NCBI GenBank assembly: GCA_950097015.1
Contig: CATNEN010000030.1
Location: forward strand, 2,046,001 to 2,110,000
DNA from: Macrostomum hystrix
Taxonomy: Eukaryota > Animalia > Platyhelminthes
Direction of reading: 5' to 3'
Length of the DNA stretch: 64,000 nt
Positions 1 to 64,000 of the stretch are shown here, piece after piece. Both the position numbers and the translations under genes were made by a program. The notes under the pieces were generated by a model. It worked only from the letters and a program-made list of their open reading frames with translations, ran no database searches and was not told the origin of the DNA. Position 1 is the stretch's first letter. The number at the start of each line of letters is the position of its first letter.

Positions 1-3000
1 GAAGTTATCCCTAGTCCCGATGACGTGCTGGTCCAGATGCGTCTCCGGCGGCAAATGTATGCGGTCCTCGTTAAACATTAGCTTGCGAATGCTGAAAGTG
101 TAGAATTATGCTTTTGCTTTAGAGCATTGCTGCGATTCTATTGAGCCATCTTGCTGTGATTCTACTGAGCCATCTTGTTGTGATTCTATTGGGCCTTCTT
201 GCTGCGATTCTATTGAGCCATCTTGTTGCGATTCTATTGAGCCATCTTGCTGCGATTCTATTGAGCCATCTTGCTGCGATTCTATTGAGCCAACTTGCTG
301 CGATTCTATTGAGCCATCTTGCTGCGATTCTATTGAGCCATCTTGCTGCGATTCTATTGAGCCATCTTGTTGCGATTCTATTGAGCCATCTTGCTGCGAT
401 TCTATTGAGCCATCTTGTTGCGATTCTATTGAGCCATCTTGTTGTGATTCTATTGGGCCTTCTTGCTGCGATTCTATTGAGCCATCTTGCTGCGATTCTA
501 TTGAGCTAACTTGCTGCGATTCTATTGAGCCATCTTGCTGCGATTCTATTGAGCCAACTTGCTGCGATTCTATTGAGCCATCTTGCTGCGATTCTATTGA
601 GCCATCTTGCTGCGATTCTATTGAGCCATCTTGCTGCGATTCTATTGAGCCATCTTGCTGCGATTCTATTGAGCCATCTTGCTGCGATTCTATTGAGCCA
701 TCTTGCTGCGATTCTATTGAGCCTTCTTGCTGCGATTCTATTGAGCCATCTTGCTGCGATTCTATTGAGCCTTCTTGTTGCGATTCTATTGAGCCTTCTT
801 GCTACGATTCTTACGATCTTCTTGCTGCGATTCTTACGATCTTCTTGCTGCGATTTTAACAAACCTTTTGGATCTGAGAGCCTCTAACTGCAGTTTCACC
901 GTTTTGTTCAATCGGATAAAATACATTTGTACAACAAAGCCAGATTAAGTCTCACCGTCTACACACGCGGTCAAACCAGTCAGTCACTAGCGGCAGTATG
1001 GTGTAGTCCCAGCCAAGCAGGCACAGCACGAACACGCCCTGGCCATAGTTGAACACGGAGTCCAGGAATTCCAATTCAATGTAGACTCCGCTAACGTCCT
1101 CGTTGACAATGCGCCAAATGAGCAGGAATAGGCCAATCAGCATGCTCAGGGTGAACAACAGAAGCATCAGCTGGTACCTGGGAGAAGGTGGTATTGCGGA
1201 TACGCATATCGTGTGAAGTAAAGTACAAACATTCCATTAGAGCCAATCAAGCATCACCTGGCAGTCATGAATTCCTCGTCGGGCACGACGACTTCCTCTC
1301 GCCGAAGTCTTGGACTCCTACGCCGATAATCTATTAATCTGCGGGCACATCTGGCCCGCTCCTCAGCCGACTGGCAGCCGACAGCGCGGGAGCACATTCG
1401 GCGCGACACATAGGCTCTGTGCTGCTGCTGCTGCTGCTGGAACTCGCCGTCCTCCTGTAGATTAGACGAAAATAATAATGTGGACGGACTAAAGCAATTT
1501 ATGTGCTACATTTTCAGTTGGCACATCTCAGTTTCCAAAGTTATGGGATTTTATAGAAGCTAGAATCTCCTATGGCACACGGATATAATCAAGGAGTTAG
1601 TGCAGGTTAAATCAGCAGAGCGCAGCCTTTTATCTATAAAGCTCAGATTAACCTCACAAAAAGACAAAATTTACAACGGAAAATCCTCTGAAGTGAAATA
1701 TGAAAAAAAGAAAAAGTTACTGCATTTCTAGTTGATGGAGGCCTCCATTCCATTTACATAATGCAAGTGTTTGGCCAATCGATAAAACATCAAAGTGAAT
1801 GCCTCCATTCAATTTAGATAATGCAAGTGTTTGGCCAATCGATAAAACATCAAAGTGAATGTCTCCATTCCATTTACATAATGCAAGTGTTTGGCCAATC
1901 GATAAAACATCAAAGTGAATGTCTCCATTCCATTTACATCATGCAAGTGTTTGGCCAATCGATAAAACATCAAAGTGAATGCCTCCATTTCATTTACATA
2001 ATGCAAGTGTTTGGTCAATGCCTCTCTTAAATTTTAAATAAAAAAAGAGGTTTAATTGCAGAGTAAGAAAATTAAGCAACAACACTAGTTTTTATTGCAG
2101 TGCAGGTTGGAATTTAGCATGCATACATTTAGCATTTATAACTAGGTGGGTTAGTAAACAGACTAAACTAAAGTGTTATACATGTGCTAGATCACTGATA
2201 TTTTCAGAGCAGAAAAATGAAATTAACAGTTTTTACCGAATCATCATAATTAGCGTCACTCTGGTTCAATGCCGACCTGTTTGAGAACTTGAGTAAAAAT
2301 AAAATAACAGAACAATGGGTCAGGCAGTATCAATGGTGGGATATTAAAAGAAATGCAATGGTGATTAATTTTAGGCAAATAGATGTGATGATAGGCCTCA
2401 CCTGCACCGTAAAGCTGCTAGCAACAGGGAATCCGTTGCTAGGTGGATCATCTACATGATCCCTTCCAGAAGACTCGTCAGCGAATGAATTATCAGCCGA
2501 ACCAGCTAGAGAGGCGTCCGCGTCCTCATCGGAGGCTGGCAGGCTCTCGTAGCCAGGCCTAGGTTGATAGCTCAGCCGGTGATGCAGCACCAGGGAGGTC
2601 ACAGTGCAGATTAGGCACAGCACCAACACTACTATGGTGAATATGTACTGCGGGTGGAATTAGAGTACAGTTGTTAGGTATTAAACAAATACGAGCTCAA
2701 TAGAAAGGGACCTTTAGACAGAACCGAGCAAGAATTAGAGACGATTCTCTGCGGTGAGAGACGATTTTCTGCTTGTGAGAGACGATTCTCTGCAGTGAGA
2801 GACGATTCTCTACGGTGAGAGACGATTATCTGCGGTAAGAGACAATTCTCTGCGGTGAGAGACGATTCTCTGCGGTGAGAGACGATTCTATGCTTGTGAG
2901 AGACGATTCTATGCTTGTGAGAGACGATTCTCTGGGGTGAGAGACGATTCTCTGCGGTGAGAGACGATTCTCTGGGGTGAGAGACGATTCTATGCTTGTG

Positions 3001-5653
3001 AGAGACGATTCTATGCTTGTGAGAGACGATTCTCTGGGGTGAGAGACGATTCTCTGGGTAGAGAGACGATTCTCTGCGGTGAGAGACGATTCTCTGTGGT
3101 GAGAGACGATTCTCTGCGGTGAGAGACGATTCTCTGTGGTGAGAGACGATTCTCTGCGGTGAGAGACGATTCTCTGGGGTGAGAGACGATTCTCTGGTGT
3201 GAGAGACGATTCTCTGGGGTGAGAGACGATTCTCTGGGGTAAGAGACGATTCTCTGGGGTGAGACCGTGAGAGACGATTCTCTGGTGTGAGAGACAATTC
3301 TCTGCGTTTAGAGACAATTCTGAGGTGAGAGACGATACTCAATCTAGGCTTAGAGACAATTTTATGAAATGAGAGACGATTCTCCTGGATCTTAGGCGAC
3401 TACACAGGGTTAGGATACAACTGTCTAGGATTAAAAATGATTTTTTAGGATAAGGGAATATTTTCTAGTTATAGACGACTAAAGCCTCACCTGTCGCTTG
3501 CCGAACTGGAACGCCGGATCAACGTCTGTAACGGGGCCCGAGTTGGTGGTGGCCAGCAGCATAATCCCAGCTAGGAATGTGGTTACTCTGCAAATCGATA
3601 GAGCATAAATCAGGTAATACGAAAATAGGCTTTATTCATTGCTTTTCTCAAACTGCACTCACCCGAAGCCGCCAAAGAAGAAATAGGCCTTGTATTTTAA
3701 CACGAAGCAAAGGCCGCGCATCCGTAAAAACAGCAGAGAAATGGCCAACACGGCGGTCCATACTCTGGTTCCAATCACGCCAAAGAAGAAGGCCACAAAC
3801 TGCAGCAGGTGCAGCTGATGTCGCGAGTGATCCTGGGGCATAGCCTGGGACAGGACCATGGCCAGACAGGTGACGCAGTGGCAGGAAAGCAGGCTGAGTA
3901 GGAAAATGTGCGGCACACGGAAGGCACGTTTACTCAAGCCCAAGTAGGCCAGGGTTACCGCCTGACAGGCCAGGCTAACCAGGCTGACATTGATTGACGT
4001 GTGACAGATAAACTGGCCATAGTCGGTTGGCTGCATGATTGGCAGCAGGATCAGTCTAGACGAGATGTACATAAGCGGAGCGCACAGGAAGGTGCTGGTG
4101 ACAAGACCGGAGGCTACAAGCTGAGGCGCAGGACTAGCAATAGAGAACTGGACAGTGTAGACAAACACGGTGGGAGCCGGAGGCAAGGCGCCGTACAGAA
4201 AGGCGAATGTCGAATAGGCGAGAGTGTCGTTGGCATCCTGGCCAGGCCTAAAGCTTTGCACTAATTCGCGCATAACAAACGGCGCAATCAATAGTTTAAT
4301 GATCAATATAATGGTTAATCCGAATAGGAGAGAGCCAGAGCGCAGCTGTGCAGTTTTGCCAACCATATTGACGCCCAGGTAGAATAGGGCGGTGGCGCTG
4401 AAAGCGTTGCCAAAGATGGCCAGCACGGAGTCAATGATAGCAGGCAGACTGCGGGAGCAGATGAAGTTGAAAGCGACGCCAAGAGCTGACATGAAAATCA
4501 ATGGATTTAGAAGCACACCCTTGGCGATGCTGCCCATTACAGTAAGGCAGCGCCGGCTACCTCTCCCTGGCTGGCCACCAGCATTCGACTCAGCGATGCT
4601 GCCGGGCTGGTGCTCCGATTGGCCGGAGCTCAGCTGCTCAGGCGAATCAGACAGAGCCCTGTCAATCTCAATCATTATGAATCCGATGGGATTAATAATT
4701 AGAAAGGAGATTGGAGCAAACAGGTACAGGTAGCGCGTGATCGATGGGAACAGGATGTTCACTGAAAGTTTGACGGAGAATTTACTCATGAATTTGTGCT
4801 GCTAAAATGCTATTTCGGGTTTTGATTAAAACGTGACTAGCTTGCTGTATTAGCTAGCTTTCTATTACTTAATTCCTATCTTACCCGATAAGGCTTTGTT
4901 CCGATTCCCAACATGTCCTATCAAACTTTCTTTAATTAATCCTCATCTTGTCCTAACAGACTTTGATTAATTAATCCTCATCTTGTCCTAACAGACTTTG
5001 ATTAATTAATCCTCATCTTGTCCTAACAGACTTTGATTAATTAATCCTCATCTTGTCCTAACAGACTTCGATTAATTAATCCTTATCTTGTCCTATTCGA
5101 CTTCGATAAAGTAATCCCCATCTTGCCCTATTAGATTAATCAGTTGATTACCCTACTGCCATCGTACCAAATCAGTCTATCACCCTACCCATTATTATAT
5201 TCCTCATCAGAATAAGCAAGCCATACTCATAGAATAAAACTCACATATAGGATAGCCTAGCGCAAAATCGTTAGTCTGCGTGCAGAATATGCCCAATATG
5301 CCGGCTAAAGCTAGTCGATGCTCCGAAGCAAGCAGGAAGCTGAACAATGCCACGGAAGCAAACACCAGAGCCTTAGTGGCCAGTATGGAGCCAAGAAAGG
5401 TCCAACTGACGTCAGACAAATCCAGCGTCACCATGAAGCGAAAGATCAATGAAGGCAGAGCAAATGTGCTAACAAAACGGCCCAGACCTTTGGCCTGACT
5501 CTCCGGCAGTAGGCCGGTTCTGCAGGCGACATAGCCGGTGATAATCACTACGAAGCATTGCACAATGGCAGGAAACAGGTGATCGCCGACGCTGCCACCG
5601 GAGAAGCCGCCGCCACCGGCCACACCGGCCCCGCTAGTGTTCATAAACAACAT
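1..5653 (-). CDS. GPR155: GPR155/LYCHOS orthologue (PIN-like transporter domain plus GPCR-like TM domain), 3'-truncated by the window edge; exons 5245-5653, 3663-4761, 3491-3587, 2402-2647, 1258-1454, 956-1177, <1-91
   Basis: All six introns are GT-AG and phase-compatible, giving 787 contiguous codons. Recognisable family motifs: LFPAIVQCFVVIITGY, FCTQTNDFALGYPI, YLYLFAPISFLIINPIGF, LYGALPPAPTVFVY, DPAFQFGKRQ, VSGVYIELEFLDSVFNYGQG. The DEP domain should lie beyond position 1. Confidence 0.93.
128..853. repeat. 24-bp minisatellite (GAGCCATCTTGCTGCGATTCTATT)n, ~30 copies, in a GPR155 intron
   Basis: Directly visible period-24 array; it explains the spurious LSHLAAIL ORFs. Confidence 0.97.
1741..2013. 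repeat. 60-bp tandem repeat, ~4.5 copies, in a GPR155 intron
   Basis: Consecutive 60-nt blocks are nearly identical (GYCTCCATTCCATTTACATAATGCAAGTGTTTGGCCAATCGATAAAACATCAAAGTGAAT). Confidence 0.95.
2737..3385. repeat. 20-bp minisatellite (GAGAGACGATTCTCTGCGGT)n, ~32 units, in a GPR155 intron
   Basis: Visible period-20 array with variant units such as GAGAGACGATTCTATGCTTGT. Confidence 0.96.
4930..5110. repeat. 35-bp tandem repeat (ATTAATTAATCCTCATCTTGTCCTAACAGACTTTG)n, ~5 copies, GPR155 intron 1
   Basis: Visible period-35 array decaying towards the right. Confidence 0.9.
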
Positions 5654-6169
5654 TAAAAAACTGTCCGCACTACTGATGTTAGTAAAGCGAGTGCAAATCG
5701 TTCAAAGCAATTGACGCGGAATGACGAACGTGAGCTGAAAGAAAATGCAATGGTAATAGAACTAGATTAAAGCTAGTGGACGTACAGCCCTATTTTGTAA
5801 ACAGCGGGGACAACTATATCTTAAGTTAAGCAGTAATGATTAAATGTCTTGTCATCATATTTTTACATAGAAATAAAGATTAGGCTAGTTAGGTCAGATG
5901 TACAACTAGAGGTACAGCCGCTAAGGTTGGATAAAAGTGCAAATAACTGGCCAAGCAAGTTTCTCACAACCTTACCGTCTTTAATAAGAAACTCTAACCA
6001 ATGAACTTAACCCTCCACTGCACTAAGTAGAAAATTAAATAAATGTTTTAATATATTTGATTTTTGAAGACGATAAACTTTCCATGTATTTAAAAAGCTA
6101 ATTATGATTCTAATAAAAATTACTAAACCTAATCATGTAATCATGTAATCATATAGTCCAGAAAGCAGA

Positions 6170-6541
6170 TCAGCTCTTCTTTTTCTTCTTATTAGCCAGA
6201 TTGTAGGTGGACTCTTTGCCTCGCAGTTTCCTTAGCCGGTCCATCTCCTCTTGGAAGTCTTTATATTCGTCACGGTAGACGCCAATAGACCGCAGGCTCC
6301 CAAAGATGGTGTAGATGCTATCCAGAGGCGGGTACCACAGGGCCCGCATGCGGCCTGGTGGCATCACAGACAGCCGTTCCGCCACCTTCCGGTCCCTAGC
6401 CGATGTTGGCCGGGAAAAGTCCACAAAGATGCGGCCAGACAGGTAGGCCATGCGCTTCATGTAGGCGCTGCTGGCCACTGAGGACAGTTTTCTGGGCCAT
6501 GCTTTACTGCCTGCTGGCTGATTAGGCTGAAATTCAAGCAT
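6170..6541 (-). CDS. MRPS33: Mitochondrial small-subunit ribosomal protein mS33
   Basis: ORF contains YMKRMAYLSGRIF..FSRPT, WYPP, LRSIGVYRDEYKDFQEEMDRLRKLRGK and a basic tail, matching the mS33 family pattern (RMxxLSxRIFGE..RPT..WYP..LRxLGLYRDEHxDF..E.xRLRxLRGK). The true start codon is uncertain. Confidence 0.92.
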   Translation of the reverse strand: MLEFQPNQPAGSKAWPRKLSSVASSAYMKRMAYLSGRIFVDFSRPTSARDRKVAERLSVMPPGRMRALWYPPLDSIYTIFGSLRSIGVYRDEYKDFQEEMDRLRKLRGKESTYNLANKKKKKS

Positions 6542-6696
6542 TATTTAGGACATTTTAGGTCTTGAACTAATATTCAAGCTCCAGAACTTTTGGCCTGTAT
6601 CCTTCTTGTGCCAGTGCTTTAAAACTAGATTAACGTAATAGGTGGGCCCCAGAGTTTATTTAACCGAAACAAAACTGCAGATTAGGGCATAGCACA

Positions 6697-7105
6697 TCCT
6701 AGCTTGCTAGGATAGAGCTTGGATGCTGGGGTAGAGCTTGCTTGCTAGGATAGAGCTTGGATGCTGGGGTAGAGCTAGCTTGCTAGGATAGAGCTTGGAT
6801 GCTGGGGTAGAGCTAGCTTGCTAGGATAGAGCTTGGATGCTGGGGTAGAGCTAGGTTTCTAGGATAGAGCTAGGGTGCTGGGATAGAGCTAGGGTGCTGG
6901 GGTAGAGCTAGGTTGCTAGGATAGAGTTAGGATGCTGGGATAGAGCTGGGATGCTGGGATAGAGCTAGCTTGCTAGGATAGAGCTAGGATGCTGGGGTAG
7001 AGCTAGGTTTCTAGGATAGAGCTAGGGTGCTGGGATAGAGCTAGGGTGCTGGGGTAGAGTTAGGATGCTGGGATAGAGCTGGGATGCTGGGATAGAGCTG
7101 GGGTT
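6697..7105. repeat. 19-bp/38-bp higher-order minisatellite (GCTAGGATAGAGCTTGGAT / GCTGGGGTAGAGCTAGCTT)
   Basis: Two related 19-mers alternate; the array directly abuts the truncated piggyBac ORF. Confidence 0.9.
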
Positions 7106-7109
7106 TCTA

Positions 7110-8994
7110 CCATCGAGAACATAACGTTTAGGATGAGACACTGATCCTGTACAAGGGGCGACTGCTGTTCAAAACAGTATATTCCAAGCAAGAAAGCGAA
7201 GTATGGGTTTAAGCTGTATTGTCTGATGGAGTCTGTACCAGGGTTTCAGGACCTGTGAAATTTTCAAATGCACTTTGTTGAGGCTGAGCACAGTACATTT
7301 GGAGTCAGTTTGTAATGCCAGGCGCTGTCTATGAGCAAGCATTTTGTTGTTGAGTTAAGCTGGGAACTTCTTGGTGAAGGATATCATATTTTTACAGATA
7401 CCTGGTTCACAATGTACAGACTAGCCACCTACCTACTCAGCAAAATGAATCTGCGCACATGGACTGTTTGCAAAGACCATGGAGTTCCTAGAAAACTGCA
7501 AGACCAATTTGTTGGCATGCTGGGTCGGGCATTCATAAGATACAAATCCATTCTCACTGAAGCTAGTGGACAAAAAATCCTCTGGGACAAAGGTAGTCCA
7601 CCTTCTGGACACAAGTGTTGTGAGCTGCGTCTCATAACGACCTTGCCCCGACCCCTGCGTCTCCAGCCCTTCCACCCCAGCCGCCTGCTCAATCCGGTTC
7701 TGCCCGGCCCCGGCTTAGGCCACCCTCCGTTGGCGTGTTTGTCGTTTGTCATTCGCCCATTGGCTGTCCCCTGTGCCGTCCTCGCTAGTCCAATCAGGCC
7801 TCTCGCCAAGGAGGCTTCTGATTGGCTAGCCGGTCTCCTTCTCTCTCTCTCTCGGCTTGCAGCCGACCCCAGCCCAGCCCTGTTTGCTACCACCCCAGCC
7901 CTGCGTGGCTTAGCCCTACCCCGTCCAGCCCTATGCCCTCGCCCCACCCCACGCTGTTATTTATTTGCGCGCGCTGCCCGTGGCCAGCCCCCGCGCCTCC
8001 AGAGTACTAGGGCGAGAACGTTGGCGAAGCTAATACAACATTAGAAAGTAGAATCCATAATAAACGACGCAGCCTGAAGCACAATTTATTGCATGAGTTC
8101 CAGGTTCAACCCCTCCCGGTAAGAAAAGCATTCACGCGTTATTTATTTCTTTATTATCGAATCTTGTTCCTCTGCACAACCTCGGCTGCTGCCAAAAACT
8201 CACCATCATCCTTCTCCTCCAGAGTCTTCCTCGAGTCTGCGAAGTGTCGGTACGCTTCCAGACCATCATCTACCTCTCTCTTGGGCTGTCGAGTGGCTAC
8301 CCGCTCGCAGTCAAAACCTTCAGTCAGGGCTTAGCGAGTGTCGGTACGCTCCAAGTCCATCCCGTCTCTCCTCGGAGTGTCTGGACGCCTCGAGGGTCGC
8401 TGCTTTCCCCCCCTCTACCCCGGCAAGCTTTGGGCGGTCCGTACCCGAACCCCCACTACCGCGTTGGCGAACTGCCGACAATACGAAAGAATTACAACAC
8501 AAGTATGCCTGCTGCCTGCATTGACATTCACAGATTTTTTTGCGGTGGCGCAATTGAACAAATCCCAAAGCTAACAGCTGTTGTCAAGTACAATTGCAAC
8601 ATGGGTAGAATGGACTGACTCGATGCTTCCATGCACAGGTACCATCCAAATTGAAATTCATATAAATGGATTTTGTACAAGAAGCCTGGTGGGACATCTA
8701 AGTTACTTCCTTTTCTAGAGAACTGCATCAAGATGCTGGTTGCAGACTCTGGACCAGGACACTCATGGACACCACCCCAGACTAGGATATTACTGCAGGC
8801 TGCCAATCAAGTTCATTTCACCCATGAGACTCCCACCAACTGAAGCATAGGCTTGACCAAGCAAATGCTGCCAAATGTGCTTAATGGTTCCAGGCATTCC
8901 TACTAAGAAAACTGTGTTCTGTTGCACTATATGTCATAACAATCCTGGTCTTTGCCGAAATCCATGTTTCCAAATCTGGCACAAGACTTGGTGA
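7110..8994 (+). mobile_element. Decayed piggyBac-family DDD transposase, 5'-truncated, with frameshifts and stops, interrupted by a solo LTR
   Basis: Translated pieces: DETLILYKGRLLFK/QYIPSKKAKYGFKLYCL, GYHIFTDTWFT (second catalytic D), AVVKYNCNMGRMD*LD (third D) and a C-terminal Cys-rich domain CCQMC..FCCTICHNNPGLCRNPCFQIWH. No terminal inverted repeats were found. Confidence 0.9.
7616..8499. mobile_element. Solo LTR (884 bp) inserted in the piggyBac relic
   Basis: Begins TGTTGTGA and ends TTACAACA (TG...CA with a 7/8 inverted match). Flanked by a 4-bp direct repeat CAAG (7612-7615 and 8500-8503). Has an AATAAA near 8058 and no retroviral coding sequence. Confidence 0.8.
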
Positions 8995-9074
8995 AGCAAA
9001 AAATAACTGGTCTAATATTAATTACTGTCTAAAAGACAAGTTTCTTGCATTCTTGCATTCTTGCAACAGTAAAT

Positions 9075-10959
9075 GGGTCATTCCACGAGAAAAGGACACA
9101 ATAGGAAAAAATTATAACTAATGTAGAAGCACCAAACTTGCTTAAAGTGCTTACTAAGAGTCTTTAGTTTATGTTTTTAATGAATATTAATGAAGGTATG
9201 GCATTTTTTGTTATTTTTGCTACTTCAAAGTCTAATTACATGCATAATTCTGAATAGGCATGCTGATAGGTATAAAGTTTTAGGCTTTGCAATTTAATAG
9301 TTACTTGTTATAGAAGCCCTTTTCTTGCATGGAACTAATGTTTGGGTATATAAAAGTCTAATAGAATGTTTTTAGCAGTTTAAACATAGCTTGAATGGTA
9401 CCTATTAAACTGTATAATTAGTATGTATTTTATGTGTTACGACCAGGATGTGGAAACTTAAAAAGTTTTTCTTTAGACTGTCTCTTTAAAAAAATTACCA
9501 ACAGGAATGTTTTTTAACTGAAGCACATATTGATTGATATGATACAGAAGTATTGAAACATTTTGATTGCATTTTGTACATATATTTTATGTCTAAAGTC
9601 AGGTTACGACCAGGATATCCCGGTCGTAACATGGTCGTAACACAATTATATCATTTGGGTCATTCCAGATAAGGACAGTTGTAACATGTCACTATATATT
9701 GGTTATTTTTTCCTAATAGGCAATTTGAAACAAAAAACATAATGGTCTTGAAAGCACCTTGAATGGTCTTTCATTTGCAAAAACAGTTGGCACAAATTCA
9801 AAATACCAACAGAGATATTTTTATTATAGCCAAGTGACTTAAATTCATCATGGTAAAGCTATCAAAAGAAGTCAAGTGTGACTATAGGATTCGGAAGGGA
9901 GACGAGTTACGTGAGAAGGAGAAGAGGAATTGGGATAGGAGGATTGAGGCGAAGAAGGACCCTGCAAAGATTGAGAAGCAGCGGAAGCAAGCTCTAGCTT
10001 GGATGCAAGCCATGCGGAAGAGGCGGCGTGAACTGGTGGAACAGCAGCAGCAGGAGGCTGAGTCGCTAGAGAGCAGCACCTACAGCAGCAGCAAAACACT
10101 CAATCATGCTGTGAATCGGTAAGTTGGCATTTGGATTTGACTACTTCAGGTAGTATCTTTGTAGCTAGTGTAGTCTAGATATTTTTGTAAAACATTACCA
10201 TTTATTTCTTTCACTCTAGCGCCTGGGTCTTCCAAGATCACCAGGTTACCAGTGCGAAGTCATCCGCCAGCTTGCCAACAAGCTTGGCATGGAGCTAGGT
10301 GGGTCCTGGTTGACTATGACGGCGAGATCTTCCCTGACCAGATTGTGAAGATCTGGCAGCTGGAGGACACTGGGAAGTTTGAGTACAAAGTGAATGTGAT
10401 GTAAAAAGAGGCAACACGAACTACGCCTGGCCAAAATCCAAGGACTGTATTTACTACCCACTGGCTGATATCCCAAAGCTGCTGGACCCCCCCTGTGCCC
10501 TTGGATGCCCGCAGCGACTTCAAGTTTAACTTATGACTGCATGTGACTGCAAGGAGACAAAGAAGTTACAACCGGGATGTGACAACCAGGATATTAAAAA
10601 ATAGAGTTAAAAAAATCTAAAGTACTACAACAGAAGCAAATCACATAGCTTACCTATTGTTCTATTTCATTATAACATATTGTTGTCACTCGCCTGTTGT
10701 TCCAATTAATACATTCAGTAAAATTTTAGTTTACTTTAAAAAATGTGATCTACATTTTCATTTGTTATGACCAGGATGTGAATGTTTTGTTAATTATTCT
10801 CCTAGTAAAACAACTTTTTGTGCCAACTGTTTTTGCAAACGAAAGACTAGACTGTGCTTTCAAGACCATATGTTTTTTGTTTCAAATTCTTTTGCCTATA
10901 AGGAAAAAAATAACCATTATATAGTGACATGTTACAACTGTCCTTATCTGGAATGACCC
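9075..10959 (+). mobile_element. Larger composite element using a second left end GGGTCATTCC at 9075
   Basis: AAAT lies at 9071-9074 and again at 10960-10963, a perfect 4-bp TSD. Segment 9075-9656 shares the GTTAYGACCAGGAT motif with the inner element. Confidence 0.6.
9657..10959 (+). mobile_element. Non-autonomous TIR DNA transposon, probably Sola2-like, internally deleted
   Basis: ~140-bp imperfect TIRs (9657-9795 and 10817-10959) start GGGTCATTCCAGATAAGGACAGTTGTAACATGTCACTATATA. The internal relic ORF (9850 onward, intron ~10119-10220) joins an N-terminal KELREKEKR..SSKTLNHAVNR/LPRSP..VIRQLANKLG segment to a C-terminal WVLVDYDGEIFP..YKVNVM..WPKSKDCIYYPLADI..LDPP segment. The family call rests on GRG termini and recalled motifs. 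Confidence 0.7.
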
Positions 10960-13900
10960 AAATATAGGTGAATTTAAGTGAATTTCTTTTAGTTCTTTAA
11001 AAAATTATTATGTTAAAGTCTTAGTTTTGCATATGTAATCATAATTTACACACTTATAGCAGCTGCTTTCCCTTGTTCTGTTTTGTATAGTTACTTGAAG
11101 CTGGGAAATAATTTAATTTACAAGTATGCTATCTATTTCTTATCTATATTTGCTTGGCCTACACTGCAGGTCATTTTGGGCACTTGCTTAACTGATCTTC
11201 TGATCAATATTTAGTGCCATAAAGTAGGCTAACCAAGCATTTCATTTTTAGTATAGTGGAAGCCCATATATCTATTTCTTACTCTGGGCTTTCAAGATGG
11301 TTATGTATGGCCCATGCTGCGGGCCTGCTTAATGTGTTCAAGTGGTTAAAATGCTAGTGCCTAGTAATATATAGGAAACTATATTATACTATATTCTTGG
11401 GTCTGATTGCAGCACAAAAGCTATGAATAGTCTAGATATATAATATAATATATTAGCTAATGTATTAATATGATATAAATAGCTAAAAAGATTGTTCAAT
11501 TGCAATGATTAGACATCACTTTTGCCACAAAACATTTATACTTTATTACCTTTAAAGGGACCCATTTTATTACTTATTTTACCTAGTTATTCTTAGCTAG
11601 GCTAGCTATGTAAAAACTAAAAAGAATGGCTAGGCCTACCAAATTCAGAGCTATAGCTATGGCCTATGGGCCTTTATTTTTTTACTACTTTGCTTTTTCT
11701 ACCTTATTATTTATGCAAGAAAGATAAACTAGGTGTAGGTGATCTTGTCCTAAGCTAGCCTGGAGATATATTTAATCTTTACTGCCTAGTCCTCTATCGG
11801 GTGATGCAACACAACACATGCATGGCTTTCAACACTCAACATGGACAATAAAATGGGCCTTATATTTATATTACAATTTGGATGGGTGGTATAGGCTAAG
11901 TACAGCTTTTTTACTTTTAAGAACATATACTAAAAACACTTAAACATGTTGGAATTGTCTAATATGTAGCACTTCTGTCTGAAATACATTTTTGGACCAC
12001 TCTATCAAAACTGGTTTAAATATATGTTTACCTAACTATCATTTGATTACTTGACTATTGAACAATTTATATCGTACAATACGTTCATGACTTCGATTCG
12101 TTTACTCTCGTTTACCATTTTACGTGTTTACCGCGTGTTACCACTAGTAAATTTGGTTATGTTTATTAGAAGCTTCACATTTTATTAAACAGCTATTCAT
12201 TTATAGCTAGTTTTATTTAGCTAGTTAAAACTTAAAAGTTTGAGAAATAAAAGATAAAAAGTTTGGGTAAATAGTTTAGCTAGTTAGCTGTAAAACAAAG
12301 CTGTTTACTTTGTTTTGTTGAGCCAACCTAAATGTTATAAATTAAAAAAGAAGGCGATAATTTGACTTTAAATATTTTGTGGTTTTATACTTGGCTTAAG
12401 TTTTACTGATTTATTTTGTATACCCTCAGTTATCGTTTTAGCATAATCCCAATTGATTTTGCCTAAAATTTTGCTGATTTTCAGATACATGTTTTCTCAG
12501 TTTTTCTTGAAAACATTTTTTCTTGAGAGGTTAAGTCTGATGAGAGGAAAAGTCACAAAAAATAATAATACCCCACAAAGATTGCCAACTCCCTCGCTCA
12601 TACAGTAGTCAGTTGGCTCAGATAGGTCATAGTCATATCTTCAGAAAGAATAATAGCAAACTGAGACCAAGTTGAGCAGCTGAAATTGCTGGAAAATGAG
12701 TTTTGTAACTCATTAACTCAATCACTCTATATTAAGTCTTTACAAAAAGAGACTTCTCTTTTAGGTTAAAAGCTTGTAAGATCCACAGTTAATGTAGGCC
12801 TATTTTAATAACACAATAAGAAAGACTTTTTAGGGTAAGAGAAGTAAGGTAAGAGATTAAAAGTTTGGGTGAATAACAAGCTTGGACCCAAAATAATAAT
12901 ATAATGGACCAATCACTGAGCAGGGAGGTAAGAAACAAAAGAGATGAAGCAAAAGGAGGTAAAAGTGAAAATTTATTTTCTTCATTTAAGTGAAAAGTCT
13001 TTTTCACTTAATCATCACACTAATAGGCCTATGTTGCTTTGTATGCTTTTTTGGCTTAAAGTCTCATGGCAAGCTAACATTTTGGGGGTTGCACAACTAT
13101 TCTAGCTAAATAAGCTTTTTAGCTTGGAAGTGTCTTGTGTAATATAGCCTTATTTCATAATATAATTTAATTAATTGGACCAATAGAATGAGAATGCCTT
13201 ATTCACTTAATATTAGTGGCATTGCTAGGCCCTAATCGAAATAAATTCCCAGGTTAGGCCTATTGTGAAATTAGCCCACCTATATAGGCCCCTAGCCTAT
13301 TTATTTAGAACATAGCTGCAAAGTGAAGGCTTAGGGCTTTTCATTAATTTTTCAGAGTGCCAATCCAGGCATGTTCAAAGTGTACGCTGCCTGAAGACCA
13401 GAAATTCAGGGCAGAAATATATACCTGTGTGTGGGTAGGCCTATATATACATATTTGTATATATATTCAATAGTCAGCAAAATAGGCAGAATTGCCATCT
13501 TGCTAGCTGTGGGCCTGTAAGTCTAGTGTCACAAAATGATGTGCCATTGCCAATAGCCCACCTACAGTTATATTTTTATGCAAATTAGCTAATAAACAAG
13601 TTTCCTTCTCTTAGATTTAAATCTTTATAAGATCAACTTTAAAAAAACTCAACTACAATGTATAATAGGCATGGTTTTTGTTTGTTAACTAAGAATCCAA
13701 TTTATAAGAATCAGTTCCAAAAGTCATGTTTTTGTCTAGAATATTTGCTAAAATTTTATGATTATTTGCTGTCTTTTTATTCTCCATAAAGCAATGTATA
13801 GACATTTTAGTTGTAACAAAACAATTTTTACATTTGGATTGAAGATAAAAATGTTATAACTATTCTGGTTTGCTATTTTTATTGCCGTCTTAAAGAAAAC

Positions 13901-14571
13901 ATACATTTAAAATAGTATTAGCAATAAAGACAATTTAAATAATTTATGTTACCAAGCATATATGTGAAAATAGTGTATTTGTAATAAAAAATATATATAT
14001 TCACCTTTTCACTTTTTTACTTGTTATCTATTTTATAATTTGATAACCCAATTTGATTTGAATCACCTCATTTGATTCTTTACAATCAAATTACTTTACA
14101 ATATAGTTTTTCTTTATTGTTAAGTTATTAAGTCAATTTTTAGCTTTCAAATCATTAAGTATACCCAATTTCCTTAAGTTATTAACTAGGAGTACAAAGG
14201 AAATTTTATATATAGGCCCCTATTATAAATATATACCAACTATGTATGTATTAAATTATAATTGTTATATTTTAGGCTTGCAATAACTAGCTGCCTCTAC
14301 ATTTTTACAACTACAAATAAACATAGAAGGCAACAAAATGTTAATGGTGATAGTTTTATATTTGTATACAATTAAACTTTTAATCAACCAGAGCAAAGAC
14401 GTCCATATTACAACTTCTCAGAACTTTTTTGTTTTAGTGATGGCATTCTTATGTGCTCTTTGATAAAGATTAGAAGAGCAACTTAGAAGCGAAATGACTG
14501 TAAAAATCTGTACAACTAACTAGTTAGGTACTAATAAATACATTGATATATTCTACCATTCTTGCAGCACA

Positions 14572-17500
14572 ATGTCGCAGCAGGCAAAAGGTCGAGGCCG
14601 AGCTCGTGGCCGCGCTGGCCCGCGCCCAGTGGAGGATGCTGGCGCCGGATCACTGGCTCCTACCTTACCAGTTGCCAGTCCTCAGCAGCCTCCAGGCTTA
14701 AGCGCTCCAGCCGGTGCTTCTGCTGCTGTTGCCGCTGCTGTCGTCCCTGGTGATCAAGGCAATCGTAATTATCAGGGGCAACAATCTACCGATGTGGATC
14801 AGCTTTCAAGTAGCATGGCAGGAACTACGTTTGAACGCGAGGCCGGCGGCGAACGCGGTGGTCTAAGGCGCAAGCTGCTCCGCTTTCAAATGCCCCAAGT
14901 GCGACCGGAAGGTGCTATTGTTAAGAAGGGCAACTGTGGGACTCCGATTCAGGTTTTAACTAATTTTATTCCGATTCAAACCGAGAGCAACTGGTGCGCC
15001 TACCAGCTGGCTGCGGACTTTCGCCCAATCCTCGGGGCTAAGCCGCTGCGAGAGAAGCTTCTCAACGATGCCGAGCAGGTGCCAAAGCCATTCGTGTACG
15101 ATGGCGGCTGCCTGTACACCAGGCGACCCTTAGCTTCGGCGGAGGGGATCAAGTTCGCTGCCAGCATCAAATCCTGGAGCGGTGAGGTGGCCATTAGGCA
15201 GGTTAGCGTGATTGGCAAAAACACTCCGCAGTGGCTTCACCTGATGAATGTTGTGCTGAGCAAGACTCAAGTTCACATGAATATGCAGATGGTCGGCCGC
15301 AACTTCTATTATCCGGAGCAAGCCACGAAGCTTCCCCAACACCGCATGGAGGTAGGTTGGTTTGTAAATAGTAAAAATGCGCTCTATAAAATATTTTCCT
15401 TTCCTAATTGGGATCGCCCAGGCTTTTCTATTGGCAACACATACAAAGTCGTATCGGCTCGGTGGCGGCAGCTTAAATTTTGCCATTACGTGCTGCCAAT
15501 GGAAACAGCCGGGTCATTCACAATGTCGCTCTCTTGCTTAGGCCACAGTCAATTTATAATATTCCGATGTCGTTAAAATCCATTTCCTTAGGTTTGGCCT
15601 GGCTTCGAAATGGCCATTCAACCGTCTGACGGCCCCCTTATGCTTCACCTGGACGTATCCCATAAGATAATTCGCACCGACACAGTGCTCGCTGTCATGT
15701 ACGAACTGTACGAAAGTGTAGGCAATATTGGTTTTCGTTCTGCGGCCACTGACGCCTTAGTAGGCCAGATTGTCATTACGCCCCACAATAACAAGACCTA
15801 CCGAATAGACGGCATTGAATGGGACAAACGTGTCAGCGAAACCTTCCCGCTCCGAAATCAGGCTACGCGACAGAGCGAAGAAATAACTTTCGCGGAGTAT
15901 TTCCGTCGAAAGCATGGCAAAGCTCTGACGGATCCCGAACAGCCACTGCTCGTGTCAAAGCCGCGCAAAAGCGACCTGCCACCAACTAAGGGAGGTCGTC
16001 GCGAGTTTGCGGAGAGCATTCTCCTACCGCCAGAGATCTGCTACATGACCGGCCTCACCGATGATATGCGCGCCGACCGCAATCTCATGAAGGACCTGGC
16101 TACGTTCACGCGTATTGACCCTGCCACCCGCTGCGGCAAGCTGGTGAACTTTGCTCGTACAATGGCCCAGAATCAAAGGTGTCAGCAGGTGCTGGGCGAG
16201 TTCGGCCTGACTGTGACGCCCAATCCGGTCGAGGCCACCGCGCGCCAGCTGGCCCCAGAGACCGTCAGGATGTCGCGGCCGGTCAAGCTTGATCCAGAGC
16301 GAGCCGATTGGGACAATGCGCTTAAGAGTAACGGCATGTTCCAGCCAGTGAACTGCAAGAACTGGATCTTTGTCTACTTCCAACGAGATGAGCAGGCGGC
16401 CGCCGACTTTTGCCAGAAGCTCAGCCGGGCCTCCCAGTCGCTCGGCATGTCCTTTGGCGAGCCCTACGTGTTGACAGTGCCCCAAGATCGCGACCAGCTG
16501 TGGGTGAAGACCATCGAGGAAAACATTAACCAGGAGCTAGATCTGGTGTTCTGCCTGCTGCCCAGCAATAAGAAGCAGCGCTATGACGCAATCAAGCGCT
16601 TGTGCTATGTCAACAAGCCGGTGCCCAGCCAGTGCGTGCTGACAAAGACCATCCGCAATCCCGCCAAGGTGATGTCGGTGGCAACGAAAGTGGCGCTGCA
16701 GATCTCCTGCAAGCTGGGCGGCATCGCCTGGGCTGTGACAATCCCCATAAAGAGCACCATGATAGTGGGCATGGACAGCTACCACGACAAGAGGCAGAGC
16801 ATCTCCGTGCAGGGCGTCGTGTTCTCTCTGAACGAAACCTTCACGCAGTACTATTCGTACTCGCCTATTGTCAAGGGCGGCAAGGCTGAGATTCACCAGC
16901 ACCTCGAGGTTGGCTTTACGATGGCGCTGAAGAAGTTCAGGGAGAAAAACGGCGACCTGCCGATGCGCATCATCCTGTACCGCGATGGTGTCGGTGACTC
17001 CATGCTTAAGGAGGTGAGTTGAAAATGCGTTACTGGCTGTTTTTCCATGTACACTTAAACAAAAAGTCTATACAGACTACACAGGGCAAAGTAAACAGAT
17101 AGCTTTTGCTTGATTCCATGCTACGAGGGGTGTCCAAAAAGTAGTGGAATTTTTCAACGTAGCTCATAATCGGATTCAGACACATTAAATTGCTATACGT
17201 TTTATGAAAGCGGATTCATGTATCTCTGTAATACTCGTACTTTTATTATCTTCTGGCATTCAAAATTTTAGTGCAGTTCCCCAGGGTACAACTTACAGAA
17301 ACTTTAACAAGTAGTCATAGACAAGAAACATGACAACAATAAATAATAAGAATAATATAATTGATTACACCCAATCGGGCCAGATGTGCAGCCGACAGCA
17401 CAGCCGCAGCTATTGCGCGGCGCATCTGAAGGCTGCGTACAGCTGTTCAGTCCATGGACTGGGGGGACGCCACATCCACCTTTAATTATCCCAGCTGATG

Positions 17501-18987
17501 CTGGTACCAATTTAACAGCTGGGTGAACTGAAGCAATGCAGAGTTAAGTGTCTTGCTAAAGGACACAAATTGTTTCAGTGGAGTCGGGAATCGAACCCCC
17601 GACCTTCAAGTCGTTAGTCCGACGCCCTAACCACTAGGCTACAACCTCTCACTAGGCTACAACCTCTCACTAGGCTATAACCTCTATTTGTATGTTGGTT
17701 GATAACATAACTGTTGAATATGTTGAATGACAACAAACTATCAGTCGTAATCCCATTGAACGATTGAAGTTCATTTTAACGTCAACTCAAATGTCCTTTT
17801 CGTCAGGGATGGAGACATTCTCCACCTAGTCGCCTTTGCAGCTGATGCACTTCTTCCAGCGAGTGCGCAACGAATCAATTACATGAGCATATTGCTCCTT
17901 GGGAATCGCAAAAACAAGGATGCGCCGAACCTCTTCTTCAAGGCAGTGACGATTCGCGTAGACTTTGCCTTGAAGCAGCTCCTTCAGTCTCGGAAAAAAC
18001 AAAAGTCTGCTGGCGCCAAGTCAGGGGAGTAAGGTGGGTGAGGCAGGAGTTCAAACTTCATGCCCTGAATTGCCTCCACTGTCTTTGAAGCCGTGTGCGG
18101 TCGGGCATTGTCGTGGTGGAGAACCAAGGGCTTGATCCCACTGCGCCGTTTATTGTGGATGTCAGCCTTGAGCTTCTTCAGAGACAAGATGTAGCGCTCT
18201 GCATTGACAGTTGTGTTTGGCTCTAGGAAATCGATTGTCAAGGGGCCGTGACAATCGAAAAAAGCAGCAACATCAGCTTCTGGGTATATGCCTCTCGACG
18301 AGCCTTGATTGGAGGATCAGAGCCTTTATTGCCCAGACTTTTGGCTCTTCTTTTGTTGCGTTACAGAAACTTTTGAATGCCAGAAGACATTGGCGAAAAA
18401 ATTTGCATAGACCGATAAAGCTAAGAAAAATTAACGAAATTAATTAAACTGAATCCAACTATGACCCACTACTTTTTGGAAACTCCTCGTAATTATTTTG
18501 CCACAACTCTTCCTATTCGCAGGTGAAGAACACGGAACTGTTTCAGCTCAAGAAGTCCCTCTCCAAGATTTACGGTGATAATTTCAGCAGCCTCGGCTTC
18601 AAGGCCATTGTGGTGAAAAAGCTCGTCAGCTCCCGCCTCTTCCGCAAGATGGGCGCCCAGCTCAGGAACCCGGCTCCTGGCACCGTGCTGGATGACGTCA
18701 TCACCATGCCGAATTTCGTCGACTTCTTTCTGGTGTCGCAGTTTGTGAACCAGGGGACCGTCACCCCCACACATTATAATATGATTGAAGACTTCAACGA
18801 TGCCAACATAAAGCCGGACCAGGTGCAGCAGCTTACCTACAAGCTGACCCACCTGTACTTTAACTGGCCTGGCACCATTCGAGTCCCGGCACCTTGCCAC
18901 TATGCGCACAGGCTGGCTTACCTGGTGGGCCAGAACCTCATGGAGGAGCCTAGCCCTCAAATCTGCGACCGGCTGTTCTTCCTCTGA
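14572..18987 (+). CDS. piwi: PIWI-clade Argonaute, 888 aa; exons 14572-15351, 15592-17013, 18523-18987
   Basis: Both introns are phase-0 GT-AG. N-terminal GRGRARGRA motif; PAZ (NKTYRIDGIEWD..ITFAEYF..QPLLV..LPPEICYMTG); MID (KQRYDAIKRLC..PSQCV..KVALQISCKLGG); PIWI domain with MIVGMDSYHD, YRDGVGD and PAPCHYAHRLA; PIWI-type C-terminus DRLFFL*. Confidence 0.98.
17125..18489 (-). mobile_element. Mariner-family element, internally deleted, in piwi intron 2, antisense to piwi
   Basis: TA target duplications at 17123-17124 and 18490-18491. TIRs CGAGGGGTGTCCAAAAAGTAGTGG and CCACTACTTTTTGGAAACTCCTCG. The transposase fragment contains LHHDNARPH and HPPYSPDLAPADF, and ends RWKKCI..GD. Confidence 0.95.
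17330..17685 (-). mobile_element. tRNA-derived SINE nested in the mariner
   Basis: On the minus strand the head has A-box TAGCCTAGTGG and B-box GGTTCGATTCC. The body TGTGTCCTTTAGCAAGACACTTAACTCTGCATTGCTTCAGTTCACCCAGCTGTTAAATTGGTACC resembles the conserved CORE/Nin-Deu-type SINE domain. An AT-rich tail follows. Confidence 0.85.
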
Positions 18988-19679
18988 ATCCTGTCAGCTT
19001 CTATAGTATACGTGTGGCAGCTATTGCTCCTTGCTACACAGAGGTGTTGCAACATTTACCGCACTTCAAGGTGCTTTTTGGTGGGATGGAACATGGCTTA
19101 ATCATTAAGCGTAATATCATTGATTTTTTTAATACAACGTAATAGCGTTGTACCCTAAGATTGGTCCGTCAATCTGTCAATTGGTCTGAACTTTGGTCTG
19201 CGTGTCAATCAATTTCCTACTTTATCTGTAGGTATTGCTATTGATTATTTTAATGTTTTGTTTTTACTGTCTTTTATTTTTGAATTAATCGTTTTGTTTC
19301 ATTTAAAAGTTTCATTAATTTTCTTTTTTGTTGCTTCTCTTTTTGCACGTATCTTTTTAAACGCTGTTCTGCCCCAGAATTTCAGTTCTCCAGAATGCCT
19401 TTAGATTACTATATGCACCTATTGAAAGATAATCGTATAAGACCGACCAAGCACTATTGGAATAAAGTCAGAATCAATGTAGATACTTAAAAAGGTTCGT
19501 TTTTGAAGCTGCTGTAGTTGTTGTTGTTGCGAAAAGCATTTTTGCGCTGCAAAAACTGGACAATCTGGCCAAAAACTGGCTCCTGAAGTAATTGCTGTTA
19601 TAATTAATAGCATAAGAGATGAGGACACTGGCACATCATTTGGTGACGGCGGCAATGTAGCCCATTTCGTGGATACGTT

Positions 19680-19880
19680 CGCAGGCACACACACAGGGGT
19701 GTTTACAACTGCCTGACTTTCTCATCGCAGTGTACACTCTTGCTGCATCTTTAAGGTTCGGGTGACAAACCCGAAAGTTTTCTATACGCAGCTGCACTAC
19801 AAATTAATAAGGCCTCGCCGCGTAATCCAGCTCAGTTACCATGGTGCGAGAGGCAAACTCGTTAACCGCTGTGCCATTCA
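19680..19880 (-). mobile_element. Second, older tRNA-like SINE family, copy A
   Basis: A-box-like TGGCACAGCGG. It aligns by eye with 54010-54220 (+) in the head (CGRTTAACG..TTTGCCTYTCGCACCA) and the tail (CGATGAGAAAGTCAGG..TGTAMAC..CCTGTGTG). Confidence 0.5.
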
Positions 19881-21383
19881 TTTCTTCGTTCTAGAGATCA
19901 GAAGCACTTGAAATTTATCACGTTTTTGCAACAAAAAACAACAATAAATACTAAATATTAATATTCATATGTTCATTAAGCTTTGGAATGGAAACCTTGC
20001 CCTTTATATTTACTTTCAGTATTTTCTGATTGATTTCTGTAATTTAATTGTAATTATAGTTTCTGTTATCGGGGCACTTCCAGGTTATGTTGAAATAATC
20101 GTTTGTTTACGCTTTCGCTGCTTTTTTATCGCTTATCGCTTTTGCTTATCTAAGTCATAAAGTCTCATTTCCTCATACGGTTTTGACAAGCTATTTGTAT
20201 AACTCAACTGGATATCTTGAAAATTTATACGAAGTTGCTGCAGAAATTTCAGAAATTGCTTTGAAATTTAGCGTTATTGATGATGCCATCTGAGTTTGAG
20301 TGACACGCCAAACGACAGCAAAATGGCGACGCAAACCTTTGATAATGTGTTTGGTGCTGACAATTTCCCCTGATTGTCGTCGCTGATTCCTTTCGATATG
20401 ACAGTTAACTTCCACCAAGTGCTTTATTGATGTTAATCAACTCAGATTTATACAGCTAATCATTGAGAAATTAACATTTGCGTAATTTCAGATTTTCTAT
20501 TTGCATGAGATCTTGACTCAATTTCCTCTAAATGGGCGATATGGAGCACGCATCGCAACAAATTTCTCTGCACTTTGTATTCGTTTTCTGTACTGCTTAT
20601 CGAAATTGCACGCCTAGGCTTTTTGTTACACTTGTTTATTGACTATGGTGGATTCATCCTTTACTTTATTATTATTGACTCGTCATATCTATAATTTAGC
20701 TTTTAGTTCAGTTTCTGAAACAAACATTCCCTTTATTGCTCTTGTTTTTTATTTGTCCTTTTACGAAGGAGGGTATGGACTGCCGCTCGTTTAAAAGGTC
20801 ATTTGCTCTCCAATGTGATTATCGATCCATAAGCATCATTGCTTAGAATTTCAAAAAATCCGGTCGTAGTAAAAAAATTCTCTTCATGGCCATTAGCCTC
20901 AATGATCCATGACCAAATGGATGTGAAGAAAAAGTTAAGTCAATGCTACACATATTCAGGTAACTGCGAGGTTACATCAAAGACTTGTTTGCAGTGTATG
21001 TTCCGATTCTAGTTCACTTTACTCGAAGAAACTTGATTGCACTAGGCTCTGGTGTGTAGTGCGAGTAACCTTAGTTACGACTTGCTACAAGTCCACTAGC
21101 AACAGAAGCTCTCTACCTTATTTGCACAGCTTTCTACCTTGAATTCCAAGAAGAGCCCCGTACTCAGATTCTAAAGAATCTCTATCCAATCGATGCTTCA
21201 ATATTTGAGCTGCGTCAATAGCCCAGTAAAAATTGAAGCATTTCATATTTGCGCAGGGAAACTTAAGTGACTGTTGCTTCCATCGGGATAAAATAAAAAA
21301 CACCAAACACCATCATTGGTCTGTACGAAATCTTACAATCTTGCAAGTCTAAAAACTGCTTCACGCTTAATCCGATTGTCACA

Positions 21384-23285
21384 ATGGACAGGGTGAGTTA
21401 GTAACTGAAGCCACGTTTGCACCTACGCTCGTATCTTTGATTCAGAGCCCCGAGGTACCTGATTGAGATCATTTACACGAAACTTCAGACTCGAAGCACA
21501 GGAAAAGTCTGCATTCATGGGCTCAAGCAAATCCTGCACGAAGACGATGTCGATTCTCTGGTCATCCAGCTGGAGCTGGCCAAGCCCCTCGCCCTGTCGC
21601 AGATCCTGCAGCTCAGCATCGAGCAGCTCACTGACGGTGGCAGCATTGCGGACTGCATCAAGTGCGGCAGGTCCGACTTCACTTCGTTCCTCATCGCTCA
21701 CTCCACTGTGCTGGAAGTTGCCGCATGCACACTCGCTCTCAACTGTGTCACTCACCTGATCGGTGAGCTGGAGGCTGCAGCCGACTCGGCTGATGCACTT
21801 CATCAAGCAGTCGGGCAGCAGTCAGACAGCGGCGAGTCGGTGGTGCCGCTGCACTGTCTCATTGTGAAGCTGTTTACTCTGAGAGGCGATGCTGCATTTG
21901 AGCACAGGGCGGTGAGATTTGTGCGCAAACTGTCGGTCGAGCAGCCTCAGTTCTTCCGCGTGTGCGCAGAGAAGGAGGCGTTCGGCTACAATGCTCTCGA
22001 GCTGGCAGTCAGTCTGCAGCTGTTCTCACTCGCTGAGTGCATTCTCGAGTCGAGCAAGTACTGCGGAGAGGTCAGTCTCGTAGCAGGCGTGAAGGTGCAG
22101 CGAGTTGATCTGAGCGAGTACGACTTCGCCACGGGTGAAAGGTACGACAAGAGCCCGCTGAACATGCTGGCCTTCATGGCCATCAAGGAGCTGTTAGGGC
22201 CGGTGAAACAGTTTATGGATCATAAAATTATAAAAGAGTGGTCGCGCAGAATTTTGTGCTACATTCGGAGATCAATGCTCATCCGAGCAGTGATTTGCAC
22301 AGTTTACAAGACAATCATTCTTCTGTTTGCTCCTGGAAACATCTACAGCACAATCACTGTGAAAAGATTCGAACTGCTAGGCAACTCTAGTTGGACATGT
22401 CCTCTGTTTAACATTCATTCTCGGTGGCATTCTGTTTGTTCGCTGACGACTGTTCAAATATCAATGAGTCTGTCAATATCAGCGTTCACCGTCGAGTGCC
22501 TCGTGTTTTTATTAGCAAATCTTGCATTGGCACCAACTCTCGGCGCCTACAAGTCATACTTCGACGCCATCAGTAGCTTCATGCAGACGAAAAGCCAGAC
22601 ATTGATTCGAGTCACAATTCTGCTGCTTTCATTCGTTATGTTGTTTTTCTCAATAATAGTTGCTTCCGATCCGGCATCGCTGGTCCCTCAAACTGAGTCG
22701 CGCCCACTTCTGCTGGTAATCCTGGACTACACCACCTGTGTAATCTACATTCTTTCAGCACTCACCTTGGTCTTTGACTGGATGTTGGTCATAGAGAAAA
22801 TGGTCCTACTCTGGGATTCGGTTGAGATTTTCTCCTTCTTCATCGTCATCATTCTCCTGGTGATGTCTCTGTTCTGCTGGCTCGTATCGCTGATCGTGCC
22901 TTGCGATCCAGTTTTCGACCCCAGAATGGAATCGGAGATTTCCTACACAGTCTTGACCTTCTATCTGCTGTTGAACAACGGAGGCCTGTCCAGAGACTCG
23001 GTGCGAACCCTGGGCGCGGTGTTCCTGGTGACTCACGCTCTCATCGTCCTGTTCTGCTTCAACTTCCTGATCGCTCTGCTGTCCCAGCGCCTATCGGTGG
23101 CTTCGGACAACCTGCGACACATCAGCACTGCCCATCGGCTGCACTCGTACCACTTTATCCGGATGGGCTGCAGGAAGGTACGAAAGGCGCTTCGAGTTGA
23201 GTGGCCCCGCCCTGCTCCTAGCCAACAAGACTCTGTGGCTGGCTCTGACAGCCTCTGCAGATTCGGCCTGTTTGTGGAGACCTAG
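21384..23285 (+). CDS. TRP(V)-like 6-TM cation channel, copy 1; probable micro-exon 21384-21392 (MDR) plus a large exon from ~21489
   Basis: The frame is open from 21441 to TAG at 23285. Features: a degenerate ankyrin-type motif (EKEAFGYNALELAV), a TRPV-like linker (VDLSEYDF..KSPL), six hydrophobic segments, pore helix YTVLTFYLLLNNGG and S6 HALIVLFCFNFLIALLSQRLS (compare TRPV6 LLMLNLLIAMM). ATG GAC AGG|GTGAGT pairs in phase 0 with CTTCAG| at 21488. Confidence 0.8.
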
Positions 23286-23599
23286 AGCCTATTCGGAAGG
23301 TACAACGAAGCCGCTGTGACTTTCAGCTTATTGATTTAGAGCGCAATACTGTCGGCGACATCGAGAGACCCCCAACCGAGCATCCGTGACGGTCTGTTGT
23401 AAAGCGTTTTTTAACCCATCCTGGGCATCCCATCAGCTTGGTAAATTATAATTTTAATGATTATCGAAGTTTAAGTGGATTTTTGCTACCATTTTTGGCG
23501 ATTCGCTACTGAAGCAACTTCTATTACGAGTAATAATGCCTTCTATTTTACTGCTAAACCGACAGTAAAATATAAATTTGCACAATCACAGAAAAAACA

Positions 23600-23790
23600 C
23601 CTAACCCAGTGTGTCAGGTAAATAGCCAGTGGCGCAAGGACGCAGCCATTCTACCCCAGTTAATTCTGGTACCATTTTTACAGTTCTTTTTAACTGAGAC
23701 AATTGGGAATTATTGCTCAAAAAGAGGTTGTTAAATTTTTTGAGCTGAGATTCGAACTCGCAACCTCTTGGTTGCGAATCCCTCATATGG
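23600..23790 (-). mobile_element. Degenerate copy of the tRNA-SINE family seen at 17330
   Basis: Minus-strand B-box GTTCGAATC, plus GGTACCATTTTTACAG matching GGTACCAATTTAACAG of the 17.5-kb copy. Confidence 0.6.
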
Positions 23791-23829
23791 AGATTCCTAA
23801 TAAAATAATCTGCGAAGAGGACCAATCTC

Positions 23830-24772
23830 TAAATCGCATGGATGTGTCAAAATCGAAGAGACTGCTGAATTTGTGTAATGCAACGGTTTTTATGTAATTG
23901 TATGGGTTTAGCGTAATGCTAAAAGTTAAGTGCTGTGGCTGGCAAGCCAGCGAGGTCTTGTTGAGTCGATGTAGCTGCTTATTGAGTCTGGAGCTCCTGC
24001 ATTTCCGTCTGCTCACGGCGGCTGCGATGCGGCAGTGACAAAGCTTCTAGAGGCAGCGGCGAATCTGGATCTTCGTCGTCAGAATGGATCGACGCCGCTA
24101 TTGATTGCAACGCAGGCTGGACACGTGGGGATAATTTGGCAACTTCTGTGGATCTTCTCCAGTGCTCATTGCTGCTTAGTATACGAGATTGCCGTCTATT
24201 GACTGCAAATCGATTTGCTCTCATGCTAGCCGCTGCTAACTTAGTTTGCTGTGAGCAACAAAAGCGAATTGCAGGAGCACCATTGCTGGAGTTATCTCAC
24301 AGGAACCTAGTCAGGCACTTTTTCATCACGAGAGAGAACTCGAGCTAATTTGATCAGTTTCAAGGCCACAGCGATCGCTTCCATGCAAAGCTGGTCACCA
24401 TGGAGATGGCGGGTAGCGTGCTAGCTGACCTATGGAGAGCAGGCGATTATTAGGATTTCAATCCCGAATGATCGCAATAAATTTGGTGCCAAGAGCTCAG
24501 AAGCAAACAAGGCCAAGAAGTTACAGCTGGCTAAGGCTGCAAATCAAATATTCTAGCTGCAGTACATGCGCAAATATTGAATCTATCGAGCCCTCAAAAC
24601 TAAAGCCTGCAGTAAATGCTCTGACCAAACTCTTTTTATACTATCAACGCTAACTAACACTGGCCAGAAGGAGCACTGCGTTGAAGCTAAAAAAATGGAA
24701 AGTTGCGTATCACATTGTCGATCCTCGCAAGCACTTCCGGGAAAAACATCATCAAAGAACCCAGCCATGCAC
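23830..24772 (+). pseudogene. Relic of the ankyrin exon of the ANK-cGLR gene
   Basis: Fragments LWLASQRGLVESM*LLIESGA and AVTKLLEAAANLDLRRQNGSTPLLIATQAGHVGIIWQLL align with VWLASKRGHVMAMEPLMKAGA and AVAKLLEYGASPDIRRQDGSTALLIAAQTGHASVVRCLL of the 30141-31339 exon. The relic has stops and frameshifts. Confidence 0.8.
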
Positions 24773-26691
24773 GTGAGTGGGCTTTCCGGCACTTTCTCCG
24801 TAAAATGTATGCGGCTAGCGTATTACCATCCTTATAATAATAATCGATTCATAACCGTGAACTGAAATTACAGAAATCCGCATCTATATCAGTGATGCCC
24901 GAGCTGAAGCGCATCCTTCACGAAGACGATGTCGATTCTCTGGTCATCCAGCTGGAGCTGGCCAAGCCCCTCGCCCTGTCGCAGATCCTAGCTGCAGCTC
25001 AGCATCGAGCAGCTCAGCATTGCGGACTGCATCAAGTGCGGCAGGTCCGACTTTACTTCGTTCCTCATCGCTCACTCCACTGTGCTGGAAGTTGCCGCAT
25101 GCACACTCGCTCTCAACTGTGTCACTCACCTGATCGGTGAGCTGGAGGCTGCAGCCGACTCGGCTGATGCACTTCATCAAGCAGTCGGGCAGCAGTCAGA
25201 CAGTGGCGAGTCGGTGGTGCCGCTGCACTGTCTCATTGTGAAGCTGTTTACTCTGAGAGGCGATGCTGCATTTGAGCACAGGGCGGTGAGATTTGTGCGC
25301 AAACTGTCGGTCGAGCAGCCTCAGTTCTTCCGCGTGTGCGCAGAGAAGGAGGCGTTCGGCTACAATGCTCTCGAGCTGGCAGTCAGTCTGCAGCTGTTCT
25401 CACTCGCTGAGTGCATTCTCGAGTCGAGCAAGTACTGCGGAGAGGTCAGTCTCGTAGCAGGCGTGAAGGTGCAGCGAGTTGATCTGAGCGAGTACGACTT
25501 CGCCACGGGTGAAAGGTACGCGAAGAGTCCGCTGAGCATGCTTGCGGAGATGGCAGTGCGAGATCTATCTGAGCCGGTGAAGATGTTCATGGACCACGAC
25601 ATTGTATCACGCTGGTCAAAGAGAGTTAGCTCGATGCACTTTTCTATGGCCATCAGGGCTGTTCTCTGCTCAAGTTATAAGCTTTTCATTCTCGCATTTG
25701 ACCCAACCTGCATCTACTCATCAGTGACAGTGCAGAAGTTCAGCACACTCGGTAATTTTACTGAGTGTTCGCTTTATCCACTGCACCATCACTGGAACAA
25801 AGATTGTCTGTCGCGTGCGTTTAGAGTGGCACTGATCAGCTTTATGTTCTTATACATGCTGGAATGCGTCATCATTGCACTCTTGAACATAATTTATGCA
25901 TCGGCAGTCCGACGATCAGGTACTTCAGTGCTAATGGCCTGTGCCAAGCATATCCGGTACAACAGACAGGCGGTGATGAATGAATAATCCCAACCCTGTG
26001 CTGCATCATGCTGATGTACTACGGCTCTAGAGCCTATAACGACACGGCTTCGCTTGCCGGCTCCATTCTTGATCGCGACTTCCAGCTGAGAGTCCTGGAC
26101 TATTCAAACAGCCTTGTCTACATTCTCACCATCATGACTGGATGCTGGTCATCGATAAGATGGCACTACTGTGGAATGTATTCGGCGTGTTTCTGTTCTT
26201 TGTGCTCATAATATTTATTGTGATGTGCCTGTTTGGCTGGTTGATTGCTCTGATAGTGCCGTGCGAGCCTAGCTTTGACTCGAGCATCAACTCAAGCATT
26301 CTCTCAACGGGCCCCCCTGCTTTCATTTTAACTGCTAATTAACAACGGCGGCCTCTCCAAAGATTCGATGCACTCTCTAGGCTTAGTGTTTCTGGTGACT
26401 CTCGCGCTAATCGTGCTTTTCTGCTTCAATTTTCTCATTGCCCAGCTTTCTGAACGGTTGTCCAATGCGTCACAAAATCTTAGACACGTCTGTCTGAGCT
26501 TTGAGCTGTACGTTGGCTACATCGCTGCCCTCCCGGCAGCGGTTCTGCAGAGGGCCTTTCAAAAGCGACTTGGCAACCGGCTGCGGCTTTTGCCGGCCTC
26601 TATTAAACTGGATTATCTGCACAGAATTGTAGAGCTGAATTCTTTCAAAACTGTCAAGACTTTTTTGAAGCAGACAAAGCAGTATATATAG
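24767..26691 (+). pseudogene. TRP(V)-like channel, copy 2, pseudogene
   Basis: It has the same N-terminal cassette as copy 1, but with a 4-nt insertion (~24989) and a 12-nt deletion (~25016). Further frameshifts occur near 25980, 26145 and 26335. Pore and S6 motifs (NNGGLSKDS, LIVLFCFNFLIAQLSERLS) are still visible. Probable micro-exon ATG CAC|GTGAGT with a phase-0 acceptor at 24873. Confidence 0.85.
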
Positions 26692-27614
26692 CTTCTCTTT
26701 AAACTCGCGATATTCAAATTGGCCCCTTTTTTCGCAATTTGCTTTATTTCCAGAGGGCAAAAAGAACATAATGAGCACAATGAGTCGTAATGAGCTGAAT
26801 GTCCAGAATCTAGTAGGAGGTATAGAGACGTTACACAAACGTACAGTTTAATTTAACCGATTCTTGTTTTATGCGCTTAAACATAGGTGACGATTTCATA
26901 GCTGATCTACAATATTTAACAGTAGAACTACCATGAGAGGGGGGTAATTCCCCCCTAACAATTTTTGCAATACACCAGCTCTTATGAGAAAAATCTGACC
27001 TTCGGCCAGAACCAATGGGAATCTTGACGGTCTGAAGGGCTGGCGACTTGATTCTTGTTTCAGAAGATGAGCAACAAAAAGTTGGCTCGAGTTCTTGATT
27101 TTCATGTGCGGTAGGGATCCACCTTGGTATAAAAACAGTCGGTAAAATGGCTTGGTTGTCCTACTGTAAAGTAATTCTATGATACCTGTGAAAACATCAG
27201 ATGAAAGGTGTTGTAAAGGCCTCTAAAAACTTAAGACTTGCACGGTCGAGGCGTTTATATAAGAACCAAAGCGCACGAATGTATTTATCTGTGACAAAGG
27301 TATTTACATTTTCTGAAAATGATTCGATCATTTATATAATAAATATTATTTTTTTATTTTTACGTTATTTCGTTATTTTTACGAACAATCAAACAACCGA
27401 GCTTCAATCAAACTAGTGTGACATATTCGATTCAAAATACTCACGGATGTACACGCAATTTATCATTTTAAACGTAAATATTGAAGATGAAATAAAGCGA
27501 GCCTCTAGCTAAATTGATTTGAGACACTACTCGTACTAGAAGGCATGCTACAAACCCTAGTTTTCTAGTCAACCTCTGTCAGCAGCAATAGCATTGTCAA
27601 ATACCACGAAATGT

Positions 27615-30600
27615 CTAGGTGTGTACAGTTGGCGGCAGTTCTCGCATTCGGCCGCTGCGACGTCGTCTTCGGCGACATTTTTCAGTTGCGCCGCCGTTGG
27701 CCGCCTCTAGGCGCAGCTGGTGAGCCACGCCTAATAAGGTTCGTCGCATGCAGCTCTCGCGCAGGTCCGGCTGAAATCATGGATTAATGACGAAACAGCC
27801 TGCTTACACTTTCCAAAGGAGTACACTTACCGTTCCGACAAGGTGGTCCGAAGGTAAGGGACAGGACAGGATGATTGTCGTCGCGGAAATGGTATTCCTT
27901 TATTTATTTGTCTTTTTGCTTGCGACAGTCACTGTCCGTCCTCTTTTTGCCGTTCCCTTCATTCTCTAGCCCCCTGTTGTCTGCCTGCCCCCACCCACGC
28001 ATTCAATTATCGATTTTCCGACCCCCGTCGCGCTAACCCCTTCAGTCTGGCCCCAATCTGTCCAATCTCTCTCCCCCGACTATTTATCGATCGTTATTAT
28101 CGATCGTAGTAAAAGGTAGTGTAGTTTTTTTCCCCCTAGTCTGAACTTATTGGGTACACAATTTTTATAGGACGGGCCTCTTGCGTATAGATTTTGGGAG
28201 GAACTAAATGCACTCACCAGTCTTAACATGCCGTCGCTAAGCTTTGATTGTAGCGATGGCACGCTCGCGATGATGTCACTGTTGCGGTGGACGATGCTGG
28301 CTATAGTGTCCGCGTCGGGGCAGAACTGCAGAGCTAAAAGGATGTCGGAAACGTCGGCTTCCCGTTCGTGCTGCGTCGCCTCGAACCAGCGTCGCGACTC
28401 GTACTGGACCTCCGTCGGAATGAGCTCCAGACAGAGGCACTTGAGCAGGGCGCTGAAGTTCATGTAGAACCTGTTGCCGTAGAACTGCATGGCCAGCGGA
28501 AAATGTTCCCTGGAGAAGCGAGGAAGGAACTTCAGGTCGGGACGCCTGTCGTAGCGGAAGCAGAAGCGCCAGATCGAGTCACTCTCCGACAGCTGCCGAA
28601 AGACGTCCTCAGCGACCTCCATCGGCTCGGTCAGCTGCCGTTTGACGAGTCCTTTGCTGACCTGGTGATGAGCCACTGCTCTGAGTGTCCGCAGCGCAGC
28701 ATCTCGCTGACCGATCTTCAACTGGGTCATCGCTCTGAAGCTCTCTCGGACAGAGAGGGCGAAGTCAGGAATGCTGTCAATTACTGACATTTGCGGGTGC
28801 GAGTCAGTCGCTAAGTCTCGAAACAGATTCCACAAGACTGGATAGATACCGGTTAAGCTTATTTCGCTTTTGGCTGAGTGCACATCATATGTCACAGGTA
28901 CCAAGGTAAAAGGGTGAAACTGCAGGAAGCTGGAGTCGCTGATCGGTACCAGCTGTTCCATGAGTTTCATCAGAGGCTGCCTGCAGGTCGTTCATAGTGC
29001 TCCTCACCGCCTCCATGACGTCGCTCTTTGTCGAGTGGCCGCTGCGCAGATACACGGCGGCTCCGGGTGCGAAGAAGTGTCGCAGGCACTCGTGCTCTCC
29101 GCCCTGCTGCAGGCCGTCGAGCAGAATCTGCAGAGCTCGCCTGGTCAGCTGCAGCAGATTGTCGGCTCGCCAATCACTCGCCGGAGTCTCGTCCACCATG
29201 CGGAACAAGAGAGTCTTGGCCACGTAGGTCTTGAGTCCGCTCACGGTGTTGGAGAGGTGTCGCTTGATGAGGAACTTCAGGATGACGAACAGCTGGCCCT
29301 GCTCTGTGTTGAATCCTCGGATCATCCGCCTCTCCAAGAAGGTCGTGCTCAGCCGGAGCCACTCGCCCTCTTTGCCGGGAGGCGCCGCTCGGACCAGGTG
29401 GCACAATGATTGCTCGCGCTCGAATCTCAGTTGTTTAAGCAGCTCAGGAGGAATGTGGGTAGGTCGTCCGTGCGCAAGGACTTCAACATCCGGATAGCAG
29501 CAGGTGCGCAGTGCGTTCACGTAGTCCATGGCCGGCGACTGCAGCGTCCCAAACTGAGGATTGCTGGGATTGGCCGCTGGAATGCGGTGAAAAATTCAGA
29601 TAATTAATCATTAAAAAACTGAGTTTAGATTCTCATCTGCTCTCAAAAAACCGAACGAATTGCGCTTGAATTAGTTTTTGCATATATTCTCTTGGCTTAC
29701 TTGCAACAGGATAGGGAACGTAGCCGTGTTCGTACTTGACGACCTTCTCTTGATCAGGAGCCTCGCACTCGCAGCGTCCTTCGATATGCAGCACGACAGT
29801 GAGGATCTCGGTAAAGTCTATGTCAGAGTCTTTGTCAATCTGACCATTCAGGAACCTCAGTGAGCTACCCCAACCTTCACTGAAGCTTCCCACAACATTA
29901 ATGTTTGTCCCAGGTCTCAGTCCGCGAACTATGTCCTGGAGAATGTCTGCCTCGGCCTGCTGTACGAGCGCGCTTTCTCTATTGAAACCGGATCGGCTGA
30001 GGGCCTGGAAAAGCTCCGTGCTGAACTGGCCATCGGACGTGATGGTTCTGAGGTGGATTGACAATGAAAAATGCCCTGATAAACATAAAACTTTATATTC
30101 AGTCAATAAGTGGACTATCTTTTAACAAATACGATCGTACCTATTGGACTGAGCAGTCGACGTGAACTTTGTTTTCCCTGCCGTCGCACTGCGGGTGAAT
30201 CGGCGAAGGCACTCGGCAGCCAGACTGGCACACGATTTCGGAACGGTGCGCTGTAGAACTTCGGCATCCACATGAAGGCTCCTAAGTAAGCGAAGAGCAT
30301 TGTTTCCTAGACCATAGCAACATGCGGCAACGATAGCAGCTTCGATGTGACCCATGTGAGGCGAACTTGCGCCAAGAAGAAGGTCAACAGCTTCCGTGTC
30401 TGTGCAGTGACTGGCGGCTAGTGAAACAGGTAGTTCATCAGCCTTGTTCTCTAAGTTAGCATCTGCCCCAGACTCAAGCAGCGTCTTTATCACATTGGTG
30501 TGACCCTTCTTGGCGGCCCTGTGCAATGACGAGTCTCCATTGGCATCCTGAGAATTTACTGACGCACCGGACCTTACAAGTTGCTTGACGACCTCATTGT

Positions 30601-31339
30601 TTCCGTTTTCAGCCGCTGTGTGAAGTGGCGATGAACGTACATTGTCCAGAGCATTGACGTGGGCACCGGCCTCGATCAGGAAGGTCACCAACTCTAAATA
30701 GCCCTTTTGAGAGGCCTTGTGCAACGGAGTCCACTTGGAGTTCGTCTTCTGGTTTACGTCGGCTCCAGCCTCCAACAGATGACGAATGACTGCAATGTGA
30801 TTCCACCAGCAGGCTGCAAAAACAGCGGCAGAGCCAAATATGTTGGCCTGGTGCGGATCGGCACCGGCTTCAAGCAGCAGTTCCACCACTCTCTGCTGGC
30901 CGTACTGAGCCGCCATGAGCAACGGTGAGGAGCCATCGTTTCTCTGGAGATTGGCATCGGCTCCAGCGTCTAGCAGACAACGAACAACGCTGGCATGACC
31001 AGTTTGAGCGGCAATGAGTAGTGCCGTCGATCCATCCTGACGCCGGATATCTGGACTGGCGCCGTACTCGAGCAGCTTTGCCACAGCTGGATCGCAGCCG
31101 CCCTGAGCAGCTGCAAATAGAGGAGTCGCTCCGTCGAACTCAGCGCAATCCAGCTGAGCACCAGCTTTCATCAGAGGCTCCATTGCCATTACATGACCCC
31201 GCTTACTCGCCAGCCAAACAGGCATGTGACCAGACGAGTCACGGGCGTCCGGGTCAACACCCGACTTCAGCAGCGACTCGGCCGCAACTCTGTTGCCGCT
31301 GCTGCATGCGACATGTATGTTCAGTGCCGATTCAGCCAT
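27615..31339 (-). CDS. Ankyrin-repeat / cGAS-like receptor (cGLR, Mab-21 nucleotidyltransferase) fusion, ~1019 aa after correcting one +1 frameshift at ~28980; exons 30141-31339, 29701-30047, 28218-29576, 27615-27770
   Basis: About 10 ankyrin repeats join through a phase-2 93-nt intron (AG|GTACGA...CTCAG|A) to the NTase core VVGSFSEG..DSDIDF. A phase-1 intron leads to MDYVNAL..CYP, and the Mab-21 helical region follows (EWLRLSTTFLERRMI, LKTYVAKTLLF, DW..DNLL, CLRHFF). The last exon is inferred from splice signals only. Confidence 0.8.
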
Positions 31340-32167
31340 TCTGTTCTGCGCCTAAAGTCTCAGCTGTTCTTCCCCTTGAATGCAGCGGAGCTTATATATT
31401 TTTATGAAGAACTTCCACGTGACTGTCTAGCTTCTAGTTTGCTCTTAGTTATTTGCACGCATTTCGATGCTACTTTCACAGGGAACATTCTGCAATGACT
31501 AGAAATAGACTGCGATCGATAAGTGCTAATTATCGAAGTGTGACAGCACCCTTCCGGTGCATTCAGCTCTTGCAGTGGGTTTTTGCAACGATAATCAGAT
31601 CAAAACATGCACGCCTTCGCGCAACCCGAAGTTAGAACAGCTGTTGTTTTTACCGCCCCTTGAAAGGCCAGCGCGCTATCGACTCTAGGTCGTAAAAAGC
31701 TTTTTATAGATAACTAGTTTAAGTGTTTATTTTTCCATAACTCGCTGTCAGCATGCGTGTATTGCTTTAAGATAAGAAAAAAAACACCATCCTCAACTCA
31801 AGATTGTGCGATGAGCTTTCTTCCATTGCTATTTTTCAGTGAGTCATCGGTGTATATAGGCAAATTTCTAATTATAACCTACTTAATGCTGGTTTGACCT
31901 TGTATGATAATTTATGACAACTTATTATACTGTTTTACGATTACCTGTTTACTTAGGCTGGGCAACAGCTAAGCGAGATAACTACCTGTGCTCACAGACC
32001 ACAAGGCCACAGTTATATTTTTGGATTTCTTTTTTTAATTGAGGTCAAGTCAACAACATGCATACCGAAGTTTAAAGATAAGTCTGTGATCAATTTCAGC
32101 TGTTAAACAGCAACAGTTAAAGTCATAAGGAACATGTATCAAAACAGCCAGAACGGTGCATGGACTA

Positions 32168-32346
32168 CATATTCAACCAATCCACATTCAACCAATCCGC
32201 ATTCAACCAATCCACATTCAACCAATCCGCATTCAACCAATCCACATTCAACCAATCCACATTCAACCAATCCACATTCAACCAATCCGCATTCAACCAA
32301 TCCACATTCAACCAATCCACATTCAACCAATCCGCATTCAACCAAT
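32168..32346. repeat. 15-bp minisatellite (ATTCAACCAATCCRC)n, ~12 copies, just downstream of TRP copy 3
   Basis: Visible period-15 array. Confidence 0.95.
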
Positions 32347-32361
32347 TTTAAAACAAGAACA

Positions 32362-34211
32362 TCACGCAGGCTCCAGCAGTCGGCAGAACTGAAGCCGCTT
32401 CTCTCCCTCGAAAGCAACAGCGGCACCGCTGCGCAGAGAACGGCGCAGATACGCAACGCTCAGCTTGTACACGTGGTGAATGTACAGCTTGTAGGAGGCG
32501 CAAATATAAGGCAGGTTGCGAGATGCGGCAGAAAGCCGCTCAGCCAGCAGAGCAACCAGAAAATTAAAGCAGAAAAGTGCAATCAGTGCGTGCGTCACCA
32601 GGTAGAACACACCAAGTGATTTAGCCGACTCCTGGGACATACCACCGTTGCTGACAGTCAGGTAAAAGTTAAGCAGCCCGTAGGACGGATTCGCGAACAT
32701 CTCCAGGTCAAAGCTGGCCTCGCAAGGAATAATCAGAGTGATTAGCCAGCAGAAAAGGCCAATGACTAGGAAAATAATAGCCATGAAGAAAAAAAAGATT
32801 CCGACAATGTTCCACAAGAGGGCCAGGGTCTGTATAGCCAACAGCCAATCGTAAACAATTGTCATTATTGTTATGATGTACAGCGTGCCTGTTGAGTAGT
32901 CCATCATTCTGAGGCCAGCACCTCTGTCTGACAGAGACAAAACGCGAATTCTCTCCGGCACAAACGCCAGGCAGAGCATGAGAACCAATGCGCAAACCGT
33001 CAAAAGGATCTGACTAGTGCACCTGACGTGACAGGCCAAGGCACTTAAATACGAACCGCTGCCCTGCACTACCTTGACGTAGATAAGGTGAAATGTCAGA
33101 GAGGCTGCACACTCCAGGATGTATCCGCAGGCTAGAAGGGCGACAACGCAGCGCACGGCCATCAGGTCGCAGAAGCCCGACATTCTGTAGTGCATTGAAA
33201 AAAGCGGGCAGCTGGTGGCGTTGGTCACCGCACCCGACTCGGCGAAGTACCTCACAGTTAGAGAGGCGTAGATACAGGCAGAGCCAAAGAATAGTAGGAA
33301 CAGCTTGTAGATTGTGCACACTATGGCTCGAATGATCAATGCTCGCTTCATCCCACCGCTCGTTGCATCCGACCATTTGTCAATGATTTCATGATCCAGA
33401 AATTTCTTCAGAGGCTCTGAGAGATTTCTTACTGCCTCGATAGCTAAAATGTTCAGCGGGCTCTTGTCGTACCTTTCACCTGTGGCGAAGTCGTACTCGC
33501 TCAGATCAACTCGCTGCACCTTCACGCCTGCTACGAGACTGACCTCTCCGCAGTACTTGCTCGACTCGAGAATGCACTCAGCGAGTGAGAACAGCTGCAG
33601 ACTGACTGCCAGCTCGAGAGCATTGTAGCCGAACGCCTCCTTCTCTGCGCACACGCGGAAGAACTGAGGCTGCTCGACCGACAGTTTGCGCACAAATCTC
33701 AGCGCCCTGTGCTCAAATGCAGCATCGCCTCTCAGAGTAAACAGCTTCACAATGAGACAGTGCAGCGGCACCACCGACTCGCCGCTGTCTGACTGCTGCC
33801 CGACTGCTTGATGAAGTGCATCAGCCGAGTCGGCTGCAGCCTCCAGCTCACCGATCAGGTGAGTGACACAGTTGAGAGCGAGTGTGCATGCGGCAACTTC
33901 CAGCACAGTGGAGTGAGCGATGAGGAACGAAGTGAAGTCGGACCTGCCGCACTTGATGCAGTCTGCAATGCTGCCACCGTCAGTGAGCTGCTCGATGCTG
34001 AGCTGCAGGATCTGCGACAGGGCGAGGGGCTTGGCCAGCTCCAGCTGGATGACCAGAGAATCGACATCGTCTTCGTGAAGGATTTTTTTCAGCTCTGGCA
34101 TCTCCAGTGGCGTTCTTTGCACCTGCAATCGGTGTTGTTCTTCGCAATGTATATAAGATGCTCAACAATTTTTTGCATTGTGTTGAAACAGGATCGCACA
34201 ACTCTTACCAT
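32362..34211 (-). CDS. TRP(V)-like 6-TM channel, copy 3, intact; ATG-only first coding exon 34209-34211 plus exon 32362-34122
   Basis: Uninterrupted 588-codon ORF with the shared N-cassette, six TM segments, pore SYGLLNFYLTVSNGG and S6 HALIALFCFNFLVALLAERLS. ATG|GTAAGA and TTGCAG|GTG define an 86-nt phase-0 intron. Confidence 0.85.
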
Positions 34212-36755
34212 TTTATTACTTCGGTGTTCTGAAGCTTTGGCTTTCATTTAAATTTGTGCAAGATTTTTTTTCTAACTTTTACTTTTCGATTTTTCACTTG
34301 ATTTTATGTGTACGGCTCGTATGCTAGATGTTTGGGCACTCTAGTATCCAAGAAATCTTGTATCCATATATCACTGCTCAGAGAAGTGTTTTGTCTTCAC
34401 CCGTTCAAAGTTTCAATCGATGTCTCGCAGTGTACCCCATCCGTCAGATTTTTCAGGAAACTGCTGCAAGCTTGCAGGACACGGATTTTGTTCTGCAAGC
34501 AGGTAGCAGCGGATCTACATATTATTTCTGCCTCATTGTGGGTCTTTTGTTTGCAGATTCATTTGAAGACATGCGGCTTCTTCACCAGATCTTTGCCGGA
34601 AGCAGCGACATCCATGTGTACCTTGCAGCAACTTTTCCTCGATCTGGACAGTTAATAGCAATAGCAAGTTGCTAGCAATATTTTTCGCAATAAGTCATAG
34701 TACGCAATATATAATATATAATACCCATGCAGCTATATATCTAGTATAGGGTCCTTATAGCGAACATTGACCATTATGTCTTTTAGATAAAAGCATCTCG
34801 TAAGTATACATATGATGCGCAATCCACGCTGGGGTCTAGGACAGCATGGGGTATTGGTAGTACTAATACTACTACATGGGGTATTGCTATGGGACTACTA
34901 GCATTTTGTAGTTTTTTGGTGCTGGCAGAGGATCCATCTTGTAAATCTTTAACTGGCCCAACCTCAAAAGTCCTTGCTGGCGATGTGACCTGGGCTATCA
35001 GAAAACATCCATTCGATACAAAAACTGTCACTTGGGCAAAGCTACTAAAGCTATATGGTAAGAGTGAGGCTGACCAATCCTATTTTGGGATACCAAGATA
35101 CCAATCCTAGCAGATTCCGGGTTTCCCTGGTTTAAAAAATCTTAGGAAGTCCAGAGCACTAGGTGTTCATAATTTTGACGACTTTGGTTCTCAGGGTTCC
35201 GCGACGTTTACGATTTTCGCCGCGACGTCAAGGTTTTCCCTTAAAAAGCGGTCAATTTCGTTACTAGGGGGTTACGTGTGTGATTGTGTAAGGGGTGGAG
35301 GAAGAACACATAATGTGTATAGTAAGAAATCTGTGGGATAAAAGAGACCAAATATATTTTTTAAAGCATTTGCTTGTTAAATTGAGAGTTTTCTATCTGA
35401 CAAGTAGTATGAAGACCAGAATACACAGACAATAAAATCTGACATCACCACCGCGTCTTAATTCGCAGATACCTTTAACTCTCAAAAAACTGTGATAAAT
35501 TAGAGCTTTGTGATATAAACTTGAGTATCTTGCTTTGGGTATGTAACGGTAGTATTTAGTATGTATTTCTATTAATAATTTTGTTAAAACCGTTACTTCA
35601 GCCACGGTAAAAAAAGTTGCAAAAACATAAATGAAATTTCCTCGAACCAACGCACTTGGCAACGATTATATACTGCTGAGTGCTCAATTGAATTACAGAA
35701 ATTTTTATTAGGTAAGTATTTAAAAAAATTCACTTTTAACTACTTCCTATTGTGATATATTTAAATCACTTCTGTTAATAAACGCAAAGCGCTTAAAGTT
35801 TGATGCCCCAGTATGTAGTGACAGTTAATAATTAGTTATCTATCTGTAGTAAAGTTTTAGGAACTACCACTGAGAAATAAAATGTAAAAGAAATTTGTCA
35901 GAGTATTTAAACTTTTTAATCACAAGAAAACATATAATTCTGTATTTTTTAATACACACTTATTCGATTTCTCTTTATTCATTTCAATAAGCAAATTTTT
36001 GTTAATAATTTTGAAAATGAACATGGCTGCACCCCATCCAAGTAATAAGTTATAATTTTAGCAATGTGAATATTTAGCAAATATTTCTCTAATATAATAA
36101 TAAAACTTAATATATCATAATATACCACATAATAAGGCTGCAGAAATCATAATTTTGTGTGATAAGATTTTTAGAGTTTTATTCACCAGACCTCTAATTG
36201 GCACTATAATTATTATTCATAATTTTATATCAGATTCTGAAAATTATTTTGAAGACAGTATATTATATATTTGAAGTACTGCTGAATTTAGCGTTTTTGT
36301 CTAAAGCACTTTTTAAATAATCAATATGACCATAATAGTTTGTATTCTATGTTGCATTTTTTCAATTAAACATTCAATAAAATTGTAGAACAATGCCATA
36401 ATCAATTCTGAAGAAGAAGTTTTCAATTTTTCACTATTGAATTAGTTGCGAGCATTCCGTTGTAGATCTGAAAAAAGTCATTTTCAGATTTAGCTCAGCA
36501 TTAATATTTACTAAATTAATGCACATATACTAATCATTAAACAAATACTGTCAAGCTTTGCCCCCTCCTTTCGGGCATGAAAAGGTACAATTAGCTACAC
36601 TTTAAATTATTTCTGTATGCTCTCATTACAGTCTCTCAAGATTGCAAATTTTAGCTATTGACTAGCAAGTTTTGCCCCCCTTCGGGGAGCAGAAATATTT
36701 TGATTTCGTCCAGTATACACTTTTTAGCAGCTGCATTTTCAGCCTTTTTACGCTA

Positions 36756-37734
36756 CAATGATCAGTTGACAATGATCCCCCAGTTGATAAAGATCCCCCA
36801 GTTGACAATAATCCCCCAGTTGACAATGATCCCCCAGTTGACAATGATCCCCCCGTTGACAATAATCCCCCAATTGATGATGATCACGCAGTTGATTATG
36901 ATCCCCCAGTTGACAATAATCCCTCAATTGATGATGATCACGCAGTTGACAATGATCCCCCAGTTAATGATGACTCCCCATTGATGATGATCCCCAGTTG
37001 ACAATGTTCCCACAGCTGACAATGATCCCCGAGTTGACAATAATCCCCCAATTGATGATGATCACGCAGTTGACAATGATCCCCCAGTTAATGATGACTC
37101 CCCATTGATGATAATCTCCAGTTGACAACGTTCCCCCAGTTGACAATGTTCCCACAGTTGACAATGATCCCCCAGTTGATGATGATCAACAAGTTGACAA
37201 TGATCCCCCCAGTTCACAATGATCCTCCGGGTGATGATAAACCCCCAGTTGACAATGATCCCCAGTTGACAATGATCCCCCAGTTGACATTGACAATGAT
37301 CTCCCAGTTGACAATGATCCCCCAGTTGACAATTATCCCCCAGTTAACCATGATCCCGCATTTGATGATGACTCCCCAGTTGACAATTATCCCCCAGTTG
37401 ACAATTATCCCCCCGTTGACAATGATCCTCCAGTTGACCATGATCCCCCAGTTGACGATTATCCCCCACTCGACAATTATCTCTCAGTTGACTATGATCC
37501 CCCATTGATGGTGATCCCAGTTGACAATGTTCCCCCAGTTGAACATGATCCCCTAGTTGACAATGATCCCCTAGTTGATTATGATCCCGCATTTGGTGAT
37601 GTTTCCCCGTGACAATTATCCCCCAGTTGACAATTATCCCCCAGTTGCCAATGATCCTCCAGTTGACAATGATCCCCCAGTTGACAATTATCCCCCAGTT
37701 TACCATGATCCCCCAGTTGACGATTATCCACCAG
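36756..37734. repeat. Imperfect 18-bp minisatellite (CAGTTGACAATGATCCCC)n inside the Helitron
   Basis: Visible ~18-nt periodicity with many variants. Confidence 0.93.
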
Positions 37735-37735
37735 T

Positions 37736-38736
37736 TCTGGTTTAGCAATGATTCAAACGCTGGGTTAGCCATGATTCAAACTCTGGTTTAGCCATGATTC
37801 AAACTCTGGTTTAGCCATGATTCAGAATCTAGTTTAGCCATGATTCAGACGCTGGTTTAGCTATGATTCAAACTCTGGTTTAGCCATGATTCAGACGCTG
37901 GTTTAGCTATGATTTAAACTCTGGTTTAGCAATGATTCAAACGCTGGGTTAGCCATGATTCAAACTCTGGTTTAGCCATGATTCAGAATCTAGTTTAGCC
38001 ATGATTCAGACGCTGGTTTAGCTATGATTCAAACTCTGGTTTAGCCATGATTCAGACGCTGGTTTAGCTATGATTCAAACTCTGGTTTAGCCATGATTCA
38101 GACTCTGGTTTAGCCATGATTCTGACTCTGGTTTAGCCATGATTCAGACTCTGGTTTAGCTATGATTCAGACTCTGGTTTAGCTATGATTCAGACTCTGG
38201 TGTAGCCATGATTCAGACTCTGGTTTAGCCATGATTCAGACTCTGGTGTAGCCATGATTCTGACTCTGGTTTAGCCATGATTCAGACTCTGGTTTAGCCA
38301 TGATTCTGACTCTGGTTTAGCCATGATTCTGACTCTGGTTTAGCCATGATTCAGACTCTGGTTTAGCTATGATTCAGACTCTGGTGTAGCCATGATTCAG
38401 ACTCTGGTTTAGCGATGATTCAGACTCTGGTTTAGCCATGATTCAGACTCTGGTGTAGCCATGATTCAGACTCTGGTTTAGCCATGATCCAGACTCTGGT
38501 TTAGCCTTGATTCAGACTCTGGTTTAGCCATGATTCAGACTCTGGTTTAGCCATGATTCAGACTCTGGTTTAGCCATGATTCAGACTCTGGTTTAGCCAT
38601 GATTCAGACTCTGGTTTAGCCATGATTCAGACTCTGGTTTAGCCATGATTCAGACTCTGGTTTAGCCATGATTCAGACTCTGGTTTAGCCATGATTCAGA
38701 CTCTGGTTTAGCCATGATTCAAACTCTGTTTTAGCC
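37736..38736. repeat. 23-bp minisatellite (GACTCTGGTTTAGCCATGATTCA)n, ~43 copies, inside the Helitron
   Basis: Visible period-23 array that becomes more homogeneous towards the right. Confidence 0.96.
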
Positions 38737-39582
38737 GGTGTGCTATGATTTATGATATTTTATTTACGAAATGAAAAAAATAAATTAAAAAAATCTTCAA
38801 TCACTACTGGCTGAAAATTAGTCTAAATGATTTGACGCAGTGCAGAATCGAACCCTAGCCTAGCCTAACCTATTCCTAGTGCCTACACATCGGCTATTCC
38901 GACTGTTGGTTAGTGGGTGCAAAAATCAGCCTTATAAAATGAATTCTCAAAGTTCTGGCTTTGTACAATGAAGTAAGAAAATAGAGTACACTCAGTCTCG
39001 CGGTTGGTTGTGTACATTTATTTCCCATTTGTCTCCAGAGTGCAGGCTTCAAATTCAATCAGCTAGGGGTTGTTGCGCAATTTGACGATGCAATTCTAAT
39101 TCAGCGGCAGTGAGTAAAATTCTCAATAGGCCAAGATGGTTTGACCTTTGAAAAATCATGTTTTTCGAATATTTAATCCCTTTAGCAATAAAGTTAAGCT
39201 TAATAAAAATACGTGTATAATTGTCCCCATATTTGGCATCTTTTGGTGAAGAAATGGTGAAAATCGGTTGAGCCGTTCGGGAGAAAATCAATTACAACCA
39301 ACCAACCAACCAACCAACCAACCAACCATTTCATTTTTAGTATAGTGGATCCTTGCCAATCCCACCTATACCAAGCTCAATTGAATACTATATCTACAAA
39401 GGATACTATTATCTTTTTTCTTCAGGTCACAGCTTGACTGATGCATTGTAAAGGCCAGCTTGTCACTGCGCTGTTAGCGATGTCGGTAAATCTGTCGTGC
39501 GAAGCCTTCGCTCATCTGTCCGCATGTAAGGAGCCTAAGGAGGCCAAGTAGCCCAAGGCTTTCGACATTTTATCCCTAGTCA

Positions 39583-42500
39583 ATGGCGAATAATAACGAC
39601 AGCGCCAACGATGATAGAAGCATCAGCCAGGAGTCGGTGCTCGCCTGGTTCAACGATCGCCTACAGCCTCATGAGCGCATTGAGCTGCTCTGCTCAATGC
39701 TGCTTCAACTGCGCCCCGCTGGAGCTCCGCTTCCTGGCTTCCTGGTCCGAGGCCGCCGCCGGCGCCGGCACCGGAGCTATGGAACTACGAGAGTTCGAAG
39801 CTAGAATCAACTCGCCAGCTGAGCTGCTTCGGCTGGCCGAGTCTGCCGAAGTTGCCGCCGCTAGCGACGCCGCGCTTTGCCGTCTAACTCTGGCCCTGGC
39901 TCTGGTTCGGCCAGACAATGCGGCCTGCGGCAGACTCTTGGCCGACTGGCTCGGACGTCTCGACCTTGAGCAACCCGACAGCCTCCGGCACGCCTGCCTG
40001 GTTGGCGCCCTGGCTGTGCGACAGCCGGCGCTGCCGTTCGCCTGTCGATTGCGCCTGCTGGCCTTGCAGCGTCGGCTGGCAGACCGGATGGCCGCCACTG
40101 CCGAGGTAAAAAATACTGCAAAAGTGCGCTTACGCTTTACTGTTAGTAGATGAATTCTCTGGTGGCCTTTTTAGTGCTTTGCTAGCTTCAAGTTGCAATC
40201 AATTGCTATGCTTTTGGTATCATTATCTGAGATTGATCTGTTTAATTGAGTAATTTAGAATTATTTGTATTATTAAAACTAACTAAAAATGCTAGGTGAT
40301 AATGAAATTAATTAAAAGGTCGTTAAAGTTCAATATTTTATTACTAATTATTCGCACGCTTAATTAAAAAAATAATTTCTTGCTTGAGAAGTTTGGCTAA
40401 ACAGAGTAAATACTCGTTTATTTATCATTATTATTATAATGAGGTTAAAAACGCCTAATCTGCTACTGATTGTCAGTAGCTTAGGCAACATTTTTTGGAA
40501 CAGAGTGTTTGAAGCTTATTTTCCCCGCTTAGGTCTCCAGATGCGACGGACAACCAGCGGAGCACTCGGAGACCGCCGACACTTCTCAGCGCCTGCGCTA
40601 CCACTCAGCCTCAGATGGCTGCCGAACAGGGCGAGCCTCGCCACAGACGACTCCCGCAGGCGCCAGCGGCGACAGGCTCCGCTGGTTGCACCGTCGGCTG
40701 TCCGACGCCACCGAGCTGGAGGCCGGAGCCCGACGTAGACCGCCGCCGTCCCATTTGGACAGCGGGCTGAAGAGGCGGACACCTGCGTCAGGTGAGTGGC
40801 GATATATTTTCTCTCCATTCGCTTTAGCCTTCTTCATTTTGGCTCCCTTCATTTTGGCTCCCTTCATTTTGGCTCCCTTCATTTTGGATCCCTTCATTTT
40901 GGCTCCCTTCATTTTGGATCCCTTCATTTTGGCTCCCTTCATTTTGGCTCCCTTCATTTTGGCTCCCTTCATTTTGGCTCCCTTCATTTTGGCTCCCTTC
41001 ATTTTGGCTCCATTTACGAGTCACATAATTCACTTTTAGCACTCGCTTTCAATCATTCAAATGTATCCCCAAGACTATTCTCAACTGCCATATTCGCATT
41101 CGCTATTGCACCTGCAATCCACAGGTGTATGCCTGAGGCATGCGGCGCTGGCCTCTCTGCCTACTCATCGGCCAGAAGATGCGGGCGCCTGCACAGCAAC
41201 TTTCGGACTGGACAACCCGTTCCGCATTCGTGTGAGACACTGGGCAATGAACTTTTATTTGCAATTCAGTGCCATTTTCCATATTTAGGTACCGATTTCC
41301 AAATCTATGTGAAATTTTCTAATATTTTATGGAATTTTGTATCGAAGGGCCGTTACCATATAAAAACGCCATTTTCGTACTGATGTGCCATTTCCGTATT
41401 TAAGCGCCATTACATGTCGAAGTGCCAATTTCGTATAGAAGTGCCATTTCCGAATTGAAGTGCCATTTTCGTATAGAAGTGCCATTTCCGAATTGAAGTG
41501 CCATTTCCGAATTGAAGTGCCATTTCCGAATTGAAGTGCCATTTTCGTATAGAAGTGCCATTTCCGAATTTAAGTGCCATTTCCGAATTGAAGTGCCATT
41601 TCCGAATTGAAGTGCCATTTCCGAATTGAAGTGCCATTTCCTAATTGAAGTGCCATTTCCGAATTGAAGTGCCATTTTCGTATAGAAGTGCCATTTCCGA
41701 ATTGAAGTGCCATTTCCGAATTGAAGTGCCATTTCCGAATTGAAGTACCATTTCCGAATTGAAGTACCATTTCCGAATTGAAGTGCCATTTCCAAATTGA
41801 AGTACCATTATTCGTGTAGAAGTGCCATTTTCGTATAGAAGCGCCATTTCTGAATTGAAGTGCCATTTCCGAATTGAAGTGCCATTTCCGAATTGAAGTA
41901 CCATTTCCGAATTGAAGTGCCATTTCCGAATTGAAGTACCATTATTCGTGTAGAAGTGCCATTTTCGTATAGTAGTGCCATTTCCGAATTGAAGTGCCAT
42001 TTCCGAATTGAAGTACCATTTCCGAATTGAAGTACCATTTCCGAATTGAAGTACCATTTCCGAATTGAAGTGCCATTTCCAAATTGAAGTACCATTATTC
42101 GTGTAGAAGTGCCATTTTCGTATAGAAGCGCCATTTCCGAATTGAAGTGCCATTTCCGAATTGAAGTGCCATTTCCGAATTGAAGTACCATTTCCGAATT
42201 GAAGTGCCATTTCCGAATTGAAGTGCCATTTCCGAATTGAAGTACCATTTCCGAATTGAAGTGCCATTTCCGAATTGAAGTGCCATTTTCGTATAGAAGT
42301 GCCATTTCCGAATTGAAGTGCCATTTCCGAATTGAAGTGCCATTTCCGAATTGAAGTGCCATTTCCGAATTGAAGTACCATTTCCGAATTGAAGTGCCGT
42401 TTCCGAATTGAAGTACCATTATTCGTTTAAAATCAAAGACAGTCAAAAATTTCATTTTTTAAGATTTCACCCTTCAGCTAGCAATTTAAAACAGTACTTA

Positions 42501-45500
42501 CATATGTTGTTTTAATCGAATTCTGAAAATAGGATTTTAATCTGCTTACATGCTGGGGAATACAGCCATTTCGGTCTCCTGAAGCCACAGTGCAGACCCA
42601 AGCCTGGCAGGGCTCTTTTCCATGGGATTAAATTACCTGGTTTTACCTGGCAGGCAACCGGATTAACTAGCACGGGTGGGCACAGCCTCCCATAAAAAGC
42701 ACTGGCGCCCCCCCTTGTCAGCCAGCTCCCCACGGCCAGACCTCCGGGCAATGCTCTGTTGCACTTTATCTGCATTTCCAGGTCGCCATGTGGCCCAGCG
42801 GCGCGACCAGCTCCGAGATCGTCAGGTGCCTGTCGGACCTGCTGGCGCTCTACTTGAAGGTGGCTGCTCTGGACTTGATCTTTACTATTCTCTCCGAGCT
42901 TCCGTTTTTTATAGTTCTGCTAGTGGGTTTTGCGTGCCGACTGATGTGAGTGTCGTGCGTGCGGTCAGGCCGGCTCGGCAAAAAACATTTCCGCTTCTTG
43001 TCTGCCGCTCCCCTGAAAAGCTTACCTCTGCCTCTGCCTCACACTCTCCTGCCTCCTAGACTGCCTCACTCTCTCTGCCTCACACTCTCCTGCCTCCTAG
43101 ACTGCCTCACTATCTCTGCCTCACACTCTCCTGCCTCCTAGACTGCCTCACTATCTCTGCCTCACACTCTCCTGCCTCCTAGACTGCCTCACTATCTCTG
43201 CCTCACACTCTCCTGCCTCCTAGACTGCCTCACTATCTCTGCCTCACACTCTCCTGCCTCCTAGACTGCCTCACTATCTCTGCCTCACACTCTCCTGCCT
43301 CCTAGACTGCCTCACTATCTCTGCCTCACACTCTCCTGCCTCCTAGACTGCCTCACTATCTCTGCCTCACACTCTCCTGCCTCCTAGACTGCCTCACTAT
43401 CTCTGCCTCACACTCTCCTGCCTCCTAGACTGCCTCACTCTCTCTGCCTCACACTCTCCTGCCTCCTAGACTGCCTCACTCTCTCTGCCTCACACTCTCC
43501 TGCCTCCTAGACTGCCTCACTCTCTCTGCCTCACACTCTCCTGCCTCCTAGACTGCCTCACTATCTCTGCCTCACACTCTTCATGTCACACTCTGCCCCA
43601 CACTCTTCATGTCGCACTCTGCCCCACACTCTTCATGTCGCACTCTGCCCCACACTCTTCATGTCACACTCTGCCCCACACTCTTCATGTCGCACTCTGC
43701 CCCACACTCTTCATGTCACACTCTGCCCCACACTCTTCATGTCGCACTCTGCCCCACACTCTTCATGTCACACTCTGCCCCACACTCTTCATGTCACACT
43801 CTGCCCCACACTCTTCATGTCGCACTCTGCCCCACACTCTTCATGTCACACTCTGCCCCACACTCTTCATGTCGCACTCTGCCCCACACTCTTCATGTCA
43901 CACTCTGCCCCACACTCTTCATGTCACACTCTGCCCCACACTCTTCATGTCACACTCTGCCCCACACTCTTCATGTCGCACTCTGCCCCACACTCTTCAT
44001 GTCGCACTCTGCCCCACACTCTTCATGTCACACTCTGCCCCACACTCTGCCCCACACTCTTCATGTCACACTCTGCCCCACACTCTTCATGTCGCACTCT
44101 GCCCCACACTCTTCATGTCACACTCTGCCCCACACTCTTCATGTCACACTCTGCCCCACACTCTTCATGTCGCACTCTGCCCCACACTCTTCATGTCACA
44201 CTCTGCCCCACACTCTGCCCCACACTCTTCATGTCACACTCTGCCCCACACTCTTCATGTCGCACTCTGCCCCACACTCTTCATGTCACACTCTGCCCCA
44301 CACTCTTCATGTCACACTCTGCCCCACACTCTTCATGTCGCACTCTGCCCCACACTCTTCATGTCGCACTCTGCCCCACACTCTTCATGTCACACTCTGC
44401 CCCACACTCTGCCCCACACTCTTCATGTCACACTCTGCCCCACACTCTGCCCCACACTCTTCATGTCACAGTGTTTTCTCGTACTACTCAAACGTTTGGT
44501 GTACTTGCTTATCAGTTACTCTGCTGAAACCGGGGTACTGCCCACCTGACTACCTTTCGAGTTAAATCTAAGTTACTCGTAGCTTATTAAATTTCGCAAT
44601 TGTTCCACTGACAGTCGAGTTATTTTATAGTAAAAAGAACCTATGAAACAAATGGAATAGAGATGAAATTGAATTGAGCAGAGATGGGCTGTTGTGACAA
44701 CAAAAGTAGGAATAGCCACCTCTCACACATCTGAGCAGGCCAAAAGCCCGTCTGTCGGTGTCTCCTTTGAGCCGCATAAGTTGAGCATTCTTTTCTCAAG
44801 CCGGCGAGTGACAGACAGGCATAGCTAGCCAATTCTTGTGGTTTGTTGGCTTTCAATTATAATAGCATTTTCTCAGCTGCCATCTTCTCACCCTTCATAG
44901 TCATAATATATTTGCCATCTATCTACCTTACTGTCTTCTCAAAACTGTCTTGTTGTGCGCCCGCCGAGTGGGTGATTTATGACGCGGCTGGCACGCTTCT
45001 AAAAACTATCAGATCTTATATAGTGGATGCTGTTGTGTGATTTCATTTAAGAATTAGCAACCGATGTTCTATCAAGCTTGCGTTTAGACGCTCACGAGCT
45101 TCGCTATCTAAACTTGTACTTTTGTATAGATAAAGCACAATAGTTGCTTGCATATTTTCTGTTGCTTTTTTAAGCGAAAACCTGCAGGCTCTATTGGCAA
45201 AACTGAATGGGCGTGCACCACTGTCCTGTCTGGCATTGCTTTGTGCGTTCACTGATAAAGCAAAAATTCCATTTGCCTTGATAATTCACTTTTTCTTTAG
45301 TTCACAACCCAGAGCTGTACTATGAACGTAGTGGAGCATTACTGACTATTATCCCAAAATATGATTCCTTACTGACTAATCTCTGCTTACATTTGGCAGA
45401 TTCAGCCAATGCTTCAACGACAGTCAGCCATCGTTCCTCTGCTGGACGACCTGCTCGCGAAACGAGGCTGCACAACAACTGAGCTGACCGCTCAGGCTGC

Positions 45501-48500
45501 CACTGAAGCTGTTCAGTCACTGCTGCGGTGGGTACCGGCCCTGCTGTGTCTGGTCTGTCTAGTCTAGCGGCATTGTACAGACCCTTCCCTGTCTAGTCTA
45601 GCGGCATTGTACAGACCCATCCCTGTCTAGTCTAGCGGCATTGTACAGACCCATCCCTGTCTAGTCTAGCGGCATTGTACAGACCCTTCCATGTCTAGTC
45701 TAGCGGCATTGTACAGACCCATCCCTGTCTAGTCTAGCGGCATTGTACAGACCCATCCCTGTCTAGTCTAGCGGCATTGTACAGACCCTTCCCTGTCTAG
45801 TCTAGCGGCATTGTACAGACCCATCCCTGTCTAGTCTAGCGGCATTGTACAGACCCTTCCCTGTCTAGTCTAGCGGCATTGTACAGACCCTTCCCTGTCT
45901 AGTCTAGCGGCATTGTACAGACCCTTCCCTGTCTAGTCTAGCGGCATTGTACAGACCCTTCCCTGTCTAGTCTAGCGGCATTGTACAGACCCATCCCTGT
46001 CTAGTCTAGCGGCATTGTACAGACCTATCCCTGTCTAGTCTAGCGCATTGTACAGACCCATCCCTGTCTAGTCTAGCGGCATTGTACAGACCCTTCCCTG
46101 TCTAGTCTAGCGGCATTGTACAGACCCTTCCCTGTCTAGTCTAGCGGCATTGTACAGACCCTTCCCTGTCTAGTCTAGCGGCATTGTACAGACCCTTCCC
46201 TGTCTAGTCTAGCGGCATTGTACAGACCCTTCCCTGTCTAGTCTAGCGGCATTGTACAGACCCATCCCTGTCTAGTCTAGCGGCATTGTACAGACCCTTC
46301 CCTGTCTAGTCTAGCGGCATTGTACAGACCCATCCCTGTCTAGTCTAGCGGCATTGTACAGACCCATCCCTGTCTAGTCTAGCGGCATTGTACAGACCCT
46401 TCCCTGTCTAGTCTAGCGGCATTGTACAGACCCTTCCCTGTCTAGTCTAGCGGCATTGTACAGACCCTTCCCTGTCTAGTCTAGCGGCATTGTACAGACC
46501 CTTCCCTGTCTAGTCTAGCGGCATTGTACAGACCCATCCCTGTCTAGTCTAGCGGCATTGTACAGACCCTTCCCTGTCTAGTCTAGCGGCATTGTACAGA
46601 CCCATCCCTGTCTAGTCTAGCGGCATTGTACAGACCCTTCCCTGTCTAGTCTAGCGGCATTGTACAGACCCATCCCTGTCTAGTCTAGCGGCATTGTACA
46701 GACCCTTCCCTGTCTAGTCTAGCGGCATTGTACAGACCCTTCCCTGTCTAGTCTAGCGGCATTGTACAGACCCTTCCCTGTCTAGTCTAGCGGCATTGTA
46801 CAGACCCTTCCCTGTCTAGTCTAGCGGCATTGTACAGACCCTTCCCTGTCTAGTCTAGCGGCATTGTACAGACCCTTCCCTGTCTAGTCTAGCGGCATTG
46901 TACAGACCCTTCCCTGTCTAGTCTAGCGGCATTGTACAGACCCTTCCCTGTCTAGTCTAGCGGCATTGTACAGACCCATCCCTGTCTAGTCTAGCGGCAT
47001 TGTACAGACCTATCCCTGTCTAGTCTAGCGGCATTGTACAGACCCATCCCTGTCTAGTCTAGCGGCATTGTACAGACCCTTCCCTGTCTAGTCTAGCGGC
47101 ATTGTACAGACCCTTCCCTGTCTAGTCTAGCGGCATTGTACAGACCCATCCCTGTCTAGTCTAGCGGCATTGTACAGACCCTTCCCTGTCTAGTCTAGCG
47201 GCATTGTACAGACCCTTCCCTGTCTAGTCTAGCGGCATTGTACAGACCCATCCCTGTCTAGTCTAGCGGCATTGTACAGACCCATCCCTGTCTAGTCTAG
47301 CGGCATTGTACAGACCCATCCCTGTCTAGTCTAGCGGCATTGTACAGACCCTTCCCTGTCTAGTCTAGCGGCATTGTACAGACCCTTCCCTGTCTAGTCT
47401 AGCGGCATTGTACAGACCCTTCCCTGTCTAGTCTAGCGGCATTGTACAGACCCTTCCCTGTCTAGTCTAGCGGCATTGTACAGACCCTTCCCTGTCTAGT
47501 CTAGCGGCATTGTACAGACCCTTCCCTGTCTAGTCTAGCGGCATTGTACAGACCCTTCCCTGTCTAGTCTAGCGGCATTGTACAGACCCTTCCCTGTCTA
47601 GTCTAGCGGCATTGTACAGACCCTTCCCTGTCTAGTCTAGCGGCATTGTACAGACCCTTCCCTGTCTAGTCTAGCGGCATTGTACAGACCCTTCCCTGTC
47701 TAGTCTAGCGGCATTGTACAGACCCGAGCTTCATATATAGAGCAATTCAAATGAAAGTGGTAGCTGCACATCTATTTAAACAACATTTTTGTCGGTCAAC
47801 TAAACTCAAATAATTTCATTCTTGGTTCTTACCTGTTAGTTTTGAATGGGCAAATGAAAGGTAAAAGGAAGTAAAGAACAAAAATATTTATCCAAGGCAC
47901 GAGCGAGAAGAAGAGCTTGTCAAGAAAAAAACTGAAAAACGAAATGTAAAAGAGATTCCGAGGTCAATTTGCTCAATTTTCGTTTTTCTCTCTTTGATAA
48001 TCAGCATCATCAAAGTCAAACTGTCGGCCTCTAGCTGCTGCTGCTGCTGAAAAGTGTTCAGCTGCAGGAATGACGGTAGAAGGCGCAGAGTAAATATTGG
48101 GGGTCACAAAATGCGGCAGTTGTGCGTGTGTGTGTAGGCGGGTGGCTACACCATCCTGAGACTGTGTGCTCATGTGTGCTCATGTGTGCTCATGTGTAGG
48201 CCAAGATATTGAGTAGCTGGTCTGGCTGAAATGACCTGCCTTATTTCGAGTTGAATTGAATTACCAGCCCAGAAACGCATCAAGAGAGAGTCCAATTGTT
48301 TTCTGTCTGCTCACTCTACCTCTGCGCCAGCACTACAATACTTGTAAAGGCTGCAGCAGCTGCGGCTGTCAATATTGAGCCGTGGCGCCGCTGCCTCCAC
48401 CCCCTCCCTACAGGAGCCCCGAGGTAAACAGGTAGTTTTTAGAGCGCACAATAATAATAGGTAGCTCCGAACTCCGAATTAACCGAGCTGTCACCGGGTG

Positions 48501-51500
48501 TGATTGAACCCCCTGCTGGCTTTGTGAGCACTGAGTGCCCGAAGGCTGACCCAGCCCTACTCATCCACCCACTTTGACGTGCTCGAGTTGCCTTTAAGCC
48601 TACTGATGCAGCAGCCTCTCCCCTGGTTATGCAAGCGGACCATTGTGCGCCTTTGACCAACCGAATAATAAGTTACCTGGCAGGTGCTTGCTAAGGCAAT
48701 ACTAGGGACATTCTTGCCATTATTTTCATTCATAATGTTGTCATAGTAGCGGCATATAATATAGCCCAGTAATGTGTTCGGTATCTAGGGTCTGTATATG
48801 AATGTTGTATTCATAAAAGAAGCTGAAAATGTAACGATCTTTAACAAACGAAGATTTATAGCTTTCCGTTAAACGCTGAAATAAGTGAACGCTGATTGCA
48901 GGGAATAGATTATTAGCGGTGTTGTGACACAGGCCATTTCAGAAGCAAGCATGATTCAATCGCAGAATTGAATTTTATCTTATCATTTATTTTATTAGTT
49001 ATTTGAGCATGTTTGTGTTGTAAAACAGACGCCCTGCTGTTGAGAAGAGCTGGCAACACCCGCCTGCTCACTCCTAAGCCAACCGCCCTCCCCAGGGAGA
49101 CAGCCCGTATATGGACTGAGAGTCAGGGATTGCTCACAGCCCAGTACCGCTGAGTACACCCGGGCGGGACTGCAGGGATAGGAAGGGAGTTTTGTTACTA
49201 AAAATAGCATCCCACCTGGAGCCCGCGACAGGGCTCCCATTCTTCAATCTACTCAACTATCTCACCCTTCTCGTCCCCGCTCTCCCAGTTTGACCTTTTG
49301 CACTAACATTCCTGCCCTATTGTCAAGCAGGAAGCAGAGAAACTTTTCAACTGTTTGTCAATACTCAAGTTAACAAAGAATGAGTGTTAGATGTCATGTC
49401 CGTTTTGTTTACAGCAAATGAGGCAAATTAAATGCAATAAGAAATTATTTGGTCCCTAAATAGAATTATCGACACCTGCGTCGCACCTTGGCACCCACAC
49501 CGTGTGCCTCAGATAATCAATTTTTGTTATTAACACCACCTGTCATCGAATTATGACATCCTAGTCTATATATTTCAGTTTATACGGGCCGTAAATCCTC
49601 ATTCAAGGGGTGTCAAATAAAGTATAATTTTTGTAATAGACAAAAAATTACATTTAACCAAGTTTGGTCCCAAATGTGCAGCCATGCAGTTTTTCAGTCC
49701 ATAGACTGGCAACAACCAACTAAATTATCCATAATACATAACTAAGGCTTTAGTCGACATTCTTGAACAAGAAATCCTTCCACCCTGCCAACGCCTCCAG
49801 GGCCATCTCTGAGCTGCCCGAAGCCGTGCGCCGCTCTGCCGAAATTCTCGACTTCTTCTCCGCTAGACGGCCGCCCCGCCCGCCGGCGACCGGCGCCGTC
49901 GTCCACGGCCGCGCCCGCTCCGACTCAGGCCTCGGCAAGCCGGGTGAGCACGCCGCGGAGCCGCCCATATCTCTGTGCAACAATTGACGGGAATTAGTCA
50001 GTGGAAGGGGAGCACAGAAGAAGAGAATCAGGAAATGTCCCATTGTCAGTGGAGTGTCACTCGCCGGAGAGAAAGCGAAAGCAGTGCACGAGTACAGGTA
50101 TCTCTTCTCTCCCCTCACACTGCTCTACTCACAAGTCCAACATTCCAATGGCACTCGGGCTCTCAGTGCTAGAGGACCTATTTCAATACTTCTCTCTATC
50201 TTGCCATTCTTTCTCTCAATTCAGGTGTACTCAAGCCACACGTCAGCCCCCCAGCAACACACCCTTTAAGCCAGCCACCTCTGCCAGTAACCTCCCAAGC
50301 CCTGCCCGCCCAGGGTGGGAACCAATGACGGCCGCCCGGCGCCCTGAATCAGCTGTCGCCCCGCCCCGCTTCTGACCTCGCCCTCCACCCCAGCCTGGGG
50401 CTGCAGCCTCATTCATAAATAGCGGTCCCTTGAGGCGGCGTGGCTCTGCTCCAAAACGAACGTCCACGCTTGAGACCGCTGCGAATCTTTGAGAAGCGAG
50501 TACGAGCAACGCTATGCAGGTTCAGTATTATCAGCCGGTGCCGCCGCACCACATGCTCTATCACATGTCGCCGCCGCTGCCTCCGCCGCTGCCTCCGCCG
50601 ATGCAGCCGCAGCCGCCGCCGCCGTCCTGCCTGGGCGGACCTCCGGCACAATGCTCGTTCTATGCGACGCCAGCATTCATGTCTCCCTTTGCTGTCCTGC
50701 CGCCCCCTCCCCCGCCGCCGCCGCATCAGCAACAGCAGCCGCAGCAGCCGCTGGCCCCACCTCCGACCACTTATTACGGCTACGCCTCTGGTCCGCACCC
50801 GCCCCCGCATCCCCAGCTGCCGCCGCTGCCGCCGCCCACCAGTCCGCTAAGCGGTGAGTTACCACTCACTCGCTCCCATCCCCAACTGTTTCCTATTCGA
50901 AAGTGCAAATAAAATCAATATCAATCCATTGTCATGCGATTCCAGGCCTGATGCTGCAGTTTCAATCGCTGACCATCGCCGGAGCTCATGGCTGCTATCC
51001 CGACTGTGGAGTCTATCCCGCCTGTCACTATGGGTGAGTGAGGGTTGTACCTTTGTCTGTCAGGCATAAAATCGCTTGACGCTTTCAACACGAATCCCTG
51101 TTATTTACCACATCCAATGCAATACAGGCAGGACTACCAGTCGAAGCTGCTTACCTGGCTAAAGACGCATCGAATGCACAAATACTATGACCGGCTGCGC
51201 AAGTACAGCTTCGAGCAGCTGCTGTCTATCGACAGGCCGACTCTGGAGGCGCTGGAGTTCACTCAGGGCGCCATCAAGAAGCTGCTGGGCATGGTGGAAC
51301 GGGTGCGCCACGATCGCCAGGCCTTCGAGTGTCCGTCTAGGAGCAGCGGATCGCCCTGCAGCTCCGGCGCCTGCAGCGAGGAGGAGCTGCAGATGCACGG
51401 CCTGCTCCGCTCGCCGCCAAGGCAGTTTCATTATCAGGCCCAGCAGCAGCAGCAGCAGCAGCAGCAGGCGTTTCTAAGAAAGCAGGCCCTGCCGCACCCG

Positions 51501-51584
51501 CAGCACCGTATGCTGGGCCCGCTGCCGCTGCCACCTCCGCTCCAGCTCCAGCACCCACACCAGCTTCATCCTCAGCATCATCTT

Positions 51585-51630
<46 letters not shown>

Positions 51631-51680
51631 CACCGCTGAGGTACGGTCTTGTTGGCAGCAGTTGCGGCAGCCCCGCTTGA
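39583..51680 (+). CDS. ZCCHC14: ZCCHC14/ZCCHC2-like protein (N-terminal conserved domain, PX-like segment, Pro/Gln-rich region, Smaug-type SAM); multi-exon
   Basis: Exon 1 (39583-40105, one +1 frameshift ~39705) reads VLAWFNDRLQPHERIELLCSMLL/CAPLELRFLASW..ELREFEARINSP, compared with the family pattern VYRWF..[43 protein letters not shown] (~49801) is PX-like. LTWLKTHRMHKYYDRL..LEFTQGAIKKL (~51150-51290) is a SAM domain. Candidate internal exons at 40533-40791, 41125-41231, 42782-~42859 and 45400-~45530; the middle exon chain is not fully resolved. Confidence 0.8.
40832..41011. repeat. 15-bp minisatellite (CTTCATTTTGGCTCC)n, 12 copies, intronic
   Basis: Visible period-15 array. Confidence 0.96.
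41385..42420. repeat. 19-bp minisatellite (GTGCCATTTCCGAATTGAA)n with variant GTGCCATTTTCGTATAGAA, intronic
   Basis: Visible period-19 array with a recurring variant block. Confidence 0.96.
43032..43580. repeat. 41-bp minisatellite (CTCTGCCTCACACTCTCCTGCCTCCTAGACTGCCTCACTAT)n, ~13 copies, intronic
   Basis: Visible period-41 array. Confidence 0.95.
43565..44469. repeat. 26-bp minisatellite (CTCTGCCCCACACTCTTCATGTCRCA)n, ~35 copies, intronic
   Basis: Visible period-26 array; it is the source of the spurious MSHSAPHSS ORFs. Confidence 0.96.
45555..47725. repeat. 34-bp minisatellite (CTGTCTAGTCTAGCGGCATTGTACAGACCCWTCC)n, ~64 copies, intronic
   Basis: Highly homogeneous period-34 array varying almost only at one A/T position. 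Confidence 0.98.
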
Positions 51681-52636
51681 TTTGCACCCCTGTACAATAG
51701 TCCACTAGATAATTAGCTTTCTACCTGTGACTGCTTAGCGTGAAGACCGCAGACTCTGGGCTTGAAATAATTTATCCACCGTAAAGCAATTAGGCTGGCT
51801 GTGGATTTGAACTAGGGACCTCGTTTCCACAACAACTGCTCATTTCTGCAGCATCCGTTGACATGTCAAAACCCTTTCTAGATTAGTGCCATCAAGCATC
51901 CCTAGAAATAGTGTTAAGCATATTAGTGCATTGCAAAGGTGCAAAAATAGCCTCGCAGTCTACAATGCTTAGCCCATCGACAATGCTTTGTTACCTCGCG
52001 TATTGCGGCAAATACATGTTTTTGCTTTGCCTATAGTTTTATCCATGACAGTGACAGTGTTTTGCACGAGTGTTATGTACATAGAACATACCGATTGCGT
52101 CCAATTTTATTGCTTATCATCATGTTGAAATTGTAAAATATTTATTGTCTTGAAATAATTTTTATAAAATTGTATGTTTCCGGATGAATTCCACTTTTAT
52201 TGGAAATTTCAGAACGCAGAGGTGTCTATTGAGCTATTAAAGTATTTCTGCACAAACTCTCTGAACTGTGCAGATAAAAATGATAGAACTTTTTCAATCT
52301 GCGACACCATGTACTCACTCACGTTTGAATGTACGCGTATTCTGATTGCACTGATTGGTTTCAAGCAAAGAATGCATTTCTTATCATTGTTTTCGATGTT
52401 CAACTATAGACCAAACCCTAACTGAACCACAGATGGGTGAAATCAATCATCAGATCATTGCTCGGCACCAAAGTATTGGATATATATACAATCTATCTAA
52501 GAACAAAGACTATAATTTTGCCCCAGAACCAAGCAGCTTTTGACCATTAATCTATTTTTCTCTCTAAGTTTAATTATAATTTTATTTCTTTTGACTTTCG
52601 TCCGTCTTTTGTTCATGCTTTGAATTGTTTGGCAAA

Positions 52637-52672
<36 letters not shown>

Positions 52673-53750
52673 ACAAAAATAAGCCTGCCTCATAAGACTG
52701 ATATCAACACTCCCTGTGCTCAGTTCTGGCTAGAGCAACCACAGAAAGAAGCAATGATTGGGGAAATGCCTCTCCAGATTCCACATTTACGATGATTGGC
52801 TATATGGACATCACGTGACCGTTACGTTAAGTGATGGGACAGTTTGACAGGGTCTGTTTGTAAACAAGTTGCTCACCGAAAATTGTCTACAATCGACCCA
52901 TTAATGCTATAAAATGCTGAATTATTCCTGACAGGAGCTTTAGAGCTTGAGTTGCCTTAACTACCTGCTAATAGCGATCCTAGGCCTCCTTATTGAAGGA
53001 TCTTAACTGGGAGTGTGGGCACTCAGATTTCTCGGTGATTTCTTGGACTTTCTATATTCATAAATCAAGACAGTAGGGATTTGAGAAATTCATAGAGAAC
53101 GACTCAAATCCCACTCGAACGCGGAGGTTGCTTGTTAAGCATTTAATATCAACTTGCTGAGTACCTCAAAGTTTAGAATTTCAAAGCTGGTTAAATTTCT
53201 GTCAACATTCGAACAAAAATAGCTTCATGCTTATGGAACTGCGAGCAATTAGTAATAGTAGTTTTTCCTAACTAGTGCATCTGCAGGGTCTTCTACTTAC
53301 AGCGCGCATTGTGAAGGGGAGAGCGGGCGGGCGCGCTCATAAATCATGCCACCACCGTAGCGCAGTTCTGAAGAACTTCTAAAAACTAAGATCCGTATAT
53401 GGCGGCGACTCATAATTGTCTCTGACTGCTGCCCCTGGACAGTGGAGTGCTGATCCTGCACTGTTTGCCAGCTCCCAGTGCCTTCTGTGCAGCCCGCCAA
53501 GGGCTTGGCATAAAATGACGCTTCACAATGCGAACTCGAGGGAGATCAGGGAGGGTATCGAGAGGCGAAAATGCCAGCGACTACAATGTGAAGAGCACAA
53601 TGAGAGGAGCGGGTGACGGAGCGGTGGAAAGACCTGGGTCACAATTGACCGACTCTACTGGCTGCAATAGACTTGCCTGAAAATTCACTCCGTCAAAAAA
53701 CAAGTGCGTCAGTCTATACACGCGCGTACATTTTCTTTGATCTGTCTCGG

Positions 53751-53968
53751 TCACGGCCTGTAGACAAGAGTACAATTTCACCGGCTCAAGATGTCACGAC
53801 CTGTAGACAAGAGTACAATTTCACCGGCTCAAGATGTCACGACCTGTAGACAAGAGTACAATTTCACCGGCTCAATATGTCACGACCTGTAGACAAGAGT
53901 ACAATTTCACCGGCTCAAGATGTCACGACCTGTAGACAAGAGTACAATTTCACCGGCTCAAGATGTCA
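53751..53968. repeat. 43-bp tandem repeat, 5 copies
   Basis: (CTGTAGACAAGAGTACAATTTCACCGGCTCAAGATGTCACGAC)n is directly visible. Confidence 0.95.
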
Positions 53969-54009
53969 AGGGAGCAGTCATGCGAATTCGCAAAATGTAG
54001 CCTGTCTCT

Positions 54010-54220
54010 TGTGGTGAGTGGGAGAGCGATTAACGCATTTGCCTTTCGCACCAAGGCCCCTGAACTCGATTCCGCAATCGAGAGAGAGAAGGCTTAGGGG
54101 CTTGTCGTGCAATTTACGCCCTTGAGGGCCAACCTCCATGGCACAGTGAAAATATACTGCCTGACGATGAGAAAGTCAGGGCTGATGTACACACCTGTGT
54201 GAGTGTGTGCGTGTGTGCTC
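54010..54220 (+). mobile_element. Second SINE family, copy B
   Basis: Aligns by eye with the reverse complement of 19680-19880; degenerate B-box GAACTCGATTCC. Confidence 0.45.
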
Positions 54221-56477
54221 AGGAGTCAGCGAAATGGGCAGAATTGCCTCCTCGCTAGCTGCTGGTCTGGTGTCACGAAATGATGTTCCATCGCCTGCAG
54301 CTTTATGATATAAGCCTGTTTGTAAGTTTCACGGATAAATTTCACTTAGCTATTGCACTGAAATGATATAGTTAGCCTGTTAGCGGTCCTGAATAGGTCA
54401 CTTTGTTTTTCTTTCTTTGATGAAGAAAGGCTTCAATAATAGCTCTCGCTCTACTTTCTCAACTTACTTCTGCACGTTCGTTAAAATAAATTATTAAGCA
54501 AGGTCAAGGATGAGCAGCGATCCTATTGCGGTGGTGGAAGTGCAGCATGGGCAGTTTCAAGCTGCACTGTCAAACCACAACAACAGCCGATGCAGCTCGC
54601 ATCACGTGACAGACTATACAATCCCTTTCATGGTTAAAAATCCCCTAAGATCGCGATTTCATAGCTACCTTGATGCTAATCCATTCTATTGTTTATCTGA
54701 TTTACTCTGCGGTTTTTGGATTAATACTTCATTATGTCACACATGTTTTAACACCAGAAAGACCTCGCTATTCTTCCTCCAGAGGAAAGATCACGGGGGA
54801 ATTTCAAATACCCACTTTAATTAGGTGAGGGTCCGACAGGGCATTAGAACCATCACAGCAAATCTTATCTTAAGTAATTCAAGAAGCGCTTCGTCCTACT
54901 CTTAAGCTTCGCTTTCCTGTCCTGTCTATGCTGTAGCCTATCAAAAGCAGCTATTGGCGAACCTCGCAGGTGCCGCCTGCTCCCCTTTACCAATCAGACA
55001 TTTTTCTAGGAACGGCTTACAGGTGGGCACTCGAAATTCAAAGGCAAGAGAAAATTGATGAAATATGCGGCAAATTGTTGGGGACGACAAACGGCCAGGA
55101 AAATTGGAGAGCAGAGTCACCGCTGTGGGAGTTTTCGCGAATTGAGGTGAGACAGGAGGAGACGCGAGGGAGCTGGAAACCTACCCCAACAAATTGAGGA
55201 TTAGGGGACGGTGAAAGACAAAACCCGCGCGTCCCGCGGCAGCGAGCCTGACACAAAGGCCGATCAATTAAAGGCTGAGCAGCCGTGAGAAGCCCTCTTC
55301 GTGTCCGCATCCCCACGACTTTCGCGTCACTTTGACGAGTCTAAATCTTTATTTTGCCTGAGAACTACGCATGGGATATGGAAAAATATGCCTGCTAAGG
55401 TAATTGCATTGTTGCTTAAATTTACCTATTTGTTAGCACAGCCTTCTATACAACCAAAGCATCTCAGGGTATGCGTCATGTCTGGCAGCTTCGACGAGTG
55501 TGTGAATCACTAGGGCCATTCCATTCTAGACTACATACGAGCTATGAATGACTATGCTGGTGATATTGTAACGGTTGAAAGCAACTGTACCTTAAATTTA
55601 GAATAATCTGGAAGTCAAGTTTACGAATCATACGAAATTAATATGAACCGAAATGAAATGAAAAATGCTAACTGATCTGACTGCATCATACCATATGGTA
55701 AAGTCACTGTACTCAACTCATAGTTACTCACGGACTAACCGAAAGAAAATTTCTATTTATGCATTCTCATCTAATGCATGCTGCATTACTGTACGCAAAC
55801 ATAATCTAATTGAAGAAAAGTGTTATTATTAAACGCAACAAAAATCCCTGCATGCTCCAACATGAAAAATTTTGAGTATTGAGCTGGGATCTAACAACAG
55901 ACTACCCTGCGTCTATTGTGCTTGGCCCATTGTGCTTGGCCCTTGAATCTAATTTTACTTTCTCAATTTGATGCTCCGATCAGGCACACCCGTTTTTATT
56001 GTTTCCTGAATCCCCTACGAGGCTCATTGATAGTCGATCAGGGAACACAGATTTACCTAGTCCTAGTTTACCTAGTCAGTCAGTCAGTCAGTCAGTCAGT
56101 CAGTCAGTTGCTTGTATCAACTTTCACTATCTTTGGATGCTCATGCTCAGTCATTCGATATGCCTTCGCCTTGCAAACAAAAAAGCATAACTTATTACCG
56201 TAATCAAAGCCGTGCTTAAGGATTGTGTATTGAATATAAAAAAGCGGAGAACATGATCACATATTCGCTTTCTTCTTATCTGATAGAAGCTCCCTAACGT
56301 ATTGAATGCAAAATAATACTAATTGTAATTAATGTATATAGTTGCTAAGCGTCCCAGTGCGGAGTCACTAAAATATTATTTGGAATAATTCATTTAGATT
56401 GGCCTCTTAGATTGGACGACAGTGTGTTGCACAACTTCTTAAATTTGGGTCAGATGTACAAGTACAAGACGCTGTTC

Positions 56478-56510
56478 AGTCCATGGACACTGATTCGACG
56501 CCACATCCAT
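56478..56510 (-). mobile_element. Short fragment of the SINE at 17330
   Basis: GCTGTTCAGTCCATGGAC..GACGCCACATCCA matches 17441-17477. Confidence 0.55.
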
Positions 56511-57201
56511 TCGAATTTCTACCTCGTCTGACGTTGGCCGCAAAACAATGCATTGATTATTCCGAAAGTTGTCATGGGAGAGGTTAATCTAGATAAGAGC
56601 AAACTAAAAGTCACGCCCAAACGTTTTAAACAAACGAGCAGCAAGAATACAAAAATATAGTAACAGGCAAAGCAGATGTACATTAGCGCCAGTACTTTAT
56701 GTAGGAATGCAGCGCGCTGCTTTTTCGCCTGAGTACCGAACAGTTGGCCGTCTTTGCACAGTGCATTCGTCGTGGCTCGATATCAACAAGACGGTAACAG
56801 AGAACTTGTTCCACGTTCTAGTGCCTTCGCACAATAAATTCGAGATGGGCAGCAATGCCATGTCCACCCACGAATGCTTGCGAATAAGACAGAGATCGAG
56901 CAACTAAAGTAAAAGTGCAAACCTGATTGACAGCTCGCGATGAAGGCCACATAGCCGAGACGAGCTCATGCTCAGTTTTTTGGCGCTAATTACTTCCCAA
57001 CTCACCCTCCGATCATCTTTCTAATGGGCTGACAACGGGACTCAGCCAGCGCAAATCTTAAGGGAGGAGGCTTTAAATGAATGCACTTTTATCCCGAAAT
57101 ATTGAGTCGGCTAACTGGCTCAAACACGCTCTAAATAAGCCGCAACCTCAAAAAGTTTAGGATTAATTTTAAAGCGCTATCAATGAAAACATATACTTGA
57201 T

Positions 57202-57290
57202 TCGGTGGTGCCGCTGCACTGTCTCATTGTGATGCTGCTCCCTCGGAGAGGCGATGCGGCATTTGAGAGCAGGGCGGTGAGCAGCCTCAG
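57202..57290 (+). pseudogene. Diverged, deleted relic of the TRP N-terminal cassette
   Basis: TCGGTGGTGCCGCTGCACTGTCTCATTGTGATGCTGCTCCCTCGGAGAGGCGATGCGGCATTTGAGAGCAGGGCGGTGA aligns with the cassette (VVPLHCLIV..RGDAAFE.RAV) with several substitutions and a deletion. Confidence 0.75.
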
Positions 57291-57514
57291 CACGTATTGA
57301 TGAAAGCACAATATCAAATACAGGCTTATCAGTAATGAAAACCCGCAAAGTATCGGTATTGTACAATACGAGCTAATAGCCTTGAAGGCCGCCAGATTTT
57401 CATTATTTATGACTTAAAAGATTATACTTCTACTACTGAAGAATTAGTACTAAATATATTCAGTGATAGTCTGCAAAGATTGAAAAAAACGAATTTGGAG
57501 AGAAAAAATTATCA

Positions 57515-59341
57515 TCAGTTATCATTTTCAATCAGTCGGTAGACATAGCGACAGTCAGGTAAGATTTTCCGCAAAAGCAGACTGTCCAAGCAACTCGCCT
57601 GACGGGATTTCACAGCGCTTCCTCGGCGCAGGCGGATGATGCAGGCGGGCAGGGACAGGGCCAGGAAGCGCATGTGCAGCCGATAGGCTAGGCAGATGTA
57701 CCGGCAGTTGCTAGCCGCCGCGGACAGCCGCTCGGACAGCAGGGCTACGAGAAAGTTAAAGCAGAACAGAACAATTAGGGCGTGCATCACAACATAGGTG
57801 GCGCCCAAGGCTTGCACGGAGTCGCGGGACAGGCCGCCATTGTTAACCAGCAGGTAGAAATTGATGAGGCCCTGTGAGAACATGTCGCTGTTAGCCCCGG
57901 GGTCGAAGTTCGGCTCGCAGGGCACGATCAAGGAGATCAGCCAGCAGAACAGAGTGATCACGCTGATGATGATGGTCAAGAAGAAAGCGAATGTGCTCAT
58001 CACATTCCACAGCAGGGCGATGCTCTCCAGGACCATCATCCAGTGGGACACAATGGTCAGAATGGTGAGGATGTACATCAGGCTCGAGCTATAGTCCAGC
58101 AGCCTCAAGTAGACATCGCGCTGCGTAATCGGCAGCGTCATTGACTCGGCATGATCTGCCGCGCCGAGAGCCAGCACGAACATAGCTACTATGTTGAGTA
58201 GTATGCCAAGCATCAAGAACATATCGCTGTTGCTGATGGCGTGGCTAAGGATGGCCCTGACTCGTGTTCCTGAGCGCCTTGCCTTGCATGCGAATATGCA
58301 GTTAGTCAAGAGGGCCGTGCAGCATTCGACCACGTAGCACAGAAGCAAAAAGTACAACATGATTTGCGAGGGCAGCGATTTGCAAATTGCGTTCAAACGA
58401 ATGTGAAATAAAAGCAGCGCACAGCTGCTGGTGTTTGTAGGGCTACTGCTTATGCGAGCAATGGACACTTGCGAGTAAATGCAAGCCGACCCAATAGACA
58501 GGAGAAAAACCTTGCATGCGGAGGAAAGCACTGCTCGTAAAAGAAAGAAATTTTGCAAGGAGCTCATGACTAAATGTGACCAAAGGACTATAATGTGATG
58601 GTCCATGAACCTTTTGACAGGATCCGAAATGTCCGAAATAGCAGACTTGGCTAAAATGCTCAGCGGACTCTTCGCGTACCTTTCACCTGTGGCGAAGTCG
58701 TACTCGCTCAGATCAACTCGCTGCACCTTCACGCCTGCTACGAGACTGACCTCTCCGCAGTACTTGCTCGACTCGAGAATGCACTCAGCGAGTGAGAACA
58801 GCTGCAGACTGACTGCCAGCTCGAGAGCATTGTAGCCGAACGCCTCCTTCTCTGCGCACACGCGGAAGAACTGAGGCTGCTCGACCGACAGTTTGCGCAC
58901 AAATCTCACCGCCCTGTGCTCAAATGCAGCATCGCCTCTCAGAGTAAACAGCTTCACAATGAGACAGTGCAGCGGCACCACCGACTCGCCGCTGTCTGAC
59001 TGCTGCCCGACTGCTTCATGAAGTGCATCAGCCGAGTCGGCTGCAGCCTCCAGCTCACCGATCAGGTGAGTGACACAGTTGAGAGCGAGTGTGCATGCGG
59101 CAACTTCCAGCACAGTGGAGTGAGCGATGAGGAACGAGGTGAAGTCGGACCTGCCGCACTTGATGCAGTCCGCAATGCTGCCACCGTCAGTGAGCTGCTC
59201 GATGCTGAGCTGCAGGATCTGCGACAGGGCGAGGGGCTTAGCCAGCTCCAGCTGGATGATCAGAGAATCAACATCGTCTTCGTGAAGGATGCGCTTCAGC
59301 TCAGAAAAATGTGCGATTTTCGTAGCCCTCTTCCTAGCCAA
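57515..59341 (-). CDS. TRP(V)-like 6-TM channel, copy 4, intact ORF; first coding exon unresolved
   Basis: 608-codon ORF with the shared N-cassette, pore SQGLINFYLLVNNGG and S6 HALIVLFCFNFLVALLSERLS. The ORF-track start is TTG next to a CTAAC..TAG acceptor at 59334, so an upstream micro-exon is likely (for example ATG CTC GA|GTATAC at 59395-59402). Confidence 0.83.
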   Translation of the reverse strand: MARKRATKIAHFSELKRILHEDDVDSLIIQLELAKPLALSQILQLSIEQLTDGGSIADCIKCGRSDFTSFLIAHSTVLEVAACTLALNCVTHLIGELEAAADSADALHEAVGQQSDSGESVVPLHCLIVKLFTLRGDAAFEHRAVRFVRKLSVEQPQFFRVCAEKEAFGYNALELAVSLQLFSLAECILESSKYCGEVSLVAGVKVQRVDLSEYDFATGERYAKSPLSILAKSAISDISDPVKRFMDHHIIVLWSHLVMSSLQNFFLLRAVLSSACKVFLLSIGSACIYSQVSIARISSSPTNTSSCALLLFHIRLNAICKSLPSQIMLYFLLLCYVVECCTALLTNCIFACKARRSGTRVRAILSHAISNSDMFLMLGILLNIVAMFVLALGAADHAESMTLPITQRDVYLRLLDYSSSLMYILTILTIVSHWMMVLESIALLWNVMSTFAFFLTIIISVITLFCWLISLIVPCEPNFDPGANSDMFSQGLINFYLLVNNGGLSRDSVQALGATYVVMHALIVLFCFNFLVALLSERLSAAASNCRYICLAYRLHMRFLALSLPACIIRLRRGSAVKSRQASCLDSLLLRKILPDCRYVYRLIENDN

Positions 59342-60604
59342 TGTTAGAAATTGGAGCGAAACGGAAAGATGCTTTTTGAGAGCTATAGGTATACTCGAGC
59401 ATTATAAATACGAGTATAAGGATACCGACCATGAAAAGTTAGTATGCCGTGGCAGATGTTTCAAATTTGTTATAGTGAGGCACAGTGAATTCAAGACTGA
59501 ATCGACAGCAAGCTTGACACCGGTGCAGATAGCTTGTGCAGATTCAGTTGCTGAAAAAACTGGCAGCAGCGTGAAGGCTGATCTATCTGAGACCAAGTGT
59601 ATGTGTGCAAATCAGCCTAACGAACATATAGTCGCACTAGCAGTGCTGTCTAAGCAAATACGAGCACTATGATACGGCTGAGATGAGCCGATTGTCAGTT
59701 TAGACTGATTTCCGCTAGTCCATTCCTACCTAGCTGGGCACGCACCGGACCTGCCTATTTACTCGTGGGTTTACGAGTCTACTTGCGGGACTCTCGGTTA
59801 CTGCAGTATTGACATTTAGACTGACGTGTAAATAAGTTTAAATTGTTATATTGAAGCAGCCTACTTTTGCTTGCTATAATCGGTATTGGCCAAAAATAAA
59901 TATTCTCAGCCAAATTTCTGACAAAATACAAATGCAAAAACTATTACGATGCATGCCCAATAAGCAAATAAATGTAGGCAGCCCCAGAGGCTTGTCGGTC
60001 AACTGTCGAGGTACCAAGCGCTTGGGCGCTGCTAAAAATGCTGTTAACGCATCTGCGCTTGTGGAACGGGAACGCTGCTATAGCAGTGAAATTCATGCAC
60101 TTATAAGCCCTCGTACATGGCCGCGGTCCAGACGCTTCCTTAAGTTCGATTACGCTCTTTCTGTTTGACTCGTGGTTGTCAGCCAGTCGCGGAAGAGATG
60201 TCAGGAACTATATGTGACGTAGTTGAGCTTATTTTCCGTTAAATATGCTAGGCGTGACGCAAATATTGGCTTAGACTCGAATTATGCATTGGCTTACGAG
60301 AACAAATAGAATTGATAAGATTTTATTCCACTATTTAGCAAAAACTGTCGTAAAATTGATTCTACCAGACATTAATGATCCATGTTCAAGTTGGTGTAAA
60401 TGTGCGGCAGCAACAACTTTTGCGAAGGTCAGGTCAAGCAGCTGGCGATACTTAAATCAAAGAATCAGGCAAGTGTGCAAGACAGACTCAACCAGGTGAA
60501 TCGGTTTGGCTCTGAATTCTCAGGGGTGCAAATAATTATAAAAGACCTACATTTCAATCGTAAGTCCAATACGTCAAGCAGCAGTTGTTGGAATCTGTAT
60601 TCTA

Positions 60605-61160
60605 TCAGCTGACCGGTGGCATACCCAACTGCTGCTCGTGCTTCAATGGACAGTCCCTGACAACGCACTGCTGCTGCGACGACTGCTGTTGGAATTGAGT
60701 CAGTTCCAAATCACAACTCGCCACGTATGGCGGCGGTGCCTCGAAGTAGTCAGCATTACTGCTAGCAGCAAAGGCGCCGTTCTGATAGGCGATAGCGGCA
60801 ATTAGCTGACTGTACGGAGGCGGCGGCAGCATGCCGAGCATTGGCACCTGCGGCCTCATCTGCTGCTGCTGCTGACGCTGCAGCTGCCGGTTTCTTAGCA
60901 AGTCGCATCTAAGTTTCCTGGCCCGAAAACGCCAAATGCAGCAGGCAGCAATGAAACCCGAGCACCAAGCCGACCAGCAAGATGGAACCAACCGTCAGGC
61001 CGGCCACTCTGCCGGGGCTGCAGGTGAAGGCATCCGGATCAGTGTCGCAGAAGCCACTGCCGGTGTCCGCAGCACGCGTGGCAGCCTGTACAGCCCGGAC
61101 AGCTAAACTGAGACAAACAAAATCTGCAACCGGCAGGCGAAAATGTGAAATCCTTTCCAT
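60605..61160 (-). CDS. Small single-pass membrane protein with two PPxY motifs (WBP1/VOPP1/PMEPA1-like NEDD4-adaptor architecture), ~184 aa after correcting a +1 frameshift at ~60955
   Basis: Removing one T joins the two ORFs: hydrophobic N-terminus, Cys pair (CDTDPDAFTC), TM VAGLTVGSILLVGLVLGFIAACCIW, basic stop-transfer RFRARKLR, poly-Q, then PPPPY and APPPY. Confidence 0.65.
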
Positions 61161-61791
61161 AGATGCGCAGAATCTTCTCTTAGTTGAATACGCAGCTCAT
61201 GTTTTAGTAGGAACTGTTGCAGTTCTTTATGCGTGCGTCGTTGCTCATGGCAACACGGATAATGCACAAGAAATTCGAGTTGCCAAAAGAAGTTTTGAAA
61301 AGTCAACTCTTTTAATGAAGTTTAGTGTTAGGATTCGTTTAGAAACAAACTACAAAGGCCAAGGAGGATTAAATGCTGAAGACTTGACTATAAATTCTAT
61401 GGAGCCTATAAAGTCCTAGTTTTGAATGTCAAAAGTAATTCAATGCTCAAAGCAACGCCAATTTTTAACTAATCAATGCCATCAATGCACTAATCAACCA
61501 ATGAGTTCACTTAGAGACTGCTAGTCATTATAGTAAATTAAATTGGACAAAAAAAGACAATTAAAATAGTCTTAAAACAGCCAAATGCAAAAACTAACAA
61601 ATAACACCGAAAGAGAAGCAAAAAACAAATTCACTGTATTTATGTTACACATGTAAAAAGCGGAGAAAACTACAAAATGTAGAACACAATACAGAAAGAG
61701 AATAGAGAGGATGCCACAAATGCTGCAATTATTGTCAAGGTTTTCAGAAACAGTATCAACTTTTGATTTCCCAGGCGCGACTGCAGTGCCG

Positions 61792-63898
61792 TCAGTTAAT
61801 GAGCATTGCGCACCGGTTTCTAGTGTGTCCCGGCTGCCCGCAGGCACCGCACTTTCTCTGCTTCTTCTGGCCGTCGCCACCGCCCCCGTCGCCACCGAAG
61901 GAGCTGCCGGCGCCGCCGCCGCCACCGCCGCGCCTATTACTATTGCCAAAATTCGTTTTCTGGAAGCTGCCACGTACTAAAGCCGCCTCTGCCTCTACCA
62001 CTTCCGCCGTCTGCGCCGCCGGCTCCGCTGAAACTTTCGGTGCCAAATCCTCCGCCGCCACCGCCTCCGGGCTCGTCGGCCCACTGAAAGAAGCCACAGC
62101 CTTGGTTCATTGGCTTGGCGCAGGCAAAAAATGGTCGGCCCTTGTTTGGACCCTCCTTTTGTACCGTTCTCTCGCGAGCCGCTTCACCACACTTGCAATT
62201 GACGTCGCTGCCGCCTCCGCTGACACCTCCGCCTAGTCCACTACCTGAAGCTCCAAATCCGCCGCCACCACCGCCAGCTGCGACTAATCCACCGCCGCCA
62301 CCAAATCCACCTCCAACTGCGCCAAATCCGCTGACACCGCCGCCCCCAAATCCACCTCCAACTGCGCCAAATCCGCTGCCGCCGCCGCCACCGCCGAATC
62401 CGCTGCCGCTGGTACCAGTGCCGCTACCGCCGGCTCCACTGGGAGGGCCGTCAGCCCACTGGAAGTGATTGCATGTACCGGAAGCGCACTTGTAGAATAG
62501 TCTACCGTGGTTCGGACCCTCTTTGCGAACTGTGAACTCGCGTACGGGTTGGCCACACGAGCAGGCAGCTAAAGCGGCAGCTGAGGCTGCGGGGGTGGCG
62601 TTGGACGCCGTCGACTGTGTCGGCTGGACATTGAACGTCTGGCGATCTTGCGGCTGCAGAAAAAGGCGCTGCTGCATCGAGCGGGTCGCAACGTCCGGCG
62701 GCTGCAACTCGTTGCCATGGAAACTGATAGCACTTGACTTTGGTTGGCCGCCAGTGCTACCTCCTCCGCCGCCGCCGCTGCTGACGGCGTTAGCGGAGCC
62801 GCCAAACGCACCGACATAGTCAGGATCGCAGAAGACACAGATTGTTCGCTCGGCCAAATCGCAGAACGGCATCGGCGCGGCCTGGCTAAATTGCAGCGTC
62901 AGCTTTCTGACCTGCCCGCCAGCGCCGGCTGTTGAACAATGCGGACAGTGTTCAGCCGAGACGGCAGCACGGCGGACAGAGTCTGGCAGCCAGACGGCCC
63001 GCCGGCAAGTCGGAAAGGCTAAGCAGCCAACAAAGAAGCCGACGCCATCTCGCTTAGTTTTCAGCGCCATGTCAGCCGTGGTACACTGCGGACATCGGCG
63101 GACAATACTTGGCAAGGCCTGGCCAGGTACGCCCGCCGCGTCGCCAGTTGGCAGGCCGGCCGGAGCATCCGCCACCGGCTGCTCGTCGAGGTAGTGGCCG
63201 ACCCTTGCGTCCAATAGGTTGGCCTGACGACAGGCTTCATCAAAGACACGCCTGTAGCGTTCAATGTGGTACTGGAGCACCTCCTGTAAAATAATAAAAA
63301 GTAAACGGCGAGAGTAACATGACTTGATTGTCAATGTCATCTAATAAGTACTTTATGGAGAAGCTTTAGCCTAATGCAATCATACCTGTTTAGTACGCCT
63401 GCCCTCGCAGATGGCCTTTAGATCAGCTTCCAAAGCTGCCCGCAGGTCAGGCTTAGACATTTGAAAGCCCATTGCGTCATAGCCTTCAACTAGACCGATG
63501 CCCAGCTGGCCCGGGACCAGAAACCTGGCGTCCTGCAGGCCAACATAGAGTCTCTGCTTCACTGTCTCAATGTGCTCAGCGTGCGTAGCGTCGGTGCCAA
63601 TACCGTGCCTGTCCATCAGGGCGATGAGGTCCGCTTCGGTTAGTAGCGGCGGAGCCGACGTGCATCCGTCAACTAGTTTGATTTCAGTTGGCCGAAACTG
63701 TTGACCGTGCTGAAACAGCGGCAGCTCCTTGTCGCACCATTTGTCGTAGATGTACACCTCTAAATAGTTGCGCTCGATAATGGTCAGGCCCTTGGCTTCG
63801 AAGCCTTCGCCATTGATGTCTATGGCTACTTTAGTTTCGCGACCCACCGCGTCCTTGGAGCAGCAGGCAAGGAAATGGCGAGCGACCAGCTCGAATAC
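61792..63898 (-). CDS. TOP3A: DNA topoisomerase III alpha, 3' portion; exons 63386-63898 and 61792-63283 (one +1 frameshift ~61975)
   Basis: Type IA core end (YLEVYIYDKW, PPLLTEADLIALMDRHGIGTDATHAEHIETVKQR), a C4 zinc ribbon, two GRF zinc fingers (CSCG..TVRKEGPNHGRLFYKC..FQWAD and CKCG..TVQKEGPNKGRPFFAC..FFQWAD) and a terminal CCHC knuckle KCGACGQPGHTRNRC. Confidence 0.95.
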
Positions 63899-63929
63899 CT
63901 GGGCAAAAGATGTGACAGCATAGTTCATC

Positions 63930-64000
63930 ACAGCTGCCATTTTGTAGCCTCCATTCCCCACGGCTGCCATTTTGCAGCCTCCATTACCCACAGCAGCCAT
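63930..64000. repeat. 30-bp repeat in a TOP3A intron, truncated by the window edge
   Basis: GCTGCCATTTTGYAGCCTCCATTMCCCACR occurs about 2.3 times; it explains the spurious MAAVGNGG start of the ORF. Confidence 0.75.

Follow-up and report, generated by a model that had tools for sequence, protein, structure and literature searches.

A near-identical N-terminal block in otherwise diverged, probably TRP-like channel genes of Macrostomum hystrix and its probable homogenisation by gene conversion

Block copies, their genes and their support in reads

A repeat search of the window, by which we mean the whole 64-kb stretch of Macrostomum hystrix DNA analysed here, recovered four copies of one block (c1 to c4), arranged in inverted pairs I1-I4 (Table 1). 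The block, about 640 bp long, opens paralogous single-exon genes that are spread across 38 kb on both strands. Block and membrane region are contiguous in one exon, with no intron boundary between them. Three of the four gene copies (c1, c3 and c4) are intact and c2 is a pseudogene. An ATG stands right at the block start in c2 and c3; the c1 open reading frame lacks an in-frame ATG both at the block and 5' of it, and the c4 open reading frame has none in frame. Predicted acceptors lie just before 21528 in c1 and just after 59299 in c4, where trans-splicing might supply a start codon through an ATG at the end of the spliced leader. The preliminary description of this locus took the upstream introns and promoters of the copies to be unrelated. 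The sequence 5' of the block is indeed unrelated between copies, but no introns are shown there, and in c2 and c3 the ATG is found at the block start itself.

Table 1. Positions of the block copies, of the genes that carry them and of related relics in the window.
Feature	Position	Strand	Remarks
c1 repeat extent	21521-22244	+	self-BLAST
c1 block, putatively homogenised, N-terminal 213-217 codons	21521..22172	+	99.4% identity with c3, 97.5% with c4
c1 open reading frame, intact, 587 codons + stop	21522..23285	+	six hydrophobic segments
Ankyrin-repeat relic 3' of c1	23933..24148	+	49% amino acid identity with the ankyrin gene downstream of c3
c2 repeat extent	24901-25606	+	self-BLAST
c2 block	24903..25542	+	frame broken by a 4-nt insertion and a 12-nt deletion
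c2 pseudogene, own ATG, MPELK start	24895..26691	+	lesions
c3 repeat extent	34093-33370	-	self-BLAST
c3 block, putatively homogenised	33443..34093	-	junctions = loose ends of X1 contigs
c3 coding sequence, intact, own ATG (MPELK) to stop, 579 codons	32362..34101	-
c4 repeat extent	59303-58589	-	self-BLAST
c4 block, putatively homogenised	58650..59306	-	5 private substitutions in core
c4 open reading frame, intact, 594 codons + stop	57515..59299	-
Decayed 83-bp block relic, tail-to-tail with c4	57199..57281	+	88-90% identity with the four blocks

The pseudogene carries about six disabling lesions, two of them inside the block. In the rest of the gene, 4 nt are duplicated near 25980 and ~8 nt have been deleted near 26135; the frame shifts close to a C-run (~26310), and the pore-helix motif is interrupted by a TAA (near 26330). 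Despite this state, the core of its block has just two private substitutions. Since a pseudogene retains the block, its identity there does not need selection on c2. The preliminary description counted four paralogues, which is right for the block copies, but one of them is this pseudogene, and an 83-bp relic must be added. Read depth also hints at one further copy, which probably lies outside the window. The ankyrin-repeat relic 3' of c1, which resembles the gene downstream of c3, marks an old inverted duplication that took in a channel and an ankyrin gene together.

The block had no match in Rfam, and an exact-sequence look-up of c3 among public assemblies returned no record. We considered a transposon origin and rejected it: the block sits in frame within homologous genes, it fades out in a mosaic at the 3' edge, and it is the sole dispersed high-identity repeat in the window.

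Near-identical copies in a single assembly invite the suspicion that truly different sequences were made alike by assembly or by polishing with short reads. Pilon, for instance, is capable of homogenising repeats. The concern would apply here if this assembly is among the Macrostomum assemblies of 2023, for which PacBio reads were assembled with canu and the result was polished by Arrow and Pilon (PMC10468722). Read-derived X1 contigs speak against such an artefact. They hold the block at a depth of 324-350 against 66-75 in the flanks (about 4.6-5x), joined to copy-specific flanks: their loose ends are the 5' and 3' junctions of c3 itself and the junction of the relic, whose flank at 57172-57201 is matched by one of these contigs. 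Each copy also retains private variants and indels, and four c4-specific variants were seen again in a second run, X2 (3x depth, differing by only ~0.4-0.9%). The excess depth and the copy-specific junctions in reads thus make an artefact scarcely credible, and they largely refute the collapse of copies that the preliminary description asked to have checked.

Identity and divergence along the genes

The resemblance of the four blocks is as close as had first been described by eye: over 21531-22160, c1 differs from c3 at 4 nt and from c4 at 10 nt. In the 596-bp core (21537-22132), copy pairs differ by 2-7 substitutions (98.8-99.7% identity), and c1 has no private substitution at all. Past 22173, nucleotide identity between copies is 51-55%. 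At the protein level, identity falls from 98-99% in the block to 39-40% downstream, close to the abrupt drop to ~40% initially reported. The longest identical runs between copies span 220-328 bp, whereas 2000 column shuffles produced none longer than 33-42 bp.

This contrast extends to sites that are silent in the protein. Nei-Gojobori counts, made for the block and for the rest of the gene, gave pS of 0.032-0.051 in the former and 0.67-0.75, which is saturated, in the latter; the corresponding values of pN were 0.004-0.014 and 0.40-0.42. Synonymous divergence is thus far from uniform along the gene, and the argument that protein-level selection cannot explain the identity of synonymous sites is sustained. 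Downstream of the block, variability peaks in the S1-S3 region (pN 0.5-0.6) and is lowest in S5-S6 (0.16-0.3). GC3 is slightly raised in the block (0.70-0.72 vs 0.62-0.70 elsewhere in the genes), and this comparison gave no clear signature of GC-biased conversion.

The identity switch at the 3' edge takes place within ~40 nt, inside one continuous exon and near the point where the cytoplasmic domain gives way to the pre-S1-membrane region. Sites at this edge (22133, 22147-22162 and 22166-22167) support incompatible groupings of the copies, c1c2|c3c4 and c1c3|c2c4, and all four gametes are present among them. Mosaicism is confined to the edges, and every substitution in the core is private to one copy. 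A GENECONV-style pairwise test, which looks for stretches where polymorphic sites agree, gave no information here, because the block is common to all four copies.

Given the identity of synonymous sites and the abrupt edge within an exon, gene conversion is a better explanation than selection on the protein. We consider it highly probable that interlocus (non-allelic) gene conversion has repeatedly overwritten the N-terminal ~640 bp among old paralogues, as the sequence comparisons suggest, and the first proposal that one domain is converted agrees with the low pS, the edge within the exon and the long identical runs. The qualifier "ongoing" in that proposal fared less well: the private core substitutions reveal no exchange since the last homogenisation, so that one recent burst is indistinguishable from continuing exchange. 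With core divergence of 0.3-1.2%, this last homogenisation seems to have been recent.

A star-like pattern of private variants would also be left by a single recent event, whether domain shuffling or template switching during repair, that placed one donor N-terminus into all copies with no long-term concerted evolution. Such an event is quite improbable. Conversion needs homology that four or five loci, being already ~50% diverged, would not have offered; the tract ends vary by pair and are mosaic, and the relic, with its much lower identity to the blocks, indicates that a copy of the block existed much earlier. Repeated conversion itself requires prior similarity, and hence the block must have remained similar since the duplications.

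Affinities of the encoded proteins

The preliminary description called the family TRP-like. This is plausible from the language-model features, the presence of six hydrophobic segments and a weakly matching fold, but every sequence and profile search came back blank. All three intact copies show six hydropathy peaks. The fifth and sixth are ~40 residues apart with a conserved NNGG motif between them, and this short S5-S6 loop may correspond to the pore loop. The language-model neighbours of the whole protein are all TRP/Ion_trans clusters. For residues 1-216, Ank/TRP_2 clusters come up at 0.94, a similarity built on only 146 shared features, and for the membrane part the neighbours are Ion_trans/YVC1_C/PKD clusters.

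Searches by sequence covered whole proteins and pieces against Pfam with E up to 10 (nothing relevant, no Ank match), PDB profiles (chance matches to small membrane proteins only), phmmer against 1.84 billion representatives (0 matches) and a word-indexed search for homologues, run with a single protein and with an alignment of three sequences (nothing). Structure prediction was of modest quality: AlphaFold gave a pLDDT of 45 for the full-length model and of 60 for the membrane part modelled alone. We discarded the Foldseek results of the former against PDB and Swiss-Prot, which are meaningless at pLDDT 45. The membrane-only model had no significant match in Foldseek; its best TRP match was TRPV4, at an E of 0.47 and a probability of 0.54. 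In VIA, the alignment of the membrane model with TRPV6 runs from pre-S1 to S6 (215-237 residues) at Z 10.6-10.8; cytochrome b561 scored higher (Z 11.7), and chance alone can bring helical bundles to such scores. The Atlas shape search with the membrane-only model returned unrelated bacterial proteins, and we set it aside.

Gene conversion in the channel cluster and in known systems

The following account would accommodate these observations. The cluster would consist of old, lineage-specific single-exon paralogues that probably encode a TRP-like six-transmembrane channel. The block would represent the cytoplasmic N-terminal domain, ankyrin-like by its language-model features, and would be the target of repeated conversion, while the pre-S1, membrane and C-terminal parts would have escaped it and drifted to synonymous saturation. 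Conversion tracts may be limited on the 5' side because homology stops at the coding start, where the flanks are unrelated, and on the 3' side by a stable edge beyond which 51-55% identity would be too low for heteroduplex formation. This edge was perhaps first set by selection for differing membrane domains. From the duplications onwards, the block would then have kept its similarity by long-term concerted evolution instead of one late shuffle.

Selection might have a larger part than this. If it favoured conversion, an identical cytoplasmic assembly domain could allow mixed tetramers to form from subunits with different sensor and pore domains. Such a design would act atop gene conversion and not replace it. 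N-terminal ankyrin domains take part in TRP assembly, the block ends on its 3' side near the cytoplasmic/pre-S1-membrane junction, and the spread of variability, highest in S1-S3 and lowest in S5-S6, also counts in its favour. We nevertheless regard it as unlikely, because the block of the pseudogene is as faithful as that of the intact genes, and c1 and c4 are without a start codon of their own. Were it true, it would be a constant/variable system of ion channels kept up by DNA exchange instead of splicing.

Interlocus conversion by itself would make the locus a very clean example of domain-restricted concerted evolution, with four or five copies at ~99% identity beside synonymous saturation and an edge within an exon. 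The host would be an orphan, probably TRP-like channel family whose sequence relatives are undetectable in searches. Gene conversion with such outcomes is well documented (PMC3924837, PMC3728101, PMC2720389, PMC7042247), and the case leaves current understanding of it unchanged.

Among known systems, the closest are duplicated genes in which interlocus conversion coexists with diverged regions that escaped it, described in theory and in cases (PMC3924837), including GOT1 of Tigriopus (PMC3728101) and mammalian gene pairs with conversion over more than 100 Myr (PMC2720389). The flatworm genes share with them a near-identical tract, synonymous sites included, that adjoins strongly diverged sequence with mosaic edges, and an exchange between direct as well as inverted neighbours. 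They differ in the extreme contrast (pS 0.03-0.05 vs saturation), in the number of copies (four or five), and in that the tract is one whole domain of a channel protein, known here from the paralogues of one genome.

In the CEACAM receptor family, conversion is restricted to domains or exons and selection has been invoked for the parts that escape; in CEACAM32, the leader exon and introns are converted, and the units are exons (PMC7042247). As in CEACAM, some parts of the flatworm genes are probably converted and others spared. The flatworm genes, unlike CEACAM32, share a cytoplasmic domain and vary in the membrane core, and the shared tract ends inside an exon.

Among channels themselves, the flatworm proteins resemble TRPV, TRPA and TRPC, TRP cation channels with N-terminal ankyrin repeats, in their six hydrophobic segments and short S5-S6 loop, and depart from them in a short N-terminus (~215 aa) and in having no sequence similarity to any searched protein. 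Clustered protocadherins offer a last parallel. There too, proteins are composed of one shared and one diversified part, but physical constant exons are shared through splicing. Every flatworm gene, in contrast, has its own contiguous block, which would be kept alike by exchange of DNA.

Near-identical gene starts on diverged paralogues

A repeat search of the window recovers, as inverted pairs, four copies of ~650-720 bp of one gene start, hereafter the block, each heading a paralogue (c1 to c4). In a four-way alignment, upstream flanks are unrelated between copies; near-identity sets in a few bases from the first codons, spans ~620 bp and, 3' of the block, gives way within ~40 nt to 51-55% nucleotide identity. 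Amino-acid identity is 208-211/213 in the block and 39-40% after it. These results confirm the core of the preliminary description, i.e. near-identical blocks on diverged paralogues with unrelated upstream sequence and a drop to about 40% amino-acid identity, and its counts over 21531-22160 (4 nt between c1 and c3, 10 nt between c1 and c4) prove exact.

Coordinates of the gene family and its neighbours in the window
Feature	Position	Strand	Details
c1 uninterrupted frame	21522-23285	+	587 codons
c3 uninterrupted frame	34101-32362	-	579 codons
c4 uninterrupted frame	59299-57515	-	594 codons
c1 block similarity	21521-22244	+	self-BLAST
c2 block similarity	24901-25606	+	self-BLAST
c3 block similarity	34093-33370	-	self-BLAST
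c4 block similarity	59303-58589	-	self-BLAST
c2 lesions in block			4-nt insertion, 12-nt deletion
c2 lesion	near 25980		4-nt duplication
c2 lesion	near 26135		~8-nt deletion
c2, other lesions			one more frame shift; TAA in pore-helix motif
Block relic	57199-57281 (to ~57348)		83-bp block fragment (self-BLAST); internal deletion
Ankyrin-repeat relic	23933-24148		downstream of c1; 49% amino-acid identity to ankyrin gene
Ankyrin gene	30125-31339		upstream of Mab21-like (cGLR-like) ORFs, 28083-29529
Piwi gene	14572-17022		flanks cluster
TOP3A	61943-64000		flanks cluster
X1 fixed differences	21280, 21327, 22934, 23379, 23412		one 1-nt insertion, four substitutions

A single exon holds both the block and the membrane part. 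Four block copies were indeed found, but c2 is a pseudogene, with frame-breaking lesions and a premature TAA, and just three of the four paralogues originally described are intact. An own ATG start (MPELK) is present in c2 and c3; a search of c1 and c4 for an in-frame ATG found none. The Macrostomum spliced leader probably terminates in ATG (PMC10468722), and AG acceptors lie immediately before 21528 in c1 and immediately after 59299 in c4; judging from the sequence, a leader ATG joined there would fall in frame. The block relic, tail-to-tail with c4 and ~235 bp past its stop, is what remains of a lost member of the family. Just ~16 bp past the c3 stop codon begins a 15-nt minisatellite (11.7 copies, 32171-32346).

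A Piwi gene and TOP3A flank the cluster. The ankyrin relic that follows c1 and the ankyrin-Mab21 gene that follows c3 are the surviving traces of an old inverted duplication. The gap between c3 and c4 holds ~11 kb of back-to-back minisatellite arrays (36763-47725; units of 18, 23, 19, 41, 26 and 34 nt, the last in 64 copies at 98% identity), in which C strongly exceeds G on the + strand. A weak tRNA match (17579-17648, -; 30.5 bits, barely over the gathering score) lies a short way downstream from the Piwi/PAZ exon (15610-17022).

The block in sequencing reads

The source assembly was probably Pilon-polished (PMC10468722), which is why artefacts matter here. We compared contigs built from public runs with window positions 20700-24300. 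In one run (X1), unique flanks have a depth of 66-75 and the two block-covering contigs 324 and 350, ~4.6-5x the flanks. This run is not a mere read-back of the assembly, since it shows five fixed differences from the window, owed either to errors in the assembly or to differences between strains. Its loose contig ends at the block edges match the sequences that flank the block in c3, both upstream and downstream, and the relic's flank, and every copy retains private variants. Depth, copy-specific junctions and private variants rule out a duplication or polishing artefact; the identical cassettes are not an assembly collapse. The depth also suggests about one further block copy outside the window.

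Within c1, a 259-bp X1 contig (22834-23092, S5 to S6) has a depth of 128, twice the ~70 of its flanks, and another contig connects 22179 directly to 22830. This suggests that an unseen paralogue elsewhere carries a second patch identical to c1, and conversion may extend beyond the N-terminal block. X1 contigs also break at 23740-23854, with loose ends that have no match in the window; the break probably marks a dispersed repeat that separates c1 from the ankyrin relic. A second run (X2; 3x depth), labelled as another organism, gives a single 2156-nt contig over 21521-23622, with c4 upstream sequence and four c4-private variants followed by the c1 block end and membrane region (6-8 differences in ~1450 nt of the c1-like part). 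This contig is a de Bruijn chimera, formed via 329 nt that all copies share unchanged, or else a genuine recombinant copy. Its near-identity to the window points to one and the same taxon or a very close one, notwithstanding the label.

Probable gene conversion of the block

For the three intact copies, Nei-Gojobori counting yields pS of 0.032-0.051 and pN of 0.004-0.014 in the block, against a saturated pS of 0.67-0.75 and pN of 0.40-0.42 in the remainder of the gene; in 40-codon windows pS is zero across codons 60-200 and ~0.6 from codon 200 on. Synonymous divergence is therefore far from uniform along the gene. The longest identical stretches reach 220-328 bp, whereas 2000 column shuffles never gave more than 33-42 bp, and GC3 is raised just slightly in the block. 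Protein-level selection is unable to hold synonymous sites, as had been argued before, and the pseudogene keeps its block equally well, so the identity stems from DNA exchange.

The 3' edge is a mosaic. Site 22133 supports the pairs c1/c2 and c3/c4, sites 22147-22162 the pairs c1/c3 and c2/c4, and sites 22166-22167 again place c1 with c2. All four gametes are thus present, as overlapping conversion tracts would produce, and the end of similarity varies by pair (22244 for c1/c3, ~22165 for c1/c4). Gene conversion is accordingly a well-supported and very likely cause of the block identity. Recent cassette shuffling had been offered as the alternative. Yet conversion requires similarity, and outside the block the genes are just ~52% identical; hence the block must have stayed similar since the duplications, which makes long-term concerted evolution a better account than a single late shuffle. 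Concerted evolution would have maintained this similarity throughout, and a copy leaving the exchange would decay, as the relic illustrates (88-90% identity to the blocks). Whether conversion is "ongoing", as first proposed, is unproven: substitutions in the 596-bp core (21537-22132) are all private (c1 0, c2 2, c3 2, c4 5), and no exchange is visible after the last homogenisation.

An orphan family and its possible function

Searches of the family proteins against Pfam, PDB profiles and word-indexed homologues found no match, nor did exhaustive phmmer against 1.84 billion representatives. Hydropathy reveals six membrane segments and a short fifth-sixth loop with a conserved NNGG motif. Language-model neighbours are all TRP clusters (whole protein 0.96, 196 shared features), with Ank/TRP_2 for the block alone (0.94, 146 features) and Ion_trans/YVC1_C/PKD for the membrane part alone (0.92-0.94, 182-201 features). 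The full-length structure model is unusable (pLDDT 45). The membrane-only model (pLDDT 60, pTM 0.55) aligns with TRPV6 from pre-S1 to S6 (215-237 residues) at Z 10.6-10.8, values common for helical bundles; cytochrome b561 outscores TRPV6, and Foldseek gave no significant match. The six segments, the TRP neighbours and the weak fold alignment, set against the blank searches, support no more than a probable TRP-like assignment, as proposed earlier, for a very divergent channel.

The block ends close to the junction of the cytoplasmic domain with the pre-S1/membrane part, and variation is greatest in S1-S3 and least in S5-S6. This suits a diversified sensor on a common cytoplasmic domain, and one might speculate about a heteromer-forming constant/variable system. 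Neutral theory also predicts the pattern once one part escapes conversion (PMC3924837, PMC3728101). Against such a constant/variable design, the pseudogene is likewise homogenised and two copies (c1 and c4) lack their own start codon. The block offers a clean new case of a process already known, gene conversion, in a family that is an orphan and probably TRP-like.

Follow-up and report, generated by a model that had tools for sequence, protein, structure and literature searches.

Probable old local duplication and decay in a cluster of TRPV-like channel genes beside an ankyrin-cGLR-like gene of Macrostomum hystrix

In a 64,000-nucleotide stretch of the Macrostomum hystrix genome (referred to below as the window), two TRPV-like channel genes on opposite strands are each followed by ankyrin sequence of the cGLR type, so that the two gene pairs form a mirror image. 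We consider it likely that this arrangement is the product of an old local duplication followed by decay, that the channel and the cGLR-like gene are independent of each other, and that their adjacency arose by accident in a dynamic region and does not mark a signaling module. A previous reading of this DNA from its sequence only had proposed that channel and ankyrin-cGLR gene were duplicated together as an inverted unit, possibly forming an immune module comparable to bacterial CBASS.

Results and discussion

Organization of the locus

The channel genes form a cluster of five copies, of which copies 1 to 4 are inside the window (Table 1) and copy 5 is located approximately 8.5 kb past its end; only three had been counted previously. 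All five copies are intronless, with intact frames in three and broken frames in the other two. On the minus strand, copy 3 is followed by the ankyrin-Mab21 gene, and the gap to the start of the ankyrin ORF at 31339 is 1,022 nt. On the plus strand, copy 1 is followed by an ankyrin relic after a gap of 648 nt (from 23285 to 23933), or about 0.53 kb if measured to the projected ankyrin start. The order of genes described by the sequence-only reading, including a distance of about 0.55 kb after copy 1, is thereby confirmed. Ankyrin sequence adjoins only two of the five channel copies, and a search near copies 4 and 5 found neither ankyrin nor Mab-21 sequence.

Table 1. Features of the locus, in positions of the window
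Feature	Position	Strand	Basis
TRPV-like copy 1, intact	21489..23285	+	genome alignment, frame reading, family profile
Ankyrin-exon relic of the ANK-cGLR subfamily	23933..24148	+	tblastn
TRPV-like copy 2, pseudogene	24874..26691	+	stops, indels
Ankyrin-Mab21 (cGLR-like) gene, 3 exons	28083..31339	-	Pfam, splice sites read from sequence
Spacer, copy 3 to cGLR gene	31340..32361	-	motif reading
TRPV-like copy 3, intact	32362..34122	-	ORF (as called, 32362-34128), AlphaFold, Foldseek
Gene-conversion tract, copy 3	33473..34091	-	sliding identity, dS
TRPV-like copy 4, intact frame	57515..59341	-	homology to other copies

TRPV-like channel genes

The channel proteins of the window have no domain match in Pfam, and their ORFs retrieved nothing in a single-sequence PDB search and no relative in a word-index protein search. 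Using a profile of eight channel paralogues from the same genome, we identified 168 relatives (best E 4e-23), and half of the ten relatives scanned scored above the cut-off for Pfam Ion_trans. This paralogue profile alone reached PKD2L1 at 1.7e-3 and TRPV2 at 0.5. The final family profile of 90 sequences (the eight paralogues, copy 1 included, and 82 relatives) matched TRPV6, V5, V4, V3, and V2 at E-values from 4e-54 (TRPV6) to 1e-35 over about 500 positions, as well as NOMPC, the homology to TRPV being transitive via the relatives found at E 4e-23. A structural model of copy 3 was obtained with AlphaFold (pLDDT 79, pTM 0.80); a run with the eight paralogues only was unusable (pLDDT 49). The best 50 matches to this model in a Foldseek search of the PDB were all members of the TRPV subfamily (TRPV1-6 and Nanchung-Inactive), with a probability of 1.00 and TM-scores of 0.43-0.57 as normalized to model length. 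The model predicts a six-helix transmembrane fold with a pore helix and a post-S6 helix. No nucleotide-sensing domain was recognizable in the channel, either by Pfam or in the model, the whole of which aligns to TRPV with no extra domain. Profile and predicted structure together indicate that the membrane genes are TRPV-like members of the TRP channels, which makes the previous assignment to TRP more exact. The region documents a very divergent, flatworm-expanded TRPV-like family that is missed by standard domain models.

Copy 1 has an uninterrupted intronless frame without its own ATG, preceded by a candidate trans-splice acceptor (CTTCAG) that ends at 21488; in an alignment of 561 columns it shows 62% identity to copy 3. 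Copy 3 has its own ATG at 34101 and an in-frame TTGCAG acceptor ending at 34123. Copy 2 carries a 4-nt insertion and a 12-nt deletion near 24990, one TAG stop and, in the C-terminal part, four TGA, one TAG, and two TAA stops, several of them in the 3' half.

Despite dS values of 1.5-2.4 in the remaining gene (3' halves), a 5' tract of about 620 nt, which codes for the ankyrin-repeat domain, is 96-100% identical in all five channel copies, with a dS of only 0.03-0.04. The counterparts of the copy 3 tract are found at 21523-22141, 24905-25515, and 58680-59298. Gene conversion keeps this tract near-identical across the five copies, and the cluster provides a clear case of one channel domain held identical among paralogues whose pore-forming parts diverge. 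Copy 1 clusters with copy 5 (99% support) and is not sister to copy 3. The N-terminal domain of the channels is unrelated to the ankyrin array of the cGLR-like gene, and thus the two genes are not linked by shared sequence.

Ankyrin-Mab21 gene and its family

We searched the cGLR-like gene exon by exon. Its three exons join in frame across two GT-AG introns (30140-30048, 93 nt; 29700-29577, 124 nt). Exon 1 (31339-30141) encodes ankyrin repeats (Pfam Ank, 3.8e-61), exon 2 (30047-29701) contains the GS...DxD motif of the NTase, and exon 3 (29576-28083) encodes Mab-21_C and a C-terminal extension. The Pfam Mab-21_C match is at 2.4e-6 (28 bits with a cut-off of 24.1), the canonical Pfam Mab-21 (PF03281) does not match the gene, and the match to the NTase palm domain is weak (E 0.02). 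Searches of PDB sequences with single exons found no cGAS. The GS and DxD residues are invariant in the three closest paralogues, and the third acidic residue was not located. As compared with both closest paralogues, exon 3 carries an additional A at 28982 that divides it into two frames. Since the downstream frame remains open for 303 codons, the additional A may stem from the assembly instead of being a true frameshift.

Ankyrin-fused cGLRs were catalogued in 2023 by Li et al., who give ANK-cGLR as a domain architecture and list M. lignano proteins of this family, with the same surroundings of the GS/DxD motif, in their screen table (PMC9980059). The gene in the window is a further member of this already catalogued family; given its Pfam domains and this motif match, the previous identification as an ankyrin-cGLR gene is correct in the sense of cGLR-like. 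At least 147 loci in the genome match the Mab-21 exon (a family of about 150), 90 of which exceed the Pfam Mab-21_C cut-off, and most of these Mab21-like loci have an ankyrin ORF immediately upstream. The family includes fragments and disrupted copies, and the two closest paralogues of the window gene are flanked or split by retroelements. The region also documents fast gain and loss of ANK-cGLR family members. For the STING ligand-binding domain, the genome contains only a sub-threshold match (25.6 bits with a cut-off of 27).

Ankyrin relic after copy 1

The relic comprises 72 codons with one in-frame stop and an 11-residue deletion. In tblastn it matches residues 41-123 of the neighboring ankyrin exon at E 1e-16, with 49% of 83 aligned columns identical. 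Its best matches in the genome are the three members of one subfamily on the same contig, namely C30:1117523 (57%), the window gene (54%), and C30:1131548 (48%), and on these sequence matches we assign it to one ANK-cGLR subfamily rather than to generic ankyrins. The relic has 57.7% identity to the window gene and likewise 57.7% to paralogue A, located 940 kb away; at the DNA level it is 74.8% identical to the window gene over 115 nt versus 70.5% to paralogue A. Beyond the 72-codon piece, a search recovered neither an NTase nor a Mab-21 relic, and the spacers after copy 1 and copy 3 showed no homology to each other. The dS between the relic and the ankyrin exon is 1.1-1.6. Relative dating of the channel and ankyrin duplications failed because both divergences are near saturation.

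Recurrence of the arrangement in the genome

Recurrence was analyzed within this one genome using about 147 Mab21-like and 45 TRPV-like loci, with 145 GPCR loci as controls. There is no second case of a TRPV-like gene followed in tandem by a Mab21-like gene among these loci, and no channel relic was found beside the two closest cGLR paralogues (all E-values above 1). Linkage of other paralogues had been set beforehand as a test of the proposed cyclase-channel module, and in this arrangement they are unlinked. Within 5 kb, one TRPV-like/Mab21-like pair was observed versus 0.24 expected (P 0.22). In the next-closest pairs the two genes are separated by 10-50 kb, in mixed order and orientation, and two GPCR control genes are located 2-10 kb from Mab21-like genes. 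At a threshold of 25 kb, picked post hoc, five of the 45 TRPV-like loci are near a Mab21-like locus versus 1.05 expected (P 0.004); at this same post hoc threshold, the comparison with the GPCR loci (two of 145) gives a Fisher P of 0.009. No excess is present at 10 kb, and the pairs within 25 kb vary in their order and orientation. The 25-kb excess of TRPV-like loci is a weak signal.

Origin of the mirror-image arrangement

In the most probable history, the five intronless genes for TRPV-like cation channels make up a lineage-specific cluster that would have grown through old local duplications. An early duplication probably took a channel gene plus the adjoining ankyrin-cGLR gene, which would account for the gene order being the same on the two strands. 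Of the cGLR copies, one would then have decayed to the 72-codon relic, being partly replaced by channel copy 2, and the surviving one now carries the 1-nt frameshift; we infer this order of events. Channel and cGLR-like gene most likely function independently and are presumably also transcribed independently. With respect to joint duplication as proposed previously, the matching gene orders and the near-saturation of both divergences make it plausible. On the other side, copy 3 is not the sister of copy 1, the relic is not assignable to its neighbor over paralogue A, and only 72 codons are left.

These same facts would fit a mirror image arising by historical coincidence, in which the relic is debris from a separate insertion or ectopic copy of an ANK-cGLR gene. 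The relic is as similar to the window gene as to paralogue A at a distance of 940 kb, which agrees with such an origin, as do the grouping of copy 1 with copy 5, the spacers without homology, the lack of any NTase or Mab-21 remnant, and the size of the family (about 150 members), in which fragments and disrupted copies occur. However, both pairs have the same strand relation and similar gaps (0.53 kb versus 1.0 kb, the latter about 0.85 kb once the tandem repeat of the spacer is left out), the relic DNA is slightly nearer to the window gene than to paralogue A, and co-duplication is not rejected by divergences near saturation. We regard coincidence as unlikely. We assign a still lower probability to the co-transcription of copy 3 and the cGLR gene as a spliced-leader operon whose products have no signaling link. 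The two genes are on the same strand, a TTGCAG acceptor motif precedes the cGLR ATG by about 150 nt, and the spacer shrinks to about 850 nt once a 15-nt tandem repeat (32171-32346) is subtracted, which places it under the lenient 1 kb cut-off used for operons of M. lignano (PMC8629364). The mode of M. lignano operon spacers, however, is about 100 bp (PMC8629364), a TATA-like box (31392-31398) is found 53-59 nt before the start codon of the cGLR gene, with a similar box in paralogue A, and the spacer contains AATAAA-like polyadenylation signals. In addition, an SL AUG joined at TTGCAG would open a short upstream frame ending before the real start. The spacing noted as operon-compatible by the sequence-only reading is thus borderline.

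It is very unlikely that the cGLR-like enzyme makes a nucleotide messenger acting on the adjoining TRPV-like channel, as a CBASS analogue kept and duplicated as a unit. The similar gene order in both units, the weak 25-kb excess, and the sub-threshold STING match in this genome are in favor of such coupling. Against it, the arrangement occurs only once among the Mab21-like and TRPV-like loci, and the partner is absent at three of the five channel copies; where a cGLR partner exists, it is either a relic or frameshifted. Further, the channel model consists of an ankyrin domain and a TRPV core without a recognizable nucleotide sensor, and a full-text search of open-access papers and bioRxiv preprints retrieved no link between cGLRs and TRP channels. 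With the partner decaying and no recognizable sensor domain in the channel, a CBASS-like functional pairing is unsupported. A broader version, by which the Macrostomum ANK-cGLR family signals partly via TRPV-like channels instead of STING, with the 25-kb excess as its trace and the homogenized ankyrin domain as a shared nucleotide sensor, is extremely improbable. A functional pairing would make this the first cGLR pathway of an animal with an ion channel at its end, and a eukaryotic counterpart of the membrane effectors of CBASS; the evidence points away from it and toward duplication and decay.

Comparison with known systems

As in CBASS, a gene for a putative cGAS-type nucleotidyltransferase in the window adjoins a same-strand gene for a membrane protein. 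In contrast, CBASS pairs recur across genomes, whereas this pairing is unique in its genome and its partner is decaying; CBASS genes are co-transcribed, and CBASS effectors carry a nucleotide-sensing domain, whereas no sensor is visible in the window channel. The cGLR-like gene shares with the ANK-cGLRs of Li et al. (PMC9980059) the combination of ankyrin repeats, a putative NTase core, and Mab-21_C, but differs by the frameshift in exon 3. Unlike the TRPV channels (TRPV1-6, Nanchung/Inactive), the window channels are short (about 580 residues), intronless, and only about 15% identical to relatives outside the genome; they show no evident canonical TRP-box tryptophan, and their 5' third is homogenized among the paralogues. 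In layout they nevertheless match TRPV, with an ankyrin-repeat domain at the N-terminus, a beta-sheet linker, six transmembrane helices and a pore helix, the S6 asparagine that is conserved in TRPV, and a helix after S6.

Layout of the mirror-image region

The window, C30:2046001-2110000, lies in an assembly of 220 Mb in 42 contigs. Its genes have eukaryotic features, with introns that are short and of GT-AG type and with acceptor motifs for a spliced leader. Self-comparison of 19-37 kb identified an inverted repeat at 95% and a second, weaker one at 73%. The former is the 5' portion of two long ORFs, the channel copies 1 (+) and 3 (-), and the latter is a segment of the ankyrin ORF with its decayed counterpart. 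The sequence-only reading had placed an ankyrin-cGLR gene about 1.0 kb after copy 3 on the minus strand, and a relic of its ankyrin exon about 0.55 kb after copy 1 on the plus strand. Both distances are confirmed: the end of copy 3 is 1,022 nt from the ankyrin ATG, and that of copy 1 is 648 nt from the relic as far as it can be detected; counted to the projected ankyrin start, the latter distance is about 530 nt. The mirror-image layout holds up, as do the gene identities proposed with it. Two unrelated genes, one of PAZ/Piwi Argonaute type and one of TOP3A type with GRF zinc fingers, are located amid the channel cluster.

Features of the region and related loci (window positions unless a contig is named; C30 is the contig of the window)
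Feature	Position	Strand
PAZ/Piwi Argonaute-type gene	14572-17022	+
Acceptor motif, copy 1	21483-21488
Acceptor motif, copy 2	24868-24873
Acceptor motif, copy 3	34123-34128	-
Acceptor motif, copy 5	outside window
620-nt tract, copy 1	21523-22141	+
620-nt tract, copy 2	24905-25515	+
620-nt tract, copy 3	33473-34091	-
620-nt tract, copy 4	58680-59298	-
620-nt tract, copy 5	about 9.5 kb past window's end
Copy 2, broken third channel copy	24.9-26.7 kb
Copy 4	57515-59341
Copy 5	about 8.5 kb past window's end
95% inverted repeat	21521-22244 vs 33370-34093
73% inverted repeat	23994-24123 vs 30996-31125
Ankyrin relic	23933-24148	+
Ankyrin ORF	30122-31339	-
93-nt intron	30140-30048	-
124-nt intron	29700-29577	-
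Extra A	28982	-
Inverted channel scrap	57199-57348	+
TOP3A-type gene	61940-64000	-
LINE ORF near paralogue A	C30:1113209-1115998	+
LTR-retroelement pol ORF in paralogue B	C30:1125002-1127944	-
STING-like match	C2:9104529-9104996	-
Near pairs, divergent orientation	C3:9310k, C2:2189k
Near pairs, Mab21-like gene upstream	C1:3079k, C3:3236k, C5:5757k

Identity and evolution of the channel genes

Copy 3 had no match in Pfam, in a PDB sequence search or in a word-index protein search; language-model features indicated TRPV, TRPA and TRPC clusters (0.96). A profile of eight own-genome paralogues (A1) matched PKD2L1 and TRPV2 weakly in the PDB, and in an exhaustive HMMER search it retrieved 168 relatives about 600 residues long (best E 4e-23). 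Pfam Ion_trans was above cut-off in five of the ten relatives scanned, with weak ankyrin matches in several. The larger profile of 90 sequences (A3) matched TRPV6 (4e-54) as well as TRPV5, V4, V3, V2 and NOMPC; the matches cover about 500 positions, beginning in the last ankyrin repeats and reaching the helix after S6. For the AlphaFold model built with A3 (pLDDT 79, pTM 0.80), the best 50 Foldseek matches in the PDB were all TRPV-type channels. The A3 profile and Foldseek uphold the TRP assignment. The copies are TRPV-like channel genes, intronless, short and very diverged, from a wider family of about 45 loci in the genome. The model comprises an ankyrin domain and a TRPV core, with no further domain, and nothing in it resembles a cyclic-nucleotide sensor.

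The cluster contains five copies, of which copies 2 and 5 are broken. A 620-nt tract coding for the ankyrin domain is common to all five (96-100% identical, dS 0.03-0.04), and both its ends are sharp and lie at the identical place in each copy, including the pseudogene, whereas the gene outside the tract is diverged (dS 1.5-2.4, dN/dS about 0.25-0.4). This pattern indicates gene conversion limited to one domain of the channel genes, the ankyrin-repeat domain. In a tree of the non-converted part, copies 1 and 5 are separated from copies 3, 2 and 4 with 99% support. An inverted scrap of the channel N-terminal tract (residues 117-155, 50% identity) is located just downstream of copy 4.

A [T/C]TNCAG trans-splice acceptor occurs 27-87 nt upstream in copies 1, 2, 3 and 5, in frame and without stops in each, and neither copy 1 nor copy 5 has its own ATG. 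Since the M. lignano spliced leader has ATG as its 3' end, donation of the start codon is likely, and the leader may supply it to the channel copies.

The ankyrin-cGLR gene and the relic

The ankyrin ORF (Pfam Ank, 3.8e-61) is linked in frame by a 93-nt GT-AG intron to a 115-codon exon with a GS...DxD nucleotidyltransferase motif, and a 124-nt intron then leads to a further exon, in which Pfam Mab-21_C scores 28 bits (cut-off 24.1). The Mab-21 exon matches at least 147 loci in the genome, 90 of them above the Pfam cut-off, and most of these loci are directly preceded by an ankyrin ORF. Relative to its two closest paralogues, A and B (C30:1.117 and 1.130 Mb), the window gene has an extra A that splits exon 3 into two frames. 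The frame past it remains open for 303 codons, so either the insertion is young or the assembly is wrong at this base. An LTR-retroelement pol ORF (protease, RT, RNase H, integrase) interrupts paralogue B, and paralogue A has a LINE ORF (endonuclease and RT) immediately upstream.

The relic aligns with residues 41-123 of the neighbouring ankyrin exon (E 1e-16), and carries one in-frame stop and an 11-residue deletion. Its best whole-genome matches are three members of one ankyrin-cGLR subfamily, all on C30, so it is not a generic ankyrin; it is equally close to paralogue A and to the window gene. No nucleotidyltransferase or Mab-21 remnant and no spacer homology were found beside it.

Adjacency, with proposed joint duplication and coupling

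The proposal that channel and ankyrin gene were duplicated together as an inverted unit agrees with the matching layout, but one recent inverted duplication does not account for the two arms, because copies 1 and 3 belong to different tree groups. Only these two of the five copies have ankyrin sequence downstream. Synonymous sites are close to saturation in the channel 3' halves (dS 1.5-2.4) and in the comparison of the relic with the ankyrin gene (1.1-1.6 over 71 codons); these values neither demonstrate an old joint duplication nor reject it. The most fitting reading of the region is old duplication and decay within a dynamic gene-family cluster.

As a test of whether the pairing recurs, we placed the 47 TRPV-like loci at random within their own contigs and compared their distances to the 147 Mab21-like loci. 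Within 5 kb the only observed case was this window (expected 0.24, P 0.22), whereas within 25 kb there were five (expected 1.05, P 0.004), and the latter excess also appeared against 7tm_1 GPCR controls (5/45 versus 2/145, Fisher P 0.009). This is a weak, post hoc signal and the sole result favouring the functional idea; it most likely arises because the two families share duplication-prone compartments. The remaining near pairs, 10-50 kb apart, are mixed in order and orientation. Two of 145 GPCR controls have a Mab21-like gene no more than 10 kb away, showing that with so large a family chance adjacency is common. No channel remnant was detected near paralogues A and B (all E above 1). As to a trans-spliced operon, the repeat-adjusted copy 3-cGLR spacer of about 850 nt falls within the lenient 1 kb limit used for M. 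lignano after repeat subtraction; operon spacers in that species peak near 100 bp (PMC8629364). The spacer contains polyadenylation-like signals and, 53-59 nt ahead of the cGLR ATG, a TATA-like box; paralogue A has a comparable box in front of it.

A possible STING ligand-binding domain is encoded elsewhere, at the sole genome match (25.6 bits against a Pfam cut-off of 27, in a 337-codon open frame). The suggested CBASS-like coupling of cyclase and channel is unsupported and very improbable, given the channel model without a recognisable sensor domain and the closest cGLR paralogues without a channel nearby. The ankyrin-cGLR gene itself has an architecture among those listed by Li et al. 2023 (PMC9980059), and the screen table of that study includes M. 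lignano proteins that share the motif of the window gene.
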